Source: Oscillospiraceae bacterium (GTDB taxonomy: Bacteria > Bacillota > Clostridia > Oscillospirales > SIG627). From it: DNA of 64,000 nucleotides. Positions 1 to 64,000 of this stretch are shown here, piece after piece (positions within the stretch are counted from its first letter, which is position 1; every line of letters starts with the position of its first letter). Made by a program: the position numbers and the translations under genes. The notes below the pieces were generated by a model, which had not been told where the DNA came from, searched no databases, and saw nothing but the letters and a program-made list of their open reading frames with translations. The stretch spans positions 93,005 to 157,004 of the forward strand of contig SVQO01000002.1 of assembly GCA_015065325.1 (NCBI GenBank). Reading direction: 5' to 3'.

Positions 1-1
1 C

Positions 2-991
2 GACCTTCGCCCCGACACGGGTAACTGTACCGTTTGCAAAAATCGGGAAGCCGAGCGTTACGATCTGATGCTCATCGGCCACGTGGATACGGTCTTTGCC
101 AAAGGAGAAACGGCTCGCCGTCCCTTCCGCCGCGACGAGAAGAATTGTTACGGCGTGGGCGTGATCGATATGAAGCAGGGATGCCTTTCCATGCTTCACA
201 TTCTGGAGGCTCTGCCCAAGGACGTAAACGAGGCACTGAATATCGTTGCCGTTTTCAATCCCGACGAGGAAGTAGGCTCCCCCTGGTCCCGTCCCGTTTT
301 GCAGCGCTACGCCGCCCTTTGCGACAAGATTTTCGTCTTTGAGGCAGGCGGATCAAACGGCGCAGTCACCGTGGAGCGCAAGGGATCCACCTTCCTGACA
401 GTAAAATTTATCGGAAAAGCAGGGCACGCAGGCTATATGCTGGATAAGCCCTTCCTGTCCGCAGTCACCGAGGCGGTGCATTGGATCAATACCCTTCACG
501 CTTTTCACTCCAAGGAGACCAATACCTCCGTCAACGTAGGCGTATTTCAGGCAGGCGAAAAGCGGAACGTGGTCGCTCCCGAGGCAAGGGTGGAATGGGA
601 TATCCGTTACAGCCGACCCGAAATGCGGGATCAGATCGACGAGTGCATCCGGGAGCTGAAAAAGCACGGAGAGGAAAACGGCTACGGCATTGAGATCGAG
701 CTGCACCGCTCCACCCCCGCCCTGGTTCCTACCGAAAAGACCCTTTGTTACGTGGAACGGATGCGAAGCATTGCCGAAAGAATGGGACGTCCCTTTTCTC
801 TGAAGAAGCGAGGCGGTCTCAGCGATGCCAACCATATGGCGGCGTATTGCGACGTATGCATCGACAGTCTGGGTCCCACGGGAGATTTCGATCACAGCGA
901 CAAGGAGTACCTTGCCATTCATACCATCCGTCCCTATACGGAATTTGCATACGAGCTGATCTGTGATTTGGCAAAGGATAAAATGAAATGA
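2..991 (+). CDS. M20 family zinc peptidase (carboxypeptidase G2-like); 5' end outside the window
   Basis: The frame is open from the window edge, with no stop between 2 and the first ATG at 68. LIGHVDTVF, GVIDMKQG and NPDEEVGS blocks match the metal-ligand regions of M20 peptidases. The stop overlaps the next start (ATGA at 988). Confidence 0.75.
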   Translation, partial: DLRPDTGNCTVCKNREAERYDLMLIGHVDTVFAKGETARRPFRRDEKNCYGVGVIDMKQGCLSMLHILEALPKDVNEALNIVAVFNPDEEVGSPWSRPVLQRYAALCDKIFVFEAGGSNGAVTVERKGSTFLTVKFIGKAGHAGYMLDKPFLSAVTEAVHWINTLHAFHSKETNTSVNVGVFQAGEKRNVVAPEARVEWDIRYSRPEMRDQIDECIRELKKHGEENGYGIEIELHRSTPALVPTEKTLCYVERMRSIAERMGRPFSLKKRGGLSDANHMAAYCDVCIDSLGPTGDFDHSDKEYLAIHTIRPYTEFAYELICDLAKDKMK

Positions 992-2322
992 TCTTTAAAA
1001 CCGACTATAAGCTGGAAAAATTTATTCTCAATACCCGCTGGGAGGATCTCCCCGACTGCGTTAAGGAGCGGGTGCGCGGGTGCTTCCTGGATCTTCTGGG
1101 AGCACTGCTCATCGGCAGTCACAGTGAGCAATTTGAGGCAGGTCTAAAGCTTGCGGAAAGCCTGTACGGTAAGGGAGAGATCCCCGTGATCGGCTCCGAC
1201 AAGACCTTTTCCTTTATGGGTGCCTCCTGCGCGATGGGACACAGCTCCAACGCTTACGATATCGACGACGGACACAACATTATCCGAGCCCATCCGGGTA
1301 CCTCCTTCATCGGCGGGATCCTGGCGGCGGCATACGAGAAAAACATCAGCAGAAACGAATTCTTCACCGCCCTGACGGTAGCCTACGAGACTTGCATCCG
1401 AAGCGGCGAAGCCATTATGGACTACTACAAGTATGCCCATTCCAGCGGCACCTTCGGAGCCGTGGGCGTTGCGGCAGGCGTTGGCAGGATCTACGGCTTT
1501 ACCCCCGAGGAAATGAATAACGTCCTTTCCGTAGCGGAATTCAACGCACCTCTGGTGCCCGGGATCCGCAGCGTGGAATATCCCTCCATGAATAAGGACG
1601 GTGTTCCCTTCGGTGTGATGATCGGTACTCTTGCCGTTATGGCGTCCATGAACGGCTTCCTGGGCAATAAAAATCTTCTGGAAGCAGAGGAATACAAGCA
1701 TTATCTGGACGATCTGGGTGAAAATTGGGAGATTATGAACCTGTATTTCAAGCCCTATACCTGTTGTCGCTGGGGACACCCCGCCATCGATGCCTGCATC
1801 GGTCTTTTAAACGAGCACGGAATCACCTATGAGGATATTGAACGGGTCAAGATCAAAACCTTCTATAAAGCGACCCAGCTCTCCAAGATCGTTCCCAAAA
1901 CCGCCGACGAGGCACAGTATAACATCGCTTACCCCGTTGCCGCCGCTCTGATCTATAAGGACTTCGGCTACGCACAGGTCTGCAAGGAAAATCTGGGCGA
2001 GAAGCGGGTCGTGGAAATGATGTCCCGCCTGTCCTTCGAGACCGATACCGAGCTGGATGCCCAATTCCCCGCAAAGCGCATCTGCCGTGCGGAGATCCTG
2101 ACCAAGGACGGCAGAACCCTGATCTCCCCCGAATGTGAGCCCCGCGGCGAAGCCTGTGAAAACATCCGTTTCTCCTGGCTTACCGATAAATTCCGCCGCA
2201 TCGCTTCCCCCGTCTGTACCGACGAGGGGATTGAGACCGCCATTGAGCTGATCTCGGCAGAGGAGGATATGCCCCTGCGCCAAATGGTGGATCGGATCAA
2301 TTCGGCAAAATTCAGAAAATAA
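988..2322 (+). CDS. MmgE/PrpD family protein (2-methylcitrate dehydratase-like)
   Basis: 444-aa ORF translationally coupled to the upstream gene. Length and blocks such as RAHPGTSFIGGILAAA and YAHSSGTFGAVGVAAG resemble the PrpD/MmgE family. Recognised by eye only. Confidence 0.7.
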   Translation: MIFKTDYKLEKFILNTRWEDLPDCVKERVRGCFLDLLGALLIGSHSEQFEAGLKLAESLYGKGEIPVIGSDKTFSFMGASCAMGHSSNAYDIDDGHNIIRAHPGTSFIGGILAAAYEKNISRNEFFTALTVAYETCIRSGEAIMDYYKYAHSSGTFGAVGVAAGVGRIYGFTPEEMNNVLSVAEFNAPLVPGIRSVEYPSMNKDGVPFGVMIGTLAVMASMNGFLGNKNLLEAEEYKHYLDDLGENWEIMNLYFKPYTCCRWGHPAIDACIGLLNEHGITYEDIERVKIKTFYKATQLSKIVPKTADEAQYNIAYPVAAALIYKDFGYAQVCKENLGEKRVVEMMSRLSFETDTELDAQFPAKRICRAEILTKDGRTLISPECEPRGEACENIRFSWLTDKFRRIASPVCTDEGIETAIELISAEEDMPLRQMVDRINSAKFRK

Positions 2323-2339
2323 CTTTCAAAAAGCAAAAA

Positions 2340-2367
2340 GGCTTTCCGATGATCGGAAAGCCTTTTT
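2340..2367 (+). terminator. Rho-independent terminator after the PrpD-like gene
   Basis: Perfect 10-bp stem GGCTTTCCGA / TCGGAAAGCC with loop TGA, followed by TTTTT. Confidence 0.8.
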
Positions 2368-2410
2368 CGTATGTGTACTTTTGTTCTTGAAACCGTCTGC
2401 ACATTTTATC

Positions 2411-2758
2411 GCGCCTTGACGAAGCTGCTATCACCGATTTGCGCAGTAAAAAGGAGCGAGACGAGGCGCACAAGGGAAGGTCGAGTGAGTTTACTTCTGT
2501 AAATGATCGAGACTTTCTTCGCGGTGCAACGAAGTCGCAGCCGATTTGCGCAGTAAAAACCAGCGAGACGAGGCGCACAAGGGAAGGTCGAGTGAGTTTA
2601 CTACTGTAAATGATCGAGACTTTCTTCGCGGCGCAACGAAGTCGCAGCCGATTTGCGCAGTAAAAACGAGCGAGACGAGGCGCACAAGGGAAGGTCGAGT
2701 GAGTTTACTACTGTAAATGATCGAGACTTTCTTCGCGGTGCAACGAAGTCGCAGCCGT
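2411..2758. repeat. 107-bp tandem repeat, about 3.2 copies, in a convergent intergenic region
   Basis: The marker AAATGATCGA recurs at 2501, 2608 and 2715 (period 107). Full units start at 2521 and 2628, with a diverged copy from about 2411 and a partial copy at 2735..2758. The whole unit is reiterated, so there are no unique spacers. Confidence 0.9.
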
Positions 2759-3889
2759 TTTTACAAAGCAAATTTTGACTCTTGGTAAAAACGTGCACAA
2801 CACCTCGTAAGAAAAGGAATTAGCCCATTCGCCCAAAAGTTCGGCGGAAATTTCGGTTTCACCGCTTTTACCCATAACGGTCACTTCATCGCCTACTTTT
2901 GTTTCGGGGATAGAGGTCACGTCCACCATCATCTGATCCATGCAGATCCGTCCTACGACGGGGGCGGGGACACCGCCGATCAGCACGTAACCTTTTCCGG
3001 AGATACAGCGATTGTAGCCGTCTGCGTAACCGATACTGACGGTGGCAATGCGGCGACGTGTGGGTGCAACGTAGGTATGACCGTAGCCGATGGGGGTTCC
3101 CTGTTCCACGGTCTTTACGTGGATCACCTTGCTTTTTACCGTCATTGCACGCTCAAGCCGCAGAGGAAGGGGCATTTTCGGATCGGGAGAATAGCCGTAG
3201 AGAGAAATGCCGAAGCGGCAAAGATCGTATTTTCGTTTCATCCGCAGAGTGGCGGCGCTATTGCAAATATGACGCAGAGGGGGACGAAGACCGCGATCCT
3301 CTAAAAGGGCAAGGAAACGGTCGAATTTTGCTTCCTGCTCCAAGGCGGAGTCAAGGCTTTCTTCATCGGCGCAGGCGTAATGGCTGAAAACGCCTTCCAA
3401 AAGAAGCCCTTTCATAGACGCAAGCCTTGCCGCTTGGTCTGCGCCTGCGGGATCGGGGGAAAAGCCAATGCGACCCATTCCCGTATCCACGGCAATATGT
3501 ACCCGCGCCCTTTTGCTTCGTGACAGGGCAACTTGCGAAAGCGCGGCGGCACCATCCGTATCGTAAAGGGTGGCGGTCAGATCCTGTTCCACCAATTCTC
3601 CGTAACGGGCAGGAGACGTGTAGCCCAGGATCAAGATGGGCTTTTTGATTCCCGCCCCCCGCAGCTCTGCCGCCTCGTCGATACAGGCAACGGCAAAGTA
3701 ATCCGCCCGCTCCTCCAACGCCCTTGCAACGGGAACGGCTCCGTGCCCGTAGGCATTTGCCTTGACCACCGCCATTTTCTTCACCTCGGAGGGCAAAAGG
3801 GAGGACAGAGCGTCGAAATTGTGCAGGATCGCATCCATTTCTATTTCCGCATAGGTACGGTCACAAATAATTTCCGATTTTAATTGCAT
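2708..3889 (-). CDS. alr: Alanine racemase
   Basis: 393 aa with the AVVKANAYGHG PLP-lysine motif near the N-terminus and the usual ...GYADGY... and ...RICMDQ... blocks. The last ~20 codons (KTAATSLHREESLDHLQ) are encoded by the 107-bp repeat. Confidence 0.9.
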   Translation of the reverse strand: MQLKSEIICDRTYAEIEMDAILHNFDALSSLLPSEVKKMAVVKANAYGHGAVPVARALEERADYFAVACIDEAAELRGAGIKKPILILGYTSPARYGELVEQDLTATLYDTDGAAALSQVALSRSKRARVHIAVDTGMGRIGFSPDPAGADQAARLASMKGLLLEGVFSHYACADEESLDSALEQEAKFDRFLALLEDRGLRPPLRHICNSAATLRMKRKYDLCRFGISLYGYSPDPKMPLPLRLERAMTVKSKVIHVKTVEQGTPIGYGHTYVAPTRRRIATVSIGYADGYNRCISGKGYVLIGGVPAPVVGRICMDQMMVDVTSIPETKVGDEVTVMGKSGETEISAELLGEWANSFSYEVLCTFLPRVKICFVKTAATSLHREESLDHLQ

Positions 3890-3910
3890 GCAATCTCCTC
3901 AAGGGTGTTT

Positions 3911-5458
3911 TCAGGGAAGCAAAGCTCCGCTGAAAACGGTAGGCTTTTCACCGTTGGAAAGCTGAACACGGATCTCCACGGTGTTTTCGCCCGTTGCCAG
4001 CTCTTGAATTCCATCGGTCATGGTCCGATAATTTCCGTTTTCGTCCTTCGTCCAGGTGCTGTTGTTGTACGTCATACTCACCTCTCGCAGAGACGCCACC
4101 GTAGCGCGGTACACGTTTTCTTTCAACACGTTGCCGTCCTTGTCCTTCACCGTAACGAACACGTCGGAAACGGTGTAGTTGGAGCCGATATTCATTGCGG
4201 AAAGCTGAGCAAAGGTCAGAGCCGTGGTACCTTCGGGCAGATTGGTGAAGATCTGAGACTTCTCCACTGCCGCGCCGCTCATTGCGCGGATCTCCTCGCG
4301 GGTGAAGGAAAACAGCTTGTAGCGAGACTCAAAGGGAGCTACCGCGTAGGTGGTGTAAAGATCCAGCAGTTTTTTGTCTCCCTCGTCGGCAGGATCGAGA
4401 AATTCCGCAAAAGTAAAGGGGATGTAGGTCTGCTTCTGCAGAGCAGTGAAGGTATAGGGGCACTCGGTCTCGCCCTGATAATACAGATACTTACCGTTTA
4501 CGATCTGCTCAGGACGCCAAGCCTCGGGCTGTTCCAGACAGATGACCACACTGTTGGCGTAGTCAATGGAGCCGTCGGGAAGCTTCTTCATCTGTACCTC
4601 GCGTACCATCATGGTATGTCCGCTGCTGACCAGAAGATCTGCAGGGCGAAGCTGTGCGTAGCACTTGAACATTCCGTCCTCGCCGTTTGCCGCGTTCCAG
4701 TCGCGGATCACGTCCACCGTATCGTACTTGGTCGGGTTATTTGCGGTCTGTACGCCGAACTGGTCGATTTTTTCCATATTGGGATAGGTATATCCCACGG
4801 GAATAAAGCCGTTGGTCAGGGTCATATAGGCAGTTCCGTTGAAATTCGCGGAATTTACGGTTCTTGCCCAGCCCCAGAAGGATCCCCAGGAGCACTGATT
4901 AAAGAAGGTCATCATGCAGCGGTATTTTTTGTACAAATATCCGCCGCGCTGTTCCTGGTCGATCATAGCGCCGTTTTCTTCTCCGTATCCGCCGTTTTCC
5001 GCAAAGGCGCGCTCCAGATCCATTACGGCAGTTTCCTCGTCATAGTATTCCAACCAGCGGTAAAGGCTTCCCATTCCCTTGCTTTGATAAGGGATGCCGC
5101 CGTAGACGTAAAGAGGAGAGATCTTCTTGCGGCTTTTGCCGTAGGTCATATGGTAATCCTTGATCTCCATATTGGAGGTCCAGTGGAAGGTCAACTGCAG
5201 ATTAAAAAAGTCGATGGCAAGTTGGCGGCGATCCTCGATGGACATATCCTCGGTCACGATGGGAAAAGCCTCTACGTCTGCCCGGCGCAAACGGTTGGGA
5301 AGATACTCCTGCTCGGGTTTCTTCGCTTCCTCCTTCTTTTCCTCGGTCTTTTGAGGCACCGCAGTTGCGGTGGTCTTCTCATCCTCTGCACAGCCGGGGA
5401 GCAAGGTGATCAGGGATGAAAGCGCCAAAACCAAAGCGATCAAACGAAATTTTTTCAC
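3911..5458 (-). CDS. Lipoprotein, putative Cys-His hydrolase (CHAP/NlpC-P60-like signature); paralog of 41950..43320
   Basis: GTG start at 5458 lies 8 nt after GGAGG; the tracked ATG at 5530 has no RBS. Signal peptide with lipobox LLPGC. The NQCSWGSFWGWARTVN and SSGHTMMV blocks suggest a papain-like Cys/His pair (inference). Sits directly upstream of alr on the same strand. Confidence 0.6.
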   Translation of the reverse strand: MKKFRLIALVLALSSLITLLPGCAEDEKTTATAVPQKTEEKKEEAKKPEQEYLPNRLRRADVEAFPIVTEDMSIEDRRQLAIDFFNLQLTFHWTSNMEIKDYHMTYGKSRKKISPLYVYGGIPYQSKGMGSLYRWLEYYDEETAVMDLERAFAENGGYGEENGAMIDQEQRGGYLYKKYRCMMTFFNQCSWGSFWGWARTVNSANFNGTAYMTLTNGFIPVGYTYPNMEKIDQFGVQTANNPTKYDTVDVIRDWNAANGEDGMFKCYAQLRPADLLVSSGHTMMVREVQMKKLPDGSIDYANSVVICLEQPEAWRPEQIVNGKYLYYQGETECPYTFTALQKQTYIPFTFAEFLDPADEGDKKLLDLYTTYAVAPFESRYKLFSFTREEIRAMSGAAVEKSQIFTNLPEGTTALTFAQLSAMNIGSNYTVSDVFVTVKDKDGNVLKENVYRATVASLREVSMTYNNSTWTKDENGNYRTMTDGIQELATGENTVEIRVQLSNGEKPTVFSGALLP

Positions 5459-5539
5459 AAATAAAACCTCCTGAAAAGCAATTTGGGGAAAATGCTTTCT
5501 TATTATACCACTTTTCCCCAAAGCTTTCAAGAGGTATTT

Positions 5540-5974
5540 TTACAGATAGGAACGCAGGTCCACCGCCAGCTTTTCTTCCAAGGCGATCAGCCTTTTTGCA
5601 ATATCCTTGGCGCTTTCGTCCGCCGCCTTATATTGGTTCAGGTAGCGGCTCAGGGACTTGACCCCCATATTGCATCCGTCAGTCATCAGCTCCGCTACGG
5701 TGCTGTCCGAGTCCTTCATCCGCATTTTCCACTCGGTCTTCAGCTTACTCATTCCCTCTGCAATGGGATTGGGGTCCTTGCCGTCATCCTTAAATCGGTC
5801 CAGGGCATCCTCAATTTCTCGGCAAAGCTTTTCGTGCTCTTTTTTACAGTTTACCAAAATCTCCTTCATATCGGGATGGCGCACTTGATTTCTCACGTCG
5901 TCCAGGGACTCGATCCCCATTTGCACCCCTGCGTCGCATTCTCTCAGTAGTCGGATCGTATCTTGTTCTATCAT
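5540..5974 (-). CDS. Hypothetical small helical cytoplasmic protein
   Basis: 144-aa ORF preceded by GGAGG (GGAGGTTTTTCCATG). Charged, helix-prone sequence with no signal peptide and no family recognised. Confidence 0.55.
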   Translation of the reverse strand: MIEQDTIRLLRECDAGVQMGIESLDDVRNQVRHPDMKEILVNCKKEHEKLCREIEDALDRFKDDGKDPNPIAEGMSKLKTEWKMRMKDSDSTVAELMTDGCNMGVKSLSRYLNQYKAADESAKDIAKRLIALEEKLAVDLRSYL

Positions 5975-6030
5975 GGAAAAACCTCCTTTTTTTCTCTAGT
6001 ATGCCACGAAAAAAAGGATTTCATTCCCAC

Positions 6031-6064
6031 AAAAAAAACTGCGATCCGAGGATCGCAGTTTTCT
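6031..6064 (-). terminator. Terminator of the 6069..8315 gene
   Basis: 10-bp stem AACTGCGATC / GATCGCAGTT with loop CGAG. Flanked by an A-run on the plus strand, which is a T-run on the minus-strand transcript. Confidence 0.75.
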
Positions 6065-6068
6065 CAAT

Positions 6069-8315
6069 TTATTTCCCGGGGAAAAGCGGGTAGTTTTCCT
6101 TGAAGTTGACGTAGAACAGAAGATAAATGGCATCGTCCGAATCCACCTCTCCGCTGGAGTCAAAGTCTGCAGGCTGGCCGAGGGAATACGACTCGGGGAA
6201 GTTGATGGCAAAGAGAAGGTGAATGGCATCCTCCAAAGTAACCTCACCGTTGCCGTCCGTATCGCCCACCACGTAAGGAGGTCTCTCAAAGCCGCAAGCG
6301 TCGCAGATCAGATCGGTGTGATCATCGTAGGCGTGCGGTGTGCGGCTGCTTTCATCGATCGCGGAGCAGACGGAGCACTTCATCCAGTGATTCTCGTCGT
6401 CCTTATCCCGAACCGAGTAATCGTGGGTGATGACTCTTACGTTGTCGCAAGCGTCGCAGGTGGTATCGCAGGCGTTGTCGTAGGTATGAGCGGTGCGGCT
6501 GCTTTCGTCGATCGCGGAGCAAACGGAGCACTTCATCCAGTGATTCTCGTCGTCCTTGTCACGAACCGAGTAATCGTGGGTGATGACTCTTACGTTGTCG
6601 CAAGCGTCGCAGGTGGTATCGCAGGCGTTGTCGTAGCCGTGGGGGGCACGGCTGCTTTCGTCGATCGCAGAGCAGACGGAGCACTTCATCCAGTGATTCT
6701 CGTCGTCCTTGTCACGAACCGAGTAATCGTGGGTAATGACTCTTACGTTGTCGCAAGCGTCGCAGGTGGTATCGCAGGCGTTGTCGTAGCCGTGGGGGGC
6801 ACGGCTGCTTTCGTCAATTGCGGAGCAAACGGAGCACTTCATCCAGTGGGTCTCATCGTCCTTGTCACGAACCGAGTAATCGTGGGTGATGACTCTTACG
6901 TTGTCGCAAGCGTTGCAGGTGGTATCGCAGGCGTTGTCGTAGGTATGAGCGGTGCGGCTGCTTTCGTCAATTGCGGAGCAGACGGAGCACTTCATCCAGT
7001 GATTCTCGTCGTCCTTGTCACGAACCGAGTAATCGTGGGTAATGACTCTCACGTTGTCGCAAACGTCGCAGGTGGTATCGCAGGCGTTGTCGTAGCCGTG
7101 GGGGGCACGGGTGCTTTCATCTGCGGCAGAGCAGACAGAGCACTTCATCCAGTGGGTCTCGTCGTCCTTGTCACGAACCGAGTAATCGTGGGTAACGGTT
7201 CTTTCGTATCCGCAGTCATCACAGACGGCGTCGCAGGAATTGGTATAGCCGTGGGAGGTCACGTTGAACCGTTCGGTACAGCCGGCGGTTTCACAAAGGC
7301 TCCAATGGCCGTTTTCATCTCCTTCGAATACAGCGGAAGCCTTGCACTCGTGGACGGTAACCGTAGCGGTGGAGATCACGCAGTCCCCTGCCTTGCGAAG
7401 CTCGGGAACGATCTGATAATCGTCAAAGACGGCGTCTTCCTTCGCCTTCAGAACCAGCGTAAACACGTCACCGGAAAGGGAAAATTCAGAAGTAGCCGCA
7501 AACACGGCTTCCTTCTCGGGATTGACGGATTGCAGGGTTGCCTTTTCCAAAATGGTTTCGCTCCAGGTGCCCGATACCCACTCAAAGGCGGAAGGATCGT
7601 AGGCGCCGCGGAAATCCATACCGAAACCTCTGACCGTCACGGGAGAGGCGTTGGTCAGGGCGAAGGTCATCTGCACCTGATCGCCGCGATGAATGACATA
7701 ACGGTTGGTGGGCAGAGCACGGACAGCTCCGCAAGCAGAGCAGGTAGTATCCTGAGCTCCGTCGTATTGATGCTTGACGTAGCGCTTGGCGCTGCAAGCG
7801 TTACAGACGCTGTCACAAGCATTGTCATAGGTATGAGGCAGAGAAACGGTATCCCCCTCCGCGACGGCATCCAGTTTGCTGCTGGGAAGGACCTTGATCT
7901 CATAGCTTTCGGCGCAGGTCAGCGAAACCAAAGGCTTGAGCACGATGGAAAATATATCGCCGGAAACGTCAAAAGAACTCATGCCGCCGAAGGCTGCCTG
8001 GGTTCCGGGATTGACAGGCGTCAGCATAGAGCCTGCCTTTACCTGCTGAGACCAGTCACCGCTGACCCACTCGAAAACGGTGTGATCGTAGGCAGTGGCA
8101 TAGTCCAAACCAAAGCCTTGGGTATGGACCGTGGTATTGAGGGAAACGGTTACGGTAACAGTGCCGTCTTCTGCATAATTGTCGGTGGAAACACGGGTCT
8201 TCAGCACCACCTCGGACGCGGCGTTGCCTTCCGTTGCAAGAGGAATTCCCGCCACGGGACCAAGCACCAGGAGAAAAGCCATGAAGAAAGCAGTCAGTTT
8301 CTTGGTTACTCGCAT
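6069..8315 (-). CDS. Secreted scaffoldin-like protein: two cohesin-like domains, Cys/His-rich 51-aa repeats, C-terminal dockerin-like module
   Basis: Signal peptide MRVTKKLTAFFMAFLLVLGPVAG. Two segments fit the cohesin pattern (GTVTVTVSL..QGFGLDY..YDHTVFEWVSG and VQMTFALT..RGFGMDF..YDPSAFEWVSG). At least 6 near-identical repeats HDYSVRDKDDENHWMKCSVCSA..HGYDNACDTTCDACDNVRVIT. The C-terminus has paired calcium-loop-like segments GDTDGNGEVTLEDAIHLLF and ADFDSSGEVDSDDAIYLLF. Confidence 0.8.
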   Translation of the reverse strand: MRVTKKLTAFFMAFLLVLGPVAGIPLATEGNAASEVVLKTRVSTDNYAEDGTVTVTVSLNTTVHTQGFGLDYATAYDHTVFEWVSGDWSQQVKAGSMLTPVNPGTQAAFGGMSSFDVSGDIFSIVLKPLVSLTCAESYEIKVLPSSKLDAVAEGDTVSLPHTYDNACDSVCNACSAKRYVKHQYDGAQDTTCSACGAVRALPTNRYVIHRGDQVQMTFALTNASPVTVRGFGMDFRGAYDPSAFEWVSGTWSETILEKATLQSVNPEKEAVFAATSEFSLSGDVFTLVLKAKEDAVFDDYQIVPELRKAGDCVISTATVTVHECKASAVFEGDENGHWSLCETAGCTERFNVTSHGYTNSCDAVCDDCGYERTVTHDYSVRDKDDETHWMKCSVCSAADESTRAPHGYDNACDTTCDVCDNVRVITHDYSVRDKDDENHWMKCSVCSAIDESSRTAHTYDNACDTTCNACDNVRVITHDYSVRDKDDETHWMKCSVCSAIDESSRAPHGYDNACDTTCDACDNVRVITHDYSVRDKDDENHWMKCSVCSAIDESSRAPHGYDNACDTTCDACDNVRVITHDYSVRDKDDENHWMKCSVCSAIDESSRTAHTYDNACDTTCDACDNVRVITHDYSVRDKDDENHWMKCSVCSAIDESSRTPHAYDDHTDLICDACGFERPPYVVGDTDGNGEVTLEDAIHLLFAINFPESYSLGQPADFDSSGEVDSDDAIYLLFYVNFKENYPLFPGK
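6276..7193 (-). repeat. Six in-frame 153-bp tandem coding repeats (51-aa Cys/His-rich module)
   Basis: The marker CATCCAGTG (codons H-W-M on the minus strand) recurs at 6381, 6534, 6687, 6840, 6993 and 7146, an exact 153-nt period. The copies are nearly identical at nucleotide level. Confidence 0.9.
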
Positions 8316-8368
8316 ATTTGTTCTCCTTATCGTTTTTTATCCCCTGAAAAAGGGTAGAATACAGAACT

Positions 8369-8397
8369 ATTGTATCGTTTTTTCCTTTTTCTGTCAA
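8369..8397 (-). promoter_or_regulatory. Sigma-A-type promoter for 6069..8315
   Basis: The minus strand reads TTGACA, a 17-nt spacer, then TACAAT. Confidence 0.65.
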
Positions 8398-8437
8398 GAT
8401 AGAAATTCATCGAAAAGCTTCCGACGGACTGCCAATT

Positions 8438-9385
8438 TTACCCATTGACCGCGTTTTGCGCCTTTCCGTTCAACCAGGCGGCAAGATTGTCCCGCAAGAT
8501 CCCGATCAGACGGGCGCGGGTCTCCTTGGGTGCCCAGGCGATATGAGGGGTCAAAATGCAGTTTTTTGCCCCGATCAGCGGGCAAGTACTGCTTTGCGGC
8601 TCCACGGTCAGAACGTCCCCGGCAAAGCCTGCGATCACGCCGCCGTCCAAAGCGTCACGCAGTGCTTGCTCGTCTATCAGCCCGCCGCGGGCAGTATTGA
8701 TGAGGAAGGCACTTTTTTTCATTTTTGCAAGGCTTTCACGGGAAATGAGCTTTTCCGTCTCCGCCGAAAGGGGCAGATGCAGGGAAACGAAGTCACTGCG
8801 TGCGAAAAGCGCGTCGAGAGAAACGTGCTCCCGCCCACATTCTTTTTTTCTTCGTGTGTGGTAGATCACCTTCATTCCAAAGGCTTCCGCAAGCCTTGCA
8901 ACCTTTTCACCGATGCTTCCCATTCCCACAAGTCCCAGGATCTTCCCCTCCAGCTCCGTCAAAGGATAGGGATAGTAGCAAAAAAGCTCCGAGCGGGTCC
9001 AGTCCCCACGCGCGGTAGAAGCAGTATACGCCTCCAGGCTGGTGGCAAGGGCAAGGATAAAGGTCATGGTCATCTGCGCCACGGCAGAAGAAGAATAGTC
9101 GGGAATATTGGTCACCGTTACCCCCCTCTCGCGGCAGGCGGCAAGATCGATGTTGTTATAGCCGGTCGCCATAACGCCGATATATTTTAAATTCGGGCAG
9201 GAATCCAGCAGTGCCGGGGTCACCGACACCTTACTGCACAAAAGAACCTCGCTGTCTCCGATGACCGCGGGCAGCTCCTCCGGAGAAGGCTTTCCGTAAT
9301 AGGAGACCTCCCCCAGCTTTTCGATCTCGGCAAAGGACAGATCGTCCCCGCAGACGCTTTTCCATTCACAGGCACAAATTTTCAT
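8438..9385 (-). CDS. D-isomer-specific 2-hydroxyacid dehydrogenase (glycerate dehydrogenase-like)
   Basis: 315 aa with the NAD-binding GLVGMGSIGEKVA motif, the RGDW block and a catalytic-His region (LTPHIAWA) typical of the family. Confidence 0.85.
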   Translation of the reverse strand: MKICACEWKSVCGDDLSFAEIEKLGEVSYYGKPSPEELPAVIGDSEVLLCSKVSVTPALLDSCPNLKYIGVMATGYNNIDLAACRERGVTVTNIPDYSSSAVAQMTMTFILALATSLEAYTASTARGDWTRSELFCYYPYPLTELEGKILGLVGMGSIGEKVARLAEAFGMKVIYHTRRKKECGREHVSLDALFARSDFVSLHLPLSAETEKLISRESLAKMKKSAFLINTARGGLIDEQALRDALDGGVIAGFAGDVLTVEPQSSTCPLIGAKNCILTPHIAWAPKETRARLIGILRDNLAAWLNGKAQNAVNG

Positions 9386-9520
9386 ACAGTCACGCTCCTT
9401 TTCCCTATTTTACCATAGCTTGCTCCGCAGTTCAAGTCGGAGACGGTATTTTCGGACCGTACCTTCAACTTTTCTTTGTCTTGTTTCAAATATATTTATT
9501 TTACTTTTGACCCGAATCCC

Positions 9521-9549
9521 TTGACTTTTTCGGGGCGGAAAGGTACAAT
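9521..9549 (+). promoter_or_regulatory. Sigma-A-type promoter of the 9611..15104 gene string
   Basis: TTGACT (9521..9526), a 17-nt spacer, then TACAAT (9544..9549). Confidence 0.65.
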
Positions 9550-9553
9550 AAAA

Positions 9554-9597
9554 CTCGGTAAAAAGGAATTGTACCGAGAATGGTTTTCCATTCTCGG
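9554..9597 (+). promoter_or_regulatory. 5' leader with two overlapping, mutually exclusive hairpins
   Basis: Hairpin 1 pairs CTCGGTA (9554..9560) with TACCGAG (9572..9578). Hairpin 2 pairs CCGAGAATGG (9574..9583) with CCATTCTCGG (9588..9597). They share CCGAG, and the RBS GGAAGGAAGG follows directly. Confidence 0.4.
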
Positions 9598-9610
9598 AAG
9601 GAAGGTATTT

Positions 9611-11107
9611 ATGAGTCGAATCAAATTTGGCTGGAGCGAAGCAAACCTCTTGCCGCAAGGAAAAAAAGTGGACCTGGCAGGTCAGTTTTACGAGCGCATC
9701 ACCGACGTTGTGGAGGATGAGATCACCGTCACCGCCCTTGCTATGGAATGCGGTGAGGACGCGGCCATCTTCTGCGGTTGCGATCTGGTTTCCACCAGCC
9801 ATCAGCTTCTCCTCTCCGTCCGCGAAAAGCTCGCATCGAGACCCGATATTCCCGCGGATAAAGTAATCGTCAGCGCCATTCATACGCACACCGCACCTCA
9901 GTACGCGCGCCGTTCCGACAGCATCGGAAAAGGCAGTCGCGGTCTTTCTGCGCTGACCGATCTTTTGCCCAACGTAAAATACGAGCGGCTGGAAAGCTAT
10001 GAGGGAGACGATCTGTTCGAAGGGGAAGAAGCCCACGATTTTTTTGCTTCCCGCATCGCCGAGGCAGCCATTGCCGCCTGGGATAACCGCAAAGAAGGAG
10101 CGTACGCCGCAGGCTTCGGCAGAGCCGCCGTGGGTATGTGCCGCAGAGTTTGTTACGATGACGGCAGTGCAAAAATGTGGGGCGATACCTCCTTTGCCAA
10201 CTTCGAGACTTTGGAAGCAGGCAACGACAGCGGCATTGAACTGATCTTCACCTATTCCGCCGACAAGACTCTGACCGGTGTCATTGCAAACGTAGCCTGC
10301 CCCGCACAAGTATTAGAGCATCGCAGCTTCGTATCCTCCGACTACTGGGGCAAGGTAAAGAAAATGCTCCGCGAAAAGCTGGGTGAGGATCTGTTCGTTC
10401 TGGGTCTTTGCTCTGCCGCAGGCGATCAGTGCCCCCGTGATATGATCCGCTGGGTACAGCCGGAAAGTCCCATCAATGACCCCAACATCAAAAGAACCAA
10501 CCCCGTAGAGCGCGGCGCCGATCCTTCTATGTTTGATCTTTCCGGGTGCATCAAGGCAGCTCGCCGCATCAAGGACGAGATCCTGTACGCATTGGAGGAG
10601 GTTACCGAAACCGTTTCCGATACAACCCTCTCCCATACCGCTTACATCCTGGATTTGCCTCTTCGCCGTGTAAGCATTGCAGAAAAAGAAAAGGCTGAAG
10701 AAGTCATTCAACGCTTTGCCGAAGCAAACCGCGGAAAGACGATCAACTTCGAGGATAAGGCAAGAATGCACATTCACGCAGGCACCTTGAACCGCTACGT
10801 TCTGCAACAGCAATTCAACACCTTCCCCATCGAGGTCCATACCCTCCGTTTGGGCAACATTGCCTTTGCCACCAACCCCTTCGAGCTGTTTCTTGACTAC
10901 GGCAACAAGATCCGTGCAAGAAGCCCCGCCAGCCAAACCTTCCTGATCCAGCTTTGCTGTGGATCTTGGGGTTATCTTCCCACGAAAAAGGCAGAGGAAG
11001 GAAGTCACTATTCCGCCTACGTTTCCTCCGGCTATGCGGGACACGATGGCGGCGACCTTTTGGTGCGCAAGACCCTAACCGAGCTGAACAAACTGTTTCA
11101 AGACTAA
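9611..11107 (+). CDS. Leaderless (cytoplasmic) distant homologue of the HxH hydrolase family (ceramidase-like N-terminal domain candidate)
   Basis: ATG at 9611 follows GGAAGGAAGG, and the upstream part of the tracked ORF (9476) covers the promoter. No signal peptide. Shares block order with the array genes: VTALAMECGEDAAIFCGCDL, SAIHTHTAPQ, and IAFATNPFELF..GNKIRARSP..GSWGYLPT..EGSHYSAY. Confidence 0.65.
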   Translation: MSRIKFGWSEANLLPQGKKVDLAGQFYERITDVVEDEITVTALAMECGEDAAIFCGCDLVSTSHQLLLSVREKLASRPDIPADKVIVSAIHTHTAPQYARRSDSIGKGSRGLSALTDLLPNVKYERLESYEGDDLFEGEEAHDFFASRIAEAAIAAWDNRKEGAYAAGFGRAAVGMCRRVCYDDGSAKMWGDTSFANFETLEAGNDSGIELIFTYSADKTLTGVIANVACPAQVLEHRSFVSSDYWGKVKKMLREKLGEDLFVLGLCSAAGDQCPRDMIRWVQPESPINDPNIKRTNPVERGADPSMFDLSGCIKAARRIKDEILYALEEVTETVSDTTLSHTAYILDLPLRRVSIAEKEKAEEVIQRFAEANRGKTINFEDKARMHIHAGTLNRYVLQQQFNTFPIEVHTLRLGNIAFATNPFELFLDYGNKIRARSPASQTFLIQLCCGSWGYLPTKKAEEGSHYSAYVSSGYAGHDGGDLLVRKTLTELNKLFQD

Positions 11108-11141
11108 ATACAAAGCAAAAAAAGATAGAGGAGATCCGAAG

Positions 11142-12431
11142 ATGAAATTTACTGCAGCAGGAGACGCTCTTTGCCAGAGAAGACTCCCCCAAGACTACGA
11201 AGGCTTTGCCGAGATCCGCGACTTCATTCTGAAGGGAGACGGAAGATTTTTCAATCTGGAAACCACCCTTAACTATGAAGGTGAAGTTTACGCCAACCAG
11301 TTCTCCGGCGGTACCTGGGTACGCTGTACCCCCGAGGTTGCCGAGGATATGCTGGACTACGGCTTCAATATGACCAATATCAACAACAACCACGCCATGG
11401 ACTTCGCTCACGAGGGCATGATCAAGACCATCGAATACGTGGAAGAAATGGGTATCATTCAGGCAGGCGTAGGTATGAACCTGCACCAGGCAGCCGCTCC
11501 CGCGTATTTGGAGACCAAAAACGGCAGAATTGCCCTCATCGGCATCTCCACCAGCTTCAAGCCCCCTATGATGGCAGGGGAGCAGAGCCGCAGAATTCCC
11601 GGCCGTCCCGGTGTCAACGGTGTCCGCATCAGCCAGAAGCTGATGGTCCCCGAGGTAGCCTTCAAAACCGTTAAGGAGATCGGCGAAAAGACCCATATCA
11701 ACGACCCCAAGAATATTACCCGCGCCGAGGGGTATTTTCCCTGGCCCGAGGAAGGAACCGCAGAGCTGGGTGAGCTGAATTTCGTCCGCGGTGAGGAATT
11801 CAAGATCGTCAGTGAGCTGAACAAGGCGGATCTCAAGCGCGTTACCGATTCCATCCGTGAGGCCCAAATGCAGGCAGATTACGTAATGGTCTCCCTCCAC
11901 GCTCACCAGATCGTAGGCTCCGACAAGCACAGCGTGCCCGCCATTCTCGAGGAGCTTTGCCACGCCCTGATCGACGCAGGTGCCGACGCAGTGGTAGGTC
12001 ACGGTCCTCATCTGGTCCGCGCCATCGAGGTCTACCGTGAAAAGCCCATCTTCTACTCTCTGGGCGACTTCCTCATTCAGCTGTATCAGCTTCCCATCGC
12101 TCCCGAGGATTTCTATAAGAACTACGGTATGAATTCCGATTCCGCCGTGATCGAGCTTTTGAAAAAGAGAAGCCGCGACTTCTCCTGCGGCCTGATGGAG
12201 GATCCCAAAATGCGCGAATCCATCATCCCCTACTGGGAGACCGACGAGAACAAGAAGCTGACGAAGCTCGTTCTGATGCCCGTTACCGCAAGCCTGCGCG
12301 AGGGCAAGCATCTGGAAGGTCTTCCCCAACCCTCCAAGGATACCGCCTTCATCGAAAAGCTGGCAGATCTTTCCAAGCCCTACGGCGTGAATATCAAAAT
12401 GGAAGACGGACTTGCCGTCTGCACCTGGTAA
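11142..12431 (+). CDS. CapA/PGA_cap family metallophosphatase-like protein
   Basis: 429 aa. The NINNNHAMDFAHEGM block and ...HAHQ...GADAVVGHGPH... blocks are typical of CapA-family proteins. Confidence 0.7.
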   Translation: MKFTAAGDALCQRRLPQDYEGFAEIRDFILKGDGRFFNLETTLNYEGEVYANQFSGGTWVRCTPEVAEDMLDYGFNMTNINNNHAMDFAHEGMIKTIEYVEEMGIIQAGVGMNLHQAAAPAYLETKNGRIALIGISTSFKPPMMAGEQSRRIPGRPGVNGVRISQKLMVPEVAFKTVKEIGEKTHINDPKNITRAEGYFPWPEEGTAELGELNFVRGEEFKIVSELNKADLKRVTDSIREAQMQADYVMVSLHAHQIVGSDKHSVPAILEELCHALIDAGADAVVGHGPHLVRAIEVYREKPIFYSLGDFLIQLYQLPIAPEDFYKNYGMNSDSAVIELLKKRSRDFSCGLMEDPKMRESIIPYWETDENKKLTKLVLMPVTASLREGKHLEGLPQPSKDTAFIEKLADLSKPYGVNIKMEDGLAVCTW

Positions 12432-12445
12432 GGAGATTTTCACCC

Positions 12446-13585
12446 ATGAAAGCCGATCTGAAAGCATATTTGGAGGAATGTCTTCCCGAGCTCCATCAGC
12501 TTTTAAAGCAAATGTGCCTCATCCCTGCCCCCAGCGGATTTGAGGACGAGCGAGCAAAATTTGTGAAAAATTGGTTGGAGGAAGCAGGTGCCGAGGGCGT
12601 TATCATCGACGAAGCGAAGAACGTGATCCTCCCCATGAACTGTGACGGCAAAACGGATCTCACCGTCTTTGCCGCCCATACCGATACCGTATTTCCCGCA
12701 GAAACGGAGCTGAAGTTCACCAAGGACGAGAAAAACTTCTATTGTCCCGGTGTAGGCGACGACACCGCTTGCCTTGCCATGATGATGATGGTGATCAAGT
12801 ACCTCCTCCAAAAGAAGCTCCGTCCCGAGGGAGGCGTCCTTTTCGTGGCAAACGCCTGCGAGGAGGGCTTGGGCAACCTGAAGGGCACCCGCCGTCTCTT
12901 CGAGGATTATAAAGGCAGGATCGCCAAGTTCTACACCTTCGACGGCAGATACGTCTATACCAACGATCATTGCGTCGGCTCCCACCGCTATATGATCGAG
13001 TGTACCACCGAGGGTGGGCACTCCTTCAACGCCTTCGGCAACGCCAACGCCATTGCCACTCTTTCCCGCCTGATCGCCGATCTCTACACGGTGCAGGTTC
13101 CCGCAAAGGAAGGCACCAAGACCACCTACAACGTGGGAATGATCGAAGGCGGAACCTCCGTCAACACCATTGCACAAAGCGCAAAAATGCTTTACGAGTA
13201 TCGCTCCGACGATGCCGAGTGCCTTGCCGTAATGGAAAAGGCCTTCAAGGAAAAGCTGGCGGCGGCTCAGGCACAGAATTACGGCACTTTTTCCGTGGAG
13301 CTGGTAGGCGTTCGCCCCTGTCAGGGTGAGATCGACGAAAAGGTCCACAAGCCGATGGTCGATCGTGTCAAGGAGATCTGCACCGAGGAGACCGGCGTGG
13401 AATGCGTTTCCAAGTCCGGCTCCACCGACTGCAATATTCCTATGTCCGTAGGCGTCCCCGCCGTTTGCGTAGGCACCTATCAGGGCGGCGGCGCACACAC
13501 TCTGGAGGAGTGGTTGGAGATCGCCTCCCTCCCCATCGGTCTTCGCATCACCGCGAGACTGATCCTGGATTATTTCAACGCATAA
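12446..13585 (+). CDS. M20 family peptidase (PepT/ArgE-like)
   Basis: 379 aa with the FAAHTDTVF, PGVGDDTACLA and ANACEEGLGNLKG metal-ligand blocks of M20 peptidases. Confidence 0.8.
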   Translation: MKADLKAYLEECLPELHQLLKQMCLIPAPSGFEDERAKFVKNWLEEAGAEGVIIDEAKNVILPMNCDGKTDLTVFAAHTDTVFPAETELKFTKDEKNFYCPGVGDDTACLAMMMMVIKYLLQKKLRPEGGVLFVANACEEGLGNLKGTRRLFEDYKGRIAKFYTFDGRYVYTNDHCVGSHRYMIECTTEGGHSFNAFGNANAIATLSRLIADLYTVQVPAKEGTKTTYNVGMIEGGTSVNTIAQSAKMLYEYRSDDAECLAVMEKAFKEKLAAAQAQNYGTFSVELVGVRPCQGEIDEKVHKPMVDRVKEICTEETGVECVSKSGSTDCNIPMSVGVPAVCVGTYQGGGAHTLEEWLEIASLPIGLRITARLILDYFNA

Positions 13586-13640
13586 ACTCAGCAGGGGGCT
13601 GTCAAAGTCCCCTGCTATCTTCATTTTTCGGAGGTCAAAT

Positions 13641-15104
13641 ATGGGTACCGTAAAAATTGCCGCCGCCCGTCCCTTCAGCGGCGCTCCCAAGATCAATATC
13701 GCTTCCGTTTTCGGCGCTTCCCCCTGCAAGCCTTTTCTTCTGCGAATTCCCGTTACGGGTCAGCGTCCCGTTACCTACGGTGCATTCGACTTGCCGGAAG
13801 GTCTGCGTCTGGAGGGCAACATCATCTGCGGCAAGGCGTTAAAGGAGGGAGATTACTCCGTCACTCTGACTGCGGAAAACGCTCTGGGAAGGGCAAGTAA
13901 GCAGATCACGCTGGAGATCCGCCCCGGGAACGTACTGGTCACGCCTCTTTTGGGCTATACTACCTGGAACGCCTTTGGAGCCGAGGTGACCCAAAAGGAC
14001 GTGGAGGACACCGCCCGAAAGCTGGAGGAGCTTGGGATCACGGAATACGGCTACCGCTATATGAATCTGGATTCCGGCTGGCAGCACGCATACGGCGGAG
14101 AATTCGACGCGGTCATGCCTAACGATAAATTCCCGGATATGAAAAAAATGACGGACACGATCCACGCGTTGGGAATGAAGGCAGGCATTTACTCAACCCC
14201 TATGCTCACCGCCTGGGGCTGTCCCAAGGAATTTGAGTCCATCCCCGGCTGCACCGTCGGAGACCCCGATCCCCGCTTCACCTCGGAAAACGGCGGCATC
14301 GGCACGGTGCGCAAGGAGCGGGGCAACGCCCTGCAGTGGAACGCCTGGGGCTTCGACTATTTAAAATACGATTGGAAGCCCACCGATCCCTACAACGCAG
14401 AGCTGATGCGGCAGGAGCTTGTGAAGCTGGACCGCGATTTCGGCTTTTGCGTAACCATCCGCGCCATCAAGGAATACCACGATTACTGGTCCGCCTTCGT
14501 TTCCTCCTACCGTTCCTGCCCGGATACCCATCGGGAATGGCCAAACCTTCTGAAAATCTACCGCAGTTATTTTGATTTTGAGCCCTACGTCAAGAAGGGG
14601 CATTACCCCGATCTGGATCTTTTGGACCTGGGAACCTGCCGCTGTGAGGCGGTTCGCGGCACCTTTACCGAGGACGAGCAGATCTGCGCCTTTTCCGTAC
14701 GCGCTTTTCTCGGCTCCCCCATTCAGATCAGCAGTACCCTGGAGCACGCAGATGAATTCGAGCTTTCTCTGTACTGCAACGAGGAGATCATCGCCATCAA
14801 TCAGGACTGCTCCTTCCAAGCCGCCAAGCTCCTCTATCGTAACGAACGGGGAAGCTCCGTTCTGGACGTATTGGAGAAAAAGCTGGAGGACGGAGGCTTT
14901 GCCTACGCCTTGTTTAATATAGGCGAGACCGTACAAACGGTTTTGGGACGCTTCTCGGAAAAAGCACGTCTGCGGGACGTGTGGGCAAAGGAGGATCTGG
15001 AGCCTGCAAGCTATCTGGATCTCGTACTGATGCCCCACACCGTAAGGATCCTGCGATCCGACAAAAGACTGGAGACCGTGGCAAACGCCGTCTCCGACGC
15101 ATAA
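13641..15104 (+). CDS. GH27-type alpha-galactosidase with an N-terminal Ig-like segment
   Basis: GGAGG lies 6 nt upstream. The GYTTWNAFG, YRYMNLDSGWQ and FDYLKYDW blocks match the GH27 (melibiase) catalytic barrel. No signal peptide. Confidence 0.75.
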   Translation: MGTVKIAAARPFSGAPKINIASVFGASPCKPFLLRIPVTGQRPVTYGAFDLPEGLRLEGNIICGKALKEGDYSVTLTAENALGRASKQITLEIRPGNVLVTPLLGYTTWNAFGAEVTQKDVEDTARKLEELGITEYGYRYMNLDSGWQHAYGGEFDAVMPNDKFPDMKKMTDTIHALGMKAGIYSTPMLTAWGCPKEFESIPGCTVGDPDPRFTSENGGIGTVRKERGNALQWNAWGFDYLKYDWKPTDPYNAELMRQELVKLDRDFGFCVTIRAIKEYHDYWSAFVSSYRSCPDTHREWPNLLKIYRSYFDFEPYVKKGHYPDLDLLDLGTCRCEAVRGTFTEDEQICAFSVRAFLGSPIQISSTLEHADEFELSLYCNEEIIAINQDCSFQAAKLLYRNERGSSVLDVLEKKLEDGGFAYALFNIGETVQTVLGRFSEKARLRDVWAKEDLEPASYLDLVLMPHTVRILRSDKRLETVANAVSDA

Positions 15105-15113
15105 AGAGATTCA

Positions 15114-15223
15114 GGGGACTTTTGAAAAAGTCCCCCGAACCCCTCAAAACTTTCAAACGAAAAATCCCTTTTATAAAGTTTTCGGAGGTTTGGAACCCCT
15201 TTTTCAAAAGGGTTCCAAGAAAA
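15114..15223 (+). repeat. Bipartite hairpin element, copy 1 (candidate structured RNA or protein-binding repeat)
   Basis: Hairpin A is GGGGACTTT-TGAA-AAAGTCCCC (15114..15135). After a 49-nt spacer comes GAGGTTTGGAACCC..GGGTTCCAAGAAAA (15185..15223). Same layout as 30282..30391. Confidence 0.6.
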
Positions 15224-15424
15224 GAATTTCTTTCAAAAACTTCCAAAAAAAGAAAAAACACCCCTTTCCCACCCTATTCCCCACCCCCTCAAAAAAAATA
15301 CAATTTTTCCCCACCCCAAAAAAGAGAGGTGGGTGGGGACTTTCGGCAGAAATCTCGGGATAATATAGATAGCAAATGAAAGGGAACGATAGTTCCCTAA
15401 TTTGACACCAAGGAGGAATGAAAC

Positions 15425-18400
15425 GTGAAAAAACGGATATTAAGCTTATTGCTGACGTTGGTGATGCTCATAGGTCTCGTGCCCACGGCGGCATTCCCCG
15501 TCTTTGCGGAGGAGTCGGAGGAGCAGCCTAGCGTTGACAGCGAGGGCAATATCCTTATCTGGTCCTACGAACAGCTCGTCAGTGTTGCACAGAATGCCCG
15601 GATCAATGAAAGCTATCGCCTGGCGACGGATATTTACCAAACGGATAACTCCAACGATCTGGGAATTTGGGTCAGGTGCGACAGCCTTTGGCTGGATCTG
15701 AACGGTCACGTGCTGTCCCGCGAGACAAGGTCGCTGGATTCGGCGTTGTTTTTCGTGTGTGATGGTTCAACGCTGAACATCTATGACTCCTCGCCCGACA
15801 GTACCGGCACCTGCATCTACAATAATAACTATGTTTCTGACCCTTGCAGCGTGATCAATAACAGTGGCGGCAATGTGATCATCAACGGAGGCAACTACAT
15901 CGTCAAAATGGACAACCCCTCAGCCGAAGCCGCCGTATTATACGGCACTTCGGGTGAGTTTACGGTGTACGATGGCTACTTTGACTCTACCCAAGCAAGT
16001 AACGGCAACGCAGTGAAAATGCATTATAGTAACTCTCTCTACGATGAGCCCGACTGTATTATCTACGGCGGTAGGTTCTATAGCAAAAAAACTTGTATCG
16101 AAGCGGGGAGTCTTGCCAACTATTCCGATGTGTATTATCCCTATGTGTTTGTGTTGGGCGGCGAATTTTACACCAAAAGGATCAACGGCGATGAGTATGA
16201 AGGTAATTTCGCCTATTGTAACAACGGCTGGGGACGTGTCATTGCGGCAAACGGTCTGGTGCCCGCGAGATCGTTGAATGCGAGGGATCAGCGGTACGCC
16301 ACGGGCACCACGACAACGGTTGAAACGCTGACAGGAGAGCCCGGCAACGGCTGGGAATATGCTACCGTGACGCCCCCGCCTCGCATCGTAAGCGAGCAGC
16401 TGCCGAAGGAAGACCGCTGGTATTCCCTGTGCTGGCGTGACTACCTGAAAGCGGCAAAAGAGAATGAAAGCTACGATTTTTGGACTGCGAACCAAGAGGC
16501 GATCGAAGCGGAATTGGCAAAGATCGACGGATTTTCGGTCAATATATTCGATACCGAGGTCACTCTCAGCATTGAGGATAAGAAAGAGATCGATTCCGTT
16601 CGCTGGTACGTTTCCGCCTCTCCCGACTCAGGCTGGACAGAGCTTGTCGATTATCAAAACATCACCGGCCCCGTCACGCAGGATCCTCCAAATCCCGGGA
16701 AAACTCTTTATTATCGAGCTGTGGTCACCCGCAAAGGCGGCACCGAATACGAGGATATTATCTACGTAAACTGCAAAGAGCCTAAAAAGGTCAATGTTTC
16801 CGCCGATTTCTCCGGCACACCGTCAAACGCAACCTCCAACACCGACGGTGTTAAGGTAACCTCTACCAAGTGGTATAAGAAGAGCGGTTCCGACTGGGTA
16901 CAGCTCAGTGCATCCGACACCATCAAGGAAGGATATGCCTACCGCTGTGAGATAACTGTTGGCGCAACCGGTACTTTTACGTTTGCAGACGGCTACACCG
17001 TAGAAATTAACGGCATTGCCGCAACCAAGAAATCCGGCAATACCTGGTATGTGGACAGAACCCTTACCGGATATACAAGTTACGTAGACGTTTACGACAT
17101 TGCTCTGCCGGAGGCAGGTGCAAAGCCTGACTTTACCTATAACGACGAGGACTGCCGTCACAGCAGTGTTGCTCTTGTGGAGTGGTTTGAGTGTGATAAG
17201 GACGGCAAGAAACTGAGCGGTGCTTTATCCGCAGACTACAAATTCAAAGAGGATGCCTACTACCGTCTGGAAGTCACCGCAGTACCGGATGCAAATTATA
17301 AGTTTGATACAAGTACCCTTGGCTTCTATATCGGTCCAAAGGCAGTTCAGTTCTACTACCCCTATCAGGATACTACTTATCCTGACAGTGTGACCGGTTG
17401 GAAAGTATACCACGTGGACGATGCCAATGGCACCTATACCGTTCAGATCGGAGATATTACCCTGAAGGACGGCGACTATCTTGCAAACAATGCAACAGCT
17501 GTTACGACCACCAAGCCCTCCGGCGGCTATGCCTACTATAAGGACGGCGTGCTGACGCTGAACAATTTCGTAGCCGCAAAGCTTGTTCGCTACTATGAAA
17601 GATATCTTGAAGTAGAGCTGATCGGTGAGAACAAGATCGGCGCCATTGCAGATTACTACTATTGGGACACTACCTCCAATGATTATTTCACCGGTCTGGA
17701 GTTTTGCGGTGACGGCGATCTGGAATTTGATGACTACTACGATGCCCCGTGCTGCAACGTCAGCGTTAACGGTGACGTGTTCTTCAATGGCAGCGGCGAC
17801 ATTCTTCTCGATGCTGAATTTAATTGTTTCCAGTATACCGATAACGTGATCATCAATGACGGTTATGTGTATTGCTACTGTTCTCAATTCTGTGTGTTCG
17901 GTGATGATACGAACATCACGGTGAACGGCGGCAAGCTGAAAATGTATGACGGCGGCAGCTGGTACGATTATTTCATCTGTGACGGTGATCTTTTGATCTA
18001 CGCAGGCAGCGTGTACGTAAGTACTGATCCGAATAAAACCGAATTGGCAGACTGTGTGCCTTGGGACGGCGTAACTGATCTCAATACCTATGAATGCGTA
18101 TGGATCGTGGAGGAAAGTGCGACTGTCACCCACACCGTAACCTTTAAGGTAGACACTACTACCGTAGCCACCAAGACTGTTGAGGGCGGCAAGACCGTAA
18201 CTGCACCTGCCGATCCCGTGAAGGGCGATTACGACTTCTTCGGTTGGTATACCGACGACGGCGAACTCTTCGATTTTGTTACTCCCATCACCACAGATCT
18301 CACCTTGACCGCAAAATTCGGTTATAACGTATTCTTCTGGCTGGATCCTTCTGATGAATATCCTGTTGCATGGCGTGATGCAGAACCGGGACAGACAATT

Positions 18401-18739
18401 GAGGAACAAGGCGAACCCGGTCGGGTGGGTATGGTCTTTGTCGGTTGGTTTACGGATCCCGTCGGCGGCACGAAGTTCGACTACTCCACACCCATCACGG
18501 GGCGTCTTAACCTTTATGCAAGATTCGCGCCCGCTTCCTCTTACCTCAAGGGCGACGTAGACGGAAACGGCGTGGTGGATATGGACGATGCCATTTATCT
18601 CTTGTTCGCCATCAACTTCCCCGAAAGCTACCCCTTAAATCAGCCCGCAAACTTTGACGGAGTAGGCGAGGAGGATATGGATGATGCCATTTATCTTCTG
18701 TTCCACGTGAATTTCTCTGCAAATTATCCGCTACATTGA
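15425..18739 (+). CDS. Large secreted protein: beta-helix-like repeats, two Listeria-Bacteroides-type repeats, C-terminal dockerin-like module
   Basis: GTG start 8 nt after AAGGAGG, with a signal peptide. G/N-rich segments (NNSGGNVIINGGNYIV; ITVNGGKLKMYDGG). Two repeats of the type TVTFKVD..GKTVTAPADPVKGDYDFFGWYTDDGELFDF. The C-terminus has GDVDGNGVVDMDDAIYLLF and NFDGVGEEDMDDAIYLLF. Confidence 0.8.
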   Translation: MKKRILSLLLTLVMLIGLVPTAAFPVFAEESEEQPSVDSEGNILIWSYEQLVSVAQNARINESYRLATDIYQTDNSNDLGIWVRCDSLWLDLNGHVLSRETRSLDSALFFVCDGSTLNIYDSSPDSTGTCIYNNNYVSDPCSVINNSGGNVIINGGNYIVKMDNPSAEAAVLYGTSGEFTVYDGYFDSTQASNGNAVKMHYSNSLYDEPDCIIYGGRFYSKKTCIEAGSLANYSDVYYPYVFVLGGEFYTKRINGDEYEGNFAYCNNGWGRVIAANGLVPARSLNARDQRYATGTTTTVETLTGEPGNGWEYATVTPPPRIVSEQLPKEDRWYSLCWRDYLKAAKENESYDFWTANQEAIEAELAKIDGFSVNIFDTEVTLSIEDKKEIDSVRWYVSASPDSGWTELVDYQNITGPVTQDPPNPGKTLYYRAVVTRKGGTEYEDIIYVNCKEPKKVNVSADFSGTPSNATSNTDGVKVTSTKWYKKSGSDWVQLSASDTIKEGYAYRCEITVGATGTFTFADGYTVEINGIAATKKSGNTWYVDRTLTGYTSYVDVYDIALPEAGAKPDFTYNDEDCRHSSVALVEWFECDKDGKKLSGALSADYKFKEDAYYRLEVTAVPDANYKFDTSTLGFYIGPKAVQFYYPYQDTTYPDSVTGWKVYHVDDANGTYTVQIGDITLKDGDYLANNATAVTTTKPSGGYAYYKDGVLTLNNFVAAKLVRYYERYLEVELIGENKIGAIADYYYWDTTSNDYFTGLEFCGDGDLEFDDYYDAPCCNVSVNGDVFFNGSGDILLDAEFNCFQYTDNVIINDGYVYCYCSQFCVFGDDTNITVNGGKLKMYDGGSWYDYFICDGDLLIYAGSVYVSTDPNKTELADCVPWDGVTDLNTYECVWIVEESATVTHTVTFKVDTTTVATKTVEGGKTVTAPADPVKGDYDFFGWYTDDGELFDFVTPITTDLTLTAKFGYNVFFWLDPSDEYPVAWRDAEPGQTIEEQGEPGRVGMVFVGWFTDPVGGTKFDYSTPITGRLNLYARFAPASSYLKGDVDGNGVVDMDDAIYLLFAINFPESYPLNQPANFDGVGEEDMDDAIYLLFHVNFSANYPLH

Positions 18740-18755
18740 AAAAAACACAAACGAC

Positions 18756-18789
18756 AAAAAAGACAGACTCTCCCGAGTCTGTCTTTTTC
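18756..18789. terminator. Bidirectional terminator between convergent genes
   Basis: Stem AGACAGACTC / GAGTCTGTCT with loop TCCC, an A-run upstream and a T-run downstream. Confidence 0.8.
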
Positions 18790-18799
18790 GTTTTACTCC

Positions 18800-20074
18800 T
18801 TACAATACCCGAACGGGTCCTACGGGACGAATGGAAAGCACCATACAAGCACCCTCTCCGAACACGCCCTCCATCAACGCGCGAAACTCCTCTACCTTTT
18901 CCGCGGGAATGAAGTTTTGCGTGGTACCGCCGAAGCCGCCGCCGTGAATGCGGCAGGCTCCCTTACCGTCCAAAAAATTTGCGGCAAGGTTCAGTGCAAC
19001 GGCGGCTCCCTGATCTGCGTTCTCCATGGGGATCCAGACGTTGCCGAGTGCCTGAAAGGAGGACTGCCCGGAACGGTTCACAAGGGCAAGGAATCGGCAA
19101 AAATCTCCGTCCTTCAACGCCTTTGCCTGCTCCGTTACGCGGTCGGTCTCCAGACAGAAGTGCAAGGCGGCAAGAGCGGCCTCGTCCCCTGCTTTCCTGC
19201 GGACGCGGGGCAGCTGAGACAAAAGAAGATCAAAGGAGATCTCACAAAGCTTCTCCTTGCCGAAAAGCTTTGCCACCTGCTTCATACGCTGAGGGATCGC
19301 GGCGTATAAATGGGTTAAATCGGAGTGGTCGCCCCCCGGCTTCACAAGGCACAGCTTATGGCCGGACGCGGCAAAGGAAAAGGGAATGGGCTCGATGACG
19401 GGATTTTTCTCATCGGCAAAATCCATCATACTGATCCCGCCCACGGCGCAAGCCGCCTGATCCATCAAGCCACAGGGCTTTCCGAAGTATTCGCGCTCGG
19501 CAAACTGAGAGATTTTTGCGATCTCTACCGCTCCCACGTTGCCGGAATTGTAAAGGTGATTGAAGACCGTTCCCAAAAGCACCTCGAAAGCGGCGGAGGA
19601 GGAAACACCGCTTCCCTTGGGCACACAGCTCTCCGTGTAAGCGGTAAAGCCGCCCACGGCAAAGCCGCGGTCAAGAAAGCCCTTTGCCACACCGCGGATC
19701 AGAGCGGCGCTTTTTCCGAATTCCCCTTTTTTCACGGCAAGGTCGGACAAGCACACGGTATCGGGAGAGAATCCCTCGGAATGCACGTGGACCGTATCTC
19801 CGTTTTCACGCGCCACCACGGCGATCACGTCAAAATCCACACTGCCTGCCAGCACTCTGCCGCCGTTGTGATCCGTATGGTTTCCGCCGATCTCCGTTCT
19901 GCCGGGGGCAGAAAACACCGCCACGTCCTTTTCTGCTCCGAACAGTGCCTCGAAGGAATCCAAAGCCTTCAAATACCTTGCCTTCTGCACCTCGGCACGG
20001 TCGCCGTAAAGTGTGGTAAAAACGGCGTCTGCTTGATTCTCTTTTATATAAGCTCTCGCTTCCCGTAACTTCAT
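18800..20074 (-). CDS. galK: Galactokinase-family GHMP kinase
   Basis: PGRTEIGGNHTDHNGG (galactokinase signature variant) and the GHMP motif PKGSGVSSSAAFEV. The ATG at 20074 is 8 nt after GGAGG; the tracked start at 20080 is a TTG too close to the RBS. Confidence 0.7.
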   Translation of the reverse strand: MKLREARAYIKENQADAVFTTLYGDRAEVQKARYLKALDSFEALFGAEKDVAVFSAPGRTEIGGNHTDHNGGRVLAGSVDFDVIAVVARENGDTVHVHSEGFSPDTVCLSDLAVKKGEFGKSAALIRGVAKGFLDRGFAVGGFTAYTESCVPKGSGVSSSAAFEVLLGTVFNHLYNSGNVGAVEIAKISQFAEREYFGKPCGLMDQAACAVGGISMMDFADEKNPVIEPIPFSFAASGHKLCLVKPGGDHSDLTHLYAAIPQRMKQVAKLFGKEKLCEISFDLLLSQLPRVRRKAGDEAALAALHFCLETDRVTEQAKALKDGDFCRFLALVNRSGQSSFQALGNVWIPMENADQGAAVALNLAANFLDGKGACRIHGGGFGGTTQNFIPAEKVEEFRALMEGVFGEGACMVLSIRPVGPVRVL

Positions 20075-20154
20075 ATTCAATACCTCCCTGAATTCTGCCT
20101 TTTATTATATAGTTTGACAAAAAGAGTGTCAAGCGTATCGACAAAAAATACCAC

Positions 20155-20183
20155 TTGAATTATTGTACGGTTTATAGTACAAT
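20155..20183 (+). promoter_or_regulatory. Promoter of the WYL-regulator operon with an embedded inverted repeat (candidate operator)
   Basis: TTGAAT (20155..20160), a 17-nt spacer, then TACAAT (20178..20183). The inverted repeat ATTGTAC (20162..20168) / GTACAAT (20177..20183) covers the spacer and -10. A second palindrome, TTGACA-N7-TGTCAA, lies at about 20114..20132. Confidence 0.55.
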
Positions 20184-20206
20184 AAGGACGAAAAGGAGGG
20201 ATCACC

Positions 20207-21205
20207 GTGGCAAAATCATCCCGACAAAAACAAAAAATTCTATATTTGGCAAAATTTTTTCTGGAAGAAACCGACGAGGACCATCCCGCAAGTATGAGTG
20301 ACATTCTTGCCTACCTTTCCCGCGCAGGCATTGAGGCGGAACGCAAAAGCATTTATTCCGATCTGGAGGAGCTGAGTCTGTTCGGTCTGGATATCGTAAC
20401 GCTCCGAGGCAGAGGCGGCGGATATTTTTTGGGAGAACGGGATTTTCAGTTGCCCGAGGTTCGCCTTTTGGTGGATGCAGTGCAGTCCTCCCGCTTTCTC
20501 ACCCGCAAAAAAAGCGAGGAGCTGATCAAAAAGCTTCGCTCCCTCACCTCCCGACACCAATCCTCGGCACTAAGCCACACCGTGTCCGTTTCCGGACGGA
20601 TCAAAACCATGAACGAAAGCATCTACCGCAACGTGGATGCCATCGGCGGTGCCATTGAGCGGGGACACAAGATCCGTTTTCAGTATTTTGAATGGACGCC
20701 TGAGGGCAAAAAAAAGCTTCGCCGCGACGGGGAGCGCTACACCGTTTCCCCCTTCTTTCTGATCTGGGACAACGAGAATTATTACCTGATCGGCGTAGAG
20801 GAAAAAAGCGGCGAAAAACGGCATTTTCGCGTGGATAAGATGCTTTCCATCGAGGAGGTCGACCTGCTTCGCCAAGGGAAAGAACTTTTGGAGGGCGTAT
20901 CCCCCGCAGACTACGAAAACCGCGTATTCGGTATGTACGCAGGGAAGGAGGAGCGAGTCACTCTGCGATGGAGCAATTCCCTCAGCGGCGTCTTTTACGA
21001 CCGCTTCGGCGGCGATATGACTGTTCGCAAGGATGGAGACGGCTTTATCTCCTCCCACCGACTGATGATCAGCCCCGTATTTTACGCCTTTTTGATGGGC
21101 TTCGGCGGAGACGTGAAGATCCTGGAGCCCCAATGGGTCAAGGAGGAATTTTTCAACCTTGTGAAAAAGAATCTTGCCCCTTACGAAAGTGAGAACACCC
21201 TATGA
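20207..21205 (+). CDS. WYL domain transcriptional regulator (HTH-WYL)
   Basis: GTG start 6 nt after GGAGGG. N-terminal HTH-like segment (MSDILAYLSRAGIEAERKSIYSDLEEL). WYL-type core YTVSPFFLIWDNENYYLIGVEEKSGEKRHFRVDKM. Confidence 0.8.
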   Translation: MAKSSRQKQKILYLAKFFLEETDEDHPASMSDILAYLSRAGIEAERKSIYSDLEELSLFGLDIVTLRGRGGGYFLGERDFQLPEVRLLVDAVQSSRFLTRKKSEELIKKLRSLTSRHQSSALSHTVSVSGRIKTMNESIYRNVDAIGGAIERGHKIRFQYFEWTPEGKKKLRRDGERYTVSPFFLIWDNENYYLIGVEEKSGEKRHFRVDKMLSIEEVDLLRQGKELLEGVSPADYENRVFGMYAGKEERVTLRWSNSLSGVFYDRFGGDMTVRKDGDGFISSHRLMISPVFYAFLMGFGGDVKILEPQWVKEEFFNLVKKNLAPYESENTL

Positions 21206-22347
21206 AAAAAAGCTTACTTTTTCTGTCCCTTTCCCTGTTGCTTTGCACTCTGTTGAGCTTCGGGGCACAGGGCGCCTCCAAGGGAAGAATGTCCTTGAGC
21301 GGCGAGCTGACGGATCTGAAGCCGGGCAGCACCGTGGAGCTTACGGTTCTCCTCAACCAAAATCCCGGCGTCACCTCTCTGCGCTGCACGGTGGGCTTTG
21401 ACCCCAAGGTGCTGAAATTCGTTTCCGCAAAAGGAACGAAGACCCTGCCCGATTTCAGCTTTGAGGAACGGGAGGACGGAGTCCTTCTTCGATGGAACAG
21501 CGAAACGGATACCGTAGCCGCAGGCGAGGTGGCAAAGCTCACGCTGCGGGTAAAAAAGAACGCGCTTTTCGGAGACAGTGCCGTGACCCTTTCCGTTTCC
21601 GAAGCACTGTTCGACGCACAAAACAGCCGCGGGGAAGCCGTCCCCTTTGATACCGCGGGAATGAGCTTTACCCTGTCCTGTCCCCACGACGATCCCGAAC
21701 AGACCGTCGAGCTGGAGCCCACCTTCGAAACGGAGGGAATTCTGAAGCAGACCTGTCCCGTTTGCGGAAACGCGGATCTTCTTCCTCTGCTCCCCGAGGT
21801 GGAAAGCGCCGACGGCAGAGTGAAGGTCGCCTTTGCCGCAGGAGAGTTTTCCAACGGCAACCGCGTGGACGTGTTCATCGATCCCCTCTTTGCAGTCACG
21901 GAGGAGAAGGAAGCGCGGAAAATGCTGGGCAGCGATATGCTCCGTGCCTTTCGCATCCGTATTCTGAAGGACGGGGAGCCTTATATCCCCATTCGGGACT
22001 GCACCGTCAGCCTCCGCTACGACGCCTTTCTGCCCGAGGGGACGGTGCTTTACCTTCTGATGGACGGCGGTGCCTTACAACCGAAATTCACCCGCGAGGG
22101 ATCGGTCCTGACGTTTTCTTACAGCCCCGAGCTGTTCGCTCTGGTTGCCCGCACCCCTTACGAGGAGCCCGAGGTGCCTACGACCACCGCAAAGCCCACC
22201 ACCGCCACCGTCCGTCCCACCACCACCGAGGATCCCGTGGAAAAAGCACGGAGAAAGGATCTTTTTCTCATCGCCGCTGGCTGTGTTACCCTGCTTTTGT
22301 GCGGGACGGGAATGATCCTGCTTCTCGGGAGAAGAAAGCGTTTCTGA
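21202..22347 (+). CDS. Membrane-anchored cohesin-like surface protein
   Basis: ATGA overlap with the WYL gene stop. Signal peptide. LKPGSTVELTVLLNQNPGVTSLRCTVGFDPKVLKFVSAKG follows the cohesin consensus pattern (KPGDTV..V......G....F.Y DP.VL). Pro/Thr linker PTTTAKPTTATVRPTTTEDP, one C-terminal TM helix, then RRKRF. Confidence 0.7.
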   Translation: MKKSLLFLSLSLLLCTLLSFGAQGASKGRMSLSGELTDLKPGSTVELTVLLNQNPGVTSLRCTVGFDPKVLKFVSAKGTKTLPDFSFEEREDGVLLRWNSETDTVAAGEVAKLTLRVKKNALFGDSAVTLSVSEALFDAQNSRGEAVPFDTAGMSFTLSCPHDDPEQTVELEPTFETEGILKQTCPVCGNADLLPLLPEVESADGRVKVAFAAGEFSNGNRVDVFIDPLFAVTEEKEARKMLGSDMLRAFRIRILKDGEPYIPIRDCTVSLRYDAFLPEGTVLYLLMDGGALQPKFTREGSVLTFSYSPELFALVARTPYEEPEVPTTTAKPTTATVRPTTTEDPVEKARRKDLFLIAAGCVTLLLCGTGMILLLGRRKRF

Positions 22348-22451
22348 TGCTTCCTTAACCGTTTTTAAAAAAACACTTTACAAAGTTAATTTTTATAGAA
22401 CAAAATGTTCTTTTTTTCACGGACATTTCCATCTTTTCCTGCAAATTCTCC

Positions 22452-22480
22452 TTGACATTCCGACACTTTATATATATAAT
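22452..22480 (+). promoter_or_regulatory. Consensus sigma-A promoter of the hydrogenase operon
   Basis: TTGACA (22452..22457), a 17-nt spacer, then TATAAT (22475..22480). Both hexamers are perfect. Confidence 0.8.
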
Positions 22481-22585
22481 TTATAAGGTACGGCCATATT
22501 GATTTTGATATGGTTGATTGGGTACTCACTATCAAATTCCCGTGCCGCCCAATCGGTGCGGAAAAAAACATAAGGAGGGCTATTC

Positions 22586-23077
22586 ATGGCTCATTTAAGT
22601 GACGCGGCAGTAGCAAAGATCAACGAGATCTGCGATCGCTATGCCGACGAAAGAACACCCTTGATGATGATCCTGAGTGATATCCAGAAGGAATACGGCT
22701 ATATTCCCCTGGAGGTTCAGGAACTGGTCTCCGCAAAAACCGGAGTCAGCGTTGCCGAGATCTACGGTGTAGTAACCTTCTACTCCTTCTTCTCTCTCAA
22801 GCCCAAAGGAAAGTACATCATTGGCGTATGCCTCGGTACTGCTTGCTACGTAAAGGGTGCACAGCAGGTTATCGACAAATTTTCCGAGATCCTGAAGATC
22901 GCTCCCGGTGAGACCACCGAAGACGGTCTGTTTACCATTGATGCACTCCGCTGCATCGGTGCCTGCGGCATCGCTCCCGCAGTATCCATTAACGGAAAAG
23001 TTTACCCCAAGGTAGAAGTAAAGGCAATCCCCGGTATCATCGAGGAACTGCGCGCTGAGGGAGGTGCAAACGCATGA
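22586..23077 (+). CDS. hydC: [FeFe]-hydrogenase NuoE-like [2Fe-2S] subunit
   Basis: 163 aa, thioredoxin-like 2Fe-2S family with Cys pairs in GVCLGTACYV and RCIGACGIAP. First gene of a three-gene set with NuoF-like and HydA genes. Confidence 0.9.
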   Translation: MAHLSDAAVAKINEICDRYADERTPLMMILSDIQKEYGYIPLEVQELVSAKTGVSVAEIYGVVTFYSFFSLKPKGKYIIGVCLGTACYVKGAQQVIDKFSEILKIAPGETTEDGLFTIDALRCIGACGIAPAVSINGKVYPKVEVKAIPGIIEELRAEGGANA

Positions 23078-24957
23078 TTAAGAATTTTGAAGAACTGGAA
23101 GCAAAGCAGGCACAGTGTGCCAAGTGTATGGAAGGCAAGTTCCAGGGCGAAAGCGGTAAAAGAGCCGTCGTACTTTGCGGCGGTACCGGCTGTCTGTCCT
23201 CCAACTCTGCCGAGATCCAGCAGAAGTTCAAGGATCTGATCCGCGAGAAGGGTCTGGAAGAAAAGGTTACCGTCAACCAGGTCGGTTGCTTCGGTTTCTG
23301 CTCTCAGGGTCCCTTCGTAAAGATCTATCCCGAAGATACTCTTTACAGACTGGTTACTCTGGAAGACGTTGAGGAGATCGTTGAGAAGGACTTGATCGGC
23401 GGTGAGACCATCGAGAGACTTCTTTACATCGACCCCGTTACCCAGGAAAAGATCGCCAAGCAGGAGGACATCACCTTCTACAAGAAGCAGGTGAGAGTTG
23501 CTCTCCACGGTTGCGGCGTGATCAATCCCGAAGATATCAACGAGGCTCTGGGCGCCGACGCCTTCAAGGGTCTTGCTAAGGCTTTGAAGATGGACCGCAA
23601 GGCAGTTATCGATGAGATTTTGGCTTCCGGTCTCCGTGGCAGAGGCGGCGGAGGATTCCCCACCGGTATGAAGTGGACCTTCGCTTACAATCAGCCCGAC
23701 GGCGAGAAGTATGTTGTATGTAACGGCGACGAGGGTGACCCCGGCGCATTTATGGACCGTTCCATTCTGGAGGGCAACCCCCTTGCAGTTATCGAGGGTA
23801 TGGCAATCGCCGCTTACGCCATCGGTGCACAGAACGGTTACTTCTACGTTCGTGCTGAGTACCCCATCGCCGTAAACCGTTTGAAGCTGGCGATCAAGCA
23901 AGCTGAGGAGATCGGCCTTTTGGGTGACAACATTTTGGGTACCGACTTCTCCTTCCGCGCACACATCCGTCTGGGTGCAGGTGCATTCGTTTGCGGCGAG
24001 GAGACTGCTCTGTTGAACTCCATCGAGGGTCAGCGCGGTATGCCCCGTCCCCGTCCTCCCTTCCCTGCAGTAAAGGGTCTGTGGGATTGTCCCACCATCG
24101 TAAACAACGTAGAGACTTTGGCTTGCGTTCCCTACGTTCTCCGCAACGGTGCTGACTCCGTGAAGCAGTACGGTACCGAAAAGAGTGCAGGCACCAAGGT
24201 ATTTGCTCTCGGCGGTAAGATCAACAACGTTGGTCTGGTTGAGATCCCCATGGGTACCACTCTGCGCGAGCTGATCTACGACATCGGCGGCGGTATCCCC
24301 GACGGCAAGAAGTTTAAGGCAATTCAGACCGGCGGTCCTTCCGGCGGATGTCTGACCGAAAAGGATCTGGACACCCCCATCGACTTCGACAACCTGGTTG
24401 CAAAGGGCTCTATGATGGGCTCCGGCGGCGCAATCGTAATGGACGAAGACAACTGTATGGTTGACGTTGCAAAATTCTATATGGAGTTTATCTGCGACGA
24501 GTCCTGCGGTAAGTGTTCTCCCTGCCGTATCGGTACCAAGAGACTGCTCGAGTACCTCCAGAAGATCACCGACGGCAAGGCTACCATGAAGGATCTGGAA
24601 GAACTGGAAGAACTGGCTCAGACCATTAAGATCGGTTCTCTCTGCGCTCTGGGTCAGACCGCAGCAAACCCCGTACTTTCCACCCTGGCCTCCTTCCGCG
24701 ACGAGTACATCGCTCACATCGAGAAGAAGGAATGTCCCGCAAAGGTCTGCAAGAATCTGATGAAGTACACCATCGAGCAGGATAAGTGCTTCGGTTGCGG
24801 CGTATGCGCAAGAGCTTGTCCCGTTGATGCGATCCACAAGACCGACTACACCGCTCCCGGTAAGAAGCTTCCTTCCTACCAGATCGACGCTGACAAGTGC
24901 GTTAAGTGCGGTATGTGTATGTCTTCTTGTAAGTTCCACGCAATCGTAAAGAAATAA
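23074..24957 (+). CDS. hydB: [FeFe]-hydrogenase NuoF-like flavoprotein subunit
   Basis: GLRGRGGGGFPTGMKW FMN/NADH block and CGKCSPCR cluster motif. Two C-terminal ferredoxin motifs (CFGCGVCARACP, CVKCGMCMSSC). ATGA overlap with hydC. Confidence 0.9.
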   Translation: MIKNFEELEAKQAQCAKCMEGKFQGESGKRAVVLCGGTGCLSSNSAEIQQKFKDLIREKGLEEKVTVNQVGCFGFCSQGPFVKIYPEDTLYRLVTLEDVEEIVEKDLIGGETIERLLYIDPVTQEKIAKQEDITFYKKQVRVALHGCGVINPEDINEALGADAFKGLAKALKMDRKAVIDEILASGLRGRGGGGFPTGMKWTFAYNQPDGEKYVVCNGDEGDPGAFMDRSILEGNPLAVIEGMAIAAYAIGAQNGYFYVRAEYPIAVNRLKLAIKQAEEIGLLGDNILGTDFSFRAHIRLGAGAFVCGEETALLNSIEGQRGMPRPRPPFPAVKGLWDCPTIVNNVETLACVPYVLRNGADSVKQYGTEKSAGTKVFALGGKINNVGLVEIPMGTTLRELIYDIGGGIPDGKKFKAIQTGGPSGGCLTEKDLDTPIDFDNLVAKGSMMGSGGAIVMDEDNCMVDVAKFYMEFICDESCGKCSPCRIGTKRLLEYLQKITDGKATMKDLEELEELAQTIKIGSLCALGQTAANPVLSTLASFRDEYIAHIEKKECPAKVCKNLMKYTIEQDKCFGCGVCARACPVDAIHKTDYTAPGKKLPSYQIDADKCVKCGMCMSSCKFHAIVKK

Positions 24958-24972
24958 GGAGGAAAGCGGATC

Positions 24973-26778
24973 ATGGCAAAAATTAATTTGATTATCGAAG
25001 GTATCCCCTACGAAGTTGAAGCAGGGCTTACCGTTCTTGAAGCCGCTCGCCTTTGCGGCTATGAAATCCCCACCCTCTGCGCTTTCAACCACGGCGAGTG
25101 CAACAGAGGCTCCTGCCGTGTATGTCTGGTAGAGGTTCAGGAAGGCAGAAAGAACGACGCCGGCGAGGTTATGTACGGTCCTCAGCGTCTGGTTGCTTCC
25201 TGCGTTTACCCCATCACCCCCGACATGAAGGTCATCATCTCCTCCCCCAAGGCTACCGCTGCCCGCCGCGCTTCCGTAGAGCTGCTTCTCTCCAACCACT
25301 CTATGAAGTGCCAGCAGTGCGATAAGAACGAGAAGTGCGAGCTTCTCCACGTTGCAAAGATCACCGGTGCCAGAGAGGATATGTTCCTTGGTACTCAAAC
25401 CGAGACCACCTACGACGACGTTACCCCCTCCATCGTTCGCGACACCTCTAAGTGCGTGCTCTGCGGCAGATGCGTTGCCCGCTGTGCAAACGCTCACGGC
25501 GACGGCGTTTTGACCTTCCAGAACAGAGGCTTTAAGACTATCATCGGACCTGCGCAGAACAGAACCTTCGACAAGGCTCCCTGTATCATGTGCGGTCAGT
25601 GTATCAACGTATGTCCCACCGGTGCTCTGATGGAGAAGAACGACATTGCAAAGGTTGACGCTGCAATGGCTTCCGGCAAGTACGTAGTGGTTCAGACCGC
25701 TCCCGCAGTTCGTGCCGCTCTCGGTGAAGAGTTCGGTATGAAGATCGGTACTCCCGTTACCGGTAAGATGGTTGCGGCTCTCAGAAGACTGGGCTTCAAG
25801 AAGGTATTCGATACCAACTTTGCCGCAGACCTTACCATTATGGAAGAAGCTACCGAGCTGCTCGGCAGAATCAAGAACGGCGGCAAGCTTCCTATGATCA
25901 CCTCCTGCTCTCCCGGATGGGTCAATTACGCCGAGATCCGTTACAACGATCTTCTCGGTCACCTGTCCTCCTGCAAGTCTCCTCACGAAATGATGGGCTC
26001 CGTTCTGAAGCACTTCTGGGCTGAGAAGGCAGGCATCAAGGCAGAGGATCTGTTCGTTGTTTCCGTAATGCCCTGTTCCTCCAAGAAGTACGAGGCAGAT
26101 CGTGAACAGCTCAAGACCCGCGGTCTCAAGGACGTTGACGCAGTTCTCACCACCAGAGAGCTGGGCAGACTCATCAAGAGAAGCGGTATCAACTTTGTAA
26201 AGCTCCCCGATGAAGAATTTGATATGGACCTGATCGGTGAATACACCGGTGCAGGCGTTATCTTCGGTGTTACCGGCGGCGTTATGGAGGCTGCAGTTCG
26301 TACTGCTCACTTCGTTCTCACCGGCAAGGAGATCGAAGGCGTGAAGTTCGAAGCTGCCCGCGGCTTTGACGGCATCAAGGAAGCAAGCCTTGACCTCAAC
26401 GGTCAGACCATTAACATCGCAGTTGCTCACGGCATGAAGAATGCAAAGGTTCTGCTGGACCAGATCCGCGCAGGCGAGAGCAAGTATCACTTCATCGAGA
26501 TCATGGGATGCCCCGGCGGTTGTATCAACGGCGGCGGTCAGCCCTACGTGAGAGAGTGCTTCCTCCCCAACGAGGACGCTGACATTCTGGACACCTACAA
26601 GGCTAAGCGTGCCGCAGCCCTCTACTCCGAGGACGAGAGACAGACCGTTCGTCAGTCTCACAACAATCCTCAGATCAAGGCTCTGTACGAGCAGTTCCTT
26701 GGCGAGCCCAACTCTCACCTGGCGCACGAGCTTTTGCACACCGAATACGTTGCAAGAGTTCCCTTCCCCGAAAACTAA
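24973..26778 (+). CDS. hydA: [FeFe]-hydrogenase catalytic subunit
   Basis: N-terminal 2Fe-2S and 4Fe-4S Cys motifs (CVLCGRCVARC, CIMCGQCINVCP). H-cluster motifs MPCSSKKYE and EIMGCPGGCINGGGQP. The L1 motif reads TSCSPGW rather than TSCCPxW. Confidence 0.9.
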   Translation: MAKINLIIEGIPYEVEAGLTVLEAARLCGYEIPTLCAFNHGECNRGSCRVCLVEVQEGRKNDAGEVMYGPQRLVASCVYPITPDMKVIISSPKATAARRASVELLLSNHSMKCQQCDKNEKCELLHVAKITGAREDMFLGTQTETTYDDVTPSIVRDTSKCVLCGRCVARCANAHGDGVLTFQNRGFKTIIGPAQNRTFDKAPCIMCGQCINVCPTGALMEKNDIAKVDAAMASGKYVVVQTAPAVRAALGEEFGMKIGTPVTGKMVAALRRLGFKKVFDTNFAADLTIMEEATELLGRIKNGGKLPMITSCSPGWVNYAEIRYNDLLGHLSSCKSPHEMMGSVLKHFWAEKAGIKAEDLFVVSVMPCSSKKYEADREQLKTRGLKDVDAVLTTRELGRLIKRSGINFVKLPDEEFDMDLIGEYTGAGVIFGVTGGVMEAAVRTAHFVLTGKEIEGVKFEAARGFDGIKEASLDLNGQTINIAVAHGMKNAKVLLDQIRAGESKYHFIEIMGCPGGCINGGGQPYVRECFLPNEDADILDTYKAKRAAALYSEDERQTVRQSHNNPQIKALYEQFLGEPNSHLAHELLHTEYVARVPFPEN

Positions 26779-26790
26779 GCAAAGCCAAAA

Positions 26791-26821
26791 AGGACTCCGA
26801 ACAATCGGAGTCCTTTTTTTG
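26791..26821 (+). terminator. Terminator of the hydrogenase operon
   Basis: Stem AGGACTCCGA / TCGGAGTCCT with loop ACAA, followed by T7. Confidence 0.85.
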
Positions 26822-26849
26822 TTGAAAAATCCACCTTTTCTGTTATAAT
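26822..26849 (+). promoter_or_regulatory. Promoter of the GH89-like gene
   Basis: TTGAAA (26822..26827), a 16-nt spacer, then TATAAT (26844..26849). Confidence 0.6.
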
Positions 26850-26912
26850 TTGAGTTGCAAAAGAAAATTAAAAAAGGTATTCTATAGATATTACAGAAAG
26901 GAGCGAAACGTT

Positions 26913-29141
26913 ATGAAAATTTTTGCCGCTATCAAAGTTTTTTCTCTTGCCGCAGAAGAACTGGGAAGATTTTGTAAAAAGATCACCGACAAAGAAGCCG
27001 AAATTACCCGCGCCCTCCCTCATTCGGATGATACCGTCTTCCTTTGCCCTACAAACCACCCCCTTGCCGATCCTCGCGTCCGAGAAAACAGCGACGAATT
27101 TGCCATCGTTTCTCACAAGGAAAACGGAAGAACCCTGCTTGTCATCACGGCAGGCAGACCGCGCGCCGCCTTTTACGGAGTTTACGCCTTTCTGGAAGAA
27201 GCGGCAGGCTGTCACTATTTTTGGGACGGCGACGTGATCCCCAAAGCGCCCTCCATTCCTTTAGAAAACTTTGATCTGTACGAAAAGCCTCGCTTCGAAT
27301 ACCGCGCCATTCGTTATTTTGCCCACCGTAGTTTGCACCGTTTTCAGGCGGAGCATTGGAGCTTTGAGGATTGGAAACGGGAAATAGACTGGATGCTCAA
27401 GCGCCGTCTGAATCTCTTTATGCTACGCATCGGCACCGACGACCTGTTTCAGCGCGCTTTTCCCGATATCGTCCCCTATCCCTCCAACGAAGAACCGCTC
27501 CCCGAGCAAATGAAAGGGTATGATGATCGAACCACCTTTTGGTCTCTGCAATTCCGCGGACAATTGAGAAAACAGATTCTGGACTATGCCTTCCGGCACG
27601 ATCTTTTACACCCGGAGGATTGCGGAACAATGACCCATTGGTATTCCAGAACCCCTCTTGCATTTTTGGAAAAGGTTAAGCCTGCCTTGATGCAACAAAA
27701 AAGCGCAGGCTATTCCGAGCAAACAGGGCTGGCATGGGATATTACCGACGAAAAAAATCTGAAAAATTATCAGCACCTGACCCAAACCCACATCAAAGAA
27801 TTCGGAAAGCCTGAAATTTTTCACACCATCGGTCTGGCAGAACGCTCTATGAACGGAGACCGCGAAGAAGGCTTTTTCATTAAAAAACACGCCTACGATA
27901 CCGTTACCGATTTTGTCCGCAAAAATTATCCCAAAGCGCCCATCCTCGTTGCCGCCTGGGATTTCTACTTCACGTATTATGCGGAGGAAGTGCGGAAAAT
28001 GATTCACACCTTCGACCCGCAAACCCACATTATTCTGGACTACACCGTAGATCTGAAGAAAACCCAAAACGATTTTGAACAGTGGGACGTGGTGGGAAAA
28101 TTCCCCTATATCTTCGGTATTTTCCACGGCTATCAGCCCCAAAGCCATATCCACGGCGACTATGCCTATCTGGATCAAAAACTAAAGGTAGCGGACGAAG
28201 ATTCCTTCTGCAAGGGAATGGCATACTGGCCCGAGCTGTCTCATAGCGACACCTTGATGCTGGAATATTTTACCGACAATGCTTGGCGCCCCGACTATCT
28301 CTCCTTGGAAGAAAAGGTAGCGCGCTTCTGCAAAAAGCGTTACGGCATCCATGCCAAGGCAATGCAGGAGGTTTGGACAGCCTTTATCCCCTTGTACGAG
28401 CTTACCAAGGATCAGCGCTATGACATGAGTAGTTTCTTCCACCTGTTTGAAAACAACAGAATTGCAAAGCGTCTCTGGAAGCGAGATGACCCCAAGCACA
28501 CGGATGCGGTTGTCAAAGCTCGGAACAAGGTAGCCGAAGGAAAAGCCGCTTTCTCCGATATGGAAAAAGCACTGTCCAAACTTGCTTCCCTCCCCAAAGA
28601 GCTTTTGGAAAATGAATTCATCGCAAGAGATTCCCTTGATCTTTTAAGAACCATTGCGGAGCGCAAACTCGACGTGGAAGTTCTATCAGCCCTTTTAGCT
28701 TGGGTAGACGGAAATCCCGCGGAATTCTGCCAGAAGGAAAAGCCTTGCCTTTGCGGGATGGAATTGTTTGCGCGAATCCTTGCCGTCTCGGAAGAATTTT
28801 CCATTTATCATACCCACGAAAATCTAAAAACAGTCACAAACGTCAACCCCTGCTTTGAAGAGACATTGAAAAACAATCTGATCAACAATTACTGCAGAAG
28901 CTCCGCTTGCGAAGCGGCACGCTTCGTATATCTGCCTGAAATGAAATTGCTGTTTGAAAAGCTTTCCAAAGCAATGCCCGATACCATTCCGGATTTCACC
29001 GAAGAAAAAAAGCAGGTCTTTTCTGAATTTTTATCCACTCCTTTGAGCGAGATGAAACCAAAAAAAGAAGACTTTTCCGAGGTTTGTAAAGATGCTTTAT
29101 CACAGTTTTTTTGCAACGAAGGGAACGGTCAAATTAAATAA
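26913..29141 (+). CDS. GH89-like (alpha-N-acetylglucosaminidase-like) glycoside hydrolase, no signal peptide
   Basis: ATG at 26913 lies 9 nt after AAAGGAG. HWSFEDWKREIDWMLKRRLNLFML parallels the NAGLU block W.W.RWEREIDWMALNGINL. Candidate catalytic Glu residues sit in GLAERS and YWPELS, and a ...RFCKKRYG block is present. Motif-level call only. Confidence 0.55.
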   Translation: MKIFAAIKVFSLAAEELGRFCKKITDKEAEITRALPHSDDTVFLCPTNHPLADPRVRENSDEFAIVSHKENGRTLLVITAGRPRAAFYGVYAFLEEAAGCHYFWDGDVIPKAPSIPLENFDLYEKPRFEYRAIRYFAHRSLHRFQAEHWSFEDWKREIDWMLKRRLNLFMLRIGTDDLFQRAFPDIVPYPSNEEPLPEQMKGYDDRTTFWSLQFRGQLRKQILDYAFRHDLLHPEDCGTMTHWYSRTPLAFLEKVKPALMQQKSAGYSEQTGLAWDITDEKNLKNYQHLTQTHIKEFGKPEIFHTIGLAERSMNGDREEGFFIKKHAYDTVTDFVRKNYPKAPILVAAWDFYFTYYAEEVRKMIHTFDPQTHIILDYTVDLKKTQNDFEQWDVVGKFPYIFGIFHGYQPQSHIHGDYAYLDQKLKVADEDSFCKGMAYWPELSHSDTLMLEYFTDNAWRPDYLSLEEKVARFCKKRYGIHAKAMQEVWTAFIPLYELTKDQRYDMSSFFHLFENNRIAKRLWKRDDPKHTDAVVKARNKVAEGKAAFSDMEKALSKLASLPKELLENEFIARDSLDLLRTIAERKLDVEVLSALLAWVDGNPAEFCQKEKPCLCGMELFARILAVSEEFSIYHTHENLKTVTNVNPCFEETLKNNLINNYCRSSACEAARFVYLPEMKLLFEKLSKAMPDTIPDFTEEKKQVFSEFLSTPLSEMKPKKEDFSEVCKDALSQFFCNEGNGQIK

Positions 29142-29201
29142 TTCTTGCGCGGAAAGCAGTTTTATGCTATAATTTTCTCAGTAAATTCAGGAGGATCCAA
29201 A

Positions 29202-30218
29202 ATGTCAAATTATATCCGCGTCAACGACTTTGCACCAAAAAACGGAGAATTGACCCTGTTCTGTAAAAAGGTCGGCACCAAAAAGTCCGACGGCTTTGCC
29301 ATTGTGGAAAACGACAAGGTTTACGTGATTGACGCAGGCAGAGGGGATGACAGAGAGCTGCACCTGTTTTTGAGGGAGCTCCGTGAAAAATGGTTATCCA
29401 ATCAAGACGACGCAAGCCTTTTGGAGGATGAAAACGCCAGGCTTGAGATCCATATTATCGTATCCCATCCCCATCCCGACCACATTGCGGCGTTTAAATA
29501 CCTTCTTCCCGATTTTAAGCTTTGCATTATGAGCATCATTGCACCTATGCGCGCCTACCTTAGTCTGGACGTCCCCGGTGCTTTGGAAAAGCTGACGGCT
29601 TTTGAGGACAGACTGGAACTGTATGAGAAAATGCTCCCCGTATACCTCCATCCCTGCCGCGAGATCACACGGGTGCCTTACGGTGAAAAGCAAACGATCC
29701 GCCTTCCCGACAGCAATACGGTGCTGGATCTGTACCCCTCCCAATTCGATTGGTCCGAGGACCGTCCCAGTGAGTCCGAGGGCATTCGCTTTCTGAAAAA
29801 ATACCTATCTCCCACCTATGCGGACGATCCCGAGCACGGCTACTCCAACGGTGCCGCCAACGGAAATTCCCTCTGGGTCAAGATCACCAAGGGAAGCTCC
29901 GTTGCCCTCATTACCGGCGATCAGCGCGCCTCTGACGAAATGCTGGGCTCTATGATCCGCTACTACGGCGAGGAGGAATTCCGCTGCGATATTCTCAAGC
30001 TCCCCCACCACGGAGAAAAGAATTACCCGCCCTATCTGCTTTCCGTCGCTCAGCCCACCGTTACCATTTTCACCTGCGCAGAAGGATATGACACCCCCGA
30101 AACTCAGGATATTTGCGAACGCATCAGCGATGTTTATTACCTCCGTGACGGAAACCTGTTCTTCCGCATTACGGAAAACTCCATCACTCCCTACGGTATC
30201 TCCCCACGCAAACGCTGA
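29202..30218 (+). CDS. MBL-fold metallo-hydrolase (ComEC-type beta-lactamase domain)
   Basis: ATG at 29202 follows AGGAGGA. HxHxDH motif VSHPHPDHIAAF and a LKLPHHGEKN block. Confidence 0.75.
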   Translation: MSNYIRVNDFAPKNGELTLFCKKVGTKKSDGFAIVENDKVYVIDAGRGDDRELHLFLRELREKWLSNQDDASLLEDENARLEIHIIVSHPHPDHIAAFKYLLPDFKLCIMSIIAPMRAYLSLDVPGALEKLTAFEDRLELYEKMLPVYLHPCREITRVPYGEKQTIRLPDSNTVLDLYPSQFDWSEDRPSESEGIRFLKKYLSPTYADDPEHGYSNGAANGNSLWVKITKGSSVALITGDQRASDEMLGSMIRYYGEEEFRCDILKLPHHGEKNYPPYLLSVAQPTVTIFTCAEGYDTPETQDICERISDVYYLRDGNLFFRITENSITPYGISPRKR

Positions 30219-30225
30219 ATTAAAA

Positions 30226-30255
30226 AACCTCGATGAAATTCATCGAGGTTTTTTT
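30226..30255 (+). terminator. Terminator after the MBL gene
   Basis: Long stem AACCTCGATGAA / TTCATCGAGGTT followed by T7. Confidence 0.8.
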
Positions 30256-30281
30256 GACTTGTTCATTTTTATAAAACGAGC

Positions 30282-30391
30282 CTTCTTTCTTTGAAAAGAA
30301 AGAAGCAAAGAAACTTTCCACCAAACAGAATTCCTGTTTGTGATACGTTTTTAGAGGTTTGGAACCTTTTTACAAAAAGGTTCCAAGAAAA
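30282..30391 (+). repeat. Bipartite hairpin element, copy 2
   Basis: Hairpin A' is CTTCTTTCTT-TGAA-AAGAAAGAAG (30282..30305). After a 48-nt spacer comes GAGGTTTGGAACC..GGTTCCAAGAAAA (30354..30391), containing the 13-bp palindrome TTGGAACCTTTTT/AAAAAGGTTCCAA. Confidence 0.6.
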
Positions 30392-30419
30392 CAAAATACC
30401 GACAAAATTTACAAAGCAG

Positions 30420-31367
30420 TTATCTTTCTTCGCGGAAATAAGGCACACCCAATCCCGCAGGCGGCTGATTTTCCTTCTTGTTGCGAATGCTGATAATGAC
30501 CAGAACCAGAATGGTAAACACGTAGGGAAGCATTTTCAAAAGGTAGGTCATTTCCAAACCAAGGTGCCAACCGAACAGGGTAGGAAGGTAGGAGTTCGCT
30601 ACGAAGAAAATCCCGAAAAGGAGACCGCCGACCAGAGCAAGAACGGGGCGCCAAAGAGCAAAGATCACCAGAGCCACGGCAAGCCAGCCCATAGGCTCGA
30701 TGGACTTGTAGGCTTCCTGAGAACCTACGTAAACCATAATGTAGTAGAGTCCGCCCAGAGCGGAAATTCCGCATCCGATACAGGTAGCAAGGTATTTATA
30801 TAAAGTCACCTTAATACCGACGGCATCTGCCGCACCGGGGTTTTCACCGACTGCACGGAGATGGAGTCCGACACGGGTCTTTTTCAGCACGAAGGAAACC
30901 AAAAGGGTCAGCAGAATGGCAAAAGCCACCATCCAACCGCAATACTGCCAAATACTGCCACCAAAGGGGTAGCGGAAATAAGGCAGAGCGTACTGGCACT
31001 TTTCCCAAGAAACGTAGGTCACCACATAGTTGGTCATAGAGACACCGAAGGTGGTCATAACAAGACCGGTCACGTTCTGATTGGCACGGAGAGAAACGGT
31101 GAGGAAGCTGTAAAGCAAGCCCATCAGCGTTCCTACAAGGAAGCAGACTATGGTAGCAATCAGGACGATGAGAACGGGATGAAGTTTTGATCCCGCCATC
31201 ATCTGCAAGGCTACGCAGGAGCCTGCCCCGCCCATACACATAATACCGGGAATACCGAGGTTCAGATGGCCGGCTTTTTCTACAATGATCTCACCCAGCG
31301 CGCCAAGCAGCAAGGTGATCCCGACGGGAATGGCGTTTAAAATAAAATTCAAAAGCGCTTCGCTCAT
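30420..31367 (-). CDS. ABC transporter permease (BMP/nucleoside-type, YufQ/NupQ-like)
   Basis: 315-aa polytopic hydrophobic protein. ATGA overlap with the upstream permease gene. Last gene of the binding protein-ATPase-permease-permease string. Confidence 0.85.
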   Translation of the reverse strand: MSEALLNFILNAIPVGITLLLGALGEIIVEKAGHLNLGIPGIMCMGGAGSCVALQMMAGSKLHPVLIVLIATIVCFLVGTLMGLLYSFLTVSLRANQNVTGLVMTTFGVSMTNYVVTYVSWEKCQYALPYFRYPFGGSIWQYCGWMVAFAILLTLLVSFVLKKTRVGLHLRAVGENPGAADAVGIKVTLYKYLATCIGCGISALGGLYYIMVYVGSQEAYKSIEPMGWLAVALVIFALWRPVLALVGGLLFGIFFVANSYLPTLFGWHLGLEMTYLLKMLPYVFTILVLVIISIRNKKENQPPAGLGVPYFREER

Positions 31368-32584
31368 TTTGCCTCCTCCTTTCTCTCGGTCTTTTTGGAT
31401 CCGAACTCAAATTTGCGGAACTTTAATTGATAATTGATGAAGAATTCACATCCTACGATAAAGAACAGGATAATGGCAACGAGAATATTGGGAAGGTCCG
31501 TGGGAATACCGGTGGGAGCGTTTTCTCCCATACTGCGGGTCAGGAAGTTGTCGATCTGAACACTGCCCAGATTGGTATTCAGACACGCGGCACCTTTGTC
31601 CAAGAAGGCAACGATGCCTGCCGTACCGATCATGACCAGAGGATTAAATTTTGCCATCCAAGAAACCATAATGGCGGTAAAGCCGAGGCCGCCGGCAGTT
31701 TCGGTGGAAACAGAGTTATCGAAGACCGCAACGATCAAAAAGCCAACCAAGCCGCACAAAAGACCGGAAAGAGCCATGGTACGCATGGTAACCTTCTTTA
31801 CGCTGATTCCCACGTAGCGGGCGGTATTTTCCGACTCACCCACGACGCTGATCTCGTAGCCGTGCTTGCTGTACCGCAGATAAATAAACATCAGCAGTGC
31901 GACGGCAAAAATGATAACGATCATCGTTAACTCGTCGCCGTAGTGCTCCACAGAAGGAAACAAATTTAAATGCCCGTGAGGAAGCGGATCCATATTGGGA
32001 TGCTTAGGATTCCAAAAGACGAGCATAAACTCAATCAATTGAATAGCAACATAGTTCATCATCAGGGTAAACAGCGTCTCGTTGGAATTCCAGAGCGCTT
32101 TGAAGAAGGAGGGGATAAAGCCCCACAGTGCGCCGGCCAGAAGTGCCGCTGCCAGCATCATCAAAAGAAGCACGGGCTCGGAAACCTTTCCTCCGAAGTA
32201 GATGACGCAGGTGACGGATGCCAGCGCTCCCATCAGTACCTGTCCTTCGCCGCCGATATTCCAAAATCGCATTACGAAGGCGGGAGTCAAAGCAAGGGCA
32301 ATACCCAAAAGTCGGGCAAGCGCCTCGGCAGTCAGCCACTGACGGCGCTCCGTTCCAAAGGTACCGTCCACCATACTTTTGATCAGCATATCGGGACTTA
32401 CGTCCGCGAAGATCAGGGCAAACAGGATACAGACGGCAATCGCCAGCAAAACGGCACCGAAGCGGATCAGTATGCTTTTCCAGAAGGGAATACGGTCTCT
32501 TTTCGCAACGTGGAAAAGAGGCTCGTGAGCACTTTTTTTCTTTTCACGTGCTTCACTCTTTACTTTGCTTTTCACCTTGCTCAT
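31364..32584 (-). CDS. ABC transporter permease (YufP/NupP-like)
   Basis: 406 aa with a basic N-terminus followed by multiple TM helices. Overlaps the 3' end of the ATPase gene. Confidence 0.85.
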   Translation of the reverse strand: MSKVKSKVKSEAREKKKSAHEPLFHVAKRDRIPFWKSILIRFGAVLLAIAVCILFALIFADVSPDMLIKSMVDGTFGTERRQWLTAEALARLLGIALALTPAFVMRFWNIGGEGQVLMGALASVTCVIYFGGKVSEPVLLLMMLAAALLAGALWGFIPSFFKALWNSNETLFTLMMNYVAIQLIEFMLVFWNPKHPNMDPLPHGHLNLFPSVEHYGDELTMIVIIFAVALLMFIYLRYSKHGYEISVVGESENTARYVGISVKKVTMRTMALSGLLCGLVGFLIVAVFDNSVSTETAGGLGFTAIMVSWMAKFNPLVMIGTAGIVAFLDKGAACLNTNLGSVQIDNFLTRSMGENAPTGIPTDLPNILVAIILFFIVGCEFFINYQLKFRKFEFGSKKTERKEEAK

Positions 32585-34136
32585 CGCTTTCTCCCCCTTC
32601 CTTGGCTTTCTTCTTGCGGTCGTCCTTGGTCATCAAAAGACCGACCTCCTCTTTGGTGATGCTTCTGCCGTCACAAATTCCCGTGACCTTACCGCCGCAA
32701 ATGACCATAATGCGGTCGCAAAGCTCCAGAAGCACGTCCAGATCCTCACCTACGAAGATCACCGCAACGCCCTTTTGCTTTTGCTTGGTAAGCAGATTGT
32801 AAATGGTATAGGAGGAGTTGATATCCAGTCCTCTTACCGGATACGCCGCCATCAGCACCGTAGGCGCAGAGGAGATCTCTCTGCCTACCAGCACCTTCTG
32901 CACGTTACCGCCGGAAAGACGGCGAACGGGAGTGGATACGCCGGGAGTGGATACCTCCAGGCTTTCAATGATCTCCTCAGCCAGCTTTTTCGGCTTTTTT
33001 CGATCCAGGAACATAAAATGTCCCTTCTTATAGCTGCGGAGCATCATATTATCTACGATATCCATATTGCCCACCAGACCCATACCCAGTCTGTCCTCGG
33101 GCACGAAGGAAAGACGAACGCCCAGATCACGGATCTGCACGGGAGACTTCCCTTTCAGATTTTCGGGAACGCCGCTTTCGGGATGGAGGTAGAAGACCTC
33201 GCCCGCATTCAGCTTTTGCAGACCGGCGATGGATTCCAGAAGCTCCTTCTGTCCGCTGCCCGCAATGCCCGCAATACCCAGGATCTCTCCTGCGTTTGCG
33301 GTAAAGGTGATATCATCCAGGATCTTTCTTCCGTCCTCGTCGGAAAGGGTCAGTCCCTTTACCTCCAGACGGGGGGTGGGATTTTCGGGCTCGGGTCGGT
33401 CAATGTTCAAGCTGACCTTTTTGCCCACCATCATTTCCGTCAAAGCCGCTTCGTTGGTGTCGGCAGTTTCCACCGTAGCGATATGCTCGCCCTTGCGCAG
33501 AACTGCAACGCGGTCGGAAATGCTCATCACCTCGTGAAGCTTATGGGTAATGATCAGAATGGACTTGCCGTCTTCACGCATTTTCCGAAGCACCTGGAAC
33601 AGTTTATCCGTTTCCTGAGGAGTAAGGACCGCCGTAGGCTCATCCAAAATCAAAATGTCCGCACCGCGGTACAACACCTTGAGGATCTCTACGGTCTGCT
33701 TCTCGGAAACGCTCATTTCGTGGATCTTTTTGCGTGGGTCAATATGGAAGCCGTAACGCTTACACAGGTCGAATACCTTGTCGTTTACCGCCTTCAGGCT
33801 GTATTTCTTTCCGTCCTTTACGCCCATGGTAATATTTTCGGCGGCGGTAAATACGTCCACCAGCTTAAAGTGCTGATGGATCATTCCGATCTTGTAGCGG
33901 AAGGCATCCTGCGGAGAGCGGATCACCGCTTCGTCTCCTCCCACGAAGATCTGTCCCTCGTCGGGATAGTAAATGCCGGAGATCATATTCATCAGAGTGG
34001 TTTTTCCGCAGCCGTTCTCACCCAGAATAGCAAGGATCTCCCCTTTGTAAACGGTCAGATCCACCTTGTTGTTGGCAATGACGGGGCCGAAAAACTTCGA
34101 TACTCCGCGAAGCTCCAGGCTTATGTTCTGATTCAC
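32553..34136 (-). CDS. ABC transporter ATP-binding protein (duplicated ATPase)
   Basis: Walker A GENGCGKTT and Walker B ILILDEPT. The second half has GIAGSGQKE and the LSGGNVQKV signature. Confidence 0.9.
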   Translation of the reverse strand: MNQNISLELRGVSKFFGPVIANNKVDLTVYKGEILAILGENGCGKTTLMNMISGIYYPDEGQIFVGGDEAVIRSPQDAFRYKIGMIHQHFKLVDVFTAAENITMGVKDGKKYSLKAVNDKVFDLCKRYGFHIDPRKKIHEMSVSEKQTVEILKVLYRGADILILDEPTAVLTPQETDKLFQVLRKMREDGKSILIITHKLHEVMSISDRVAVLRKGEHIATVETADTNEAALTEMMVGKKVSLNIDRPEPENPTPRLEVKGLTLSDEDGRKILDDITFTANAGEILGIAGIAGSGQKELLESIAGLQKLNAGEVFYLHPESGVPENLKGKSPVQIRDLGVRLSFVPEDRLGMGLVGNMDIVDNMMLRSYKKGHFMFLDRKKPKKLAEEIIESLEVSTPGVSTPVRRLSGGNVQKVLVGREISSAPTVLMAAYPVRGLDINSSYTIYNLLTKQKQKGVAVIFVGEDLDVLLELCDRIMVICGGKVTGICDGRSITKEEVGLLMTKDDRKKKAKEGGESDEQGEKQSKE

Positions 34137-34170
34137 TTTCTTTCCTCCGAATCGGTCTTGTTATGGAAGA

Positions 34171-34198
34171 AAGGCGGAGCCTCGGCTCCGCCTTTTTT
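34171..34198 (-). terminator. Intercistronic hairpin / partial terminator between the binding-protein and ATPase genes
   Basis: Stem GGCGGAGCC / GGCTCCGCC. On the minus-strand transcript it is followed by TTTCTTCC. Position is typical for uncoupling binding-protein from transporter expression. Confidence 0.45.
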
Positions 34199-34211
34199 GC
34201 TTGTCTTTTTC

Positions 34212-35489
34212 TTAGAACTTTGCGTTCAGAAGCTTAATACCGTCGATCTGAAGATCGAAGTAAGGAGCAGAACGATACTTAGATTCTTCGAACATCAGCA
34301 CACCGGTCTTGGTTACAACCTCGGTATCGGCTGCAAACTCAGCATCGGTATCAACGTCTGCCATATAGGAGGTCACAACGCCCTTTGCATCGGTGGTAGC
34401 ATTCTTGTTCTTTTCGTCGGTAACGGTTGCAGTAAAGTTCTTAACTTCAAATACCTGACGGGTATTGCCAACGAGCTGCTTCTTGTATTCTTCAATAGCC
34501 TTTGCGGTGCCGGCAGCAGCAGCCTTTTCGTTGATCTCGGTGAGAACAACGGAGCCGGTCTCGATGGTACCGGTGTAATCTACGGGGATCTCCTTGCCCT
34601 TACCAGCCATGGTCTTCTCACAGATCAGCTTGAAGTAGGGGGTCCAGTCGATCTTGGAAGCTACGATAAAGGTCTTGGGGCAAGCGGCAGCATTGGAAAT
34701 GTTGTAGGAAATGTTGGGGATGCCCTTTTCTTCACAAGCGGTAGGAGCACCCATGGAGTCTGCGTGCTGGGAAATGAGAACGCAACCGTTCTGGATCAGA
34801 GCGTTTGCAGCGTTCTTTTCTTCGATCTCGTCATACCAGGAGCCGGTAAACTGTACTTCCATGGTAACTTCGGGAACGATCTCCTTTACGCCCAGGTAGA
34901 AGGAGGTGTAGCCGGAAATAACTTCCGCATAGGTGAAAGCACCAACGTAACCGATCTTGGGAACGACGGTGGGATCCTTATCCATCATTTCCTTCAGCTT
35001 CAGACCTGCAGCGATACCAACCAGGTATCTGCCTTCGTAGATCTCAGCAAAAGCGTTGTGGAAGTTGGGGAGCTTTTCGGTGTGAGCCATAGTACCGGTA
35101 GCGTGGCAGAACTGAACGTCCTTAAATTCCTTGGCAGCCTTCAGAAGGAAGGACTCGTGGCCGAAGGAGTTAGCAAATACGACGTTACAACCTGCATCTA
35201 CCAGGTCGGCAGCTGCATCGTAGCAAGCGTTGGTCTCGGGGATGTTCTTCTTGAAGATGATCTGCTCATCCTTCAAGCCGAGCTCCTTCTGAGCCTTCTT
35301 CACTGCGTCGATGAAGTTCTTGTCATAGGTGGATTTCTCGTCGTGGAGGCAGATTACGCCCAGCTTGAAGTCGCTCTTTGCAACGGGAGCATCTGCACCG
35401 CCCTCTTTCTCACCTGCACCGCAAGATGCGAACAGGAAGCAAGAAAGGAGCATGCTCATCACGAGAATGACGGAAAGAATTCTTTTCAT
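34212..35489 (-). CDS. BMP-family substrate-binding lipoprotein
   Basis: Lipobox LFASC with a short linker. GVICLHDEKSTYDKNF, GYVGAFTYAEVISGY and FTGSWYD blocks fit the Bmp/PnrA/Med family. Confidence 0.85.
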   Translation of the reverse strand: MKRILSVILVMSMLLSCFLFASCGAGEKEGGADAPVAKSDFKLGVICLHDEKSTYDKNFIDAVKKAQKELGLKDEQIIFKKNIPETNACYDAAADLVDAGCNVVFANSFGHESFLLKAAKEFKDVQFCHATGTMAHTEKLPNFHNAFAEIYEGRYLVGIAAGLKLKEMMDKDPTVVPKIGYVGAFTYAEVISGYTSFYLGVKEIVPEVTMEVQFTGSWYDEIEEKNAANALIQNGCVLISQHADSMGAPTACEEKGIPNISYNISNAAACPKTFIVASKIDWTPYFKLICEKTMAGKGKEIPVDYTGTIETGSVVLTEINEKAAAAGTAKAIEEYKKQLVGNTRQVFEVKNFTATVTDEKNKNATTDAKGVVTSYMADVDTDAEFAADTEVVTKTGVLMFEESKYRSAPYFDLQIDGIKLLNAKF

Positions 35490-35560
35490 GTTCTTTTCTC
35501 CTTATAAATAATAATGTTCTTGTCATTTCGGGAAATTTTCATCTCCCAAAACACGATTAC

Positions 35561-35589
35561 ATTTTAATACAAACACGCCCAAATGTCAA
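35561..35589 (-). promoter_or_regulatory. Promoter of the second binding-protein gene and transporter
   Basis: The minus strand reads TTGACA, a 17-nt spacer, then TAAAAT. Confidence 0.65.
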
Positions 35590-35633
35590 CATAATTTAAC
35601 AAATTCTCCACATTTTAGCGGTCTGTTTTCCAC

Positions 35634-37007
35634 TTAAAATTTTGCATTCAAAAGGGTAATACCGTCGATCTGCAGATCAAAGTAGGGGGCGGAGCGATAC
35701 TTGGATTCCTCAAAGCTTTTTCCGTCTTGGGAAACTGCCTCGGTGTCAGCTTCAAAGTCGGAATCGGTATCAACGTCTGCCATATAAGAAATCAAAACGC
35801 CGTTTGCATCGGTGGCGGCATTCTTGTTCTTGTCATCGGAAGCGGTTACGGTGAAGCTCTGCGTATCGAATACCTCGAGAGAACCTTTTTTCAGCTTTTT
35901 CTCATATTTTTCCACCGTTTCCTCGGTATCGGAAGCGGCAACGCTCTCGTTGATCTCGGTAAGAGCTACGGAGCCTGTCTCAAGGGTACCGACGTAATCG
36001 GTGGGAATATCCTCTGCGTCGCCCGCCATAGCCTTCTCGCAGATCAGTTCAAGGTAGGGAGCCCAGTCGATCCTCGAAGCTACGATATAGGTATTGGGGC
36101 AAGCGGCAGCATTGGAAACGTTGTAAGAAACGTTGGGGACTCCCATTTCTTCGCAAGCGGCGGGAGCACCCATGGAGTCTGAATACTGAGAGATAACAGC
36201 ACATCCGTTTTCGATCAAATTCTTGGCAACGTTCTTTTCTCCGATCTCGTCATACCAGGAGCCGGTGAACTGTACTTCCATGGTAACCTCGGGAACGATC
36301 TCTTTTACCCCCAGATAAAAAGCGGTGTACGCGGAAATCACCTCCGCGTAAGTAAACGAACCTACGAAACCGATCTTGGGAATGACGGTGGGATCCTTCG
36401 CCATCATTTCCTTCAACTTCATACCTGCGGCGATCCCCGTCAGATACCGTCCCTCGTAAACGGACGCGTACGCGTTGTGGAAGTTGGGGAGCTTCTCGGT
36501 ATGAGCCATGGTACCGGTAGCGTGACAGAACTGAACGTCATCATATTTCTTGGCAGCCTTCAGAAGGAAGGGCTCGTGACCGAAGGAGTTGGCAAAGATC
36601 ACCGTGCATCCTTCGTCCACCAGCTCCTCCGCCGCGTCGTAGCAAGCTTTGGATTCGGGCACGTTTTTCTTAAAGATGATCTGCTCATCCTCCAGATCAA
36701 GCTCCCGCTGAACCTTCTTCACTGCGTCGATGAAGTTCTTGTCGTAGGTGGATTTCTCGTCGTGAAGGCAGATCACGCCCAGCTTAAACGCCGTTTTGTC
36801 TTCGGTTTCCTCATCCTCCTCGGTGTATCGGTCGGCAGAGTCCTCCTCGCGGGTGCGCTTATCGTCTTCATCCTCCTCGGTCTCGGAAACGTCTTCGGTA
36901 TCATCATCCCAATCGTCGTCCTCATCCCTTTTCTTTTCACAGCTTGCGAAAAGAAAACAGGAAAGGATCATACTCAGTGCCAAAACAATGGAAAAAAATC
37001 GTTTCAT
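35634..37007 (-). CDS. BMP-family substrate-binding lipoprotein with a ~50-aa acidic tether
   Basis: Paralog of 34212..35489 with the same blocks. Lipobox LFASC is followed by EKKRDEDDDWDDDTEDVSETEEDEDDKRTREEDSADRYTEEDEETEDK. Confidence 0.85.
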   Translation of the reverse strand: MKRFFSIVLALSMILSCFLFASCEKKRDEDDDWDDDTEDVSETEEDEDDKRTREEDSADRYTEEDEETEDKTAFKLGVICLHDEKSTYDKNFIDAVKKVQRELDLEDEQIIFKKNVPESKACYDAAEELVDEGCTVIFANSFGHEPFLLKAAKKYDDVQFCHATGTMAHTEKLPNFHNAYASVYEGRYLTGIAAGMKLKEMMAKDPTVIPKIGFVGSFTYAEVISAYTAFYLGVKEIVPEVTMEVQFTGSWYDEIGEKNVAKNLIENGCAVISQYSDSMGAPAACEEMGVPNVSYNVSNAAACPNTYIVASRIDWAPYLELICEKAMAGDAEDIPTDYVGTLETGSVALTEINESVAASDTEETVEKYEKKLKKGSLEVFDTQSFTVTASDDKNKNAATDANGVLISYMADVDTDSDFEADTEAVSQDGKSFEESKYRSAPYFDLQIDGITLLNAKF

Positions 37008-37147
37008 GGTCTTTTCTCCTTAAAAATTTATCAGCATCGAGTCCGTCAAGTTCTCTGCCGTCCTCAATACGAATTTATTCTATTATATTCTGCTCCGTTT
37101 ATCAAGTTCTTTTGCATATTACGTCAATTTTTTTCTCCCTTTTCCAC

Positions 37148-37176
37148 TTGAAAAACAGCTCAGACCGTGCTATACT
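37148..37176 (+). promoter_or_regulatory. Promoter of the esterase gene
   Basis: TTGAAA (37148..37153), a 17-nt spacer, then TATACT (37171..37176). Confidence 0.6.
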
Positions 37177-37207
37177 GCAAAGCAGAAGAAACAAAAAGGA
37201 GCTTGTT

Positions 37208-37987
37208 ATGGCATTTCTTGAATTTCGCTATTTTTCCAAGGCGATCCGCACGAGTGTTACGGTAAACGTCATTTTGCCGGAGGTCGGTAAAACCGAGGAG
37301 GGCGTAGGCAGAGTACCTTGGCCTTATAAAACCGTCTGGCTCCTTCACGGGCTGAACGGGAACCAGAATTCCTGGGTGGAAAACACCTCCATCGAGCGCT
37401 ATGCCCGGGAGCGCGGACTTGCGGTGGTAATGCCCTGCGCGGATCGAAGCTGGTACACCGACACCGCCTACGGTGCCAAATATTTCACCTTCGTCTCCGA
37501 AGAGCTGCCCGTGGTTTGCCGCAGTTATTTTCAAGGTATGAGCGACAAGCGGGAGGACAATCTGGTCATCGGGCTTTCCATGGGCGGATACGGCGCTTTG
37601 AAATGTGCGCTGACCCATCCCGAGCGTTACGGAGCCGTTGCGGCACTGTCCGGCGCGCTGGATATTACCCGAAAGGGCAGACCGTACAGTCCGGAGGAAT
37701 GGCGCGGGATTTTCGGCTTTGAGCTGAAAAGCGCGCTGGAGCTGGAAAACACCCGACACGATCTGTTTTATCTTACCCGAGAAAACCGAAAAAATGCACT
37801 CCCCTTTCCCAAGACCTATCTGTGGTGCGGCACCGAGGATGCACTCATTGCCGTCAACCGCACGTATCGGGATCTGCTGACCGAGCTTGATATTCCGCAT
37901 CTTTACGAAGAATCCCCCGGTACCCACACCTGGAAGTATTGGGATGAAAAGGTGGTCAACGCCTTAAATTACCTTTTGGACGAATAA
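37208..37987 (+). CDS. Esterase (tributyrin esterase / S-formylglutathione hydrolase family)
   Basis: ATG at 37208 follows AAAAAGGAG. MAFLEFRYFS.. N-terminus, GLSMGGYGAL nucleophile elbow, and a HTW block near the C-terminus. Confidence 0.8.
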   Translation: MAFLEFRYFSKAIRTSVTVNVILPEVGKTEEGVGRVPWPYKTVWLLHGLNGNQNSWVENTSIERYARERGLAVVMPCADRSWYTDTAYGAKYFTFVSEELPVVCRSYFQGMSDKREDNLVIGLSMGGYGALKCALTHPERYGAVAALSGALDITRKGRPYSPEEWRGIFGFELKSALELENTRHDLFYLTRENRKNALPFPKTYLWCGTEDALIAVNRTYRDLLTELDIPHLYEESPGTHTWKYWDEKVVNALNYLLDE

Positions 37988-37996
37988 TCGCATTGC

Positions 37997-38024
37997 AAAA
38001 AAGCACCCTTTCGGGTGCTTTTTC
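37997..38024. terminator. Bidirectional terminator between convergent genes
   Basis: Stem AGCACCC / GGGTGCT with loop TTTC, an A-run before and a T-run after. Confidence 0.75.
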
Positions 38025-39530
38025 TTATCCGTTGGCGGCAGTGTAGCAAACGTTGAGAAGTCTTACCATTTCGGCGGCAAATTCCTCCCCGCAGCCCTCG
38101 CGGAATACGCAGGTGTAAACCTCGTAGCCGCCGTTTTTCCAGGCAAGAGCGGAAGGAATATAACTGAAGGAGCCGTTGGTATAGCCGAAAACAAAGGTCA
38201 TTTTAAAGGGAGAGGCGGCACGGACCTCCTGTCCGTTGGTATCAAACATTTCGTAAGGTGCGGCAACGAAGCCTACGTCGCCAAAGGTGATGGCGGTGAA
38301 GGGGACCACGCTGCTCTCGACATTTGAGGCGCTTTCCACGGCACTTGCCTCGTAGCGGGACTGGAAGCCGTACTTGGAGATCAGCTCGCTCTGCTCGGGA
38401 GTATCCTTCCCTGCAGCGTTAACTTCCTTTGCCTGGGCGATCCTCTCAGCAGAGTATTGGCGACGGAGCGCGGTGTAATCACTGTGAGCGATCTGCAGAG
38501 GACCGGTCTCCATTTTTTCCTCGGAAGCGATCGCCTGCTTGGCAACGTCAACAAAATGAGGCGTGCCCTTTACGAAGTTTTCGTACTTGCGTTCACCGGG
38601 AATATTGGACTGGAAGTTTAGGTTGCCGGAAGCACCGTTGCAGTAGGAGAACAGATACTTTCCGTCTTCCTCCATTGCCTCGCGGAAGGTGTGCACGAAG
38701 TCCGCAGAGATCTGACCGGGGTACAGATTGGAAGCAGAGCCGTAGTGAGTCTGATAATTGACCATCACCACGTCCTTCTTATCGCCCTCACGGTCGAAGC
38801 GGAGCACACGCATTTCGTTGTCCGCCTCGGTCTCGTGGCGAGCAATGGGGGAATTGGTGTTATCTCTCATATGGATTCCGGTAAAGGTACCGTCCTCGCG
38901 GATATAGCGGCGAACGAAGGTAATGCCGTCGGTATGGCTCTTACCGCTGTACGCCTCGGCGGGAGTCAGATCCTGCAAAGCCTGCTGGCTGAGCAAGGGA
39001 AGCTGCTTGTAATATACCTGGCTTTTCCAGCCGATAACGGAGGGATCGTCGTAGTTGCAATCTACCGCGGAGTGGGAGTGCGAAGAGTTGATAAAGATAT
39101 TCTCGTAAGGAATCTCCACGCCCTTCAGATTCTTGGTGAGAAGCTCCTTGGTTCTCTGGATCAGAGCGGCACCGATATTACGCATATCCACCGTAACGAT
39201 GAGAGCCGCCTTTTCTCCGTCGGAAATGGCAACACAGGTGATCTGCAGAGGATCGTGGGCACTCTTGGCATAATCACCGTTGTAGGAAAGGGTAGGCCAA
39301 GAGATAGGGGTGATATCTCTGCGGGCATAGCCTACGGAAAAGCCCTCGGGCAGGGTAATGGGACCTGCCTTCACTTCATCCTCTTTTTTTTCGGTCTTTT
39401 TTTCAGCTTCGGCAACGGTCTTTGCTTCCGCCGTGGCTTGGGGCTGTGCACTCTCCAGGGAGGGGGAGGCGCAGGACACCAGAGAAAGCAGAGTCATCAA
39501 TGCCAAAAGACCTGCAAAAATGCGTTTCAT
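38025..39530 (-). CDS. HxH hydrolase-family lipoprotein, outlying copy on the opposite strand
   Basis: ATG at 39530 (MKRIFAGLLALMTLLSLVSC lipobox) follows GGAGA. Carries the family blocks GYARRDITP, DPLQITCVAISDGE, SSHSHSA, FVRRYI, HETEADNEMRVLRFDR, NYQTHYG, NGASGNLNF, PYEMFDTNGQEVR. Confidence 0.85.
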   Translation of the reverse strand: MKRIFAGLLALMTLLSLVSCASPSLESAQPQATAEAKTVAEAEKKTEKKEDEVKAGPITLPEGFSVGYARRDITPISWPTLSYNGDYAKSAHDPLQITCVAISDGEKAALIVTVDMRNIGAALIQRTKELLTKNLKGVEIPYENIFINSSHSHSAVDCNYDDPSVIGWKSQVYYKQLPLLSQQALQDLTPAEAYSGKSHTDGITFVRRYIREDGTFTGIHMRDNTNSPIARHETEADNEMRVLRFDREGDKKDVVMVNYQTHYGSASNLYPGQISADFVHTFREAMEEDGKYLFSYCNGASGNLNFQSNIPGERKYENFVKGTPHFVDVAKQAIASEEKMETGPLQIAHSDYTALRRQYSAERIAQAKEVNAAGKDTPEQSELISKYGFQSRYEASAVESASNVESSVVPFTAITFGDVGFVAAPYEMFDTNGQEVRAASPFKMTFVFGYTNGSFSYIPSALAWKNGGYEVYTCVFREGCGEEFAAEMVRLLNVCYTAANG

Positions 39531-39608
39531 AAAAGTCTCCTTTTCATGGAAAGAGTTGATTTTGCTTATTATAGCACGCTCTCGGCACAAAATGCGTGAA
39601 TAATTTGT

Positions 39609-39649
39609 AAAAACAGACGGAGATCTTCCAAAGAAAATCTCCGTCCGTT
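39609..39649 (-). terminator. Terminator after the Gfo/Idh/MocA gene
   Basis: The minus strand reads ACGGACGGAGAT..ATCTCCGTCTGT followed by TTTTT. Confidence 0.7.
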
Positions 39650-39668
39650 GTGCACTGTGACGAATACG

Positions 39669-40967
39669 TCAATCGTTCTCAAAGCCGTAACGGGCAAAAA
39701 CCTCGTCCACCTTCACGATTTTCTCCCCGTGTCTTGCCTCCTCGGCGGCAAAGCCGATCAAATGGTTCTTTACGGAGATATTGATATCTGCGGCGCGGTA
39801 GCCGTCGTAGGAGCCGGACATAAATTCGTACAGCTCACGGATAATGCCCTGGTCTCCGCCGCCGTGGCCGCCGTTGATGGTCTCGTCCACCTTCAGCGTG
39901 GGAACGGTCCAGTGCTTTCGGTCATCGAAGGTGAACACCTTGATCTGCGTATCCGACATATGCGCCATGATCTCACCGCGGGTACCGTAAATGCGGATGT
40001 ATCTGCCGCCGTAGTTGAAGGCATTCATGGTCAGGGTCGCAGTAGCACCGCCGCTGAATTCCATATTCACCACCTGATGATCCACCACGTCGTTATTCGC
40101 CTGATAAACGCACAGACCGTAATCCGTGGTCTTCAGAGCGGTCATGATCTCACTTTCGGTCGGATTTTCAAAATTCTCGGCAATTCCGTTGGTAATGATT
40201 CTCTTTCTGGCAATGCTTGCAGGGCCGCAGTAGTAGGCAACGCAGTTATAGGGGCAGGTATCTCCCGCGGGGCATCCGCCGTCCGCACAGCGCACCGGTG
40301 CGCCCTCGGGTGCGTTTTCCTTGCGGAAATGCATCAAGCTGCCGAAGGAGCTGACCTTCTTGCAGGGCTTGTCCAGAAGCCACTGGATCATATCCAGATC
40401 GTGACAGCATTTGGCAAGGAGCATAGGTGTCGACTCCTCCTCCTTGTGCCAGTTTCCGCGCACGTAACTGTGACTGTAATGAATATGTCCCACCGCCTCG
40501 GTCTGCTCCAAAGAGATCACGTCTCCGATAACCCCTTCCATGAGAAGCTGCTTGATCTTTCCGAAGAAGGGCGTATAGCGCAGCACGTGGCACACCAGCA
40601 CCTTCACGCCCTTGGCGTTGGCGGCGTTGGCAATGTCGGCGCATTCCTGCGCAGTCTGGGCAACGGGCTTTTCCAGAAGCAGGTCGTACCCCAGATCGAT
40701 CGCCTTCAGCGCAGGCTCATAGTGCATATTGTCCACCAGCGCGATGACGCAAAGATCAGCAAACTTGGGCTGAGCCAGCACCTCCTCCCAGGAATTGTAA
40801 AGTCCGCTGTCGGGAACGCCGTGCATCTGCTGGATGGTCCTTCTTCTGCTCTCGGAGGGGTCGGCAACCGCCACCACCTTATACTTATCGGGCATTTCCG
40901 CCATATGGTCAGCATAGCGGATTCCGCGGTTTCCCGCACCAAGTAATACAACGCTCAAAGGTTTCAT
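39669..40967 (-). CDS. Gfo/Idh/MocA family NAD(P)-dependent oxidoreductase
   Basis: ATG at 40967 (MKPLSVVLLGAGNRG Rossmann start) is 8 nt after GGAGA; the tracked start at 40982 is a TTG. Confidence 0.8.
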   Translation of the reverse strand: MKPLSVVLLGAGNRGIRYADHMAEMPDKYKVVAVADPSESRRRTIQQMHGVPDSGLYNSWEEVLAQPKFADLCVIALVDNMHYEPALKAIDLGYDLLLEKPVAQTAQECADIANAANAKGVKVLVCHVLRYTPFFGKIKQLLMEGVIGDVISLEQTEAVGHIHYSHSYVRGNWHKEEESTPMLLAKCCHDLDMIQWLLDKPCKKVSSFGSLMHFRKENAPEGAPVRCADGGCPAGDTCPYNCVAYYCGPASIARKRIITNGIAENFENPTESEIMTALKTTDYGLCVYQANNDVVDHQVVNMEFSGGATATLTMNAFNYGGRYIRIYGTRGEIMAHMSDTQIKVFTFDDRKHWTVPTLKVDETINGGHGGGDQGIIRELYEFMSGSYDGYRAADINISVKNHLIGFAAEEARHGEKIVKVDEVFARYGFEND

Positions 40968-41093
40968 AACAGGTTTCTCCAATCGTGAAAAGAATCTTGA
41001 TTTTCTTACAAGTGCATTGTATAATACAAAATGTATAAAAGCAAGGGGAAATCTTGCTATTTTTTAACACAATCTTGCTATCGGGAGAAAAAG

Positions 41094-41912
41094 ATGCAAA
41101 GCTACACCTACGAGATCCACGCCTTCGGCGACCCCCTGCTCCCCTTTCGCTTCCGCCCCTATATGGACGTGACCGAGCGACGATCCCCGGCGAACTGGCA
41201 CGAGGAAACGGAAGTCCTATACTGCTTCGGAGGGACGGGACACGTTCAGCTGGGAGGAGAAAGCGTTCCCTTTGAGAAGGGGGATACGGTGGTGGTCAAT
41301 ACCCGTACCCCTCATTTCGTAATGAGCGAGGAAAGCGTCCAATATTGCTGTCTCATCGTAAAGGGCGGTTTTCTGAAGGAAAACGGCGTAGATCCCGCTC
41401 TTTTGCATTTCGAGCATCGGATCCAAGGCGGTGAAATGCAGGAGAAGGCAGAGGCGGTTCGGGCAGCATTCGGCGTCTACGATCCCGGGCGTCCCGAAAG
41501 CGTTTTGCAGATCCGAAGTGCGGTGCTCTCCCTGTTTTGCCTTCTCTGCCAAAAGCACGCTTCTCCCTCGCGGGAGCAGAAAAAAAGCAACGAGGCGGTA
41601 AACCGTGCTCTGACCTATTTACACACCCGTTTCAGAGAAAAGCTCTCCCTGGACGAGCTGGCGGCGTGGGTGGGGGTCAGCAAGTTTCATCTGTCGCGGG
41701 AATTCAAGCGCGCCACAGGCAGGCCCGTGATGGAAACGGTCTTACTCCTGCGCCTGTACGAGGCGAAGGAGCTGATTGAAAAGGGAGAGCGTATCTCAGA
41801 CGCCGCACGCTCCTGCGGTTTTTCCAATCTCTCCTACTTCACCCGCTGCTTCCGCAAGCAGTTTGCCCTCCTCCCCTCCGACCTTCGCAAAAAATTAAAT
41901 CGGAACACGTAA
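41094..41912 (+). CDS. AraC family transcriptional regulator (cupin + HTH)
   Basis: ATG at 41094 follows GGGAGA. The C-terminal block LDELAAWVGVSKFHLSREFKRATG...NLSYFTRCFRKQF is a typical AraC HTH pair. Confidence 0.85.
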   Translation: MQSYTYEIHAFGDPLLPFRFRPYMDVTERRSPANWHEETEVLYCFGGTGHVQLGGESVPFEKGDTVVVNTRTPHFVMSEESVQYCCLIVKGGFLKENGVDPALLHFEHRIQGGEMQEKAEAVRAAFGVYDPGRPESVLQIRSAVLSLFCLLCQKHASPSREQKKSNEAVNRALTYLHTRFREKLSLDELAAWVGVSKFHLSREFKRATGRPVMETVLLLRLYEAKELIEKGERISDAARSCGFSNLSYFTRCFRKQFALLPSDLRKKLNRNT

Positions 41913-41949
41913 AAAATGCTATGGAAGCCAAACTTCCATAGCATTTGCT
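41911..41949. terminator. Bidirectional terminator between convergent genes
   Basis: 13-bp stem AATGCTATGGAAG / CTTCCATAGCATT with loop CCAAA. Confidence 0.75.
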
Positions 41950-43320
41950 TTACTGCGGGAGAATGAGAGCGCCGTTTTCGTAAATGGGAACGAGCTGACC
42001 GTTGCCCAGCTGTACCGTGATCTTGACCGAGCAACCCTTTTCCTCGTGGGCGATAGGGGCAATGGAGATCACCGTGAACAACTCGTAGTAAAAGCTTCCG
42101 ATATAGCCGGGGTGGGCGTTGCGGGTATAGACCGTCTCGGACCGGGCGTCGACAGCGGTGACGGTCACCGAGGAAATGGGGTAATTTGCCGTCAGAGTGG
42201 CGTCTCTCAGATCCGAAAGGCTTTCGATCTTCTTGCCGTCCTTGTGAACAAGCGCCAGCTTCAAGGGCTCCACGGGATCCTCCCCGCAAAATTCCGCAAA
42301 GGTAAAAGGAAGGTAAGACGACTTGAACATATTCTGAAAAGAGATCCGCCCGTCTATTCGTCCCTCCAGCCAAACCGTTTTCCCGTCCGAGCGAGTGGTT
42401 TCCAGGGGGGTAGAAGTCTGCTCCAGAACGGTCACGAAGCTGTTTTCCCCGTCGATGCTTCCGTCGGGAAGATAGCTTACCTCGGCAGCGGCGGAAACCA
42501 TTTGTACGTGGTTGGCGTTGGAGGTCGTCTTGGGATACAGCTGGATCAATCCGTCCGCGGGAAGAAGGGCGGCGTAAGAGCGATACATGGTCTGCTCTCC
42601 GTTTGCTTCACAGACCGCACGGGTCCCGTCCCCCTCGTCCCAGCGGGTAATACCCGTATAGGTATAGGGGCCCACGGGCAAAAAGCCCTCGCTTTTTACC
42701 ATTCTCGCGTTGGACCAGCCTTGCTTCGTAAGATCGTCGGAGGCTCCGAGCATAGTATTGACCACTCGGCTCCACGCCCAATAGCAGGAGGAAGAGCAGT
42801 GATTGCTGATCAAAGCGGTGAGCCGATCGGTGGTAAGACCCTCGGCAGAGATCACACCGGTCGCCGGGTCGTACAGCTCCATCACCGTGTAAAGATTGCC
42901 GGAGGTGCCGCAGTTGTTCCCCGCCCGATACGGACAGCCCGCGTACAACGTGCCCCGCTCAAAATGCATCGGCTTATTGTTGTGCATTTCCGTTTCGATC
43001 CTGTAATCCAGATCCCGATCGGGGGTCCACTCGAAGGAAAGCTGAAGCCGCATAAAATCCACGCAGATCCGACGCAATTCATCGCTTGACATAGACGAGT
43101 CGGCAATGGGAATGGCATCGATCCGCTCGCGGGTCAGCGGAAACAGGATCTCGGGATAAACGAAGGCCTCCTCAACGGGCTTCTCCTCCGTTTTTTCAAC
43201 CGTTTCCCCGGGCGCGGGAGATCCCTGAGGGGCAAGAGACTGCGAAGAACATCCCACCGCGGTCAAGGTGACGACAAGCGCCAACAGCAGCGAGAGGCTC
43301 CGCTTACCGTCGATTTTCAT
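41950..43320 (-). CDS. Lipoprotein, putative Cys-His hydrolase; paralog of 3911..5458
   Basis: ATG at 43320 overlaps the nadE stop (ATGA). Lipobox LTAVGC. Shares LQLSFEWT, NHCSSSCYWAWSRVVN, NHVQMV, LPDGSID and YLPFTFAEF with the 3911..5458 product. Confidence 0.6.
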   Translation of the reverse strand: MKIDGKRSLSLLLALVVTLTAVGCSSQSLAPQGSPAPGETVEKTEEKPVEEAFVYPEILFPLTRERIDAIPIADSSMSSDELRRICVDFMRLQLSFEWTPDRDLDYRIETEMHNNKPMHFERGTLYAGCPYRAGNNCGTSGNLYTVMELYDPATGVISAEGLTTDRLTALISNHCSSSCYWAWSRVVNTMLGASDDLTKQGWSNARMVKSEGFLPVGPYTYTGITRWDEGDGTRAVCEANGEQTMYRSYAALLPADGLIQLYPKTTSNANHVQMVSAAAEVSYLPDGSIDGENSFVTVLEQTSTPLETTRSDGKTVWLEGRIDGRISFQNMFKSSYLPFTFAEFCGEDPVEPLKLALVHKDGKKIESLSDLRDATLTANYPISSVTVTAVDARSETVYTRNAHPGYIGSFYYELFTVISIAPIAHEEKGCSVKITVQLGNGQLVPIYENGALILPQ

Positions 43321-44054
43321 TTTTTCCAATCCTCAAAAGTGGGAACGGGCTGCAGCTTGTGCAAGCTTCTGCCGTGGTAACGCTCGATGATCGCGCGGTC
43401 CTCGTCGGTGGCCTGGCCGGTGAGAATGTACTTGTCGATGGCGGCGTAGGTCACACCCATTTCCTTTTCGTCGGTCTGTCCCTCGAACAGTCCTGCGGAG
43501 GGAGCCTTTTCAATAATGGAGGAAGGCGCGCCCAGATAGCGCAGAAAATCGTAAACCTCGCCGACGGTCAGGTCGGTAATGGGGTTGAAGTCAAAGCCTC
43601 CGTCGCCCCACTTGGTAAAGTAGCCCATATAACGCTCACTGCGGTTGCCCGTACCGCCTACCAGACAGCCCTCGGCGGCGCCGATGGCGTAGAGGGTAGT
43701 CATACGCAGTCTGGGGGCAATATTGGTCAGCGCCTGAGAATTGAGCTCCGCCACCCCTTTCAGCGCGGCAACCTCTGCTTCCTTGACGGCGGTCAGATCC
43801 ACCAAGCGATTTTCGATGCCGAATTTCTCGCAAAGAGCCTTGGCGTCCTCCAGATCCTTGCCGAAATTCACCGAGGATCCGCAGGGCATCATCACGCTGA
43901 TGGTATTGTCGCACGCCATTTTGGACAAAATTCCCACCAGGGCACAGTCCTTACCGCCGGAATTGCCGAATACGATGCCGCGGCTGTGGCTTTTTTCCAC
44001 CAATTCTCTGATAAACGCAACTCTCTGTTCCGTTTCCTTTTTGTAATCTCTCAT
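43317..44054 (-). CDS. nadE: NH3-dependent NAD+ synthetase
   Basis: 245 aa with the PP-loop motif FGNSGGKDCALV (SGGxDS-type). Length and blocks fit NadE. Confidence 0.8.
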   Translation of the reverse strand: MRDYKKETEQRVAFIRELVEKSHSRGIVFGNSGGKDCALVGILSKMACDNTISVMMPCGSSVNFGKDLEDAKALCEKFGIENRLVDLTAVKEAEVAALKGVAELNSQALTNIAPRLRMTTLYAIGAAEGCLVGGTGNRSERYMGYFTKWGDGGFDFNPITDLTVGEVYDFLRYLGAPSSIIEKAPSAGLFEGQTDEKEMGVTYAAIDKYILTGQATDEDRAIIERYHGRSLHKLQPVPTFEDWKK

Positions 44055-44113
44055 AGCTTCTCTCCTTGTGGGAAAATTCTGATTTCATCATATCACAAGA
44101 AAAAACAAAGGTC

Positions 44114-44156
44114 AACCGAATTTTCCATTGCAAAATAAAAAAAGCCGTGATACAAT
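44114..44156 (+). promoter_or_regulatory. Array promoter 1 with a degenerate box
   Basis: Box AACCGAATTTTCCATTG (44114..44130), TTGCAA (44128..44133), a 17-nt spacer, then TACAAT (44151..44156). Confidence 0.6.
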
Positions 44157-44185
44157 CAAAGAAGAAACACGAAAGGAGCCTCTTA

Positions 44186-45625
44186 ATGAAAAAGATCATT
44201 GCTTTACTTTGTCTTTTATCGCTTTGCCTGCCCCTGTGCGCATGCACCTCGGAGCTGCAAGCGGAAACCGTTGACGTGAAAAAAACAGAAACGGCAAAAG
44301 AAACCAAGCAGGAGAAGAAACAGGAAAAAGGGGAGATCGTCTACCCCGCCGCCTTTGCCGTAGGCTACGCCCGCATTGATATTACGGGCTCTCTCCCCAT
44401 CCCGATCTTTGAGGACACGGGCACCAAGATCGCCGACCCCTTGTACCTGACCTGCACCGCAGTTTGGGACGGAGAACAGGTGGCTCTCTTGATGTCTGCG
44501 GATCTGCGCGGCATACAGGAAAAAGCCGTGGAAGGCACCAAGGACATGATCTACAAGCAGTTCAAAATCCCGAAGGATAATATCATCATCAATTGCACCC
44601 ACACCCACTCCGCACCGGTGGCAGGTACCGGCGGTGAAGCCTCCCGCGTTCGCTGGAATGCAAACTACTATAAGCAGCTCCCCATCGTTGTGGAAGAGGC
44701 TCTGCGCGATTTGGACGTGGTAGAAGGCGTCTTCACGGGCAAAAGCCACACCGAAAGCCTCACCTTCGTCCGCAGATATCTGATGCCCGACGGCACCTAT
44801 AAGACCCACGGAGACAAAACCGCACTGGGTCACGAAACCGAGGCGGATACCCAGCTTCAGACCCTGCGCTTTGACCGCAAGAGCAAAAAAGACGTTCTGA
44901 TGATCAATTATCAGACCCACCACTGCAGCGGAATCGGCAAGGGCAAGGTCTCCGCAGACTTCGTCGCTCCCTACCGCACCGCCGCAGAGAAGGAACTGGA
45001 CTGCCACTTTGTCTATCATCAGGGTGCAGGCGGCAATATCAATTTCATTTCCCCCATTCCCGACGAAAGAAAATATCCCAATTACATCTCCGCCGCAGAG
45101 GGCTTTATGATCGCCACCCGCGACGCCCTCTCCAAGGAAGAACCCATCCAAACGGGCAAGATCCAAATGATTACCCGCCAGCTGACCGTCACCGTAAAGA
45201 AGGATCCCCCCGAACGGGTCGAAGCAGCGAAAAAGGTTATGGAGGCAGACGAAGCCTTGCGCAGCACCCTTGCCACGCAGTACGGCTTTGAAACCTGGCG
45301 CGCCGCAAACTCCACCCTCACCCGTGCCGACAAAGGAGACACCGAGCAAATGCCCCTGACCACCATCTCCTTCGGCGAGATCGCCTTTGCCGCCGCCCCA
45401 ATTGAAATGTTCGATACCAACGGCAAACAGGTTCGCGACGGTTCCCCCTTCAAAACCACCTATATCTGTTCTCTGACCAACGGTTCCTTCGGTTACGTCC
45501 CCTCCGCGCTTGCCTTCCCCCACGGTTCCTACGAGGTGAACGCCTGCTCATACGTCCCCGGCACCGGTGAGCAGATCGCAGAAGAACTGATCAATATGCT
45601 GAACGAGTGTAAATCTGCTTCTTGA
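44186..45625 (+). CDS. HxH hydrolase-family lipoprotein, array member 1
   Basis: ATG at 44186 follows AAAGGAG. MKKIIALLCLLSLCLPLCAC lipobox and a K/E/T-rich tether. Motifs GYARIDITG, DPLYLTCTAVWDGE, NCTHTHSAP, FVRRYL, HETEADTQLQTLRFDR, GAGGNINF, PIEMFDTNGKQVR, ECKSAS end. Confidence 0.85.
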   Translation: MKKIIALLCLLSLCLPLCACTSELQAETVDVKKTETAKETKQEKKQEKGEIVYPAAFAVGYARIDITGSLPIPIFEDTGTKIADPLYLTCTAVWDGEQVALLMSADLRGIQEKAVEGTKDMIYKQFKIPKDNIIINCTHTHSAPVAGTGGEASRVRWNANYYKQLPIVVEEALRDLDVVEGVFTGKSHTESLTFVRRYLMPDGTYKTHGDKTALGHETEADTQLQTLRFDRKSKKDVLMINYQTHHCSGIGKGKVSADFVAPYRTAAEKELDCHFVYHQGAGGNINFISPIPDERKYPNYISAAEGFMIATRDALSKEEPIQTGKIQMITRQLTVTVKKDPPERVEAAKKVMEADEALRSTLATQYGFETWRAANSTLTRADKGDTEQMPLTTISFGEIAFAAAPIEMFDTNGKQVRDGSPFKTTYICSLTNGSFGYVPSALAFPHGSYEVNACSYVPGTGEQIAEELINMLNECKSAS

Positions 45626-45637
45626 AAGGAGTTTATT

Positions 45638-47077
45638 ATGAAAAAAATTATTGCTTTACTTTGTCTTTTATCCCTTTGCCTGCCGCTGTGCGCATGCGGC
45701 TCGGAGCTGCAAGCGGAAACTGTTGACGCGAAAAAAACAGAAACGGCAGAAAAAGCCACGCAGGAGAAGAAACAGGAAAAAAAGGAGATCGTCTATCCCG
45801 ACTCCTTTGCCGTAGGCTACGCCCGCGCAGATATTACGGGCTCTCTCCCCATCCCGATCTTTGAGGATGAGGGCACTTCCGTTCGCGATCCCCTGATGCT
45901 GTCCTGCACCGCAATATGGGACGGTAAACAGGCGGCGCTTCTGATGTCCGCCGACCTCCGCAGCATGAACAGAAGCGTGTTTGAAAGAAGTGCGGAGATG
46001 ATCCAAAAGCAGTTCAAAATCCCCGCGGAAAATATCATCATCAACTGCACCCATACCCACGAGGCTCCCTCTGCAGGCGGCGGAAGCGATTCGGGCCTTC
46101 GCTGGCTCGCCAATTACTACAAACTCCTGCCCGGTCTGGTAGAAGATGCTCTCCTGGATCTGGACGAGGTAGAAACGACCTACACCGGAAAAAGCTACAC
46201 CAAATCCCTCACCTTCGTGCGCCGCTATCTGTTGCCCGACGGCTCTTATAAGACCAATCCCGGTGCTCAAGCCGTAGTCGCACACGAATCCGACGCGGAC
46301 CCCGAACTGAACACCATCCGCTTTGACCGCAAAACAAAAAAGGACGTTCTGCTGGTCAACCACCAGACCCACTACGTGGGCGGTGTCGGTGAGGGCGCGG
46401 TATCCTCCGATTTCGTCGGCCCCTTCCGCGCCAAGGCTGAAAAAGAATGGGACGTTCACTTTGTTTACCATCAGGGTGCAGGCGGCAACATCAACTTCGT
46501 TTCCCCCATCCCCGGCGAAAGAATCTACTACTCCTACACCGATGCCGCAGAAGGCTATATGATCGCCACCCGCGAGGCGCTTTCTAAGGAAGAAGTGATC
46601 CAAACGGGCAAGATCCAAACCCTTGCACGCCCCATTACCGTCACCGTAAGAAAAGAGCCCGCAGAGGTGGTTGAGCTTGCAAAAAAAGTAATGGCAGCAC
46701 CCGAAAATATGCGAGGAACCCTTGCCGCACAGTACGGATTTGAATCCTGGCGTCACGCCAATTCCACCGTGGGCCGCGCGAACAAGGCAGAAACCGAGGA
46801 CCTTTCCCTGACCGCGATCTCCTTCGGCGAAATCGCTTTCTGCGCTTTCCCCTACGAAATGTTCGACACCAACGGCAAAGAGGTGCGGGACGGCTCCCCC
46901 TTCAAGACCACCTTCATTTGCTCCCTGGCAAACGGCTCCTACGGCTACATTGCTTCCGCGCTTGCCTTCCCTCACGGAACCTATGAGGTAAATGCCTGCC
47001 AGTACGTAGCGGGAACGGGTGAACAGCTTGCCGGCGCAATGCTTACCATGCTCGGCGAGTGTAAATCCGCCGTTTAA
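45638..47077 (+). CDS. HxH hydrolase-family lipoprotein, array member 2
   Basis: 12-nt gap from member 1 and a near-identical signal peptide and tether. NCTHTHEAP, FVRRYL, HESDADPELNTIRFDR, GAGGNINF, PYEMFDTNGKEVR. Confidence 0.85.
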   Translation: MKKIIALLCLLSLCLPLCACGSELQAETVDAKKTETAEKATQEKKQEKKEIVYPDSFAVGYARADITGSLPIPIFEDEGTSVRDPLMLSCTAIWDGKQAALLMSADLRSMNRSVFERSAEMIQKQFKIPAENIIINCTHTHEAPSAGGGSDSGLRWLANYYKLLPGLVEDALLDLDEVETTYTGKSYTKSLTFVRRYLLPDGSYKTNPGAQAVVAHESDADPELNTIRFDRKTKKDVLLVNHQTHYVGGVGEGAVSSDFVGPFRAKAEKEWDVHFVYHQGAGGNINFVSPIPGERIYYSYTDAAEGYMIATREALSKEEVIQTGKIQTLARPITVTVRKEPAEVVELAKKVMAAPENMRGTLAAQYGFESWRHANSTVGRANKAETEDLSLTAISFGEIAFCAFPYEMFDTNGKEVRDGSPFKTTFICSLANGSYGYIASALAFPHGTYEVNACQYVAGTGEQLAGAMLTMLGECKSAV

Positions 47078-47089
47078 CCGAGTAAATAT

Positions 47090-48532
47090 ATGAAAAGGCT
47101 GTTTGCTTTTCTTTGCCTTTGCGCAATGATTTTCCCCCTCGCCTCCTGCGCCGCCGACTCTCTTGAAACCGAAACGGTCAAGGAAGAGGCGGAGGTAAAA
47201 ACCGTGGCGAAAGAAAAAAAGACGGGAGCCCTCTTTTACCCCGACTCCTTTGCCGTCGGTTACGCCCGCGCGGATATTACGGGAACCCCTCCCCACCCCT
47301 CGCAAAGCGGTGAATTAACCGGGGTGCACGACCCGCTGATGCTGACCTGCACCGCCGTCTGGGACGGAGAACAGGCGGCTCTTATCATGAGCGCCGACGT
47401 TCTGCAGATCAATCGCGACGTACATCTTCGCCTGTGTCGGATGGCAGAGGAAAAATTCGGAATCCCCGAGGAGCGCATCATCCTCAGTGCCACCCATACC
47501 CACACCGGTCTGACCGTGGGAAACGATTCTCCCGCAGGCGCTCGCTTTCTGACCAATTTTTACAAGGTGTTTCCCCAAGTCGTTGAGGAGGCACTGCGGG
47601 ACCTGGACGAGGTAGAAGCGGCATACGCGGGAAAGGGCGAAGTAGAGGAGGGCGTGACCTTCGTCCGCCGCTATCTGATGCCCGACGGGACCTACAAGAC
47701 CCACGGAGATGAAACTGCCGTGCGGCACGAGACCGATGCGGACCGCGAGCTGAGAACCGTCCGTTTTGATCGCAAAACGAAAAAGGACGTTCTGCTGGTA
47801 AATTATCAAACCCACCACGGCGGCGCGGGAAGCGTTTATCCCGGTTGTATTTCCGCAGACTGGGTCCACCCGTTCCGTAGCAGTGCGGAACAGGAATTCG
47901 ACTGTCTCTTCTCCTACCAAAGCGGTGCGGAGGGCAACATCAATTTCGTATCCCCCATCCCGGGGGAGCGCAAATATCCCACCTTCGTCAAAGCCATCCC
48001 CGCCTTTATCACGGCGACCAAAGCTGCCCTTGAAACGGAGGAAAAAGCGGAGACGGGCAAGATCGTCTCTGCGAGCACCGTGGTCGTCGCCACCGTAAAA
48101 AAGGATACCCCCGAGCGTATCGCACGGGCACAGGAGATCTCCGGTGCGGAGAACGAGGAGAAAAAGACTTTTCTGGTAAAGCAATACGGCTTTCAATCCG
48201 AGCACGAAGCGGGAGCTGTTTTAAAGCGGAACAATCAGCTCGGCGAAACCGAGGACGTACCGCTGAATTGCATCGTCTTCGGCGACCTTGCCTTTGCCGC
48301 CTTTCCCTTCGAGCAGTTTGACACAAGCGGAAAGGAGGTTCGGGACGCCTCCCCCTACAAAATGACCTTCATTAACGGACTTTCCGGCGGTACCTACGGC
48401 TATATGCCTACCCTGGAAGCCTTCCCCCACGGCGGCTACGAGGTAGCTGTCTGTCCCTATACCCCCGGCTGTGCCGAAATGTTTACGGAAGCAATGCAAA
48501 AACTTTTGACCGAATGCAAGAATAAGGAGTGA
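47090..48532 (+). CDS. HxH hydrolase-family lipoprotein, array member 3
   Basis: Lipobox FPLASC. SATHTHTGL, FVRRYL, HETDADRELRTVRFDR, GAEGNINF, PFEQFDTSGKEVR. Confidence 0.85.
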   Translation: MKRLFAFLCLCAMIFPLASCAADSLETETVKEEAEVKTVAKEKKTGALFYPDSFAVGYARADITGTPPHPSQSGELTGVHDPLMLTCTAVWDGEQAALIMSADVLQINRDVHLRLCRMAEEKFGIPEERIILSATHTHTGLTVGNDSPAGARFLTNFYKVFPQVVEEALRDLDEVEAAYAGKGEVEEGVTFVRRYLMPDGTYKTHGDETAVRHETDADRELRTVRFDRKTKKDVLLVNYQTHHGGAGSVYPGCISADWVHPFRSSAEQEFDCLFSYQSGAEGNINFVSPIPGERKYPTFVKAIPAFITATKAALETEEKAETGKIVSASTVVVATVKKDTPERIARAQEISGAENEEKKTFLVKQYGFQSEHEAGAVLKRNNQLGETEDVPLNCIVFGDLAFAAFPFEQFDTSGKEVRDASPYKMTFINGLSGGTYGYMPTLEAFPHGGYEVAVCPYTPGCAEMFTEAMQKLLTECKNKE

Positions 48533-48537
48533 TTACA

Positions 48538-49812
48538 ATGACAATTTTTACCGTTGGCTTTGGAAGAAAACAACTGACGGGGCCCCTGCCCATCAACACA
48601 TGGAACAGCACCGCCGATACCTACCGCGACCCCCTTTATCTGACCTGCGTGGCTCTCTCCGACGGAGAAAGCACTGCGCTGATCATGAGTGCGGATGTTA
48701 TGAAGATCGACGGAGGCGCCTTTGAGGAATGTGCCAAGCGCTTGAAGGAAAAGCTTGGGATCGAGAGAAAAAGCATTCTCATCAGTGCCATCCATTCCCA
48801 TTATGCGCCCACCATCAGTCGCACCTGCCCCTGGGCAGAGAGCTTCTTTGCATCGGCTGTTGAGGTAGCAGAAAGCGCCATCGCCGATCTGGCTCCCGCC
48901 AAGGTGTTCGCGGGGAAGGGCCACACCGACTCTCTGACCTTCGTGCGCCGCTATTTGCTGGCAGACGGCACCTGGAAATTCAATCCGAGCGCCGCAGACA
49001 ACCCCGTTGCCCACGAATCCGAGGCGGACAGCGAAATGCGCACCCTACGCTTTGTCCGCGAGGGAAAAAAGGATATTCTGATGGCAAACTATCAGACCCA
49101 TTACCACGGCGGCGTCGGAAAAAACGTAATCACCGCCGACGTATTCGGAGATTTCAGAGCCCTTGCGGAAGAAGCGCTCGGCTGTGAGTTTATGTACTGC
49201 AGCGGTGCATCGGGCAATCTGAACTTCTTTTCCGTCATCCACGGCGAGAGAAAGCACCCCTCTATCGGTGCTGCGGCGGCGGAACTGCTTCGCACCGCAA
49301 AGGAATCCATTGCCTCGGAAACCGAAGTGAAAACGGGCAAGCTCGTGACCGCCACCTCCGTTTACAAGGGCAAAGTCCGCCACGATTCGGAGGAGCGCAT
49401 CGCCCAGGCCAGACAGATCCGCGATGCAGGACGGGATACCCCGGAGGGTGCCGAGCTGGTGAAAAAATTCGGTTTCGTCAACAAGTACGAGCCCGGTGCC
49501 ATTTTGGTCCGCAACAATTTGGGAGAAACGCTGGATCTGCACTTTTTCACCGTTGCCTTCGGCGACGTTGCCGTATCCGGCGTCCCCTTCGAGCAGTTTG
49601 ATACCAACGCCCAAGAGGTACGCGCCGCTTCTCCCTTTAAAATGACCTTTACTCTGTCCATGACCAACGAATCCTTCGCCTACGTGCCCTCCGCCCTTGC
49701 AGACCACCACCGTTCCTACGAGGTGGCAACCTCCAAGTTCGTTCCCGGAAGCGGTACCGAATTTGCCGCGGAGCAGCTCCGTCTTCTGGGCGAATGCAAA
49801 AGCGCCTATTAA
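48538..49812 (+). CDS. HxH hydrolase-family protein, array member 4, leaderless (no signal peptide or tether)
   Basis: ATG at 48538 is 9 nt after the AAGGAG that lies inside the last codons of member 3. The product starts MTIFTVGFGRKQLTGPLP, at the first conserved block of the family. SAIHSHYAP, FVRRYL, HESEADSEMRTLRF, GASGNLNF. Confidence 0.8.
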   Translation: MTIFTVGFGRKQLTGPLPINTWNSTADTYRDPLYLTCVALSDGESTALIMSADVMKIDGGAFEECAKRLKEKLGIERKSILISAIHSHYAPTISRTCPWAESFFASAVEVAESAIADLAPAKVFAGKGHTDSLTFVRRYLLADGTWKFNPSAADNPVAHESEADSEMRTLRFVREGKKDILMANYQTHYHGGVGKNVITADVFGDFRALAEEALGCEFMYCSGASGNLNFFSVIHGERKHPSIGAAAAELLRTAKESIASETEVKTGKLVTATSVYKGKVRHDSEERIAQARQIRDAGRDTPEGAELVKKFGFVNKYEPGAILVRNNLGETLDLHFFTVAFGDVAVSGVPFEQFDTNAQEVRAASPFKMTFTLSMTNESFAYVPSALADHHRSYEVATSKFVPGSGTEFAAEQLRLLGECKSAY

Positions 49813-49859
49813 AGCAAAATAACCGTACAGACAGAAATAGAAAGAAAGGACTGTCTCCC

Positions 49860-51317
49860 ATGAAAAGGCTTATTGCACTTCTCTGCCTTTTGGCGATCTG
49901 TCTGCCCCTGTGCGCTTGCTCCTCCTCCCTGGAGAGCACCGCCACCGTACCCGCAGAAAAGGCGACGGAAGAACAAAAGACCGAAAGCACCAAGAAGGAA
50001 AACGACGAGATCGTATATCCCAAGGATTGCTTTTCCGTCGGCTACGCCCGCGTGGATATCACACCCAAGGAGGTGCTTCCCATTTTTGAGGGCACCGGTG
50101 ATTCTGCCCACGATCCTCTCCAGCTGACCGTCACCGCCCTTTGCGACGGAGAAAGTGCCGCGCTCTTGATCTCCGTGGACGTTCGGTCCATTCGCATCGG
50201 CATCGCGGAGGCCTGTCAGCGTCTTATCGAGCTGAGTGTAAAGGTGCCCGCGGATCGGGTGCTGATCAACGCCACCCATACCCATTCCGCTCCCGCTCCC
50301 GGCTTTGACGCGGAAAAGGAGACCCAATGGGTCAACAACGTTTTATACAAGCAGCTTATCGTCGCCGTAAAGGAGGCACTGCGTGATCTGACTCCCGCCG
50401 AGGCCTATACGGGCGTCTCCCATACCGACGGGATCACCTTCGTCCGCCGTTATCTGAAGGCAAACGGAAAATATCAGACCAACGCCTCCGCTGCGGACAA
50501 CCCTGTCGCACACGAATCCGTTGCCGACAACGAAATGCGGGTGATCCGCTTTGAGCGCGAAGGGAAAAAGGACGTTCTGATGGTCAATTACCAGACCCAC
50601 TACGGCGGAGCTCCCTCCCTCTACCCCAACCAATACTCCGCGGACTTCGTCCACACCTTCCGTCAGGCGGCAGAAACGGAGCTGGATTGCCTCTTTACCT
50701 ACCACAGCGGCGCCTCCGGCAACCTGAACTTCAATTCTCCCATTTCCGGTGAAAAGAAATGCGCCAATTTCGTGGACGCCACCGAGGAGCTGATGCGAGC
50801 GGCAAAGGACGCCGTCGCCAAGGAAGAAAAGGCAGTGACCGACAAGCTCCGTTCCGCTTCCTCCAAATACGCCGCAAGCGTGATAAAAGAATCCGAGGAG
50901 CGTCTTACCCACGCGAAAGAGGTCAACTCCCTTCGAAGCGCAGGCAAGGACTTTCATTCCCTGCTGAACAAATACGGCTTTGCTTCCAAATACGAGGCAA
51001 CCGCCGTGATCATGCGTGCGGGACTGGGTGAAAATCCGGAGATCCCCTTTACCGCCATTTCCTGCGGCGATCTTGCCTTTGTCTCCGCCCCTTACGAAAT
51101 GTTTGATACCAACGGACAGGAGGTCAGAGCCGCATCCCCCTTTAAAACCACCTTTATCTGCTCTTTGACCAACGGCTCCTTCGGCTACGTGCCATCCGCT
51201 CTTGCCGTTCCCCACGGCTCCTACGAGGTGATCATCACCTACTTTGAATACGGAAGCGCAGAGAAATTCGTCGCCGAAATGGTACGACTGCTGGGCGAGT
51301 GTAAAAACGCAAACTGA
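49860..51317 (+). CDS. HxH hydrolase-family lipoprotein, array member 5
   Basis: ATG at 49860 (MKRLIALLCLLAICLPLCAC). NATHTHSAP, FVRRYL, HESVADNEMRVIRFER, GASGNLNF, PYEMFDTNGQEVR. Confidence 0.85.
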   Translation: MKRLIALLCLLAICLPLCACSSSLESTATVPAEKATEEQKTESTKKENDEIVYPKDCFSVGYARVDITPKEVLPIFEGTGDSAHDPLQLTVTALCDGESAALLISVDVRSIRIGIAEACQRLIELSVKVPADRVLINATHTHSAPAPGFDAEKETQWVNNVLYKQLIVAVKEALRDLTPAEAYTGVSHTDGITFVRRYLKANGKYQTNASAADNPVAHESVADNEMRVIRFEREGKKDVLMVNYQTHYGGAPSLYPNQYSADFVHTFRQAAETELDCLFTYHSGASGNLNFNSPISGEKKCANFVDATEELMRAAKDAVAKEEKAVTDKLRSASSKYAASVIKESEERLTHAKEVNSLRSAGKDFHSLLNKYGFASKYEATAVIMRAGLGENPEIPFTAISCGDLAFVSAPYEMFDTNGQEVRAASPFKTTFICSLTNGSFGYVPSALAVPHGSYEVIITYFEYGSAEKFVAEMVRLLGECKNAN

Positions 51318-51326
51318 ATCAATACC

Positions 51327-51359
51327 GAAAACGGAAGATTTTTCTTCCGTTTTTCTTTT
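51327..51359 (+). terminator. Array terminator (AACGGAAG-type hairpin) after member 5
   Basis: Stem AACGGAAGA / TCTTCCGTT with loop TTTT, then a T-run. Confidence 0.8.
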
Positions 51360-51370
51360 CGAATCGGTAA

Positions 51371-51416
51371 AAATTCACTAAATATTCACCCTTTTTCTTC
51401 TCTCTCTTGGTAACAT
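51371..51416 (+). promoter_or_regulatory. Array promoter region upstream of member 6 (diverged box)
   Basis: AAATTCACTAAATATTCACC resembles the AAC(C/T)GAATATTCATTG box. A TAACAT -10-like hexamer sits at 51411..51416, and the -35 is unclear. Confidence 0.35.
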
Positions 51417-51451
51417 ATACATATACCTTCATATAAAAGGAGAAGTGTTTC

Positions 51452-52897
51452 GTGAAAAAGCTCATGGCGTTTCTTTGTCTTTTGGCGATCTGTCTGCCTC
51501 TTGCCGCTTGCGCAGACCCTTCCCCGGAGAGTACGGAAAACAAGCCAGCGGAAAAGCCGACGGAAGTAAAAAAGACACAAGCAGTTGAATCGGTCAAGGA
51601 TTTTAATATAGAAACGGATCTGCCCGAGGGCTTTGCCGTAGGCTTTGGCAGAGTGGATATCTCCGGTCCCTTGCCCGTAGACGTATGGGAGGGCGAGGCA
51701 ACCAAGGTCCGCGACCCCATCTACCTGACCTGCACCGCCGTTTCCGACGGTCAAAATGTTGCCCTGCTTATGGCGGCAGATACCCGCGGCATCAAGCTCT
51801 CCGCCTATGAGAGCGTTGCCAAAGCAATGAATAAGAAATACGGCATTCCCAGAGAAAACGTCCTCATCAACGTAACCCACTCCCACCACGCTCCCACCAT
51901 CGGCTCCAACGCCCGTTGGCTGACGAATTTTCACAAGCTGGTCCCCGTGGCAGTGGAGGAAGCTCTGCGGGATCTGACGCCCGCCAAAGCGTATGCAGGC
52001 AAGGGCTACACCGAGAGTCTGACCTTCGTGCGCCGCTATCTGCTGGAGGACGGCAGCTATATGACCAACGCCAACGCCGCCGATAAGCCCGTGGCACATG
52101 AGACCGAGGCGGATAACGAGCTGCGCACCGTCCGCTTTGAGCGGGAGGGCAAAAAGGACGTTCTGATGGTCAACTACCAGACCCACTATATGGGCGGTAT
52201 CAACAAAGCGGAGCTTTCCGCAGATATTTTCGGAGCCTTTCGCAAGAGCGTGGAAAAGGAGCTGGGCTGTCTTTTCGTTTATTACAGCGGCTCCTCGGGC
52301 AATCTGAATTGTAATTCCCCCATTGAAGGAGAACGGATCTATCACACCTTTGAGGAAGCTGCGGTGGAATTCACCCGCGCCGTCAAGACGGCACTGGAGA
52401 ATGAAGCCGAAGTCGCCACAGGCAAGGTCGTTGCAAAAACCTCCGTCTATAAGGGAACCGTGCTCCACGACGATCCCGCCCTTGTAGAGAAAGCGAAGGA
52501 GATCGCCGACGCAGGCAGAGACACGGCTCAGGGAAAAGCCCTGATCGCCAAATACGGCTTTATCTCCAAGTATGCGGCAACTGCCGTGGTGACCCGCGCC
52601 AATATGGGCGAGACCCAAGATCTGAACTTTTTTGCCGTTTCCTTCGGCGACATTGCTTTCGCCACCGCACCCTACGAGCAGTTTGATACCAACGGCAGAG
52701 AGGTTCGCGACGCATCTCCCTTCCCCGTAACCTTTACGCTGTCCATCACCAACGAGTCCAACGGATACGTTCCCTCTGCCTACGCTTTCGGGCATTACAG
52801 CTACGAGGTAGCCATTTCTCGCTTCATTCCCGGGAGCGGAGAGGAATTTGCACGTGAGCAGGTTCGCCTGCTGGACGAATGTAAAGTAGCATCATAA
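51452..52897 (+). CDS. HxH hydrolase-family lipoprotein, array member 6
   Basis: GTG start after AAAGGAG. Lipobox LPLAAC. GFGRVDISGPLP, NVTHSHHAP, FVRRYL, HETEADNELRTVRFER, GSSGNLNC. Confidence 0.85.
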   Translation: MKKLMAFLCLLAICLPLAACADPSPESTENKPAEKPTEVKKTQAVESVKDFNIETDLPEGFAVGFGRVDISGPLPVDVWEGEATKVRDPIYLTCTAVSDGQNVALLMAADTRGIKLSAYESVAKAMNKKYGIPRENVLINVTHSHHAPTIGSNARWLTNFHKLVPVAVEEALRDLTPAKAYAGKGYTESLTFVRRYLLEDGSYMTNANAADKPVAHETEADNELRTVRFEREGKKDVLMVNYQTHYMGGINKAELSADIFGAFRKSVEKELGCLFVYYSGSSGNLNCNSPIEGERIYHTFEEAAVEFTRAVKTALENEAEVATGKVVAKTSVYKGTVLHDDPALVEKAKEIADAGRDTAQGKALIAKYGFISKYAATAVVTRANMGETQDLNFFAVSFGDIAFATAPYEQFDTNGREVRDASPFPVTFTLSITNESNGYVPSAYAFGHYSYEVAISRFIPGSGEEFAREQVRLLDECKVAS

Positions 52898-52910
52898 AAA
52901 GGAGTTCATT

Positions 52911-54350
52911 ATGAAAAAAATCGTTGCAATTTTCTGTCTTTTGGCGCTTTGTCTGCCCCTGTGTGCCTGTTCTTCCTCCTCTTTGGAAAGCGCCGAGCCA
53001 AAGCCCGCGCAGACCGCCACCGCAGACGAGAAAGAAACCAAAGCCCCCGCAAAGCTTGAAAAATTCGATATGGAAAAAGATCTGCCCGAGAACTTTTCCG
53101 TAGGCTTCGGCAGAGTAGATATTTCCGGTCCCCTGCCCGTAGGGATCTGGGAGGGCGAGGCGACCAAGGTCCGCGACCCCCTTTACCTGACCTGTATCGC
53201 CGTTTCCGACGGTGAAAACGTAGCGCTTCTGATGAGTGCCGACGCAATGGGAATTCAGCTTTCCGTTTACAACCAATGTGCAAAAAAAGTGATGCAGGAA
53301 TATGGCATTCCCGCGGAGAATCTGCTCATCAACGTGACCCACTCCCATTCCGCGCCCAGCATCGGCTCCAACGACCGCTGGCTGAAAAGCTTTTATGAAA
53401 AATTCGACGACGCGGTAGAGCAGGCACTCCACGACCTTGCACCTGCAAAGGCTTACGCGGGCAAGGGCTACACCGACTCTCTGAACTTCGTGCGCCGCTA
53501 TCTGATGCCCGACGGCTCCTGGGTTACCAATGCAGGCTCCACCGCCGTTGCCCACGAATCCGAGGCGGACAACGAGGTCCGTACCCTTCGCTTTGAGCGC
53601 GAGGGCAAAAAGGATATTCTGATGACCAACTACCAGTCCCACTATATGGGCGGCGCGGGTGAAGAAAATCTTTCCGCAGATATTTTCGGAGAATTCCGCA
53701 AGGAATCGGAAAAGGAGCTGGACGTGCTTTTCGTCTATTTCAGCGGCTCCAGCGGCAATCTGAACTTTAATTCCGCCATTCCCGGTGAGAGAAAGTACTT
53801 CAACTGGAATGAAGGTGCCAAGGAATTCGTCCGCGCCGTCAAGGTCGCTCTGGAGGGTGAAGCGGAGGTCGCCACAGGCAAGATCGTGGCAAAAGCCTCC
53901 GTCTACCAGGCAAAGGTCAAGCAGGACGATCCCGAGCGCATCAAACACGCCGAGGAGATCGCCGCCACCACCGACGAAAAGCTGAAAGCGGAAAAGATCC
54001 GCCTGTACGGCTTCCTTTCCAAATACGAGGCAAGTGCCGTGGTGACCCGCGCAAGCTTGGGACCCACCAAGGATCTTCACTTCTTTGCCGTCTCCTTCGG
54101 CGACGTCGCCTTTTCCACCGCTCCCTTCGAGCAGTTTGACACCAACGGGCAGGAGGTCAGAGCCGCATCCCCCTTCAAGATGACCTTTACGCTGTCCATG
54201 ACCAACGAGTCCAACAACTACGTACCCTCCGCCCTGGCTGAGGAGCATTACAGCTACGAGGTTTCCACCTGCCGCTTTGAAAAGGGCAGCGGAACCGCCT
54301 TTGCAAACGAGCAAATCCGTCTTCTGGGCGAATGCAAAAGCGCCTATTAA
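52911..54350 (+). CDS. HxH hydrolase-family lipoprotein, array member 7
   Basis: 13-nt gap from member 6. Lipobox LPLCAC. GFGRVDISGPLP, NVTHSHSAP, FVRRYL, HESEADNEVRTLRFER, GSSGNLNF. Confidence 0.85.
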   Translation: MKKIVAIFCLLALCLPLCACSSSSLESAEPKPAQTATADEKETKAPAKLEKFDMEKDLPENFSVGFGRVDISGPLPVGIWEGEATKVRDPLYLTCIAVSDGENVALLMSADAMGIQLSVYNQCAKKVMQEYGIPAENLLINVTHSHSAPSIGSNDRWLKSFYEKFDDAVEQALHDLAPAKAYAGKGYTDSLNFVRRYLMPDGSWVTNAGSTAVAHESEADNEVRTLRFEREGKKDILMTNYQSHYMGGAGEENLSADIFGEFRKESEKELDVLFVYFSGSSGNLNFNSAIPGERKYFNWNEGAKEFVRAVKVALEGEAEVATGKIVAKASVYQAKVKQDDPERIKHAEEIAATTDEKLKAEKIRLYGFLSKYEASAVVTRASLGPTKDLHFFAVSFGDVAFSTAPFEQFDTNGQEVRAASPFKMTFTLSMTNESNNYVPSALAEEHYSYEVSTCRFEKGSGTAFANEQIRLLGECKSAY

Positions 54351-54396
54351 AGCAAAATAACCGTATAAACAGAATAGAATGAAAGGACTGTCTTCC

Positions 54397-55884
54397 ATGA
54401 AAAAGCTTATTGCACTTCTCTGCCTTTTGGCAATCTGTCTTCCCTTGTGCGCCTGCGCCTCCCCCTCCTTGAAAAACACCGAGGGAAAGCCCGCGCAGAC
54501 CGCCACCGTCGAAGAACAGAAGCAGAACACCCCCGCTGTGAAAACCGAAAAATTCAAAATTCCCGAGGATCTGCCCGAGGGCTTTGCCGTAGGCTACGGC
54601 ATCATTGATATTACGGGCAAGACCCCCATCTCTTACTTCGGCGGCATTGCCGACGGCGTTCACGATCCGCTGATGCTGACCTGCACCGCCGTTTCCGACG
54701 GTGAGACCGTGGCACTGATCATGACCGCGGACCTGAAGAAAATGCTGGACAACGTATCCGTCAAGTCCCTGGAGATCATTGAGAAGCAGTTCGGCATTCC
54801 CGCTTCCAACGTGATCCTCAGCTGTACCCACTCCCATTCCGCACCCGACGCAGGCTCCTCTGCCGAGGGCAATCCCCAGTGGATGCAACAATATTACAAG
54901 CAGCTTCCTCTGGCAGTCGATGCCGCTCTGAGGGATCTGGACGTAGTGGAAAAGGCATACGCGGGTACGGCAAATACCGAGCATCCCATCGGCTTCGTTC
55001 GCCGTTATCTGCTGGCAGACGGCACCTATAAAATGAACCCCTCTACCTCCGACAATCCCGTGTCACACGAATCCGTTGCCGATCCCGAGCTGAGAACCAT
55101 CCGCTTCGACCGCAAGAACAAAAAGGACGTTCTTCTGGTCAACTTCCAGACCCACTACGGCGGAGCAACCAGCACCTACCCCAGAAAGCTTTCCGCCGAC
55201 TTCGTTCACCCCTTCCGTCAGGAGGCACAGAAAGCGTACGACTGTCTGTTTGCTTATTACAGCGGCGCCTCCGGCAACATCAACTTTAATTCCGCCATCC
55301 CCGGTGAGCGTTACTACGAAACCTGGCTGGATGCCATCGACGGCTTTATGGAAACCACCGACGCCGCTTTGAAGGCAGAGGAGGAGATCAGTCTGGGCAA
55401 GATCCAAACCGCAAGAAGCACGGTTGCCGCCACCGTCCGCCACGATCCCGAGGAACGGGTCAAGCAGGCGCAGGAGATCGCTGATGCCGGCTACGACGAG
55501 ACCGAGGCAGGACGTGCTCTGATGGAAAAATACGGCTTTGACGGCTATTACGACGCTTCCTTTACCGTCACCCGCTCCAAGCTGGGAGAAAGCATGGACG
55601 TTGCACTGAACGCCATTGCCTTCGGCGACGTTGCCTTTACCGGCTATCCCTATGAAATGTTCCACGAAAACGGCAAGGAGGTCAGAGACGCCTCCCCCTA
55701 TAAAATGACCTTTATCTGTTCTCTGTCTCTGGGAGCCTTCGGTTATATTCCCTCCGCACTGGGCTATTCCCACGGCGGCTACGAAACCTACAACTGCCGC
55801 TTCGTCGGAGGTACCGGTGAACAACTGGCGCAGGAATCCGTCCGTCTTCTGAACGAATGTAAAAGTGCAGGAGGATCCAAATGA
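54397..55884 (+). CDS. HxH hydrolase-family lipoprotein, array member 8
   Basis: ATG at 54397 (MKKLIALLCLLAICLPLCAC). EKFKIPEDLPEGFAVGYG, SCTHSHSAP, FVRRYL, HESVADPELRTIRFDR, GASGNINF. Confidence 0.85.
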   Translation: MKKLIALLCLLAICLPLCACASPSLKNTEGKPAQTATVEEQKQNTPAVKTEKFKIPEDLPEGFAVGYGIIDITGKTPISYFGGIADGVHDPLMLTCTAVSDGETVALIMTADLKKMLDNVSVKSLEIIEKQFGIPASNVILSCTHSHSAPDAGSSAEGNPQWMQQYYKQLPLAVDAALRDLDVVEKAYAGTANTEHPIGFVRRYLLADGTYKMNPSTSDNPVSHESVADPELRTIRFDRKNKKDVLLVNFQTHYGGATSTYPRKLSADFVHPFRQEAQKAYDCLFAYYSGASGNINFNSAIPGERYYETWLDAIDGFMETTDAALKAEEEISLGKIQTARSTVAATVRHDPEERVKQAQEIADAGYDETEAGRALMEKYGFDGYYDASFTVTRSKLGESMDVALNAIAFGDVAFTGYPYEMFHENGKEVRDASPYKMTFICSLSLGAFGYIPSALGYSHGGYETYNCRFVGGTGEQLAQESVRLLNECKSAGGSK

Positions 55885-56744
55885 ATTATTGGACGCAAAG
55901 CAGTAAAAACATTTACGTCGCCGCACACCGCGGCTGGAGCAAAAAATACCCCGAAAACACCATGCTCGCCTTCCGCAAGGCACTGGAGCTGGGCGTGGAT
56001 CAACTGGAGACCGACGTACGCATTACCCGTGACGGAGAACTGGTTCTGATCCACGACGCCACGGTGGACCGCACCACAAGCGGCAGCGGCAAGGTGTGCG
56101 ATATGACGCTTGCCGAGCTGCAGGAACTGGATGCCGGCTCTTGGAAGGATCCCGCCTTCGCAGGGGAAAGGATCCCCAAATTTACGGATCTGCTGGAGCT
56201 TGTAAAGGACCACCCCACCATCACGCTGGACATCGAATTGAAGGAATATCCCGTGGACGGCATCCCCCCCATCAAGCTGCACGCCGAGGTGAAGGAACAC
56301 CCCGTTGACGGTTCGGATGAGACCGCCTTTACCATTTGCGACCGCATCTTGAAAACCATCGACGACTACGGCTTTACCGACAGAGTCGTCATCAACACCT
56401 GGAGCGGAAGGCTCCACGAATACATTTATGAAAAATACGGAAACAAGTACCGTCTGCATCTGTATTTCCCCTCTCCCCTGATGGGAAAAATGACTCTGGA
56501 GCCCTATTCCTTCGGCTATTGCTGCTGTATGTTCGCCTCTGACGGACAGCCCGGCGACCGACGGGTCGCCACCCGCGAGGAATGTGCCGAAATGCTGGCA
56601 AAGGGCATTCGCCCCTGGGCGGGTACCGCGGTAAAAACTCCCGAAATGGTGGACGTTGCCATAGCCTCGGCAGTAGAGCTGATCACCTGCGACGATCCTG
56701 AGCTGATCCTGAATTGTCTGCGGGAAAGAGGCTACCACAAATAG
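55881..56744 (+). CDS. Glycerophosphodiester phosphodiesterase (GDPD family), no signal peptide
   Basis: ATGA overlap with member 8. The HRGWSKKYPENTMLAF and ETDVRITRDGELVLIHDATVDRTT blocks are the GDPD catalytic signature. Confidence 0.85.
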   Translation: MNYWTQSSKNIYVAAHRGWSKKYPENTMLAFRKALELGVDQLETDVRITRDGELVLIHDATVDRTTSGSGKVCDMTLAELQELDAGSWKDPAFAGERIPKFTDLLELVKDHPTITLDIELKEYPVDGIPPIKLHAEVKEHPVDGSDETAFTICDRILKTIDDYGFTDRVVINTWSGRLHEYIYEKYGNKYRLHLYFPSPLMGKMTLEPYSFGYCCCMFASDGQPGDRRVATREECAEMLAKGIRPWAGTAVKTPEMVDVAIASAVELITCDDPELILNCLRERGYHK

Positions 56745-56770
56745 TTTTTCAATAAGGAGACCACGCTTTT

Positions 56771-58225
56771 ATGAAGAAGTTCATTGTCATTCTTTGTTTG
56801 CTGTCCCTGTGTCTTCCCCTGTGTGCCTGTTCTTCCGCCTCTCTGGAACCGGAAGCACCCGCAAAAAAAGAGGAGACGGCGGAAAAGACACAACAGAAAG
56901 ACAAGGGACCCCTCACCTATCCCAAGGGCGTTTTTTCCGTGGGCTACGGCATCGGTGATATCACCTGTACCACGCCCCTGCCTATCTATAACGGCATCGC
57001 GCATCAGATCCACGACCCGCTGATGCTTACCGTCACCGCCTTTTGCGACGGACAGGATAACGTCGCTTTGGTTATGAGTGCCGACCTGAAGGGAATGCAC
57101 CGTCCCGTCTTCGAGCGGACTGCTTCCATTATCGAAACGAAATTCCACATTCCCAGAGAAAATATCATTCTCAGCTGTACCCATACCCATTCTGCACCCA
57201 CCGTCGGTGAAACCAATGCGGAGGTCATGCGCTGGGCGCCCATTTATTACCAAACCTTCCCCGCCATCGTGGAGGAGGCGCTCCGCGATCTTGATCCCGT
57301 GGAAGCTGCCTACGGCGGCAAGTCTCAGGCAGAGAGTATTTCCTTCGTGCGCCGCTATCTGCTGGAGGACGGCACCTATAAGATGAACCCCTCCGCCGCC
57401 GATAAGCCCGTGGAGCACGAATCCGTTGCCGACAACGAGCTGAGAACCGTCCGCTTTGACCGCAAGAACAAGAAGGACGTTCTCATGGTCAACTACCAGA
57501 CCCACTACGGCGGCGCTACCTCCAAATATCCCGAAAAGATCTCCGCAGACTTTATCGCCCCCTTCCGCAAGCAAGCCGAAGCGAAATGGGACTGTCTGTT
57601 CGCCTATCAGAGCGGTGCAGGCGGAGACGTGAATTTTAATTCGCTCATCCCCGGTGAAAAAATCTACGCAAATTACGAGATCGCCGTGGAAAAGGGCTTT
57701 ATACCCGCCACCGAACGGGCACTGGCAAATGAAGAAAAACTGGAGCTGGGCACCATCCGCGGCGCCGAAGGATTTTCTACCGCCACCGTCAAGAAGGACG
57801 ATGCACAGCGCGTTGCCCACGCGCGCAAGGTCCACGCACTGGAGGACGGAGAGCAAAAAACGCAACTGATGAAGGAATACGGCTTTTCCACCAAGTACGA
57901 GCCGGGTATGGTGATCAAACGCAATGCCGAAATGGGCGATACGGAGGACGTTCCTCTGAGCTGTATCACCTTCGGTGACCTTGCCTTTGCCGCCTTCCCC
58001 TACGAAATGTTCCACGAAAACGGAAAGCAGGTGCGGGACGCCTCGCCCTACAAGATGACCTTTATCAACTCCATCGCCGGCGGCAGCTACGGCTACATTC
58101 CTACCAAAGAGGCATTCCCCCACGGCGGTTATGAAGTTGGCGTCTGCCGCTATACCGAGGGCTGCGGTGAACAATTTGCGGCATTTATGCTGGACCTTTT
58201 AAATCAATGTAAAAATCCCGCGTAG
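56771..58225 (+). CDS. HxH hydrolase-family lipoprotein, array member 9
   Basis: 26-nt gap after the GDPD gene. Lipobox LPLCAC. SCTHTHSAP, FVRRYL, HESVADNELRTVRFDR, GAGGDVNF, PYEMFHENGKQVR. Confidence 0.85.
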   Translation: MKKFIVILCLLSLCLPLCACSSASLEPEAPAKKEETAEKTQQKDKGPLTYPKGVFSVGYGIGDITCTTPLPIYNGIAHQIHDPLMLTVTAFCDGQDNVALVMSADLKGMHRPVFERTASIIETKFHIPRENIILSCTHTHSAPTVGETNAEVMRWAPIYYQTFPAIVEEALRDLDPVEAAYGGKSQAESISFVRRYLLEDGTYKMNPSAADKPVEHESVADNELRTVRFDRKNKKDVLMVNYQTHYGGATSKYPEKISADFIAPFRKQAEAKWDCLFAYQSGAGGDVNFNSLIPGEKIYANYEIAVEKGFIPATERALANEEKLELGTIRGAEGFSTATVKKDDAQRVAHARKVHALEDGEQKTQLMKEYGFSTKYEPGMVIKRNAEMGDTEDVPLSCITFGDLAFAAFPYEMFHENGKQVRDASPYKMTFINSIAGGSYGYIPTKEAFPHGGYEVGVCRYTEGCGEQFAAFMLDLLNQCKNPA

Positions 58226-58231
58226 AAACAG

Positions 58232-58270
58232 AAACGGAAGTTTTCGGACTTCCGTTTTTTTGTTTTTTTT
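58232..58270 (+). terminator. Array terminator after member 9
   Basis: Stem AAACGGAAGT / ACTTCCGTTT with loop TTTCGG, then a long T-run. Confidence 0.85.
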
Positions 58271-58311
58271 ACCGAATGTTCATTGCTTTCCTTTCATTTT
58301 TTTGTTACAAT
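58270..58311 (+). promoter_or_regulatory. Array promoter with box, upstream of member 10
   Basis: Box TACCGAATGTTCATTG (58270..58285), TTGCTT (58283..58288), a 17-nt spacer, then TACAAT (58306..58311, preceded by TGT). Confidence 0.6.
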
Positions 58312-58343
58312 AAGAAAAAATTCCCTCAACAAGGAGGTTTACA

Positions 58344-59828
58344 ATGAAACGAATTCTGGCACTTGCTTTGGCACTTTTCACCTTGCTTCCGCTGTGTGCC
58401 TGCACTTCCGGTTCTCTGGAAAGCACGGCTCCCGCAGAAAATGCAAAGACCGCAGAGCAGAAGAAAACGGCTGAAAAAGCACCTGAAAAGACCGAGCTTG
58501 AAAAATTTGATATGGAAAAGGATCTGCCCGAGGGTTATGCGGTAGGCTACGGCATCGCCGACGTAACGGGTACGGTCTTCCCGCTCTCCTACTACGGGGG
58601 AAGTGCAGTGGGCGCATCGGATCCTTTGATGCTGACCTGCGTGGCAATGTCCGACGGCGAAAACGTTGCTCTGGTCATGACCATAGATCTGAAGAAGATG
58701 TACGCTAAGGTATTCAACCAGTCTCTGAGCATCATTGAGAAGAACTTCGGCATCCCCGCGGAAAACGTGATCATCAGCTCCACCCACTCCCATTCCGCTC
58801 CCGATGCGGGTGAGGACGTTCCCGGCAACATTCAGTGGGTACAACAGTACTACAAAAAGCTTTACGCGGCAGTAAACGAAGCGCTCCACGATCTGGATCC
58901 GGTGGAACACGTCTTTACCGGCAAGGCAAACGAGGAGCACCCCATCGGCTACGTACGCCGCTACTATATGGCAGACGGTTCCTTTAAGACCATTGCCTCC
59001 TCCAATCCCTGCAAGGATTTCGTTGCTCACGAATCCGTTGCCGACCCCGAATTCCGCACCATTCGCTTTGACCGCAAGAACAAGAAGGACGTTCTCATGG
59101 TCAACTTCCAGACCCACTACGGCGGCCAGGTTCCCGCCAATATGCTTTCCGCGGACTTTGTCCACCCCTTCCGCAAGCAAGCACAGGAAGAATGGGATTG
59201 CCTCTTCGCTTATTACAGCGGTGCAGGCGGAAACATTAATTTCAAATCCGAAATTCCCGGAGAGCGTTACTACGAGGAGCCCTCGGATGCCATTGCAGAA
59301 TTTATGGGAAGCACCCAACGGGCAATGGATGCAGAGGAGGAAGCAGCCCTCGGCAAGGTGTCCTGCGCACGCAGTATGTATCCCGGCAAGGTCCGCCACG
59401 ATCCCGAGGAACGGGTCAAGCAAGCGCAGGAGGTAGTATCTGCAGGATACGAAACCGAAAAGGGTATTTCTCTGATGGCGCAGTACGGCTTTGACAGCCA
59501 TTTTGAGCCCGCCTTTATCGTAACCCGCTCCAGGCTGGGCGAGACCCTTGATATTCCTATGACCGCAGTTTCCTTCGGTGAGATCGCCTTCACCGGCCAC
59601 CCCTACGAAATGTTCCACGAAAACGGTAAGGAGGTTCGCGACGGTTCTCCCTTCAAAACCACCTTTATCTGTTCCCTCTCCGGTGATGCTCTGGGGTATA
59701 TCCCTTCCGCACTGGGATATTCCAACGGTGGCTACGAAACCTTCAACTGCCGCTTTGCCGCAGGAACGGGCGAGGAGCTGGCGCAGGAAGCAATTCGGCT
59801 TCTGAACCAGTGCAAAAACGCAGCCTGA
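58344..59828 (+). CDS. HxH hydrolase-family lipoprotein, array member 10
   Basis: AAGGAGG RBS. Lipobox LLPLCAC. EKFDMEKDLPEGYAVGYG, SSTHSHSAP, YVRRYY, HESVADPEFRTIRFDR, GAGGNINF. Confidence 0.85.
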   Translation: MKRILALALALFTLLPLCACTSGSLESTAPAENAKTAEQKKTAEKAPEKTELEKFDMEKDLPEGYAVGYGIADVTGTVFPLSYYGGSAVGASDPLMLTCVAMSDGENVALVMTIDLKKMYAKVFNQSLSIIEKNFGIPAENVIISSTHSHSAPDAGEDVPGNIQWVQQYYKKLYAAVNEALHDLDPVEHVFTGKANEEHPIGYVRRYYMADGSFKTIASSNPCKDFVAHESVADPEFRTIRFDRKNKKDVLMVNFQTHYGGQVPANMLSADFVHPFRKQAQEEWDCLFAYYSGAGGNINFKSEIPGERYYEEPSDAIAEFMGSTQRAMDAEEEAALGKVSCARSMYPGKVRHDPEERVKQAQEVVSAGYETEKGISLMAQYGFDSHFEPAFIVTRSRLGETLDIPMTAVSFGEIAFTGHPYEMFHENGKEVRDGSPFKTTFICSLSGDALGYIPSALGYSNGGYETFNCRFAAGTGEELAQEAIRLLNQCKNAA

Positions 59829-59840
59829 TCCAAAAATCCC

Positions 59841-59873
59841 AAACGGAAGTCTTCGGACTTCCGTTTCTTTTGT
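59841..59873 (+). terminator. Array terminator after member 10
   Basis: Stem AAACGGAAGTC / GACTTCCGTTT with loop TTCG, then TTTCTTTT. Confidence 0.8.
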
Positions 59874-59880
59874 AAAAATT

Positions 59881-59921
59881 AACTGAATATTCATTGTATT
59901 TTTCGCGTTTTTTGGTAAAAT
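59881..59921 (+). promoter_or_regulatory. Array promoter with palindromic box, upstream of member 11
   Basis: Box AACTGAATATTCATTG (59881..59896) with the perfect palindrome TGAATATTCA (59884..59893). TTGTAT (59894..59899), a 16-nt spacer, then TAAAAT (59916..59921). Confidence 0.65.
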
Positions 59922-59950
59922 GAGATCAGAAACGACCTAGGAGGTTTGCT

Positions 59951-61426
59951 ATGAAAAAAATCCTTGCACTCATTCTTGCGCTGGTCACAGTTTTTTCCCT
60001 GTGTGCCTGCTCTTCCGATCCTTTGGAAAGCACAGCTCCCGCAGAAAACACAAAGACGGCTGAGCAGAAAAAGACGGAAAGTGCCGAGCCCGTGAGAAAA
60101 GCTGAAAAATTCAAGGTCCCCGACGATCTTCCCGAGGGCTTTGCCGTAGGCTACTCCATTATTGATATTTCCACCGTCCCCCTGCCTATGTACGACGCTA
60201 CCGCCCAAACCATCCACGATCCCCTGATGCTGACCTGCACCGCCATTTCCGACGGAGAAAACGTTGCCCTGATTATGTCCGCAGATCTCAAGGGTATGAA
60301 GCGTAACGTAGCGGAAAGCTCTATGAAGATCATTGAGAACCGTTTTGGCATTCCCGGCAAAAACGTGATGTTCAACTGCACCCATACCCACTCCGCTCCC
60401 ACCGTAGGCGGCAATTCTGCCGAGCTTGCCCGCTGGGAGACCAAGTACTATAAGCAGCTGCCTATTCTGGTTTCCGAGGCGCTTCACGATCTGGATCCGG
60501 TGGAAAACGCCTACATCGGCAAAGGAATTGCCGAGGGCATCTCCTTCGTCCGCCGATATCATCTTGCCGACGGCGGCTTTAGAACCAACGCATCGGCATC
60601 CAAAAATCCCGTCGCTCACGAATCCGTGGCGGATCCCGAGCTGAGAACCATTCGCTTTGACCGCAAGAACAAGAAGGACGTTCTCATGGTCAACTATCAG
60701 ACCCACTACGGCGGAGCAACCGGTCTCTATCCCGAGCAGCTCTCCGCTGACTTTATCCTCCCTTTCCGTGAGCAGGCGGAGAAAAAGTACGACTGTCTGT
60801 TCACCTACCAGAGCGGTGCAGGCGGAAACATCAACTTTAATTCTTCTATCCCCGGAGAAGACCCCTACCCCACCTTCCTGGACGCCATCCCCGCCTTTAT
60901 GGAAGCAACCGACGAAGCTCTGGCGGCTGAGGAGCTTGCACAGCTTGGCACCATCCGCTCCGCGGAAAGCATTTACACCGCCACCGTCAGAAAGGACTCT
61001 CCCGAGCGTGTACAGCAGGCACTGGAATGTCAGGCGGCAGGATGGGAATCCGAGCTGGGGATCTCTTTGATGCAAAAGTACAACTTCGAAACCAAGTACG
61101 ACGCGTCTCACACCATTTCCCGCAACCGTGAAAAGGGCGATACCGAGGACGTGAACTTTTCCGCCATCGCCTTCGGCGACATTGCCTTCACCGCTTTCCC
61201 CTACGAAATGTTCGACACCAACGGAAAAGAGGTCAGAGACGGTTCTCCCTACAAGATGACCTTTATCTGCTCCCTCACCAACGGTTCTATGGGCTATATG
61301 CCCTCTGCCCTCGCCTTCACCAACGGCAGCTACGAGGTGCTCAGCTGTCCCTACGTGGCAGGCTGCGGCGAAGAATTCGCCCAAGAAATGCTCCGCCTGC
61401 TGAACGTCTGCAAAAATCAAGCTTAA
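59951..61426 (+). CDS. HxH hydrolase-family lipoprotein, array member 11
   Basis: TAGGAGG RBS. Lipobox VFSLCAC. EKFKVPDDLPEGFAVGYS, NCTHTHSAP, FVRRYH, HESVADPELRTIRFDR, GAGGNINF. Confidence 0.85.
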   Translation: MKKILALILALVTVFSLCACSSDPLESTAPAENTKTAEQKKTESAEPVRKAEKFKVPDDLPEGFAVGYSIIDISTVPLPMYDATAQTIHDPLMLTCTAISDGENVALIMSADLKGMKRNVAESSMKIIENRFGIPGKNVMFNCTHTHSAPTVGGNSAELARWETKYYKQLPILVSEALHDLDPVENAYIGKGIAEGISFVRRYHLADGGFRTNASASKNPVAHESVADPELRTIRFDRKNKKDVLMVNYQTHYGGATGLYPEQLSADFILPFREQAEKKYDCLFTYQSGAGGNINFNSSIPGEDPYPTFLDAIPAFMEATDEALAAEELAQLGTIRSAESIYTATVRKDSPERVQQALECQAAGWESELGISLMQKYNFETKYDASHTISRNREKGDTEDVNFSAIAFGDIAFTAFPYEMFDTNGKEVRDGSPYKMTFICSLTNGSMGYMPSALAFTNGSYEVLSCPYVAGCGEEFAQEMLRLLNVCKNQA

Positions 61427-61432
61427 ATCCCC

Positions 61433-61464
61433 AAAAAAACGGAAGCGACGCTTCCGTTTTTTTC
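61433..61464 (+). terminator. Array terminator after member 11
   Basis: AAACGGAAGCG-A-CGCTTCCGTTT followed by a T-run. Confidence 0.8.
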
Positions 61465-61489
61465 TTTATGAAAGCTTATTTGTAAAATT

Positions 61490-61531
61490 AACCGAATATT
61501 CATTGCTTTTTTTCTCTGCTTTTAGTAAAAT
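61490..61531 (+). promoter_or_regulatory. Array promoter with palindromic box, upstream of member 12
   Basis: Box AACCGAATATTCATTG (61490..61505, palindrome GAATATTC at 61494..61501). TTGCTT (61503..61508), a 17-nt spacer, then TAAAAT (61526..61531). Confidence 0.65.
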
Positions 61532-61571
61532 GTTCACAGAGTCCCTATCATATGAAAGGAAGTTGGTTCCA

Positions 61572-63050
61572 ATGAAAAAAATTTTCGTACTGTTTCTTGC
61601 ACTGACGATGATCCTGCCTCTTTGCGCTTGCTCCTCGTCTCTTGATCCTGCGGCAACGAAAGCCGAGGAAGCAAAAACCGAGGAAAAGGCCCCGGAAAAA
61701 GCACCCGCAGCAGAGGATAATAAGCCCGATCAGTTCAATATTTCCGAGGATCTGCCCGAGGGCTTTGCCGTAGGCTACGCCATCGGCGATATTACCTCCA
61801 CCCCCATCTCTATGTATAACGCAACCGCGGAAAGCGTGCACGACCCCTTGCAGCTGACCTGTATTGCCATCTCCGACGGAGAAGGAAACGTGGCTCTTGT
61901 TATGACCGCGGATCTCAAGGGGCTAAATCGTGACGTCTTCGAGCGCTCCACCGATATCATCCAAAAGAATTTCGGCATTCCTGCGGAAAACGTGATGATC
62001 AGCGCCACCCACACCCATTCCGCACCCACCGTGAACGCCGGCTCAGACACCAATATGACCCGTTTTCGTTCCAAGTACTACCAGCAGCTTCCCATCATCG
62101 TAGAGGAAGCCCTGCGGGATCTGGACGAGATCGAATCCTGCTACACCGGTAAGGGCACCGCAAAAAGCATTGCCTTCGTGCGCCGCTATCTGCAGCCCGA
62201 CGGAAGCTACATCACCCACGGAAACAAGTCCTCCGTCAAGCACGAGACCGATGCAGATCCCGAGCTGAGAACCATCCGCTTTGACCGCAAGAACAAAAAA
62301 GACGTTTTGATGGTCAACTACCAGACCCACTACGGCGGAGCAACCGGTATGTATCCCGCACAGCTCTCCGCAGACTTCGTCGCTCCCTTCCGCGATGCCG
62401 CCGAGAAGGAACTGGATTGTCTCTTTGCTTATTACAGCGGCGCAGGCGGTAACATCAACTTCAACTCTCCCATTCCCGGGGAAAAGATCTACGCAACCTT
62501 CCTGGATGCCATTCCCGAATTTATGCGCGCTACCAATATGGCACTCGATGCCGAAAAAGAGGCGCAGGTCGGTACCATCCGTTCCGCCTTTGCTTGGCAC
62601 ACCCAGGCGATCCGCAAGGATCCCCCCGAGAGAGTGGCGCAGGCAAAAGAGGTGGTTGACGCAGGCAGAGAGACCACCGAAGGAAAGACACTGATCGGAA
62701 AATACGGTTTCCTCAACAAATACGAGCCCACCTCCATCGTAGCGCGTAACACCACCTACGGCGCCACCGAGGACGTTCCTCTGTCTGCCATTGCCTTCGG
62801 AGACATTGCCTTTACCGCATTCCCCTACGAAATGTTCGATACCAACGGCAAGGAGTGCCGCGACGCTTCTCCCTACGATATGACCTTCGTGCTTTCCCTG
62901 GCAGGCGGCGGTTACGGCTACATTCCCTCTGCATTTGCTTATCCCCACGGCGGCTACGAGGTATCCATCTGCCGCTTCACCGAGGGATGCGGCGAAGCCT
63001 TCGTTGCAACCATGCTGAACCTTTTGAACCAGTGCAAAGCGGGTGCATAA
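61572..63050 (+). CDS. HxH hydrolase-family lipoprotein, array member 12
   Basis: ATG at 61572 (MKKIFVLFLALTMILPLCAC); the upstream part of the tracked ORF (61503) covers the promoter. SATHTHSAP, FVRRYL, HETDADPELRTIRFDR, GAGGNINF. Confidence 0.85.
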   Translation: MKKIFVLFLALTMILPLCACSSSLDPAATKAEEAKTEEKAPEKAPAAEDNKPDQFNISEDLPEGFAVGYAIGDITSTPISMYNATAESVHDPLQLTCIAISDGEGNVALVMTADLKGLNRDVFERSTDIIQKNFGIPAENVMISATHTHSAPTVNAGSDTNMTRFRSKYYQQLPIIVEEALRDLDEIESCYTGKGTAKSIAFVRRYLQPDGSYITHGNKSSVKHETDADPELRTIRFDRKNKKDVLMVNYQTHYGGATGMYPAQLSADFVAPFRDAAEKELDCLFAYYSGAGGNINFNSPIPGEKIYATFLDAIPEFMRATNMALDAEKEAQVGTIRSAFAWHTQAIRKDPPERVAQAKEVVDAGRETTEGKTLIGKYGFLNKYEPTSIVARNTTYGATEDVPLSAIAFGDIAFTAFPYEMFDTNGKECRDASPYDMTFVLSLAGGGYGYIPSAFAYPHGGYEVSICRFTEGCGEAFVATMLNLLNQCKAGA

Positions 63051-63062
63051 GCCCGATCCTTG

Positions 63063-63092
63063 AAACGGAAGCCTGACGGCTTCCGTTTTTTT
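63063..63092 (+). terminator. Array terminator after member 12
   Basis: Stem AAACGGAAGCC / GGCTTCCGTTT with loop TGAC, then T7. Confidence 0.85.
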
Positions 63093-63132
63093 ATAAAAAA
63101 GCGAGAAGCTCCTCTCTTTTTCTGTAAAAATT

Positions 63133-63173
63133 AACTGAATATTCATTACTTTTCTCTCTGTTTTTGGTAAAAT
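63133..63173 (+). promoter_or_regulatory. Array promoter with palindromic box, upstream of member 13
   Basis: Box AACTGAATATTCATTA (63133..63148) with the palindrome TGAATATTCA (63136..63145). TTACTT (63146..63151), a 16-nt spacer, then TAAAAT (63168..63173). Confidence 0.65.
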
Positions 63174-63227
63174 GGTGAAAAGGGTGTACCTATATATTAT
63201 CACCCAAAGAATGAAAGGACTGCTCTT

Positions 63228-64000
63228 ATGAAAAAAATCGTCGCCATCCTTTGCTTGCTTGCAGTCGTGCTGCCCCTGTGCGCCTGCGCTTCCCCTTCCC
63301 TGGAAAGCGAACAAATTAAGCCTGCACAGGAAACCAAGCCCGCTTCAGAGAAGAAGACCGAAGCTACTCCGAAAAATGAAAAATTCAAGGTTCCCGACGA
63401 TCTGCCCGAGGGCTTCACCGTAGGCTTTGGCAGAGGGGATATCTCTATGACTCCCCTGCCCATTTACGAGGGAACCGCAGAGACCATACACGACCCCATT
63501 ATGCTGACCTGCACCGCCGTTTCCGACGGTGAAAACGTGGCACTTCTCATGTCTGCCGACCTGAAGAGCATTCAGCGCGGTCTGACCGTTCAGACCAGAA
63601 ATAAGATCACGAAGGATTTCGGCATTCCCGGAGAGTTTGTGATCATCAACACCACCCACTCCCATAACGCCCACACCGCAGGCGGCACCACCGCCGAATT
63701 GACCCGCTGGACAAAGATTTGGTACGAGCAGGTCAAGATCGTGGTGGGAGAAGCGCTCCGTGACCTTGCCCCCGCGGAAGCCTACATCGGCGTTTCTCAT
63801 ACCGAGGGCATCACCTTCGTTCGCCGTTACCTTTTGGCAAACGGCAAATACCAGACCAACCCCTCCGCCTCCAACAATCCCGTTGCCCACGAATCCGAGG
63901 CAGACAACGAGCTTCGCACCCTCAGATTTAAGCGCGAGGGCAAGAAGGACGTTCTTCTGGTCAACTACCAGACCCACTACGGCGGAGCAACCGGTATGTA
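63228..64000 (+). CDS. HxH hydrolase-family lipoprotein, array member 13; 3' end outside the window
   Basis: Absent from the ORF track because no stop is reached. My translation from ATG 63228 gives MKKIVAILCLLAVVLPLCACASPS..EKFKVPDDLPEGFTVGFGRGDIS..DPIMLTCTAVSDGE..NTTHSHNAH..FVRRYL..HESEADNELRTLRF..NYQTHYGGATGM, open to the window edge. Confidence 0.8.
   Translation, partial: MKKIVAILCLLAVVLPLCACASPSLESEQIKPAQETKPASEKKTEATPKNEKFKVPDDLPEGFTVGFGRGDISMTPLPIYEGTAETIHDPIMLTCTAVSDGENVALLMSADLKSIQRGLTVQTRNKITKDFGIPGEFVIINTTHSHNAHTAGGTTAELTRWTKIWYEQVKIVVGEALRDLAPAEAYIGVSHTEGITFVRRYLLANGKYQTNPSASNNPVAHESEADNELRTLRFKREGKKDVLLVNYQTHYGGATGM

Follow-up and report, generated by a model that had tools for sequence, protein, structure and literature searches.

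What kind of protein module does a tandem array of 153-nt repeats encode inside the gene of a secreted cohesin protein, and what would such an array do there? The array lies within positions 6276-7193 of the window (the whole stretch of DNA analysed, 64,000 nucleotides from an Oscillospiraceae bacterium, one of the gut or rumen Clostridia), on the minus strand and inside the gene of a 748-aa protein (6069-8315). We consider it probable that the array forms a rod-like stalk of tiny, most likely zinc-binding modules whose sites are shared between neighbours. The module type is very common and unnamed, and it was first noted in 2025, in a protease that cuts IgA.

The gene and its repeat array

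NCBI lists the same protein as MBE6712126.1, annotated as hypothetical, from a Ruminococcaceae/Oscillospiraceae MAG. From the N-terminus it reads signal peptide, cohesin, B-b, cohesin, A'-B0, (A-B)x6 and dockerin, A and B being the two module types described below. The features of this gene, and of a second cohesin gene to which we return, are the following.

8369-8397, minus strand: promoter-like site TTGACA-17-TACAAT upstream of the gene, 11 of 12 consensus positions, a consensus match only
directly before the ATG at 8315, minus strand: ribosome-binding site AAGGAGA, from the upstream sequence
6069-8315, minus strand: gene of the 748-aa secreted protein, from the open reading frame and domain searches
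8217-8315, minus strand: signal peptide, aa 1-33 (approximate), read from the sequence as a basic N-terminus and then a hydrophobic run
7845-8216, minus strand: cohesin-like domain 1, aa 34-157 (approximate), Pfam Cohesin
7710-7844, minus strand: inter-cohesin pair of B modules (B, b), aa 158-202
7356-7709, minus strand: cohesin-like domain 2, aa 203-320 (approximate), Pfam Cohesin, best stretch aa 210-296
7260-7355, minus strand: module A', a degenerate first A-type module, aa 321-352 (H322, C324, H337-W, C341-x4-C346)
7194-7259, minus strand: module B0, aa 353-374 (H355, C361, C365, C368)
7041-7193, minus strand: unit 1 (A+B), aa 375-425 (H376, H388, C392, C395, H406, C412, C416, C419)
6888-7040, minus strand: unit 2, aa 426-476
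6735-6887, minus strand: unit 3, aa 477-527
6582-6734, minus strand: unit 4, aa 528-578
6429-6581, minus strand: unit 5, aa 579-629
6276-6428, minus strand: unit 6 (divergent), aa 630-680
6072-6275, minus strand: probable dockerin, aa 681-748, two Ca-loop/helix segments, 'DTDGNGEVTLEDAIHLLF' and 'DFDSSGEVDSDDAIYLLF'
21202-22347, plus strand: gene of a membrane-anchored cohesin protein, Pfam Cohesin 35.5 bits (cut-off 24.1)

Pfam Cohesin matches the 748-aa protein in two stretches at 38.8 bits (cut-off 24.1), and its orthologues carry PF00963 (Cohesin). The Dockerin_1 model scores 14.4 bits, under its cut-off of 22.9; the duplicated loop motif can be read from the sequence, and the model reaches its cut-off in close homologues (P0005 and P0022 carry Dockerin_1). 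A signal-peptide-like N-terminus is found, by a heuristic, in 125 of 149 family members. The plus-strand open reading frame at 6219-8357 (712 aa) is treated as an antisense shadow, since it is the minus strand that encodes the signal peptide, the cohesins, the dockerin and the sequences of all homologues.

Tandem Repeats Finder reports a single array at 6325-7193 with a period of 153, 5.7 copies, 91% matches, 0 indels and a score of 1409. The sequence CATCCAGTG occurs in six exact copies, starting at 6381, 6534, 6687, 6840, 6993 and 7146, whereas shuffled sequence held a mean of 0.31 matches and reached six copies in 0 of 100 shuffles. The periodicity and the six positions given in a preliminary description of this DNA are thus confirmed, as are the protein sequences that it listed for the units, six of 51 aa that occupy aa 375-680. 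The degenerate copies that it saw beside the array are real as well, being B and b (aa 158-202) between the cohesins and A' and B0 (aa 321-374).

The units had been called near-identical, which is fair for units 1-5, with pairwise identities of 86-97% in DNA and 84-98% in protein (unit 5 and unit 2 are 97% identical in DNA), and too strong for unit 6, which shares 75-79% of its DNA and 69-76% of its protein sequence with the other units. Units differ at 4-21 of 153 positions (3-14%), and the longest exact match from one unit to another spans 80 nt. Among units 1-5, synonymous codon changes equal or outnumber non-synonymous ones (8/8, 7/3 and 6/1, for instance), which argues that the copies diverged under purifying selection and that there was no very recent burst. 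The expansion, previously taken to be recent, is therefore better described as lineage-specific, yet not very recent.

The A and B modules and their relatives

The 51-aa unit, at first read as one module, consists of two consecutive mini-modules, A then B, and in other proteins B alone is strung together in as many as 47 consecutive copies. Module A follows the pattern H-x11-H-x3-C-x2-C. Module B is 21-22 aa long and follows H-x5-C-x3-C-x2-C, with the fuller consensus H-x-Y-D-N-x-C-D-x-x-C-N-x-C-G-x-x-R. Across 17 diverse A-B units H2, H14, C18, C21, H32, D39, C42 and C45 are invariant, and 40 of the 42 cysteines in the window protein fall within modules. Modules that close an array deviate at one position. 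Between the cohesins the first B module holds H161, C167, C171 and C174, and in the second, the terminal 'b' (H182, C192, C195), the first Cys is replaced by Gln; the B module of unit 6, also terminal, has Thr in place of the first Cys and retains H661, C671 and C674.

The unit had not been recognised as a named domain, which stands in so far as Pfam, NCBIfam and the PDB hold no family at cut-off and no solved structure covering module A or B. The NCBIfam search of the window protein returned zero matches, a repeat-specific family was absent in 53 of 53 scanned family members, precomputed matches from a newer Pfam release were faint only, and direct phmmer comparison of the array with PDB sequences gave chance collagen NC1 matches only. 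Pfam PAS_3 scored 41.7 bits over the whole protein (cut-off 25.6, E 1.4e-10) with no individually significant stretch, and was rejected as a sum of weak repeat matches. The model zf-C17orf113 remained at 24.5 bits, under its cut-off of 29.5, and CysS_C, ATE_N, rubrerythrin and Zn_ribbon_GTF2H2 were below cut-off or faint.

The module is nevertheless not without described kin. By profile comparison, module A is homologous to ZBD1 and ZBD2 (= CTD2/CTD4), putatively zinc-binding domains of the Thomasclavelia ramosa IgA protease, for which models and SAXS led in 2025 to the proposal of a new rod-like 'metal-associated periscope' fold (PMC12237041, PMC12415215). Profile A1 aligns with subdomain II of ZBD2 at an hhalign probability of 96.4% and E 1.3e-9, with matching His and Cys positions; it finds 9qa6_A among PDB sequences at E 0.019, and the same entry is matched by P0009, a member of the family, at E 3.4e-22. 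The link surfaced only via a profile and a bridging homologue. The 'HWSLCETAGC' of A' resembles 'HWHECTVAGC' of ZBD1.

The protease domain is ~110 A long for 129 residues, with no disulfides seen (PMC12237041), and SAXS data for CTD2 agree with a rod in full extension (PMC12415215); by SEC-SAXS, on the other hand, the C-terminal domains ZBD1, BB8 and ZBD2 are joined by flexible linkers, which counts against a stiff rod. Three-stranded sheets lie end to end there (PMC12237041), and three strands are predicted for each A module here. In both proteins His2Cys2 and Cys3His sites would sit between consecutive sub-modules; in the protease they are modelled only, 'pending experimental validation' (PMC12237041), and here they are inferred. 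Lack of disulfides and an elongated shape, predicted for our array, would be common to both, and each stalk (ours a proposed one) belongs to a surface protein that a gut species of Bacillota secretes. The two systems also differ. Protease domains are built of 2-3 non-identical sub-modules, whereas here the 51-aa A-B unit recurs six times with high identity; the aligned protease stretches contain no B-type 22-residue module, and the homology concerns module A only; and the protease is sortase-anchored, unlike the cohesin-dockerin protein of the window.

Clustered at 50% identity, relatives of the modules make up 4,554 groups; a single protein can have as many as 64 matched stretches, and module numbers reach about 60 per protein. 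The genomes with matches are all gut or rumen Clostridia, strict anaerobes, and the partner domains are LRR_5, dockerin, SH3_3, cohesin, choline-binding, SLH and Big_3. Three homologue searches returned matches of no more than about 1.7 times the query length and so missed long array proteins, the third of them, with a 56-aa profile, giving 4 short proteins only; the long array proteins were recovered by an exhaustive representative search and a genome scan. Literature searches covering zinc-related and Cys-rich repeats, in cohesin-dockerin proteins and in surface proteins of Firmicutes, turned up no description of the B module.

Putative metal sites shared between neighbours

AF2 models have pLDDT values of 93.9 for B-A-B-A-B and 91.8 for one unit, with 90-95 over the B0 stretch, and the array model has a pTM of 0.65. 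DSSP on these models assigns three strands to each A module (at 28-31, 35-39 and 46-53, a pattern that the next unit repeats) and isolated bridges only to B modules. Foldseek gave no significant match for the five-module model in the PDB and BFVD (best PDB E 0.87) or for the single unit in the PDB (best E 1.4), PDB matches having a TM of at most 0.36. The best local matches, which are non-significant, are zinc ribbon and knuckle domains with an rmsd of 1.5-2.8 A over 20-34 residues.

The preliminary description had proposed an extracellular zinc ribbon or disulfide knot, of which an extracellular Cys/His module, most likely binding zinc, is retained; the Foldseek results speak against a classical zinc ribbon. 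Like classical ribbons and knuckles (TFIIS/Rpb9, TFIIB/Brf1, aIF2-beta, retroviral CCHC) the modules place a C-x2-C knuckle beside a small beta-sheet, and faint Pfam matches fall in zinc-ribbon families. A classical ribbon, however, has two knuckles, whereas each module here has one C-x2-C, the other two ligands being presumably a lone His and a residue of the neighbouring module. In addition, the modules are extracellular and tandem, and 0 of 53 scanned members carry a nucleic-acid-binding partner domain.

Sharing of ligands between neighbours is suggested by covariation in ~2,200 module pairs, an analysis in which related repeats are counted and p-values are inflated for that reason. Where the first Cys of a module is lost, a Cys or His is found two residues before the His of the next module in 65% of cases versus 0.1% (Fisher 1.6e-86), whereas within the same module the two features are unlinked (3.8% versus 4.7%, p = 0.63). 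Loss with the compensating Cys/His at -2 occurs in 25 different proteins and the opposite pattern in 2. A next module follows 92% of the B modules that have the first Cys versus 36% of those without it, and in related MAGs Cys-less 'b' modules stand at array ends, just before dockerins. Together these patterns suggest that the putative metal site of a module is completed by the first Cys (or His) of the one before it. A ligand set confined to one module (H, C1, C2 and C3) was set aside, since loss of C1 tracks the next module and not its own, and since terminal modules lose C1. The first module of ZBD2 in the IgA protease starts with 'HIHDY', which fits the [C/H]-x-H rule.

We propose that each module would form a tetrahedral site from three of its own residues, the leading His and the C-x2-C knuckle, and would receive the fourth ligand from the preceding module, namely the residue four before the knuckle there, a Cys where that module is of type B and the 'HW' His where it is of type A. 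Site A (Cys3His) would comprise C38 of the preceding B module with H2, C18 and C21, and site B (Cys2His2) H14, H32, C42 and C45. The Cys5/His3 content of the unit, once parsed as a CxxC pair plus a triplet, would in this way resolve into two four-ligand sites. The interlocked scheme fills 15 of 16 sites in the window protein and leaves the H161 site incomplete. Cys or His at -2 is absent in about a third of the modules that follow a Cys-less module and in ~85% of first-in-array modules; some of these sites would then have three protein ligands only, or another ligand. Module A would be a three-stranded beta-sheet and module B a 22-residue knuckle, and metals would staple adjacent modules into a stiff chain, a rod-like stalk. 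The rod shape has indirect support in the high pLDDT, the pTM and the SAXS of the homologous CTD2. The ligand-swap rule (first Cys of module n, or [C/H]-x-H in module n+1) offers direct targets for mutagenesis.

Positions outside the predicted sites are also conserved. In 1,774 B modules C7 is present in 88%, D8 in 96%, R18 in 96%, N12 in 81% and Y3 in 86%, the search pattern itself having fixed H1, C11 and C14. It is conceivable, though unlikely, that the modules are binding units for a glycan, a host molecule or a cell-surface component, which they would contact through Y3, D4, N5, D8, N12 and R18 of B, as in a multivalent adhesin or a lectin-like region and not in a passive stalk. The strong conservation at non-ligand positions would fit such a role, as would adhesin-type partners (for example BspA-type LRR, SH3_3 and a lectin-like domain) and the fact that some periscope stalk domains also bind ligands (PMC8201768). 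Yet structural caps, a D8-R18 pair and the N12 knuckle, are a simpler explanation for a coreless module of 22 residues, the ZBDs are dispensable for IgA cleavage by the IgA protease (PMC12237041), and no carbohydrate-binding family was matched in Pfam by the window protein and 53 family members.

Length of the proposed stalk and the cohesin-dockerin setting

As the stalk that we favour would sit between the two cohesins and the C-terminal dockerin, the number of units could set the distance from cargo to anchor, and recombination between the similar DNA copies may gain or lose units and alter stalk length. Copy-number variation had been anticipated, and public short-read metagenome assemblies do differ: otherwise 100% identical proteins of 748, 697 and 595 aa have 6, 5 and 3 units, and more distant orthologues have 0 or 1. 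The 697-aa variant (P0047) lacks one unit's worth, spanning units 4/5. The three versions may reflect either true length variation or assembly collapse.

That the six-unit array is itself an assembly artefact, not present in the organism as drawn, is unlikely. The 5-unit (1 contig) and 3-unit (8 contigs) versions are otherwise identical to it, and the 3-unit versions fall into 4 forms that differ in their middle units, as collapse would give. Nevertheless, the exact 748-aa protein is found on 16 contigs (20 kb to >200 kb, the longest of 323,942 bases), and the differences between units, with no exact repeat beyond 80 nt, mean that k-mers longer than 80 resolve the array. Since collapse lowers the count, six is more probably a floor than an overcount.

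A close parallel is given by the Periscope Proteins (SasG/Aap G5-E, Rib, SHIRT; PMC8201768), which have tandem, highly similar repeats of just over 50 aa encoded by similar DNA copies. The window array is of this kind, with units of 51 aa and 84-98% protein identity among units 1-5, and may share with them the rod-like stalk (predicted here) and length variation between otherwise identical genes, variants of the window protein being known only from short-read metagenome assemblies, where collapse may be their cause. Periscope repeats, however, have a hydrophobic core or long single-layer sheets, unlike the unrelated, predicted metal-held fold of our modules; each 'repeat' of the window array is two modules, and a dockerin, the putative attachment, takes the place of a wall anchor.

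Metals might be bound for their own sake, in surface zinc buffering or storage, zinc sensing or iron redox, and not for stiffening, a role we regard as quite improbable. The ~16 predicted sites of the window protein, and the many modules of its relatives, would suit it; but full Cys/His tetrahedral sites are typical of slow-exchange structural zinc (zinc-finger classification cited in PMC12415215), the modules are invariably found linking functional domains, and no metal-transport gene link was seen around the window gene. Disulfides in place of metal, as in EGF-like or Cys-rich knotted extracellular repeats and as the disulfide-knot proposal implied, would accord with the extracellular location and the high Cys density and are highly improbable in view of the odd Cys counts (three per B module, five per unit), the interchange of Cys and His at one position, the compensation of a missing Cys by Cys or His, the strictly anaerobic gut Clostridia that are all hosts, and the homologous disulfide-free domains of the IgA protease, which required reducing agent to stay monodisperse (PMC12237041).

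A broader generalisation we hold more tentatively than the stalk itself, at somewhat less than an even chance: the B module and its A-type relative may represent a major class, as yet unnamed, of zinc modules forming extracellular 'chain links', widely used in gut and rumen Clostridia. Each site would be completed by a ligand from the preceding module, and the resulting stiff rod, adjustable in length and nearly devoid of a hydrophobic core, would space adhesins, enzymes and cohesin-dockerin assemblies. They would then be among the smallest repeat units known for rigid extracellular stalks, with metal staples replacing a protein core. If so, the integrity of the stalk could depend on the zinc supply of the gut, and a testable link would follow between gut zinc availability and the architecture of the bacterial surface and of cellulosome-like complexes. 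With no Pfam or NCBIfam model, the modules leave long 'unannotated' stretches in thousands of gut and rumen surface proteins, which a family model together with one solved structure would annotate, validating also the putative ZBD fold of T. ramosa.

Scaffoldin linkers are usually Pro/Thr-rich or X modules. The window protein resembles cellulosome-like scaffoldins and adaptors in joining two cohesins and a C-terminal dockerin (sub-cut-off here) in one secreted protein, and differs from scaffoldins in its Cys/His mini-module linkers. Also as in such systems, there is a second protein with a cohesin, this one membrane-anchored and encoded 13 kb from the first (21202-22347), a candidate anchor for dockerin-bearing proteins. 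It contains one related module of the long type ('SCPHDD...PTFETEGILKQTCPVCG'), a Pro/Thr linker and a C-terminal TM helix. The related element that had been noticed behind its cohesin-like domain is real, as PTFETEGILKQTCPVCG aligns with PTCGTEGVMTYTCSVCG, a longer module type of the same family, at a pairwise E of 9e-6.

The repeat array and its gene

Tandem Repeats Finder places a single array at 6325-7193 (period 153, 5.7 copies, 91% matches, 0 indels, score 1409), and the marker CATCCAGTG occurs exactly 6 times in 153-nt steps, compared to a mean of 0.31 matches in shuffled sequences, bearing out the preliminary description of six exact occurrences at a 153-nt period. The array is encoded on the minus strand within ORF 6069..8315 (748 aa), which has the ribosome-binding site AAGGAGA and, upstream, a near-consensus promoter-like site (11/12 positions). 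An opposite-strand ORF of 712 aa (6219..8357, +) was considered as a gene and rejected as a shadow of the repeat gene; other long antisense ORFs in the window overlap real genes and resemble shadow ORFs of a ~53% GC genome. Immediately downstream of the repeat gene lie genes of ~515 aa (3911-5530, -) and ~144 aa (5540-5974, -), neither of which has a Pfam match. The same two genes trail the repeat gene on an independent JGI contig (L080), and the three may be co-transcribed.

The exact protein is found at NCBI as MBE6712126.1, a hypothetical protein of a Ruminococcaceae/Oscillospiraceae MAG. Its order is signal peptide, cohesin, two short modules, cohesin, a degenerate module pair (A'-B0), six units each consisting of a module A and a module B, and dockerin. 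Cohesin is matched over two stretches (Pfam 38.8 bits vs cut-off 24.1), and the probable dockerin stays below the Pfam cut-off (14.4 bits vs 22.9), but its duplicated Ca-loop motif can be read in the sequence. Degenerate copies beside the array, as previously noted, are present in the form of A'-B0 and the short modules:

aa 158-202: two short inter-cohesin modules
aa 321-374: degenerate module pair A'-B0
aa 375-680 (window 6276-7193, minus strand): six in-register 51-aa units

The term "near-identical" suits units 1-5 (86-97% DNA and 84-98% protein identity) and not unit 6 (75-79% and 69-76%). As synonymous codon changes among units 1-5 at least equal the non-synonymous ones in number, these units have been kept by purifying selection for a while.

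Two modules per unit and proposed metal sites shared between neighbours

Rather than the single 51-aa module first described, each unit comprises two, A (H-x11-H-x3-C-x2-C) and B (H-x5-C-x3-C-x2-C), the latter occurring alone in other proteins as a 21-22-residue repeat with up to 47 consecutive copies and 61 per ORF. It follows from the two patterns that His occupies position -4 from the knuckle in module A and Cys does so in module B, and the "Cys5/His3" composition thus represents two four-ligand sets. Among 17 diverse aligned A-B units H2, H14, C18, C21, H32, D39, C42 and C45 are invariant and C38 is variable; the consensus of 1,774 B modules is H-x-Y-D-N-x-C(88%)-D(96%)-x-x-C-N(81%)-x-C-G(71%)-x-x-R(96%).

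Presence of the first Cys of module B (C1) goes with what follows the module. Another module comes next in 92% (1,433/1,565) of the B modules that carry C1, compared to 36% (75/210) of those that do not; in related MAGs the arrays end with the Cys-less module, ahead of a dockerin or other domain, and in the window protein Cys-less modules are also terminal (aa 182-195 and unit 6). When a module has C1 (as Cys or His), Cys or His at -2 from the leading His of the next module was found in 3/2,152 cases, and when C1 is missing in 57/88 (Fisher 1.6e-86), an effect close to all-or-none even though the relatedness of the repeats inflates the p-values. Loss of C1 together with [C/H]-x-H in the next module was seen in 25 different proteins and the opposite pattern in 2, and [C/H]-x-H occurs in ~15% of first-in-array modules vs 0.15% of modules behind a C1. 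The same test conducted within modules showed no effect (4.7% vs 3.8%, p = 0.63). The simplest reading is that each site would consist of the leading His and C-x2-C of one module and C1 of the preceding module, and that without a C1-bearing neighbour the local [C/H]-x-H would stand in for it as fourth ligand. Ligands would accordingly be shared by neighbours, a revision of the initial description as a CxxC pair and a CxxxCxxC triplet.

Predicted sites of the window protein (the pattern continues from B1 to B6)
A': H322, C324, C341, C346
B0: H337, H355, C365, C368
A1: C361, H376, C392, C395
B1: H388, H406, C416, C419
B6: H643, H661, C671, C674

Modules hold 40/42 cysteines of the protein and 15/16 predicted sites are complete, the sole exception being the first inter-cohesin site (H161, C171, C174), for which a fourth ligand was not found. 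Of the original guess of a zinc ribbon or a disulfide knot, the metal part appears largely right, as Cys/His interchange, odd numbers of Cys and hosts that are anaerobes argue for metal sites and against disulfide knots.

An AlphaFold2 model of B0-A1-B1-A2-B2 (129 aa, 22-row alignment; mean pLDDT 93.9, pTM 0.65) has three strands per A module and B modules without regular secondary structure; a single unit was modelled at pLDDT 91.8. Foldseek found no significant match to these models in PDB/BFVD. The best local matches (Pol I A12.2, Rpb9, Brf1, XPA and aIF2-beta; rmsd 1.5-2.8 Å over 20-34 residues) suggest a knuckle-like local shape of the modelled modules, a non-significant likeness to zinc ribbons and zinc fingers that is no proof of membership.

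Kinship with IgA protease and extent of the family

Searches of the window protein against Pfam and NCBIfam yielded nothing above cut-off over the repeats, precomputed matches of a newer Pfam release gave faint ones only, and Pfam on 53 family members matched no family to the repeats themselves, in agreement with the view that the module is not a named domain. It is nevertheless not without prior art, as putative zinc-binding domains of this type were described in 2025 in an IgA protease (ZBD/CTD2-4). The unit profile had one match among PDB sequences, 9qa6_A "IgA protease" (E 0.019). Family member P0009, which matches the array of the window protein at E 1.2e-17, also matched 9qa6_A (E 3.4e-22), its A-B module aligning to chain residues 1071-1112. 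A profile-sequence comparison of the unit with this stretch reached a probability of 96.4% (E 1.3e-9), and in it H, HW, C and H line up.

According to PMC12237041, 9QA6 is a cryo-EM entry of a Thomasclavelia ramosa IgA protease ectodomain construct, and the putative zinc-binding domains ZBD1 (E879-T1008) and ZBD2 (G1101-T1171), described from AlphaFold3 models, are elongated (~110 Å per 129 residues), built of three-stranded sub-domains and not needed for catalysis; PMC12415215 reports CTD2 (ZBD1) as a fully extended rod by SAXS. Site placement in the ZBD models, as given there, matches the covariation result obtained here independently, and ZBD2 opens with HIHDY, in line with the H-x-H rule. 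Judged from sequence, the window array is a variant of this recently noticed and so far modelled fold. In the accessible parts of both papers the 22-residue B module, long arrays and the family size are undescribed.

Among gut Clostridia the ZBD-type fold proves very common. Scanning GTDB species representatives with a few exact peptides of the window protein gave 216 confirmed places, and all 78 distinct loci retained (78/78) are in gut/rumen Clostridia MAGs (Acutalibacteraceae, Oscillospiraceae, Christensenellaceae, Lachnospiraceae and Ruminococcus). An exhaustive HMMER search of the unit profile against 1.84 billion cluster representatives matched 4,554 proteins at E <= 1e-3, of which 1,962 also reach E <= 1e-10 and 504 reach E <= 1e-30; the proteins are up to 5,478 aa long, with up to 64 matched stretches each. 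A signal-peptide-like N-terminus was seen in 125 of the 149 best family proteins, a C-terminal TM segment in 42 and dockerin-like loops in 28. Pfam partners in the 53 members were BspA-type LRR (15), LRR_8 (9), dockerin (6), SH3_3 (6) and cohesin (4), as well as choline-binding repeats, Big_3, Flg_new, SLH, peptidase C1 and a lectin-like domain.

Nine members (P0006, P0008, P0010, P0016, P0021, P0023, P0025, P0026 and P0028) are small lipoproteins whose mature part, directly past the lipobox Cys, reads K-C-E-H-T-Y-D-N-A-C-D, a first module in the C-x-H form, and the family is therefore also found directly at the membrane surface. Giant ORFs of >1,500-3,600 aa with 29-61 B-type modules occur at loci L006 (JAZORK010000043.1), L023 and L017 of Acutalibacteraceae/Ruminococcus MAGs; the higher-order spacing in L006 (22, 47, 62 and 84 residues) suggests super-repeats of several module types. 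The secreted P0014 has four B modules, a TM anchor and a ubiquitin-family domain (Pfam E 3.4e-17), the last an unusual extracellular partner.

Copy number, a putative stalk and neighbouring surface proteins

The best-supported reading is that the array would be a metal-stapled stalk setting the distance from the two cohesins to the dockerin. Its length, extrapolated from the 110 Å per 129 residues of ZBD1, would be ~4 nm for each unit and ~30 nm over aa 321-680. In repeat length and identity the array falls within the operational definition of Periscope Proteins (repeats >50 aa, identity >=80%; PMC8201768). Alternatively, the conserved polar surface of the modules could serve multivalent ligand binding, or the metal sites buffering or sensing.

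A further rival reading is that the copy number is artefactual. The 90% cluster contains a 697-aa protein, identical save for one unit fewer, and four 595-aa three-unit proteins (P0188-P0191) differing only in the middle unit kept, all of which could be either real recombinants or collapsed assemblies. Against an artefact, 16 contigs ranging from 20 kb to >200 kb (the longest of 323,942 bases) encode the exact 748-aa protein, and since the longest exact inter-unit repeat is 80 nt, assemblers with k >80 can resolve the array, which makes six units a credible count and, if anything, a lower bound. The differences among P0188-P0191 hint that the variation reflects, at least in part, genuine diversity of the population rather than collapse alone; one version has a D-to-E change (KEDEN) present in no window unit. 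Distant orthologues (45-48% identity) have one A-B unit or none.

The window protein looks like an adaptor in a cohesin-dockerin system, the existence of which in this organism is indicated by a second cohesin gene 13 kb away:

21202..22347, plus strand: second cohesin protein, 381 aa (cohesin Pfam 35.5 bits)

This protein consists of a signal peptide, cohesin, one long-type Cys/His module and a further unassigned domain, followed by a Pro/Thr linker and, at the C-terminus, a TM helix; it may serve to anchor dockerin proteins, the window protein among them, to the membrane. Its module, starting with SCPHDD (C-x-H) and ending with TCPVCG, is related to those of the array and present in one copy, confirming the related element noted earlier. 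A 1,104-aa ORF at 15425-18739 (+) with Listeria-Bacteroides repeats (Pfam Flg_new, E 2.2e-19) likely encodes a surface protein. Adjoining the second cohesin gene are a 332-aa ORF resembling a transcription regulator (20207-21205, +) and ORFs whose paired CxxCG motifs may mark Fe-S subunits (22586-26778, +).

Follow-up and report, generated by a model that had tools for sequence, protein, structure and literature searches.

The window analysed here, a stretch of 64,000 nucleotides, raises the question of what a set of cohesin and dockerin modules might be doing at a locus where no dockerin-bearing CAZyme can be found. All three open reading frames on which the original prediction was built, here called P1, P2 and P3, were recovered at the coordinates given for them (Table 1). 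On the evidence of their sequences they are secreted and carry cohesin and dockerin modules that match one another, and we consider it roughly 65% probable that the window holds components of a cohesin-dockerin system for surface display that is not a cellulosome. What its membrane-anchored hook displays is most likely adhesin-like proteins rather than fibre-degrading enzymes.

Table 1. Features of the three proteins and of the adjoining regulator gene, in window coordinates.
Feature	Position	Strand	Details
P1, secreted bivalent adaptor	6069..8315	-	748 aa; SP-Coh-Coh-(51-aa Cys/His repeats, about 5.7)-dockerin
P1 cohesin 1	7857..8198	-	aa 40-153; PF00963 above gathering score; custom cohesin HMM E 1.6e-29
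P1 cohesin 2	7374..7715	-	aa 201-314; PF00963; custom cohesin HMM E 2.7e-30
P1 tandem repeat	6325..7193	-	153-nt (51-aa) unit, 5.7 copies, 91% identical
P1 dockerin	6081..6281	-	two DxDxxGxxxxxD loops, DAIxLLFxxNFxxxYxL helix after each
P2, secreted candidate cargo	15425..18739	+	1104 aa; SP-beta-helix head-helical linker-Ig/FnIII-like tandem-2x Flg_new-dockerin
P2 N-terminal head, predicted right-handed beta-helix	15524..16414	+	aa 34-330; AF2 and Foldseek
P2 Listeria-Bacteroides (Flg_new) repeats	18131..18529	+	PF09479 69.7 bits, 2 stretches (best aa 903-964; end of second repeat, about aa 1035, is an estimate); TIGR02543
P2 dockerin	18536..18736	+	variant clade, as in P1
WYL/WCX-domain regulator	20207..21205	+	stop codon overlaps P3 start (ATGA)
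P3, candidate membrane anchor	21202..22347	+	381 aa; SP-cohesin-CxH...CxxC insert-second domain-Pro/Thr linker-TM-RRKRF
P3 cohesin	21295..21627	+	aa 32-142; PF00963 35.5 bits (gathering score 24.1); HMM E 3.6e-33
P3 C-terminal TM helix	22258..22326	+	aa about 353-375, basic tail after; hydropathy scan

P1, which NCBI lists as a "hypothetical protein" (MBE6712126.1, E7580_01255), had been described as adaptor-like or scaffoldin-like, with two cohesin-like domains and a C-terminal dockerin-like pair, and the description stands. Behind a signal peptide, it matches PF00963 in two stretches (38.8 bits; the gathering score is 24.1), the two cohesins match each other (E about 5e-22), and having two of them places P1 among the multi-cohesin scaffoldins. 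A feature absent from the original prediction is the Cys/His-rich tandem repeat, whose units encode HxYDNACDTTCDxC...HWMKCSVCS and have no relative among PDB sequences. Alleles of P1 are 748, 697 and 595 aa long, and the repeat is probably a spacer or stalk with a copy number that varies among strains.

P3 likewise has the signal peptide, single cohesin, Pro/Thr linker and C-terminal TM helix expected of it, an architecture kept in 14 of 14 family members, TM helix included. Iterative searching joined the P3 and P1 cohesins into one family, and the P3-family profile matches solved cohesins weakly (4ums_A, E 0.0025). Anchoring by a TM helix in place of SLH domains or sortase was also upheld, in that Pfam finds no SLH domain in P3 and no LPXTG motif was seen in its C-terminal region by eye or by regular expression. 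P3 thereby fits the TM-anchored, "non-SLH" type of anchoring scaffoldin (Minor 2024, 2026) and not the sortase or SLH type (ScaE/OlpB). The pairing of the WYL regulator with P3 is kept in relatives.

Whether the C-terminal modules of P1 and P2 are true dockerins is less easily settled with Pfam. Searches with PF00963 and PF00404 had been proposed as the check, with a lack of any profile match, together with a lack of any predicted or measured interaction, counting against the whole idea. The cohesins of P1 and P3 pass, while neither dockerin reaches the Dockerin_1 gathering score, P1 scoring 14.4 bits against a required 22.9 and P2 giving no PF00404 match, so that by Pfam alone the dockerin half of the idea nearly failed. 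More sensitive profiles give a different answer. When the variant is aligned to canonical dockerins by HHalign, the probability is 97.9% (E 3.6e-13, 57 columns), and 19 solved dockerin chains in the PDB match the variant profile at E<=0.01, the best being 4uyp_B at 6.9e-8. Both modules have the dockerin layout of two 12-residue D-x-[DN]-x-[DN]-G-x5-D loops with a helix after each (aa 1053-1064 and 1085-1097 in the AF2 model of P2), and both Ca2+ loops are intact in each protein, with Val at position 5 of the second loop of P2. The two halves lie at a fixed 32-aa spacing and are 57-64% identical to each other in P1 and P2 (72% on average in the family). The consensus of the clade is GDxDGNGxVDxDDAIYLLxHxxFPxxYPxNQxxDFDGNGxVDxDDAIYLLxHxxFPxxYPL. 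Judged by these profile comparisons, which establish the homology despite the failure of Dockerin_1, the modules are real dockerins of a divergent type. As had been noticed, they are close relatives, 70% identical and of a single subtype ("VNFP").

If the modules are real, it does not follow that P1, P2 and P3 are partners of one another, and the 16-kb proximity may be incidental, with the partners encoded elsewhere; we regard this as unlikely, although it is the strongest competitor of the preferred reading. The three genes are interspersed with housekeeping genes, and the claim that they form one set is not borne out by relatives, which retain only the WYL-P3-hydrogenase order: in JAZLXV, the melibiase-like gene and galK have no P2 between them, and in JAZODR neither P1 nor P2 is near P3, although the latter MAG has a P3 orthologue together with a dockerin of the VNFP subtype. 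The idea of a "small" assembly is also in doubt, as at least one further cohesin-dockerin protein (E7580_07130) is encoded elsewhere in the same MAG, and other MAGs carry 7-9 or more variant dockerins and several TM-cohesins each. Dispersed genes are, however, frequent in known cohesin-dockerin systems, and P1 and P3 hold the only cohesins that the custom HMM finds in the 64 kb, just as P1 and P2 hold the only DAI[YH]LL modules. Moreover, the close identity of the P1 and P2 dockerins within one subtype suggests that a receptor is probably common to both. The pairing of cohesins and dockerins among P1, P2 and P3 is one that we infer, and P1 and P2 are only candidate partners of P3, as the dockerins found in operons with TM-cohesins (below) differ in subtype from theirs.

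The cargo is the next point of doubt, as the P2 head could be a carbohydrate-active enzyme (a lyase, esterase or hydrolase) and the whole a minimal, cellulosome-like degradative complex. P2 begins with a signal peptide, and its head was modelled by AF2 with confidence (pLDDT 88.2, pTM 0.90). The top Foldseek matches are all right-handed beta-helices, so the earlier description "beta-helix-like" holds at the level of fold class only, the matches being weak (best E 0.047, TM<=0.39). Lyases of pectate and alginate, a pectin methylesterase and tailspike depolymerases are among them, and the head has many invariant Asp, Asn and Arg residues, as an enzyme might; the SRRP adhesin of L. reuteri and autotransporter passengers are, however, among the same matches. 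The fold is common to polysaccharide lyases, esterases and adhesins. Sugar-related genes do lie near P2 (melibiase-like, galactokinase and NAGLU-like), but these neighbours have neither signal peptide nor dockerin, none of the GH-like genes of the window carries a dockerin, and no CAZyme or other enzyme family was found in P2 with Pfam and NCBIfam. The earlier remark that no cellulase or amylase cargo is present agrees with these results. The predicted Listeria-Bacteroides repeats are present as two Flg_new stretches, and one relative of P2 bears the NCBI name "InlB B-repeat-containing protein". With glycoside hydrolases also rare among related cargo, we judge enzyme display to be improbable, and it seems the better assumption that P2 serves in adhesion and not in catalysis.

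We considered the identities of other proteins and nearby genes in the variant dockerin clade, which comprises 4,761 representatives at E<=1e-3 and at least 2,474 at E<=1e-10, counted as clusters at 50% identity. The matching genomes are those of uncultured gut Clostridia, and many of the proteins have a signal-peptide-like N-terminus. Among 73 proteins scanned, 25 have LRR_5, 22 cohesin and 10 Flg_new domains, and a GH family appears in only two (one GH16, one GH5), so adhesin-type cargo is the rule, as had been suggested, with LRR of the BspA type, cohesins and Listeria-Bacteroides repeats making up most of it. PF00404 matches only nine of the 73 at E<=1e-3, and a second NCBI-named protein with the variant dockerin (P0303) is again called "hypothetical protein". 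A cohesin ORF lies directly downstream on the same strand of 27 of 81 variant dockerin genes, where an estimate from ORF density gives about 1 of 81 by chance; 14 of these 27 cohesins have the form SP-Coh-...-TM with a Lys-rich tail. Of the upstream dockerin genes, ten encode LRR_5, Flg_new, cohesin, Big_5 or M23 domains and none matches a GH family; the dockerins in operons with TM-cohesins are of the TFFPEDYP and TLLPExYP subtypes. Such gene linkage offers indirect support for cohesin binding by the variant dockerin. Most homologues of the P2 head end in a classical dockerin where P2 has its own, whereas P0174 ends in the variant, suggesting that the two types may interchange on this head by module swapping. 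That the module is instead a cohesin-independent, EF-hand-like Ca2+-binding tag, perhaps for wall-polymer binding or sorting, is very improbable: its mostly C-terminal position among the best 150 matches listed, its score below the Pfam threshold and the conserved acidic tail that follows it in a subset of members would suit such a tag, but the clear homology to solved dockerins, the strong linkage to cohesin genes, the presence of a cohesin on the same protein in 39 of those 150 matches, and the apparent exchange with classical dockerins all argue otherwise.

A non-cellulosomal display system might then work as follows. P3 would be exported and its signal peptide cleaved, leaving it held by the TM helix in the cytoplasmic membrane, the basic tail on the inner side and one cohesin exposed on a short Pro/Thr stalk. 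P1 and P2 would be secreted, each ending in its divergent Ca2+-loop dockerin, and P1 would dock by this module and offer two more cohesins atop a Cys/His-rich stalk of variable length, giving greater valency and reach. P2 would dock onto one of the P1 or P3 cohesins, its beta-helix head on the Ig-like/Flg_new stalk serving as an outward-facing ligand-binding or adhesive element. Docking would presumably depend on Ca2+ and the assembly be surface-exposed, and the near symmetry of the dockerin halves would allow a dual binding mode. Counting against this scheme are the scattering of the three genes among housekeeping genes without synteny in relatives, a P3 stalk that is short for a thick Gram-positive wall, the coupling of P3 to a WYL regulator, which the scheme leaves unaccounted for, the occurrence of the P2 fold in polysaccharide lyases and esterases, and the sub-threshold Dockerin_1 scores.

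Should the pairing be real, cohesin-dockerin modules would give abundant uncultured gut Clostridia a general means of displaying adhesin-like proteins at the surface, independent of sortase and SLH domains. Most of the system would have been missed by standard annotation, given the few Dockerin_1 matches and the "hypothetical protein" names, and counts of cellulosome-like systems based on PF00404 would be too low. Surface interactomes in gut metagenomes, and attachment to host or particles, could be better read, and new orthogonal cohesin-dockerin pairs would become available for synthetic biology. More tentatively, and with the balance of probability against it, variant dockerins and downstream TM-cohesins may form a widespread gut-Clostridia system, largely invisible to Pfam, that tethers adhesins of the BspA-LRR, Flg_new and beta-helix kinds to the membrane by non-covalent contacts; in that case, cohesin-dockerin pairing in many gut anaerobes would serve mainly adhesion and surface architecture, not polysaccharide breakdown. 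On this reading display would also be regulated in the present lineage, through translational coupling of the anchor to the WYL-domain regulator.

Comparison with known systems places the locus outside the strict cellulosomes and amylosomes, as no CAZyme cargo with a dockerin was found in P2 or the other window genes (and GH cargo is scarce in the scanned clade), and no substrate-targeting CBM family was matched in P1, P2 or P3 with Pfam and NCBIfam. The original prediction was therefore right to call the assembly distinct from a cellulosome, but it is less unusual than was implied, as precedents exist. Clostridium perfringens toxin complexes, which act at host surfaces, are assembled via cohesin and dockerin (X82) modules, and so resemble the present case in using such modules beyond plant-fibre degradation; their cargo (GH84, GH33) and dockerin type are different. 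Coh1-Doc1 bi-domain scaffoldins, such as ScaO of Acetivibrio cellulolyticus and WP_128706311.1 of A. mesophilus, lie at the C-terminus of large multidomain proteins, and the cohesin-bearing members among our best 150 matches are similar in that the cohesin precedes the dockerin, in most ending about 20 aa or less from it. P1, unlike these, has a long repeat stalk between cohesins and dockerin, and P2 has no cohesin.

Also comparable are the non-SLH anchoring scaffoldins of Lachnoclostridium sp. MSJ-17, Herbinix luporum and Clostridium cibarium, "scaffoldin-containing" and presumably non-cellulolytic organisms, in which, as in P3, a single cohesin is followed by a C-terminal TM helix that presumably anchors the protein in the membrane; of the dockerin proteins of MSJ-17, which number up to 39, only one is a lignocellulose-active DocGH (Minor et al. 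2024, PMC11557425). Those proteins were found by standard signatures, whereas the clade described here escapes PF00404, has mostly adhesin-like cargo and repeatedly has a Coh-TM gene behind its dockerin gene in one operon. The atypical assembly of Ruminococcus difficilis has two anchoring scaffoldins with C-terminal TM helices, 80 dockerin proteins with a single DocGH of hemicellulase activity, and scaffoldins with Ig-like, LRR and mucin-binding domains, and TM-anchored single cohesins like P3 occur in Ruminococcus spp. (Minor et al. 2026 preprint, 10.64898/2026.02.05.704116). That system is read as starch-degrading on the basis of amylase-dockerin fusions and CBM26, neither amylase nor CBM being seen here, and the organism is a different one, the window belonging to the MAG of an uncultured gut bacterium of the Ruminococcaceae/Oscillospiraceae. 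For the cellulosome of R. flavefaciens FD-1, Rincon et al. 2010 (PMC2930009) describe adaptors with cohesin and dockerin, like P1 but monovalent (ScaC-type), non-enzymatic dockerin proteins, 28 LRR modules among 222 tabulated dockerin sequences, and group 4 dockerins with internal symmetry and a proposed role in structuring the cell surface. FD-1 has a sortase-linked ScaE anchor and many GH, CE and PL enzymes, unlike the system proposed here, and by text description, rather than by alignment, its dockerin groups are distinct from the DDAIYLL...YPL clade. Single cohesins anchored in the membrane, adaptors that combine cohesin with dockerin, and hydrolase-poor dockerin sets are thus already known (Minor 2024, Minor 2026 preprint, Rincon 2010), and what is added here is breadth and a subtype, the principle being the same: a divergent, widespread version of a known system.

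Three open reading frames with cohesin or dockerin-like modules, here called P1, P2 and P3, are present where the original prediction had placed them, and the feature that it described is real and was correctly seen. By Pfam, cohesin (PF00963) is recognized over two stretches of P1 (38.8 bits; gathering score 24.1) and once in P3 (35.5 bits), and the two Listeria-Bacteroides (Flg_new) repeats of P2 score 69.7 bits. The cohesins span residues 40-153 and 201-314 of P1 and 32-142 of P3, and the dockerin-like modules residues 679-745 of P1 and 1038-1104 of P2. Two entries that NCBI lists as "hypothetical proteins" of a Ruminococcaceae/Oscillospiraceae metagenome-assembled genome (MAG), E7580_01255 and E7580_01300, have the same sequences as P1 and P3, respectively. 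Genes identical to these also occur in goat and ruminant samples (for example JGI 3300018495). A motif scan and purpose-built HMMs found no further cohesin or variant-type dockerin in the 64-kb window. A sortase-type sorting signal in P3 was rejected, as no LPXTG precedes the hydrophobic segment.

Features of the cohesin/dockerin genes and of other loci in the window
Feature	Coordinates	Strand	Description
P1	6069..8315	(-)	748 aa; signal peptide, two cohesins, tandem repeat, C-terminal dockerin-like pair
P1 tandem repeat	6325..7193	(-)	153-nt unit, 5.7 copies, 91% DNA identity
P2 upstream spacer	15105..15424		two GC-rich hairpins
P2	15425..18739	(+)	1104 aa; signal peptide, two Flg_new repeats, C-terminal module of P1's type
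WYL/WCX regulator	20207..21205		stop codon overlaps P3 start as ATGA
P3	21202..22347	(+)	381 aa; signal peptide, cohesin, Pro/Thr linker, C-terminal TM helix, then RRKRF
Hydrogenase operon	22586..26778	(+)	three genes with NuoE-like, NuoF-like and [FeFe]-hydrogenase domains; apparently HydABC type
NAGLU-like protein	26850..29141	(+)	alpha-N-acetylglucosaminidase family; no obvious signal peptide, no dockerin
Paralogous genes	44066..63050 and 38025..39590	(+) and (-)	13 genes, ~430-520 aa; 12 in one tandem array
Gene interrupting the array	55881..56744		unrelated to the paralogues

The proposal that the C-terminal modules of P1 and P2 are dockerins fails on Pfam alone, as the P1 module scores 14.4 bits against PF00404 (gathering score 22.9) and that of P2 is not matched, and it stands on the other evidence. 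Both modules retain two 12-residue Ca2+ loops and two helices. A profile from five members of this variant clade matches solved dockerins (4uyq_B, E 1e-6), and a 17-member profile matches 19 dockerin chains at E<=0.01. Comparison by HHalign of the variant with canonical dockerins, the latter taken from proteins homologous to P2 in its head domain, gave a probability of 97.9% and an E-value of 3.6e-13. Most of those homologues have a classical GDVNGDG dockerin at the same C-terminal position where one of them (P0174) has the variant, so that the variant takes an equivalent place in the protein architecture. Within each module the two halves share 57-64% identity (family average 72%), with spacing fixed at 32 residues, which would fit a symmetrical, possibly dual, binding mode.

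A word-indexed search with the 67-aa dockerin query returned only five short fragments, and for the census of the clade 1.84 billion representatives were instead searched exhaustively with a profile. This yielded 4,761 variant dockerin proteins with E<=1e-3, of which 2,474 reach E<=1e-10. In most of them the module stands at the C-terminus, and in many the N-terminus resembles a signal peptide. Pfam domains in 73 of the best matches are chiefly LRR_5 of the BspA type (25), cohesin (22), LRR_8 (17), Flg_new (10) and Big_3 (5), with a few peptidoglycan hydrolases and transglutaminases, one GH16 and one GH5; Dockerin_1 was recognized in only nine of the 73. All of the relatives returned from GTDB species genomes belong to MAGs of uncultured gut Clostridia (Eubacteriales, Acutalibacteraceae, Oscillospiraceae, Ruminococcaceae), with several copies of the variant dockerin per MAG, and the hosts, where record titles name one, are goat, roe deer, sheep and water buffalo. 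A metagenome scan for an organism-level census gave at least 49 loci, mostly distant. In a subset (loci L019, L021, L036 and L037; proteins such as P0014, P0016, P0024 and P0043), a tail of ~20 residues beyond the dockerin ends in a run that is first basic, then acidic (...ERKKEDED, ...KRDEDE, ...RKREEEE), and four such genes lie immediately 5' of TM-anchored cohesin genes.

To connect these dockerins with the cohesins, we considered both fused modules and neighboring genes. Iterative search places the P1 and P3 cohesins in one family. A cohesin is also present in 39 of the 150 best dockerin matches, mostly ending within ~20 residues of the dockerin, and the P1-like order of signal peptide, two cohesins and terminal dockerin recurs in P0023, P0029, P0044 and P0077. 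In the 1.06 Mb of fetched loci, a cohesin ORF lies directly downstream on the same strand for 27 of 81 evaluable dockerin genes, when about one in 81 would be expected by chance, as estimated from ORF density. One such pair is in locus L062, with genes at 6444-8201 and 8205-9506. Of those 27 downstream cohesins, 14 have a signal peptide and end in a TM helix followed by a Lys-rich tail. Among the upstream dockerin genes, ten bear LRR_5, Flg_new, cohesin, Big_5 or M23; no GH family was matched. This indirect evidence suggests that the variant clade pairs with the P1/P3 cohesin family, and that members of that family are typically held in the membrane by a TM helix; for both, gene linkage is the strongest support found.

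Fused cohesin-dockerin cassettes, in which the cohesin ends ~7-20 residues before the dockerin, are usually found at the C-terminus of large proteins that are otherwise unrelated (P0014, P0016, P0022, P0024, P0025, P0032, P0043, P0090, P0117, P0129, P0132, P0143, P0147 and others). Such cassettes might let proteins be daisy-chained, or might act as an intramolecular clasp.

The three genes do not hold together as a conserved set. The genes between them are housekeeping genes (2-hydroxyacid dehydrogenase, PGA_cap, M20 peptidase, a melibiase-like enzyme and galactokinase), and the adjoining melibiase-like enzyme was rejected as dockerin cargo, having neither signal peptide nor dockerin. In one relative, the MAG JAZLXV (locus L132), galK comes immediately after the melibiase-like gene, so P2 is missing at that position, and for this reason it has the look of an insertion between these two genes. 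In another, JAZODR, neither P1 nor P2 was found near P3. It is P3 that keeps its place: the 14 members of its family (30-57% identity, architecture conserved) always lie between a WYL/WCX regulator and a HydABC-type hydrogenase. Judging by the ATGA overlap, the regulator is translationally coupled to P3. The pair of regulator and TM-anchored cohesin is kept in homologues down to 30-33% identity (L081, L082, L132), and the hydrogenase operon is directly 3' of P3 in every relative examined. The operon-paired dockerins are of the TFFPEDYP and TLLPExYP subtypes, and those of P1 and P2 of the VNFP/INFP subtype; JAZODR has a P3 orthologue and, elsewhere, a VNFP-subtype dockerin, which is no more than a hint. 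The original interpretation was thus largely right in kind, while functional coupling of these three genes to one another is unproven. Since the E7580 MAG encodes at least one further cohesin-dockerin protein, the assembly need not be small, as had been suggested.

Elsewhere in the window, the 13 paralogues match one another at phmmer E 1e-108 to 1e-233, and most have a lipoprotein-type signal (...LCLPLCAC). Several match the neutral ceramidase N-terminal domain (PF04734) at 19-26 bits, below its gathering score of 32.1.

P2 is a mosaic, with residues 1-513 common to one set of proteins and 454-965 to another. A fold search with the full-length model was dominated by generic tandem Ig/FnIII matches and was uninformative on the N-terminal head, which was therefore predicted anew by itself (AF2 pLDDT 88, pTM 0.90, a confident prediction). 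Its best Foldseek matches are without exception right-handed beta-helices, all weak (E>=0.047, TM<=0.39): pectate and alginate lyases, the L. reuteri SRRP adhesin, autotransporter passengers, pectin methylesterase and tailspikes. The middle region resembles the tandem Ig/FnIII stalks of adhesins. On these models, the weak beta-helix matches and stalk-like middle make an adhesin the better guess for P2, with an enzymatic role ranked below it.

The unit of the P1 tandem repeat, which the original prediction had missed, is a 51-aa Cys/His-rich sequence, HxYDNACDTTCDxCDNVRVITHDYSVRDKDDxxHWMKCSVCSAIDESSR, that may bind metal. P1 alleles in other samples are 748, 697 and 595 aa long, differing by whole repeats. 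A PDB sequence search found no significant relative of the repeat; Pfam matches to PAS_3 and zf-C17orf113 are regarded as repeat artefacts, as no stretch passes alone. Of 150 variant dockerins, 60 are preceded at no more than 35 residues by a CxxC "knuckle", typically HxYDxxxDxxCNxCGYERPPY (related proteins P0006-P0155; residues 661-680 of P1), compared with 18.5% of random windows from the same proteins. The P3 family has a similar CxH...CxxC insert with invariant C160, H162, C185 and C188.

In the arrangement that we propose, P3 would hold a cohesin at the membrane. P1 would be a secreted adaptor, docking through its own dockerin and displaying two more cohesins on the repeat stalk, and P2 would attach by its dockerin and present the beta-helix head. 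The results above establish what the modules are, the signals for export and anchoring, and the gene linkage across the family; from these we infer the specific cohesin-dockerin pairings, their Ca2+ dependence, surface exposure and an adhesive role.

The string DAIYLL was not found in the searchable literature, where neither the signature nor the size of the clade appears to be described, nor that it largely escapes PF00404, nor the operon in which a TM-anchored cohesin gene follows a dockerin gene. The concept is already known from several precedents. Single-cohesin proteins with C-terminal TM helices have been put forward as possible non-SLH anchors, C-terminal Coh1-Doc1 bi-domain units have been described, and Lachnoclostridium sp. 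MSJ-17 has up to 39 dockerin proteins with one lignocellulose-active DocGH (Minor et al. 2024, PMC11557425). R. difficilis has TM-anchored scaffoldins and scaffoldins that contain Ig-like, LRR and mucin-binding domains, and one of its 80 dockerin proteins is a hemicellulase-active DocGH (Minor et al. 2026 preprint, 10.64898/2026.02.05.704116). For R. flavefaciens FD-1, 28 LRR modules occur among the 222 dockerin sequences tabulated by Rincon et al. (2010, PMC2930009), where cell-surface structuring is proposed for some dockerin groups. The clade described here shares with MSJ-17 and R. difficilis both TM-anchored cohesins and a hydrolase-poor set of dockerin proteins.

Follow-up and report, generated by a model that had tools for sequence, protein, structure and literature searches.

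Two hairpin units in the 3′ flanks of genes

The window, by which we mean the whole stretch of 64,000 nucleotides analysed here, contains two units of paired hairpins, and a window-wide search returned only these two. Unit A lies downstream of a Melibiase/GH27 gene (identity assigned by Pfam), at the edge of a segment that is absent from the nearest relative, and unit B lies beyond the end of a metallo-beta-lactamase gene. Both are in 3′ flanks, and neither precedes a gene. The first-pass annotation described two copies with the same layout on the same strand, and re-reading of the sequence reproduced its coordinates and sequences for both, base for base. Ahead of every hairpin of the repeat family to which these units belong stands a U-box, composed of AAAG, a pyrimidine tract and G; we refer to a hairpin together with its U-box as a module.

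In unit A, hairpin 1a (15114-15135, minus strand; GGGGACTTTT-GA-AAAAGTCCCC) is of a GGGGRC-type subfamily and lies 9 nt past the TAA of the GH27 gene. Its minus-strand stem reaches 15104-15145 via G·U pairs, it aligns side by side with members from L035 and L051, and the covariance model matched it weakly on that strand (15102-15163, 17.9 bits, E 0.21). The U-box of module 1a (15140..15154, minus strand; GAAAG-TTTT-G-AGGGG) carries a TTTT that runs parallel to the AAAA of the minus-strand 3′ arm; read on the plus strand, it is the spacer motif AAACTTTC. Hairpin 2a (15190..15218, plus strand; TTGGAACCCC-TTTTT-C-AAAA-GGG-TTCCAA) has one bulged C and scored 70.5 bits as a module in the covariance-model search. 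Its U-box and linker (15175..15189, plus strand; AAAG-TTTTC-GGAGG-T) include a Shine-Dalgarno sequence, GGAGG, and TTTTC plus GG matches AAAAG plus GG of the 3′ arm in parallel order. A second U-box stands on the opposite side of this hairpin (15230..15244, minus strand; GGAAG-TTTTT-GAAAG), making hairpin 2a two-sided, and that side was also matched by the covariance model (15189-15239, minus strand, 26 bits, E 0.0022).

Unit B is preceded by a canonical bidirectional intrinsic terminator of the metallo-beta-lactamase gene, read from the sequence as an A-run, a CCTCGATGA/TCATCGAGG stem and a T-run (30222-30255). Hairpin 1b sits beyond it, and the position of the terminator places unit B inside the 3′ UTR of a minus-strand permease gene (stop 30420). 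Hairpin 1b (30282..30305, minus strand; CTTCTTTCTTT-GA-AAAGAAAGAAG) belongs to a short-linker module without a Shine-Dalgarno sequence, and its U-box (30306..30319, minus strand; GGAAAG-TTTCTTT-G) sets TTTCTTT parallel to the AAAGAAA of the minus-strand 3′ arm. Module 2b comprises a U-box and linker (30348..30357, plus strand; TTTTT-AGAGG), in which the AAAG head is degenerate (ATACG), and hairpin 2b (30358..30387, plus strand; TTTGGAACC-TTTTT-AC-AAAAA-GGTTCCAAG), which scored 68.8 bits.

The two units share exact copies of GAGGTTTGGAACC (at 15185 and 30354) and of GGTTCCAAGAAAA (at 15211 and 30379), and their hairpins are separated by spacers of 49 nt and 48 nt. With about 0.002 exact occurrences expected by chance for a given 13-mer in 128 kb, two exact 13-mers at equal spacing in two places are far beyond chance. 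Each of the two strands is predicted to form three hairpins, as RNA and as DNA, with z-scores of -2.7 to -5.9. The identical TGAA loop earlier assigned to the first hairpins proved to be no free loop, since the palindromes continue to a 2-nt centre, and the stems around it do differ as claimed. The conserved string of the second hairpins is likewise present and was drawn too short, the block continuing about 15 nt further 5′ (AAAG-TTTTC-GGAGG).

A dispersed family of modules with a mirror-related block

Taken as its reverse complement, the spacer motif AAACTTTC is the minus-strand U-box (GAAAGTTT) of hairpin 1, so that each copy consists of two back-to-back modules. The module of hairpin 1 is on the minus strand and that of hairpin 2 on the plus strand. 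In place of the proposed single-strand bipartite unit of about 110 nt, each copy is a mosaic that joins two modules of opposite orientation, both from an intergenic repeat superfamily dispersed in gut Clostridia/Oscillospiraceae. Every module has the same order of parts: AAAG, a U-box pyrimidine tract of 4-9 nt, a G-rich linker, a lower stem and an upper stem. The linker is G, GT or GC in short-linker modules and G(G)AGG in Shine-Dalgarno-bearing ones; the lower stem is variable and G+C-rich, and the upper stem pairs a T-tract with an A-tract closed on a 2-nt centre.

Further copies, which the first-pass annotation had proposed to look for, are abundant. The conserved string of the window occurs at 54 loci in about 25 species-representative MAGs, a count that covers the species-representative collection alone; metagenomes gave matches as well. 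Pattern and covariance-model searches together put the family at well over 100 members in about 25 MAGs of ruminant-gut Clostridia/Oscillospiraceae, relatives being examined as 8-kb pieces of MAGs; the covariance model alone gave 231 matches in 400 kb, many with different lower stems. Modules also form clusters and tandem arrays with G+C-rich hairpins. A scan against Rfam 15 at the gathering threshold gave no match in the window or at the elements of 14 related loci, all other hits of that scan being far below threshold, and no plasmid or phage match was found. This repeat family of uncultured gut Clostridia is large and previously undescribed.

Replacement of stems around a retained core, the pattern noticed at the outset, is correct for the family as a whole, in which compensatory double changes occur at all 14 stem pairs, 99.1% of cells are paired and none of 500 shuffles was as good. 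RNAalifold returned the same fold as its consensus. Among 77 distinct hairpins we counted 986 Watson-Crick pairs and 17 mismatches, with G·T (9) and A·C (5) about equal, and in every member the upper stem is a T/C tract paired antiparallel with an A/G tract.

The pyrimidine tract of the U-box follows the 3′ purine arm in parallel, T standing over A, C over G and G over G. Of 34 asymmetric U-box types, 20 fit only in parallel order and none only in antiparallel order, 8 fit both ways and 6 fit neither way; after shuffling, 4-6.7 types fitted in parallel order only, and a value of 20 was reached in 0 of 2000 shuffles. All four window modules (1a, 1b, 2a and 2b) obey the rule. There are 10 distinct asymmetric patterns, one of which, TTCTTT, is found on 6 different lower stems, and the length of the G-run matches in 27 of the 33 Shine-Dalgarno-type elements. 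Where the 5′ arm has a G·U pair (L041 and L046), the U-box tracks the purine arm. Three-way changes of U-box, 5′ arm and 3′ arm are seen in the orthologous module 1b (TTTCTTT, CTTTCTTT and AAAGAAAG in the window; TTTTCTTTC, CCTTTCTTTT and AAAAGAAAGG in L192) and also at the ecfA locus (L005 versus L040/L042) and the aroA locus (L029 versus L043). The rule is broken by the minus side of L007, by L028 and L033:77, and partly by L191.

From these sequence relations we infer that the mirrored U-box is the hallmark of an intrastrand Y·R-Y triplex, comparable to the BoxC/PIT elements of E. coli. In single-stranded DNA, or on transcription of the U-box strand, the U-box would occupy the major groove of the upper stem as a Hoogsteen third strand. 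The U-box strand would then form a class IV pyrimidine-motif intrastrand triplex and its complement a triplex of the class II purine motif. Pyrimidine and purine blocks are joined by a loop of 2-6 nt, and the third block lies 6-16 nt from the pyrimidine block, with a paired lower stem between them, an arrangement outside the loop limits set for intrastrand triplexes (0-10 nt in Hoyne; 1-6 nt in ITxF). For the TTCCAAGAACC subtype, in which 2-4 linker nt must bridge 9-11 bp, the geometry is sterically doubtful, and parallel G·G-C triplets are not isomorphic with T·A-T (PMC4807104).

Placement, turnover and use at start codons

Between co-directional genes, 24 modules are sense and 28 antisense, showing no orientation bias. 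A further 13-15 lie in convergent spacers and 2 in divergent spacers, and 6 of 105 members fall inside called genes. In 57 of some 90 placements, a gene runs towards the module and the hairpin faces its stop codon, a median of about 25 nt away. Modules are gained and lost between close relatives: unit A, together with the adjacent 1104-aa gene, is missing from a relative with 83% GH27 identity, and hairpin 1b is kept in both L192 and L191, hairpin 2b being present in the former and absent from the latter. Neither a mobilising enzyme nor a target-site duplication nor a clean element-only insertion polymorphism was seen within the 8-kb MAG pieces; the hairpin arms could be read as terminal inverted repeats, no direct repeats flanked the copies compared and orthologue comparisons gave larger indels only.

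At other loci the GGAGG subtype adjoins the ATG of genes from more than 12 housekeeping families that have no other Shine-Dalgarno sequence. There the 5′ foot of the hairpin borders on GGAGG and its 3′ foot is followed by the ATG, with a spacer of 2-14 nt (median 5) across 24 distinct ATG ORFs, and recognisable N-termini behind such modules include AroA, MnmE, TruA, IspG, XseA, EcfA, LeuC and a histidine-phosphatase. A start codon lies within 18 nt in 35% of the first 57 copies, where about 5% would be expected for random intergenic placement, and this enrichment suggests RNA-level selection for at least the Shine-Dalgarno-bearing subtype. In addition, 7 species keep the element ahead of one and the same glycyl-radical-enzyme-like gene. 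The Shine-Dalgarno-bearing subtype appears to have been co-opted elsewhere as a translation start, where folding of the hairpin would restore a normal SD-AUG distance. In the window, no ORF-opening ATG, GTG or TTG lies within 14 nt of hairpins 2a or 2b, and the hairpin-bridged arrangement of the 24 other loci is not found at either unit. The third-strand (mirror) symmetry, the Shine-Dalgarno sequence embedded in the hairpin-2 modules and the split ribosome-binding sites at other loci are additions to the first-pass annotation.

Interpretation and relation to known repeats

We consider it probable that the window copies are two-module mosaics of a triplex-type, REP/BoxC-like repeat family whose Shine-Dalgarno subtype has been co-opted elsewhere. 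In such a family, structure rather than sequence would be maintained, and modules would, like REP/BIME or BoxC, collect at gene ends in any orientation, lie in clusters with terminator-like hairpins and come and go between species. Units A and B themselves are most likely carried in their 3′ flanks as structural passengers, and any effect of theirs, if present, would be that of 3′ stem-loop barriers.

The pair of ideas offered by the first-pass annotation, a structured RNA or REP/MITE-like palindromes, is thereby narrowed to a REP/BoxC-like family, which fits better than a strand-specific RNA because orientation bias and an Rfam match are lacking, G·T and A·C mismatches are about equal and the palindromes run to a 2-nt centre; orientation neutrality, avoidance of divergent promoters, and gain and loss argue in the same direction. 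It nevertheless seems possible, if unlikely, that the modules act at the RNA level, the transcribed U-box strand folding into a U·A-U/C+·G-C major-groove triple-helix hairpin that presents or masks the Shine-Dalgarno sequence or blocks exonucleases, with the window copies as active 5′- or 3′-UTR elements. RNA can form the pyrimidine-motif triplex and cannot form the complementary purine-motif one (PMC4666352; review PMC7583470); moreover, the 24 ORFs that rely on a Shine-Dalgarno sequence upstream of a hairpin, the start-codon enrichment, the seven-species conservation and promoter-like hexamers seen by eye 25-45 nt upstream of the U-box in two genomes speak for this reading. Set against these are the near-equal sense and antisense counts, the lack of G·T enrichment, complementarity up to a 2-nt centre that is unable to close an RNA hairpin, short-linker modules with no Shine-Dalgarno sequence, window hairpin-2 modules with no nearby start codon, and the plus-strand module of unit B, which lies past a strong terminator and antisense to the sole transcript expected across it. 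That terminator also counts against a single bipartite structured RNA gene or cis-element of about 110 nt on the plus strand, which we find hardly credible despite the shared layout and strand of the two copies and folding significantly better than that of shuffled sequence: in other genomes its halves occur independently in any order and orientation, its shared spacer motif is part of a minus-strand module, L191 has hairpin 1b without hairpin 2b, and Rfam holds no match.

An unconventional terminator or 3′-end stabiliser, in which the complement strand would read hairpin, CCUCC, purine box and UUU 5-50 nt after stop codons, is improbable. The stop-facing hairpins and the avoidance of divergent spacers speak for it, as does hairpin 1a, close behind the GH27 stop with no other terminator close by, and minus-strand hairpin 1b is the only window hairpin with a terminator score, a weak one. 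Yet the U-run is short (3-4 U) and about 14 nt off the stem, or missing (JBJDZI copies, module 2b); as first noted, neither hairpin is followed by a T-run, and hairpins 1a, 2a and 2b lack one within 2 nt on both strands. Canonical hairpin and T-run terminators adjoin modules in the same spacers, equally many modules are oriented the opposite way, and BoxC/PIT, the closest analogue, showed no terminator activity (PMC4666352). Palindromic operators, with TTCTTGGA, TCCAAGAA or GGTTCC as half-sites for a dimeric DNA-binding protein (a global regulator or a nucleoid protein, for example), would account for near-perfect palindromes, for words that recur in other arrangements (type A and type B hairpins) and for the tandem iteration of GGTTCCAAGAA in one genome. 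A sequence-reading protein would not, however, tolerate the wholesale swapping of lower stems with complementarity kept (GCGGAACC, TTGGGGGC, GTCAC, GTTAC, GCTCGAGAAAC); stem length varies by several bp, divergent promoter spacers are avoided and the U-box mirror relation would be meaningless for recognition of duplex DNA, all of which makes operators very improbable.

The REP/BoxC-like reading can be set beside several known systems. PIT, BoxC and TMECO intrastrand triplex repeats were reportedly described by Hoyne et al. in 2000 in E. coli and other bacteria. They share with the window family three consecutive one-strand blocks (an inverted repeat and a mirror-related third block), a multi-copy intergenic distribution with neither orientation bias nor known mobile-element link, loci that vary between close relatives and a complementary triplex class on the other strand; such repeats are described as always intergenic, with no orientation bias and in variable regions (Holder et al. 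2015, PMC4666352). BoxC itself is G/C-rich (CCCTCNCCC-N3-6-GGGNGAGGG-N3-GGGNGAGGG), a class II purine motif with loops of 3-6 nt, whereas the modules are A/T-rich and unrelated to the BoxC/TMECO consensus, are class IV on the U-box strand and class II on its complement, place a Watson-Crick-only lower stem of 5-11 bp between third strand and triplex core, and in one subtype embed a Shine-Dalgarno sequence. Since ITxF permits loops of 1-6 nt only, the family would probably escape an ITxF search.

Like the REP/BIME elements of proteobacteria, the modules are many-copy, extragenic, imperfect palindromes of 20-40 nt with compensatory stem changes, found in spacers at gene 3′ ends, in alternating mosaic clusters and with a species-specific consensus. 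They differ in lacking the GTAG/GTGG head, in place of which stand AAAG, a pyrimidine tract and G(G)AGG; REPs, for their part, lack a mirror-related third block. MITEs and small Firmicute repeats (BOX, RUP, SPRITE) are short non-coding stem-loop repeats that sometimes supply expression signals, as do the dispersed modules, which are much shorter (35-60 nt) and mosaic and, in the 8-kb pieces, showed no target-site duplications or autonomous partner. Phage T4 genes 38 and 25 have hairpin-bridged, or split, ribosome-binding sites, in which a stable hairpin parts the Shine-Dalgarno sequence from the AUG and folding restores the spacing. The same layout, with the Shine-Dalgarno sequence at the 5′ foot and the ATG shortly past the 3′ foot, is present at the 24 non-window loci; the T4 examples are single gene-specific cases, whereas here one cassette is repeated before more than 12 unrelated housekeeping families in several species, and the window copies are not so used. 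The strand order proposed for the modules, U-rich Hoogsteen, U-rich Watson-Crick and A-rich, with U·A-U stacks broken by C+·G-C, is also that of RNA major-groove triple helices of the ENE/MALAT1 type and of the SAM-II and preQ1-II pseudoknots (review PMC7583470), which are single-copy functional RNAs of defined strand, in contrast to orientation-neutral genomic repeats that may fold as RNA.

Architecture of the two units and extent of the family

Unit A (~15114-15244) and unit B (~30282-30391) are each built from oppositely oriented modules, in which AAAG and a pyrimidine tract (the U-box) precede a G-rich linker, a lower stem, and an upper stem formed by a T-tract and an A-tract around a 2-nt centre. 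Each base and coordinate quoted for these elements in the first-pass annotation was found in place; the conserved strings GAGGTTTGGAACC and GGTTCCAAGAAAA have exactly two occurrences each, at equal spacing, and a scan of the window gave no copies beyond the two units. In unit A, hairpin 1a (15114-15135, minus strand) begins 9 nt past the TAA of a Melibiase/GH27 gene (Pfam) and has its U-box at 15140-15154 (minus). Hairpin 2a (15190-15218, plus) follows a U-box and GGAGG at 15175-15189 (plus), and an additional U-box occupies 15230-15244 (minus). In unit B, hairpin 1b (30282-30305, minus; U-box at 30306-30319, minus) lies 3′ of the canonical bidirectional terminator (30222-30255) of a metallo-beta-lactamase-fold (MBL) gene (Pfam), and hairpin 2b (30358-30387, plus) is preceded by TTTTT-AGAGG at 30348-30357 (plus).

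The opposed orientation of the modules was not apparent at first reading. The spacer motif AAACTTTC, previously listed as a shared string, is indeed present, but on the minus strand it reads GAAAGTTT, the AAAG and pyrimidine U-box that precede every family hairpin. A covariance model built from family copies also matches the minus strand at 15102-15163 (hairpin 1a) and 15189-15239 (hairpin 2a side); each unit is therefore a set of oppositely oriented modules. The two U-boxes within one unit are mutual inverted repeats. Both units fold into three consecutive hairpins far better than shuffled sequences, whichever strand is taken and whether it is treated as RNA or DNA; in unit A the central one of these hairpins is formed by the U-box pair. 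The first stem had been described as compensatory between the two copies. The stems do differ, but they do so because 1a and 1b belong to separate subfamilies: 1a is of the GGGGRC type, like those at two loci from other genomes or contigs (L035 and L051), and 1b is a short-linker module, the type that lacks a Shine-Dalgarno (SD) sequence.

A pattern scan with one genome per species located 54 loci in ~25 uncultured Clostridia, Eubacteriales and Oscillospiraceae MAGs, nearly all from ruminant gut, with up to ~15 copies in one fragmented MAG. The conserved string noted around hairpin 2 was confirmed but extends further than originally seen, and the consensus is AAAG-TTYTT-GGAGG-TTTGGAACC-(T tract)-TC-(A tract)-GGTTCCAAG-AAAA. 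The covariance model gave 231 matches in 400 kb, many of which carry wholly different lower stems (GCGGAACC, TTGGGGGC, GTGGGGGAC, TTCCAAGAACC, GCTCGAGAAAC, GTCAC, GTTAC). The covariation expected of a conserved fold was borne out: in an alignment fitted to the covariance model, double compensatory changes occur at 14/14 modelled pairs, 99.1% of cells are paired and none of 500 shuffles equalled this result, with RNAalifold on a MAFFT alignment in agreement.

No Rfam 15 family matched the elements in a gathering scan of the window, in E-value scans of the element region or at 14 related loci; matches away from the elements were to Gut-1, 6S, tRNA, 16S and cobalamin entries. The Gut-1 RNA (RF01706, 75.9 bits; L015, 2853-2928) and the 6S RNA (L092, 793-982) do not adjoin the family members of their loci. 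A blastn comparison with plasmids and phages gave nothing meaningful, only 3 viral contigs in a viral contig scan carry the string, and literature searches by sequence string returned primers and synthetic ribosome-binding sites only. We place the elements, as new members with a distinctive architecture, in the general class of dispersed palindromic and intrastrand-triplex repeats. The superfamily is unannotated in abundant yet uncultured rumen and gut Clostridia, and recognising it would help with intergenic annotation and with assembly breaks in these organisms.

Two further motifs were seen on the 3′ side of family hairpins. In MAG JAFWBD01 (L006, L009, L022, L049, L051) the 3′ half-word GGTTCCAAGAA is repeated 2-4 times in tandem, as in AGGTTCCAAGAAGGGTTCCAAGAAGGGTTCCAAAAAA. 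Mini-hairpins GGGGCGAAGCCCC or GAGGCGAAGCCTC follow many short-linker and type-B modules (L029, L037, L039, L043, L017, L040), and both contain GCGAAGC, an exceptionally stable DNA mini-hairpin, which hints at single-stranded DNA biology.

A mirror relation between U-box and hairpin

U-box pyrimidine tracts mirror the 5′ arm of their hairpin, which is equivalent to running parallel to the 3′ purine arm, with T facing A, C facing G and G facing G. Examples are U-box TTTTCTT with linker G and hairpin GTTAC-TTCTTTT-TC-AAAAGAA-GTAAC; U-box TTCTTTTC ... CTTTTCTT-TC-AAGAAAAG; and U-box TCTTTGGG ... CCCTTTCT ... AGAAAGGG. A purpose-written parser extracted 106 distinct U-box/hairpin types, 34 of them with asymmetric tracts; 20 of the 34 match in parallel only, none in antiparallel only, 8 in both senses and 6 in neither. 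Re-pairing U-boxes with other hairpins left 4-6.7 parallel-only types, and 0/2000 shuffles reached 20. Ten asymmetric patterns contribute, TTCTTT being found on six lower stems. G-run lengths are concordant in 27/33 SD-type elements (hairpin-2 modules with GGAGG in the linker), and in members whose 5′ arm now forms a G·U pair, it is the purine arm that the U-box tracks. Three-way changes are also found between orthologous loci. The U-box, 5′ arm and 3′ arm of module 1b read TTTCTTT / CTTTCTTT / AAAGAAAG in the window and TTTTCTTTC / CCTTTCTTTT / AAAAGAAAGG in a relative whose MBL gene is 88% identical, and similar changes occur at ecfA (L005 versus L040/L042) and aroA (L029 versus L043).

Several simpler accounts of the U-box were considered. 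Watson-Crick pairing with the 3′ arm, as in an anti-hairpin switch, predicts antiparallel matches, and no asymmetric type matches in antiparallel only. Pairing with the conserved tail CCAAGAA fits the TTCTT variant alone, and the U-box varies with the hairpin core. The mirror relation also rules out that the U-box arose by copying an arm as DNA, whether directly or inverted, and we know of no templated DNA process that produces mirror repeats. Since templating does not account for them and the counts exclude antiparallel pairing, a fold with a Hoogsteen strand fits. From these comparative patterns we infer an intrastrand triplex in which the T/A-rich upper stem would accommodate the U-box in its major groove. 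The strand carrying the U-box would adopt a class IV, pyrimidine-motif structure, and its complement a class II, purine-motif structure (nomenclature of PMC4666352). The putative triplex meets with several difficulties: the lower stem, itself paired, falls within the connection of 6-16 nt, G·G-C triplets in parallel orientation are non-isomorphic with T·A-T, TTCCAAGAACC-type members have a very short linker, and a handful of members (L007, L028, L033:77) break the mirror rule. For BoxC/PIT elements, selection on triplex geometry has been an open question since 2000, and the three-way covariation described here, orthologous loci included, is to our knowledge the clearest comparative evidence so far for a selected intrastrand triplex geometry in bacteria.

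Genomic behaviour and probable use as a split ribosome-binding site

Placement was assessed for 97-105 parsed members with codon-usage-trained gene calls from an iterated model. Between co-directional genes, 24 members are sense and 28 antisense; 13-15 lie in convergent spacers, only 2 in divergent spacers and 6 within genes. The hairpin ends 4-50 nt from a gene boundary, which is a start codon for sense members and a stop codon for antisense members, and the spacer on the U-box side measures 75-800 nt and is itself repeated sequence in several genomes. Mismatches of the G·T and A·C kinds are similar in number (9 versus 5), and complementarity is kept down to the 2-nt centre. Placement, mismatches and palindromy are properties of REP/BIME and BoxC-type DNA repeats and are unlike those of a strand-specific RNA; of the structured RNA and the REP- or MITE-like family originally offered as alternatives, the second is thus the better half. 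TMECO elements are likewise always intergenic, orientation-neutral and unlinked to mobile elements, with unusually variable neighbourhoods (Holder et al., PMC4666352); orientation neutrality and variable neighbourhoods are common to both families. Readings of hairpin 2 as a sigma-54, ECF or sigma-70 promoter failed on inspection by eye, with wrong hexamers and spacing that varies by 3 nt, and a promoter scan found no promoter there. Likenesses to integron attC sites, CRISPR repeats and the tRNA T-arm were rejected on account of ill-fitting core motifs, and no spacers separate the tandem copies of L148.

Comparison with relatives indicates gain and loss. In the nearest relative (GCA_054271455.1, L186 3998-4082; GH27 83% identical), the GH27 stop runs directly into a terminator equivalent to window 18756-18790, and window 15105-18755, with unit A and a 1104-aa Flg_new surface-protein gene, is missing; unit A and the Flg_new gene therefore constitute an indel. 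In the MBL/permease spacer, a relative at 88% identity keeps both 1b and 2b, one at 83% has 1b only, and one at 80% has neither in the 95 nt covered. Same-species contigs are uninformative because the 320-nt spacer is identical in all eight that were compared.

At other loci a secondary use of the module as a split ribosome-binding site is documented from sequence. In hairpin-2-type modules GGAGG directly adjoins the hairpin at its 5′ foot, and 24 distinct ORFs have an ATG 2-14 nt (median 5) past the 3′ foot with no intervening second SD. Of the 57 copies first collected, about 35% have a start of this kind no more than 18 nt away, a share far above that given by random intergenic placement. 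We take the N-termini behind these modules to be those of AroA, MnmE, TruA, IspG, XseA, EcfA, LeuC, a histidine-phosphatase and others. The linear SD-AUG distance is ~35-45 nt, so translation would have to rely on the hairpin to join the two. Hairpins also bring SD and AUG together in phage T4 genes 38 and 25; those are isolated phage genes, whereas here the layout appears to serve many housekeeping genes as a cassette that can be reused. Genes behind such modules look SD-less, and knowledge of the family would aid start-codon calling. Upstream of a glycyl-radical-enzyme-like gene in 7 species, the module is present and the gene's own SD is retained.

A more ambitious interpretation, which we regard as improbable, would make the module a bacterial RNA triple-helix device, a portable translation-initiation cassette spread before housekeeping genes in gut Clostridia. 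The 5′ pyrimidine tract would fold over the hairpin as a U·A-U/C+·G-C clamp holding the SD at the helix foot, and the cassette would respond to protonation or Mg and withstand exonucleases. If so, the 8-bp stem UUGGAACC/GGUUCCAA would be a ribosome-recognised structure and not a repeat relic. Together with GGAGG, this stem is seen again in human-gut contigs and in soil bacteria of high G+C. Returning to the repeat interpretation, no start codon lies within reach of either window copy, and unit B, situated between the permease stop (30420, minus) and the bidirectional terminator, sits in the 3′ UTR of the permease gene. At both window loci, the elements most probably ride along as structural passengers at the 3′ ends of genes.

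Related strings in other habitats and further features of the window

In a metagenome scan, the 20-nt string AGGTTTGGAACC...GGTTCCAA occurs in human-gut and high-G+C soil contigs among the matches listed. In the high-G+C soil copies listed, the U-box is absent and the top of the hairpin is a short GC stretch; a GGG and G+C-rich hairpin stand 5′ of the string, which is itself sometimes repeated in tandem (L148 and L072). Several copies have a real-looking start 2-6 nt on, for example MKVHLIGIAGTG and a malic-enzyme-like N-terminus, with an enrichment over controls that is weak (18/60 versus 10/60). Among the same listed matches, GGG-AGGTTTGGAACCC-loop-GGGTTCCAA recurs in high-G+C soil contigs (within L055-L174, e.g. 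L113, L139, L111), where a conserved GC hairpin (GGCGGGCTTTGCCCGCC) stands 5′ of it and a real start codon sometimes follows 2-6 nt on; the tandem repeats have a period of 43 or 79 nt (e.g. L148 6160-6250, L072 3146-3251). In L067 (2930-3040) and ~50 similar human-gut contigs among the matches listed, a conserved array extends from an HxlR-like regulator gene to a convergent tRNA, in the order GGAAAGGGAAAC...CCCTTTCC hairpin, GGAGG-TTTGGAACCC-ATTACGAAAC-GGGTTCCAA hairpin, and GTTTTTG-TTACTTTTT-AGCAT-AAAAAGTAA. Rfam gave no match at this array, which could be a small RNA.

Within the window, long A/C-rich runs and a C-rich/G-rich hairpin outside the family (CCCCACCCC-AAAAAAGAGA-GGTGGGTGGGG, 15296-15341) separate unit A from the 1104-aa gene and its ribosome-binding site. 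At 44066-64000 (plus), paralogous genes of ~480 aa form a tandem series of at least 13, all with lipoprotein-like signal peptides (MKK...LCLPLCAC), an unusually large expansion whose sole Pfam match, to neutral/alkaline ceramidase, is below cutoff. At 6293-7357, 6-7 tandem 153-nt repeats (84-90% identical) lie within a minus-strand 748-aa ORF (6069-8315) that has Cohesin and PAS_3 matches.
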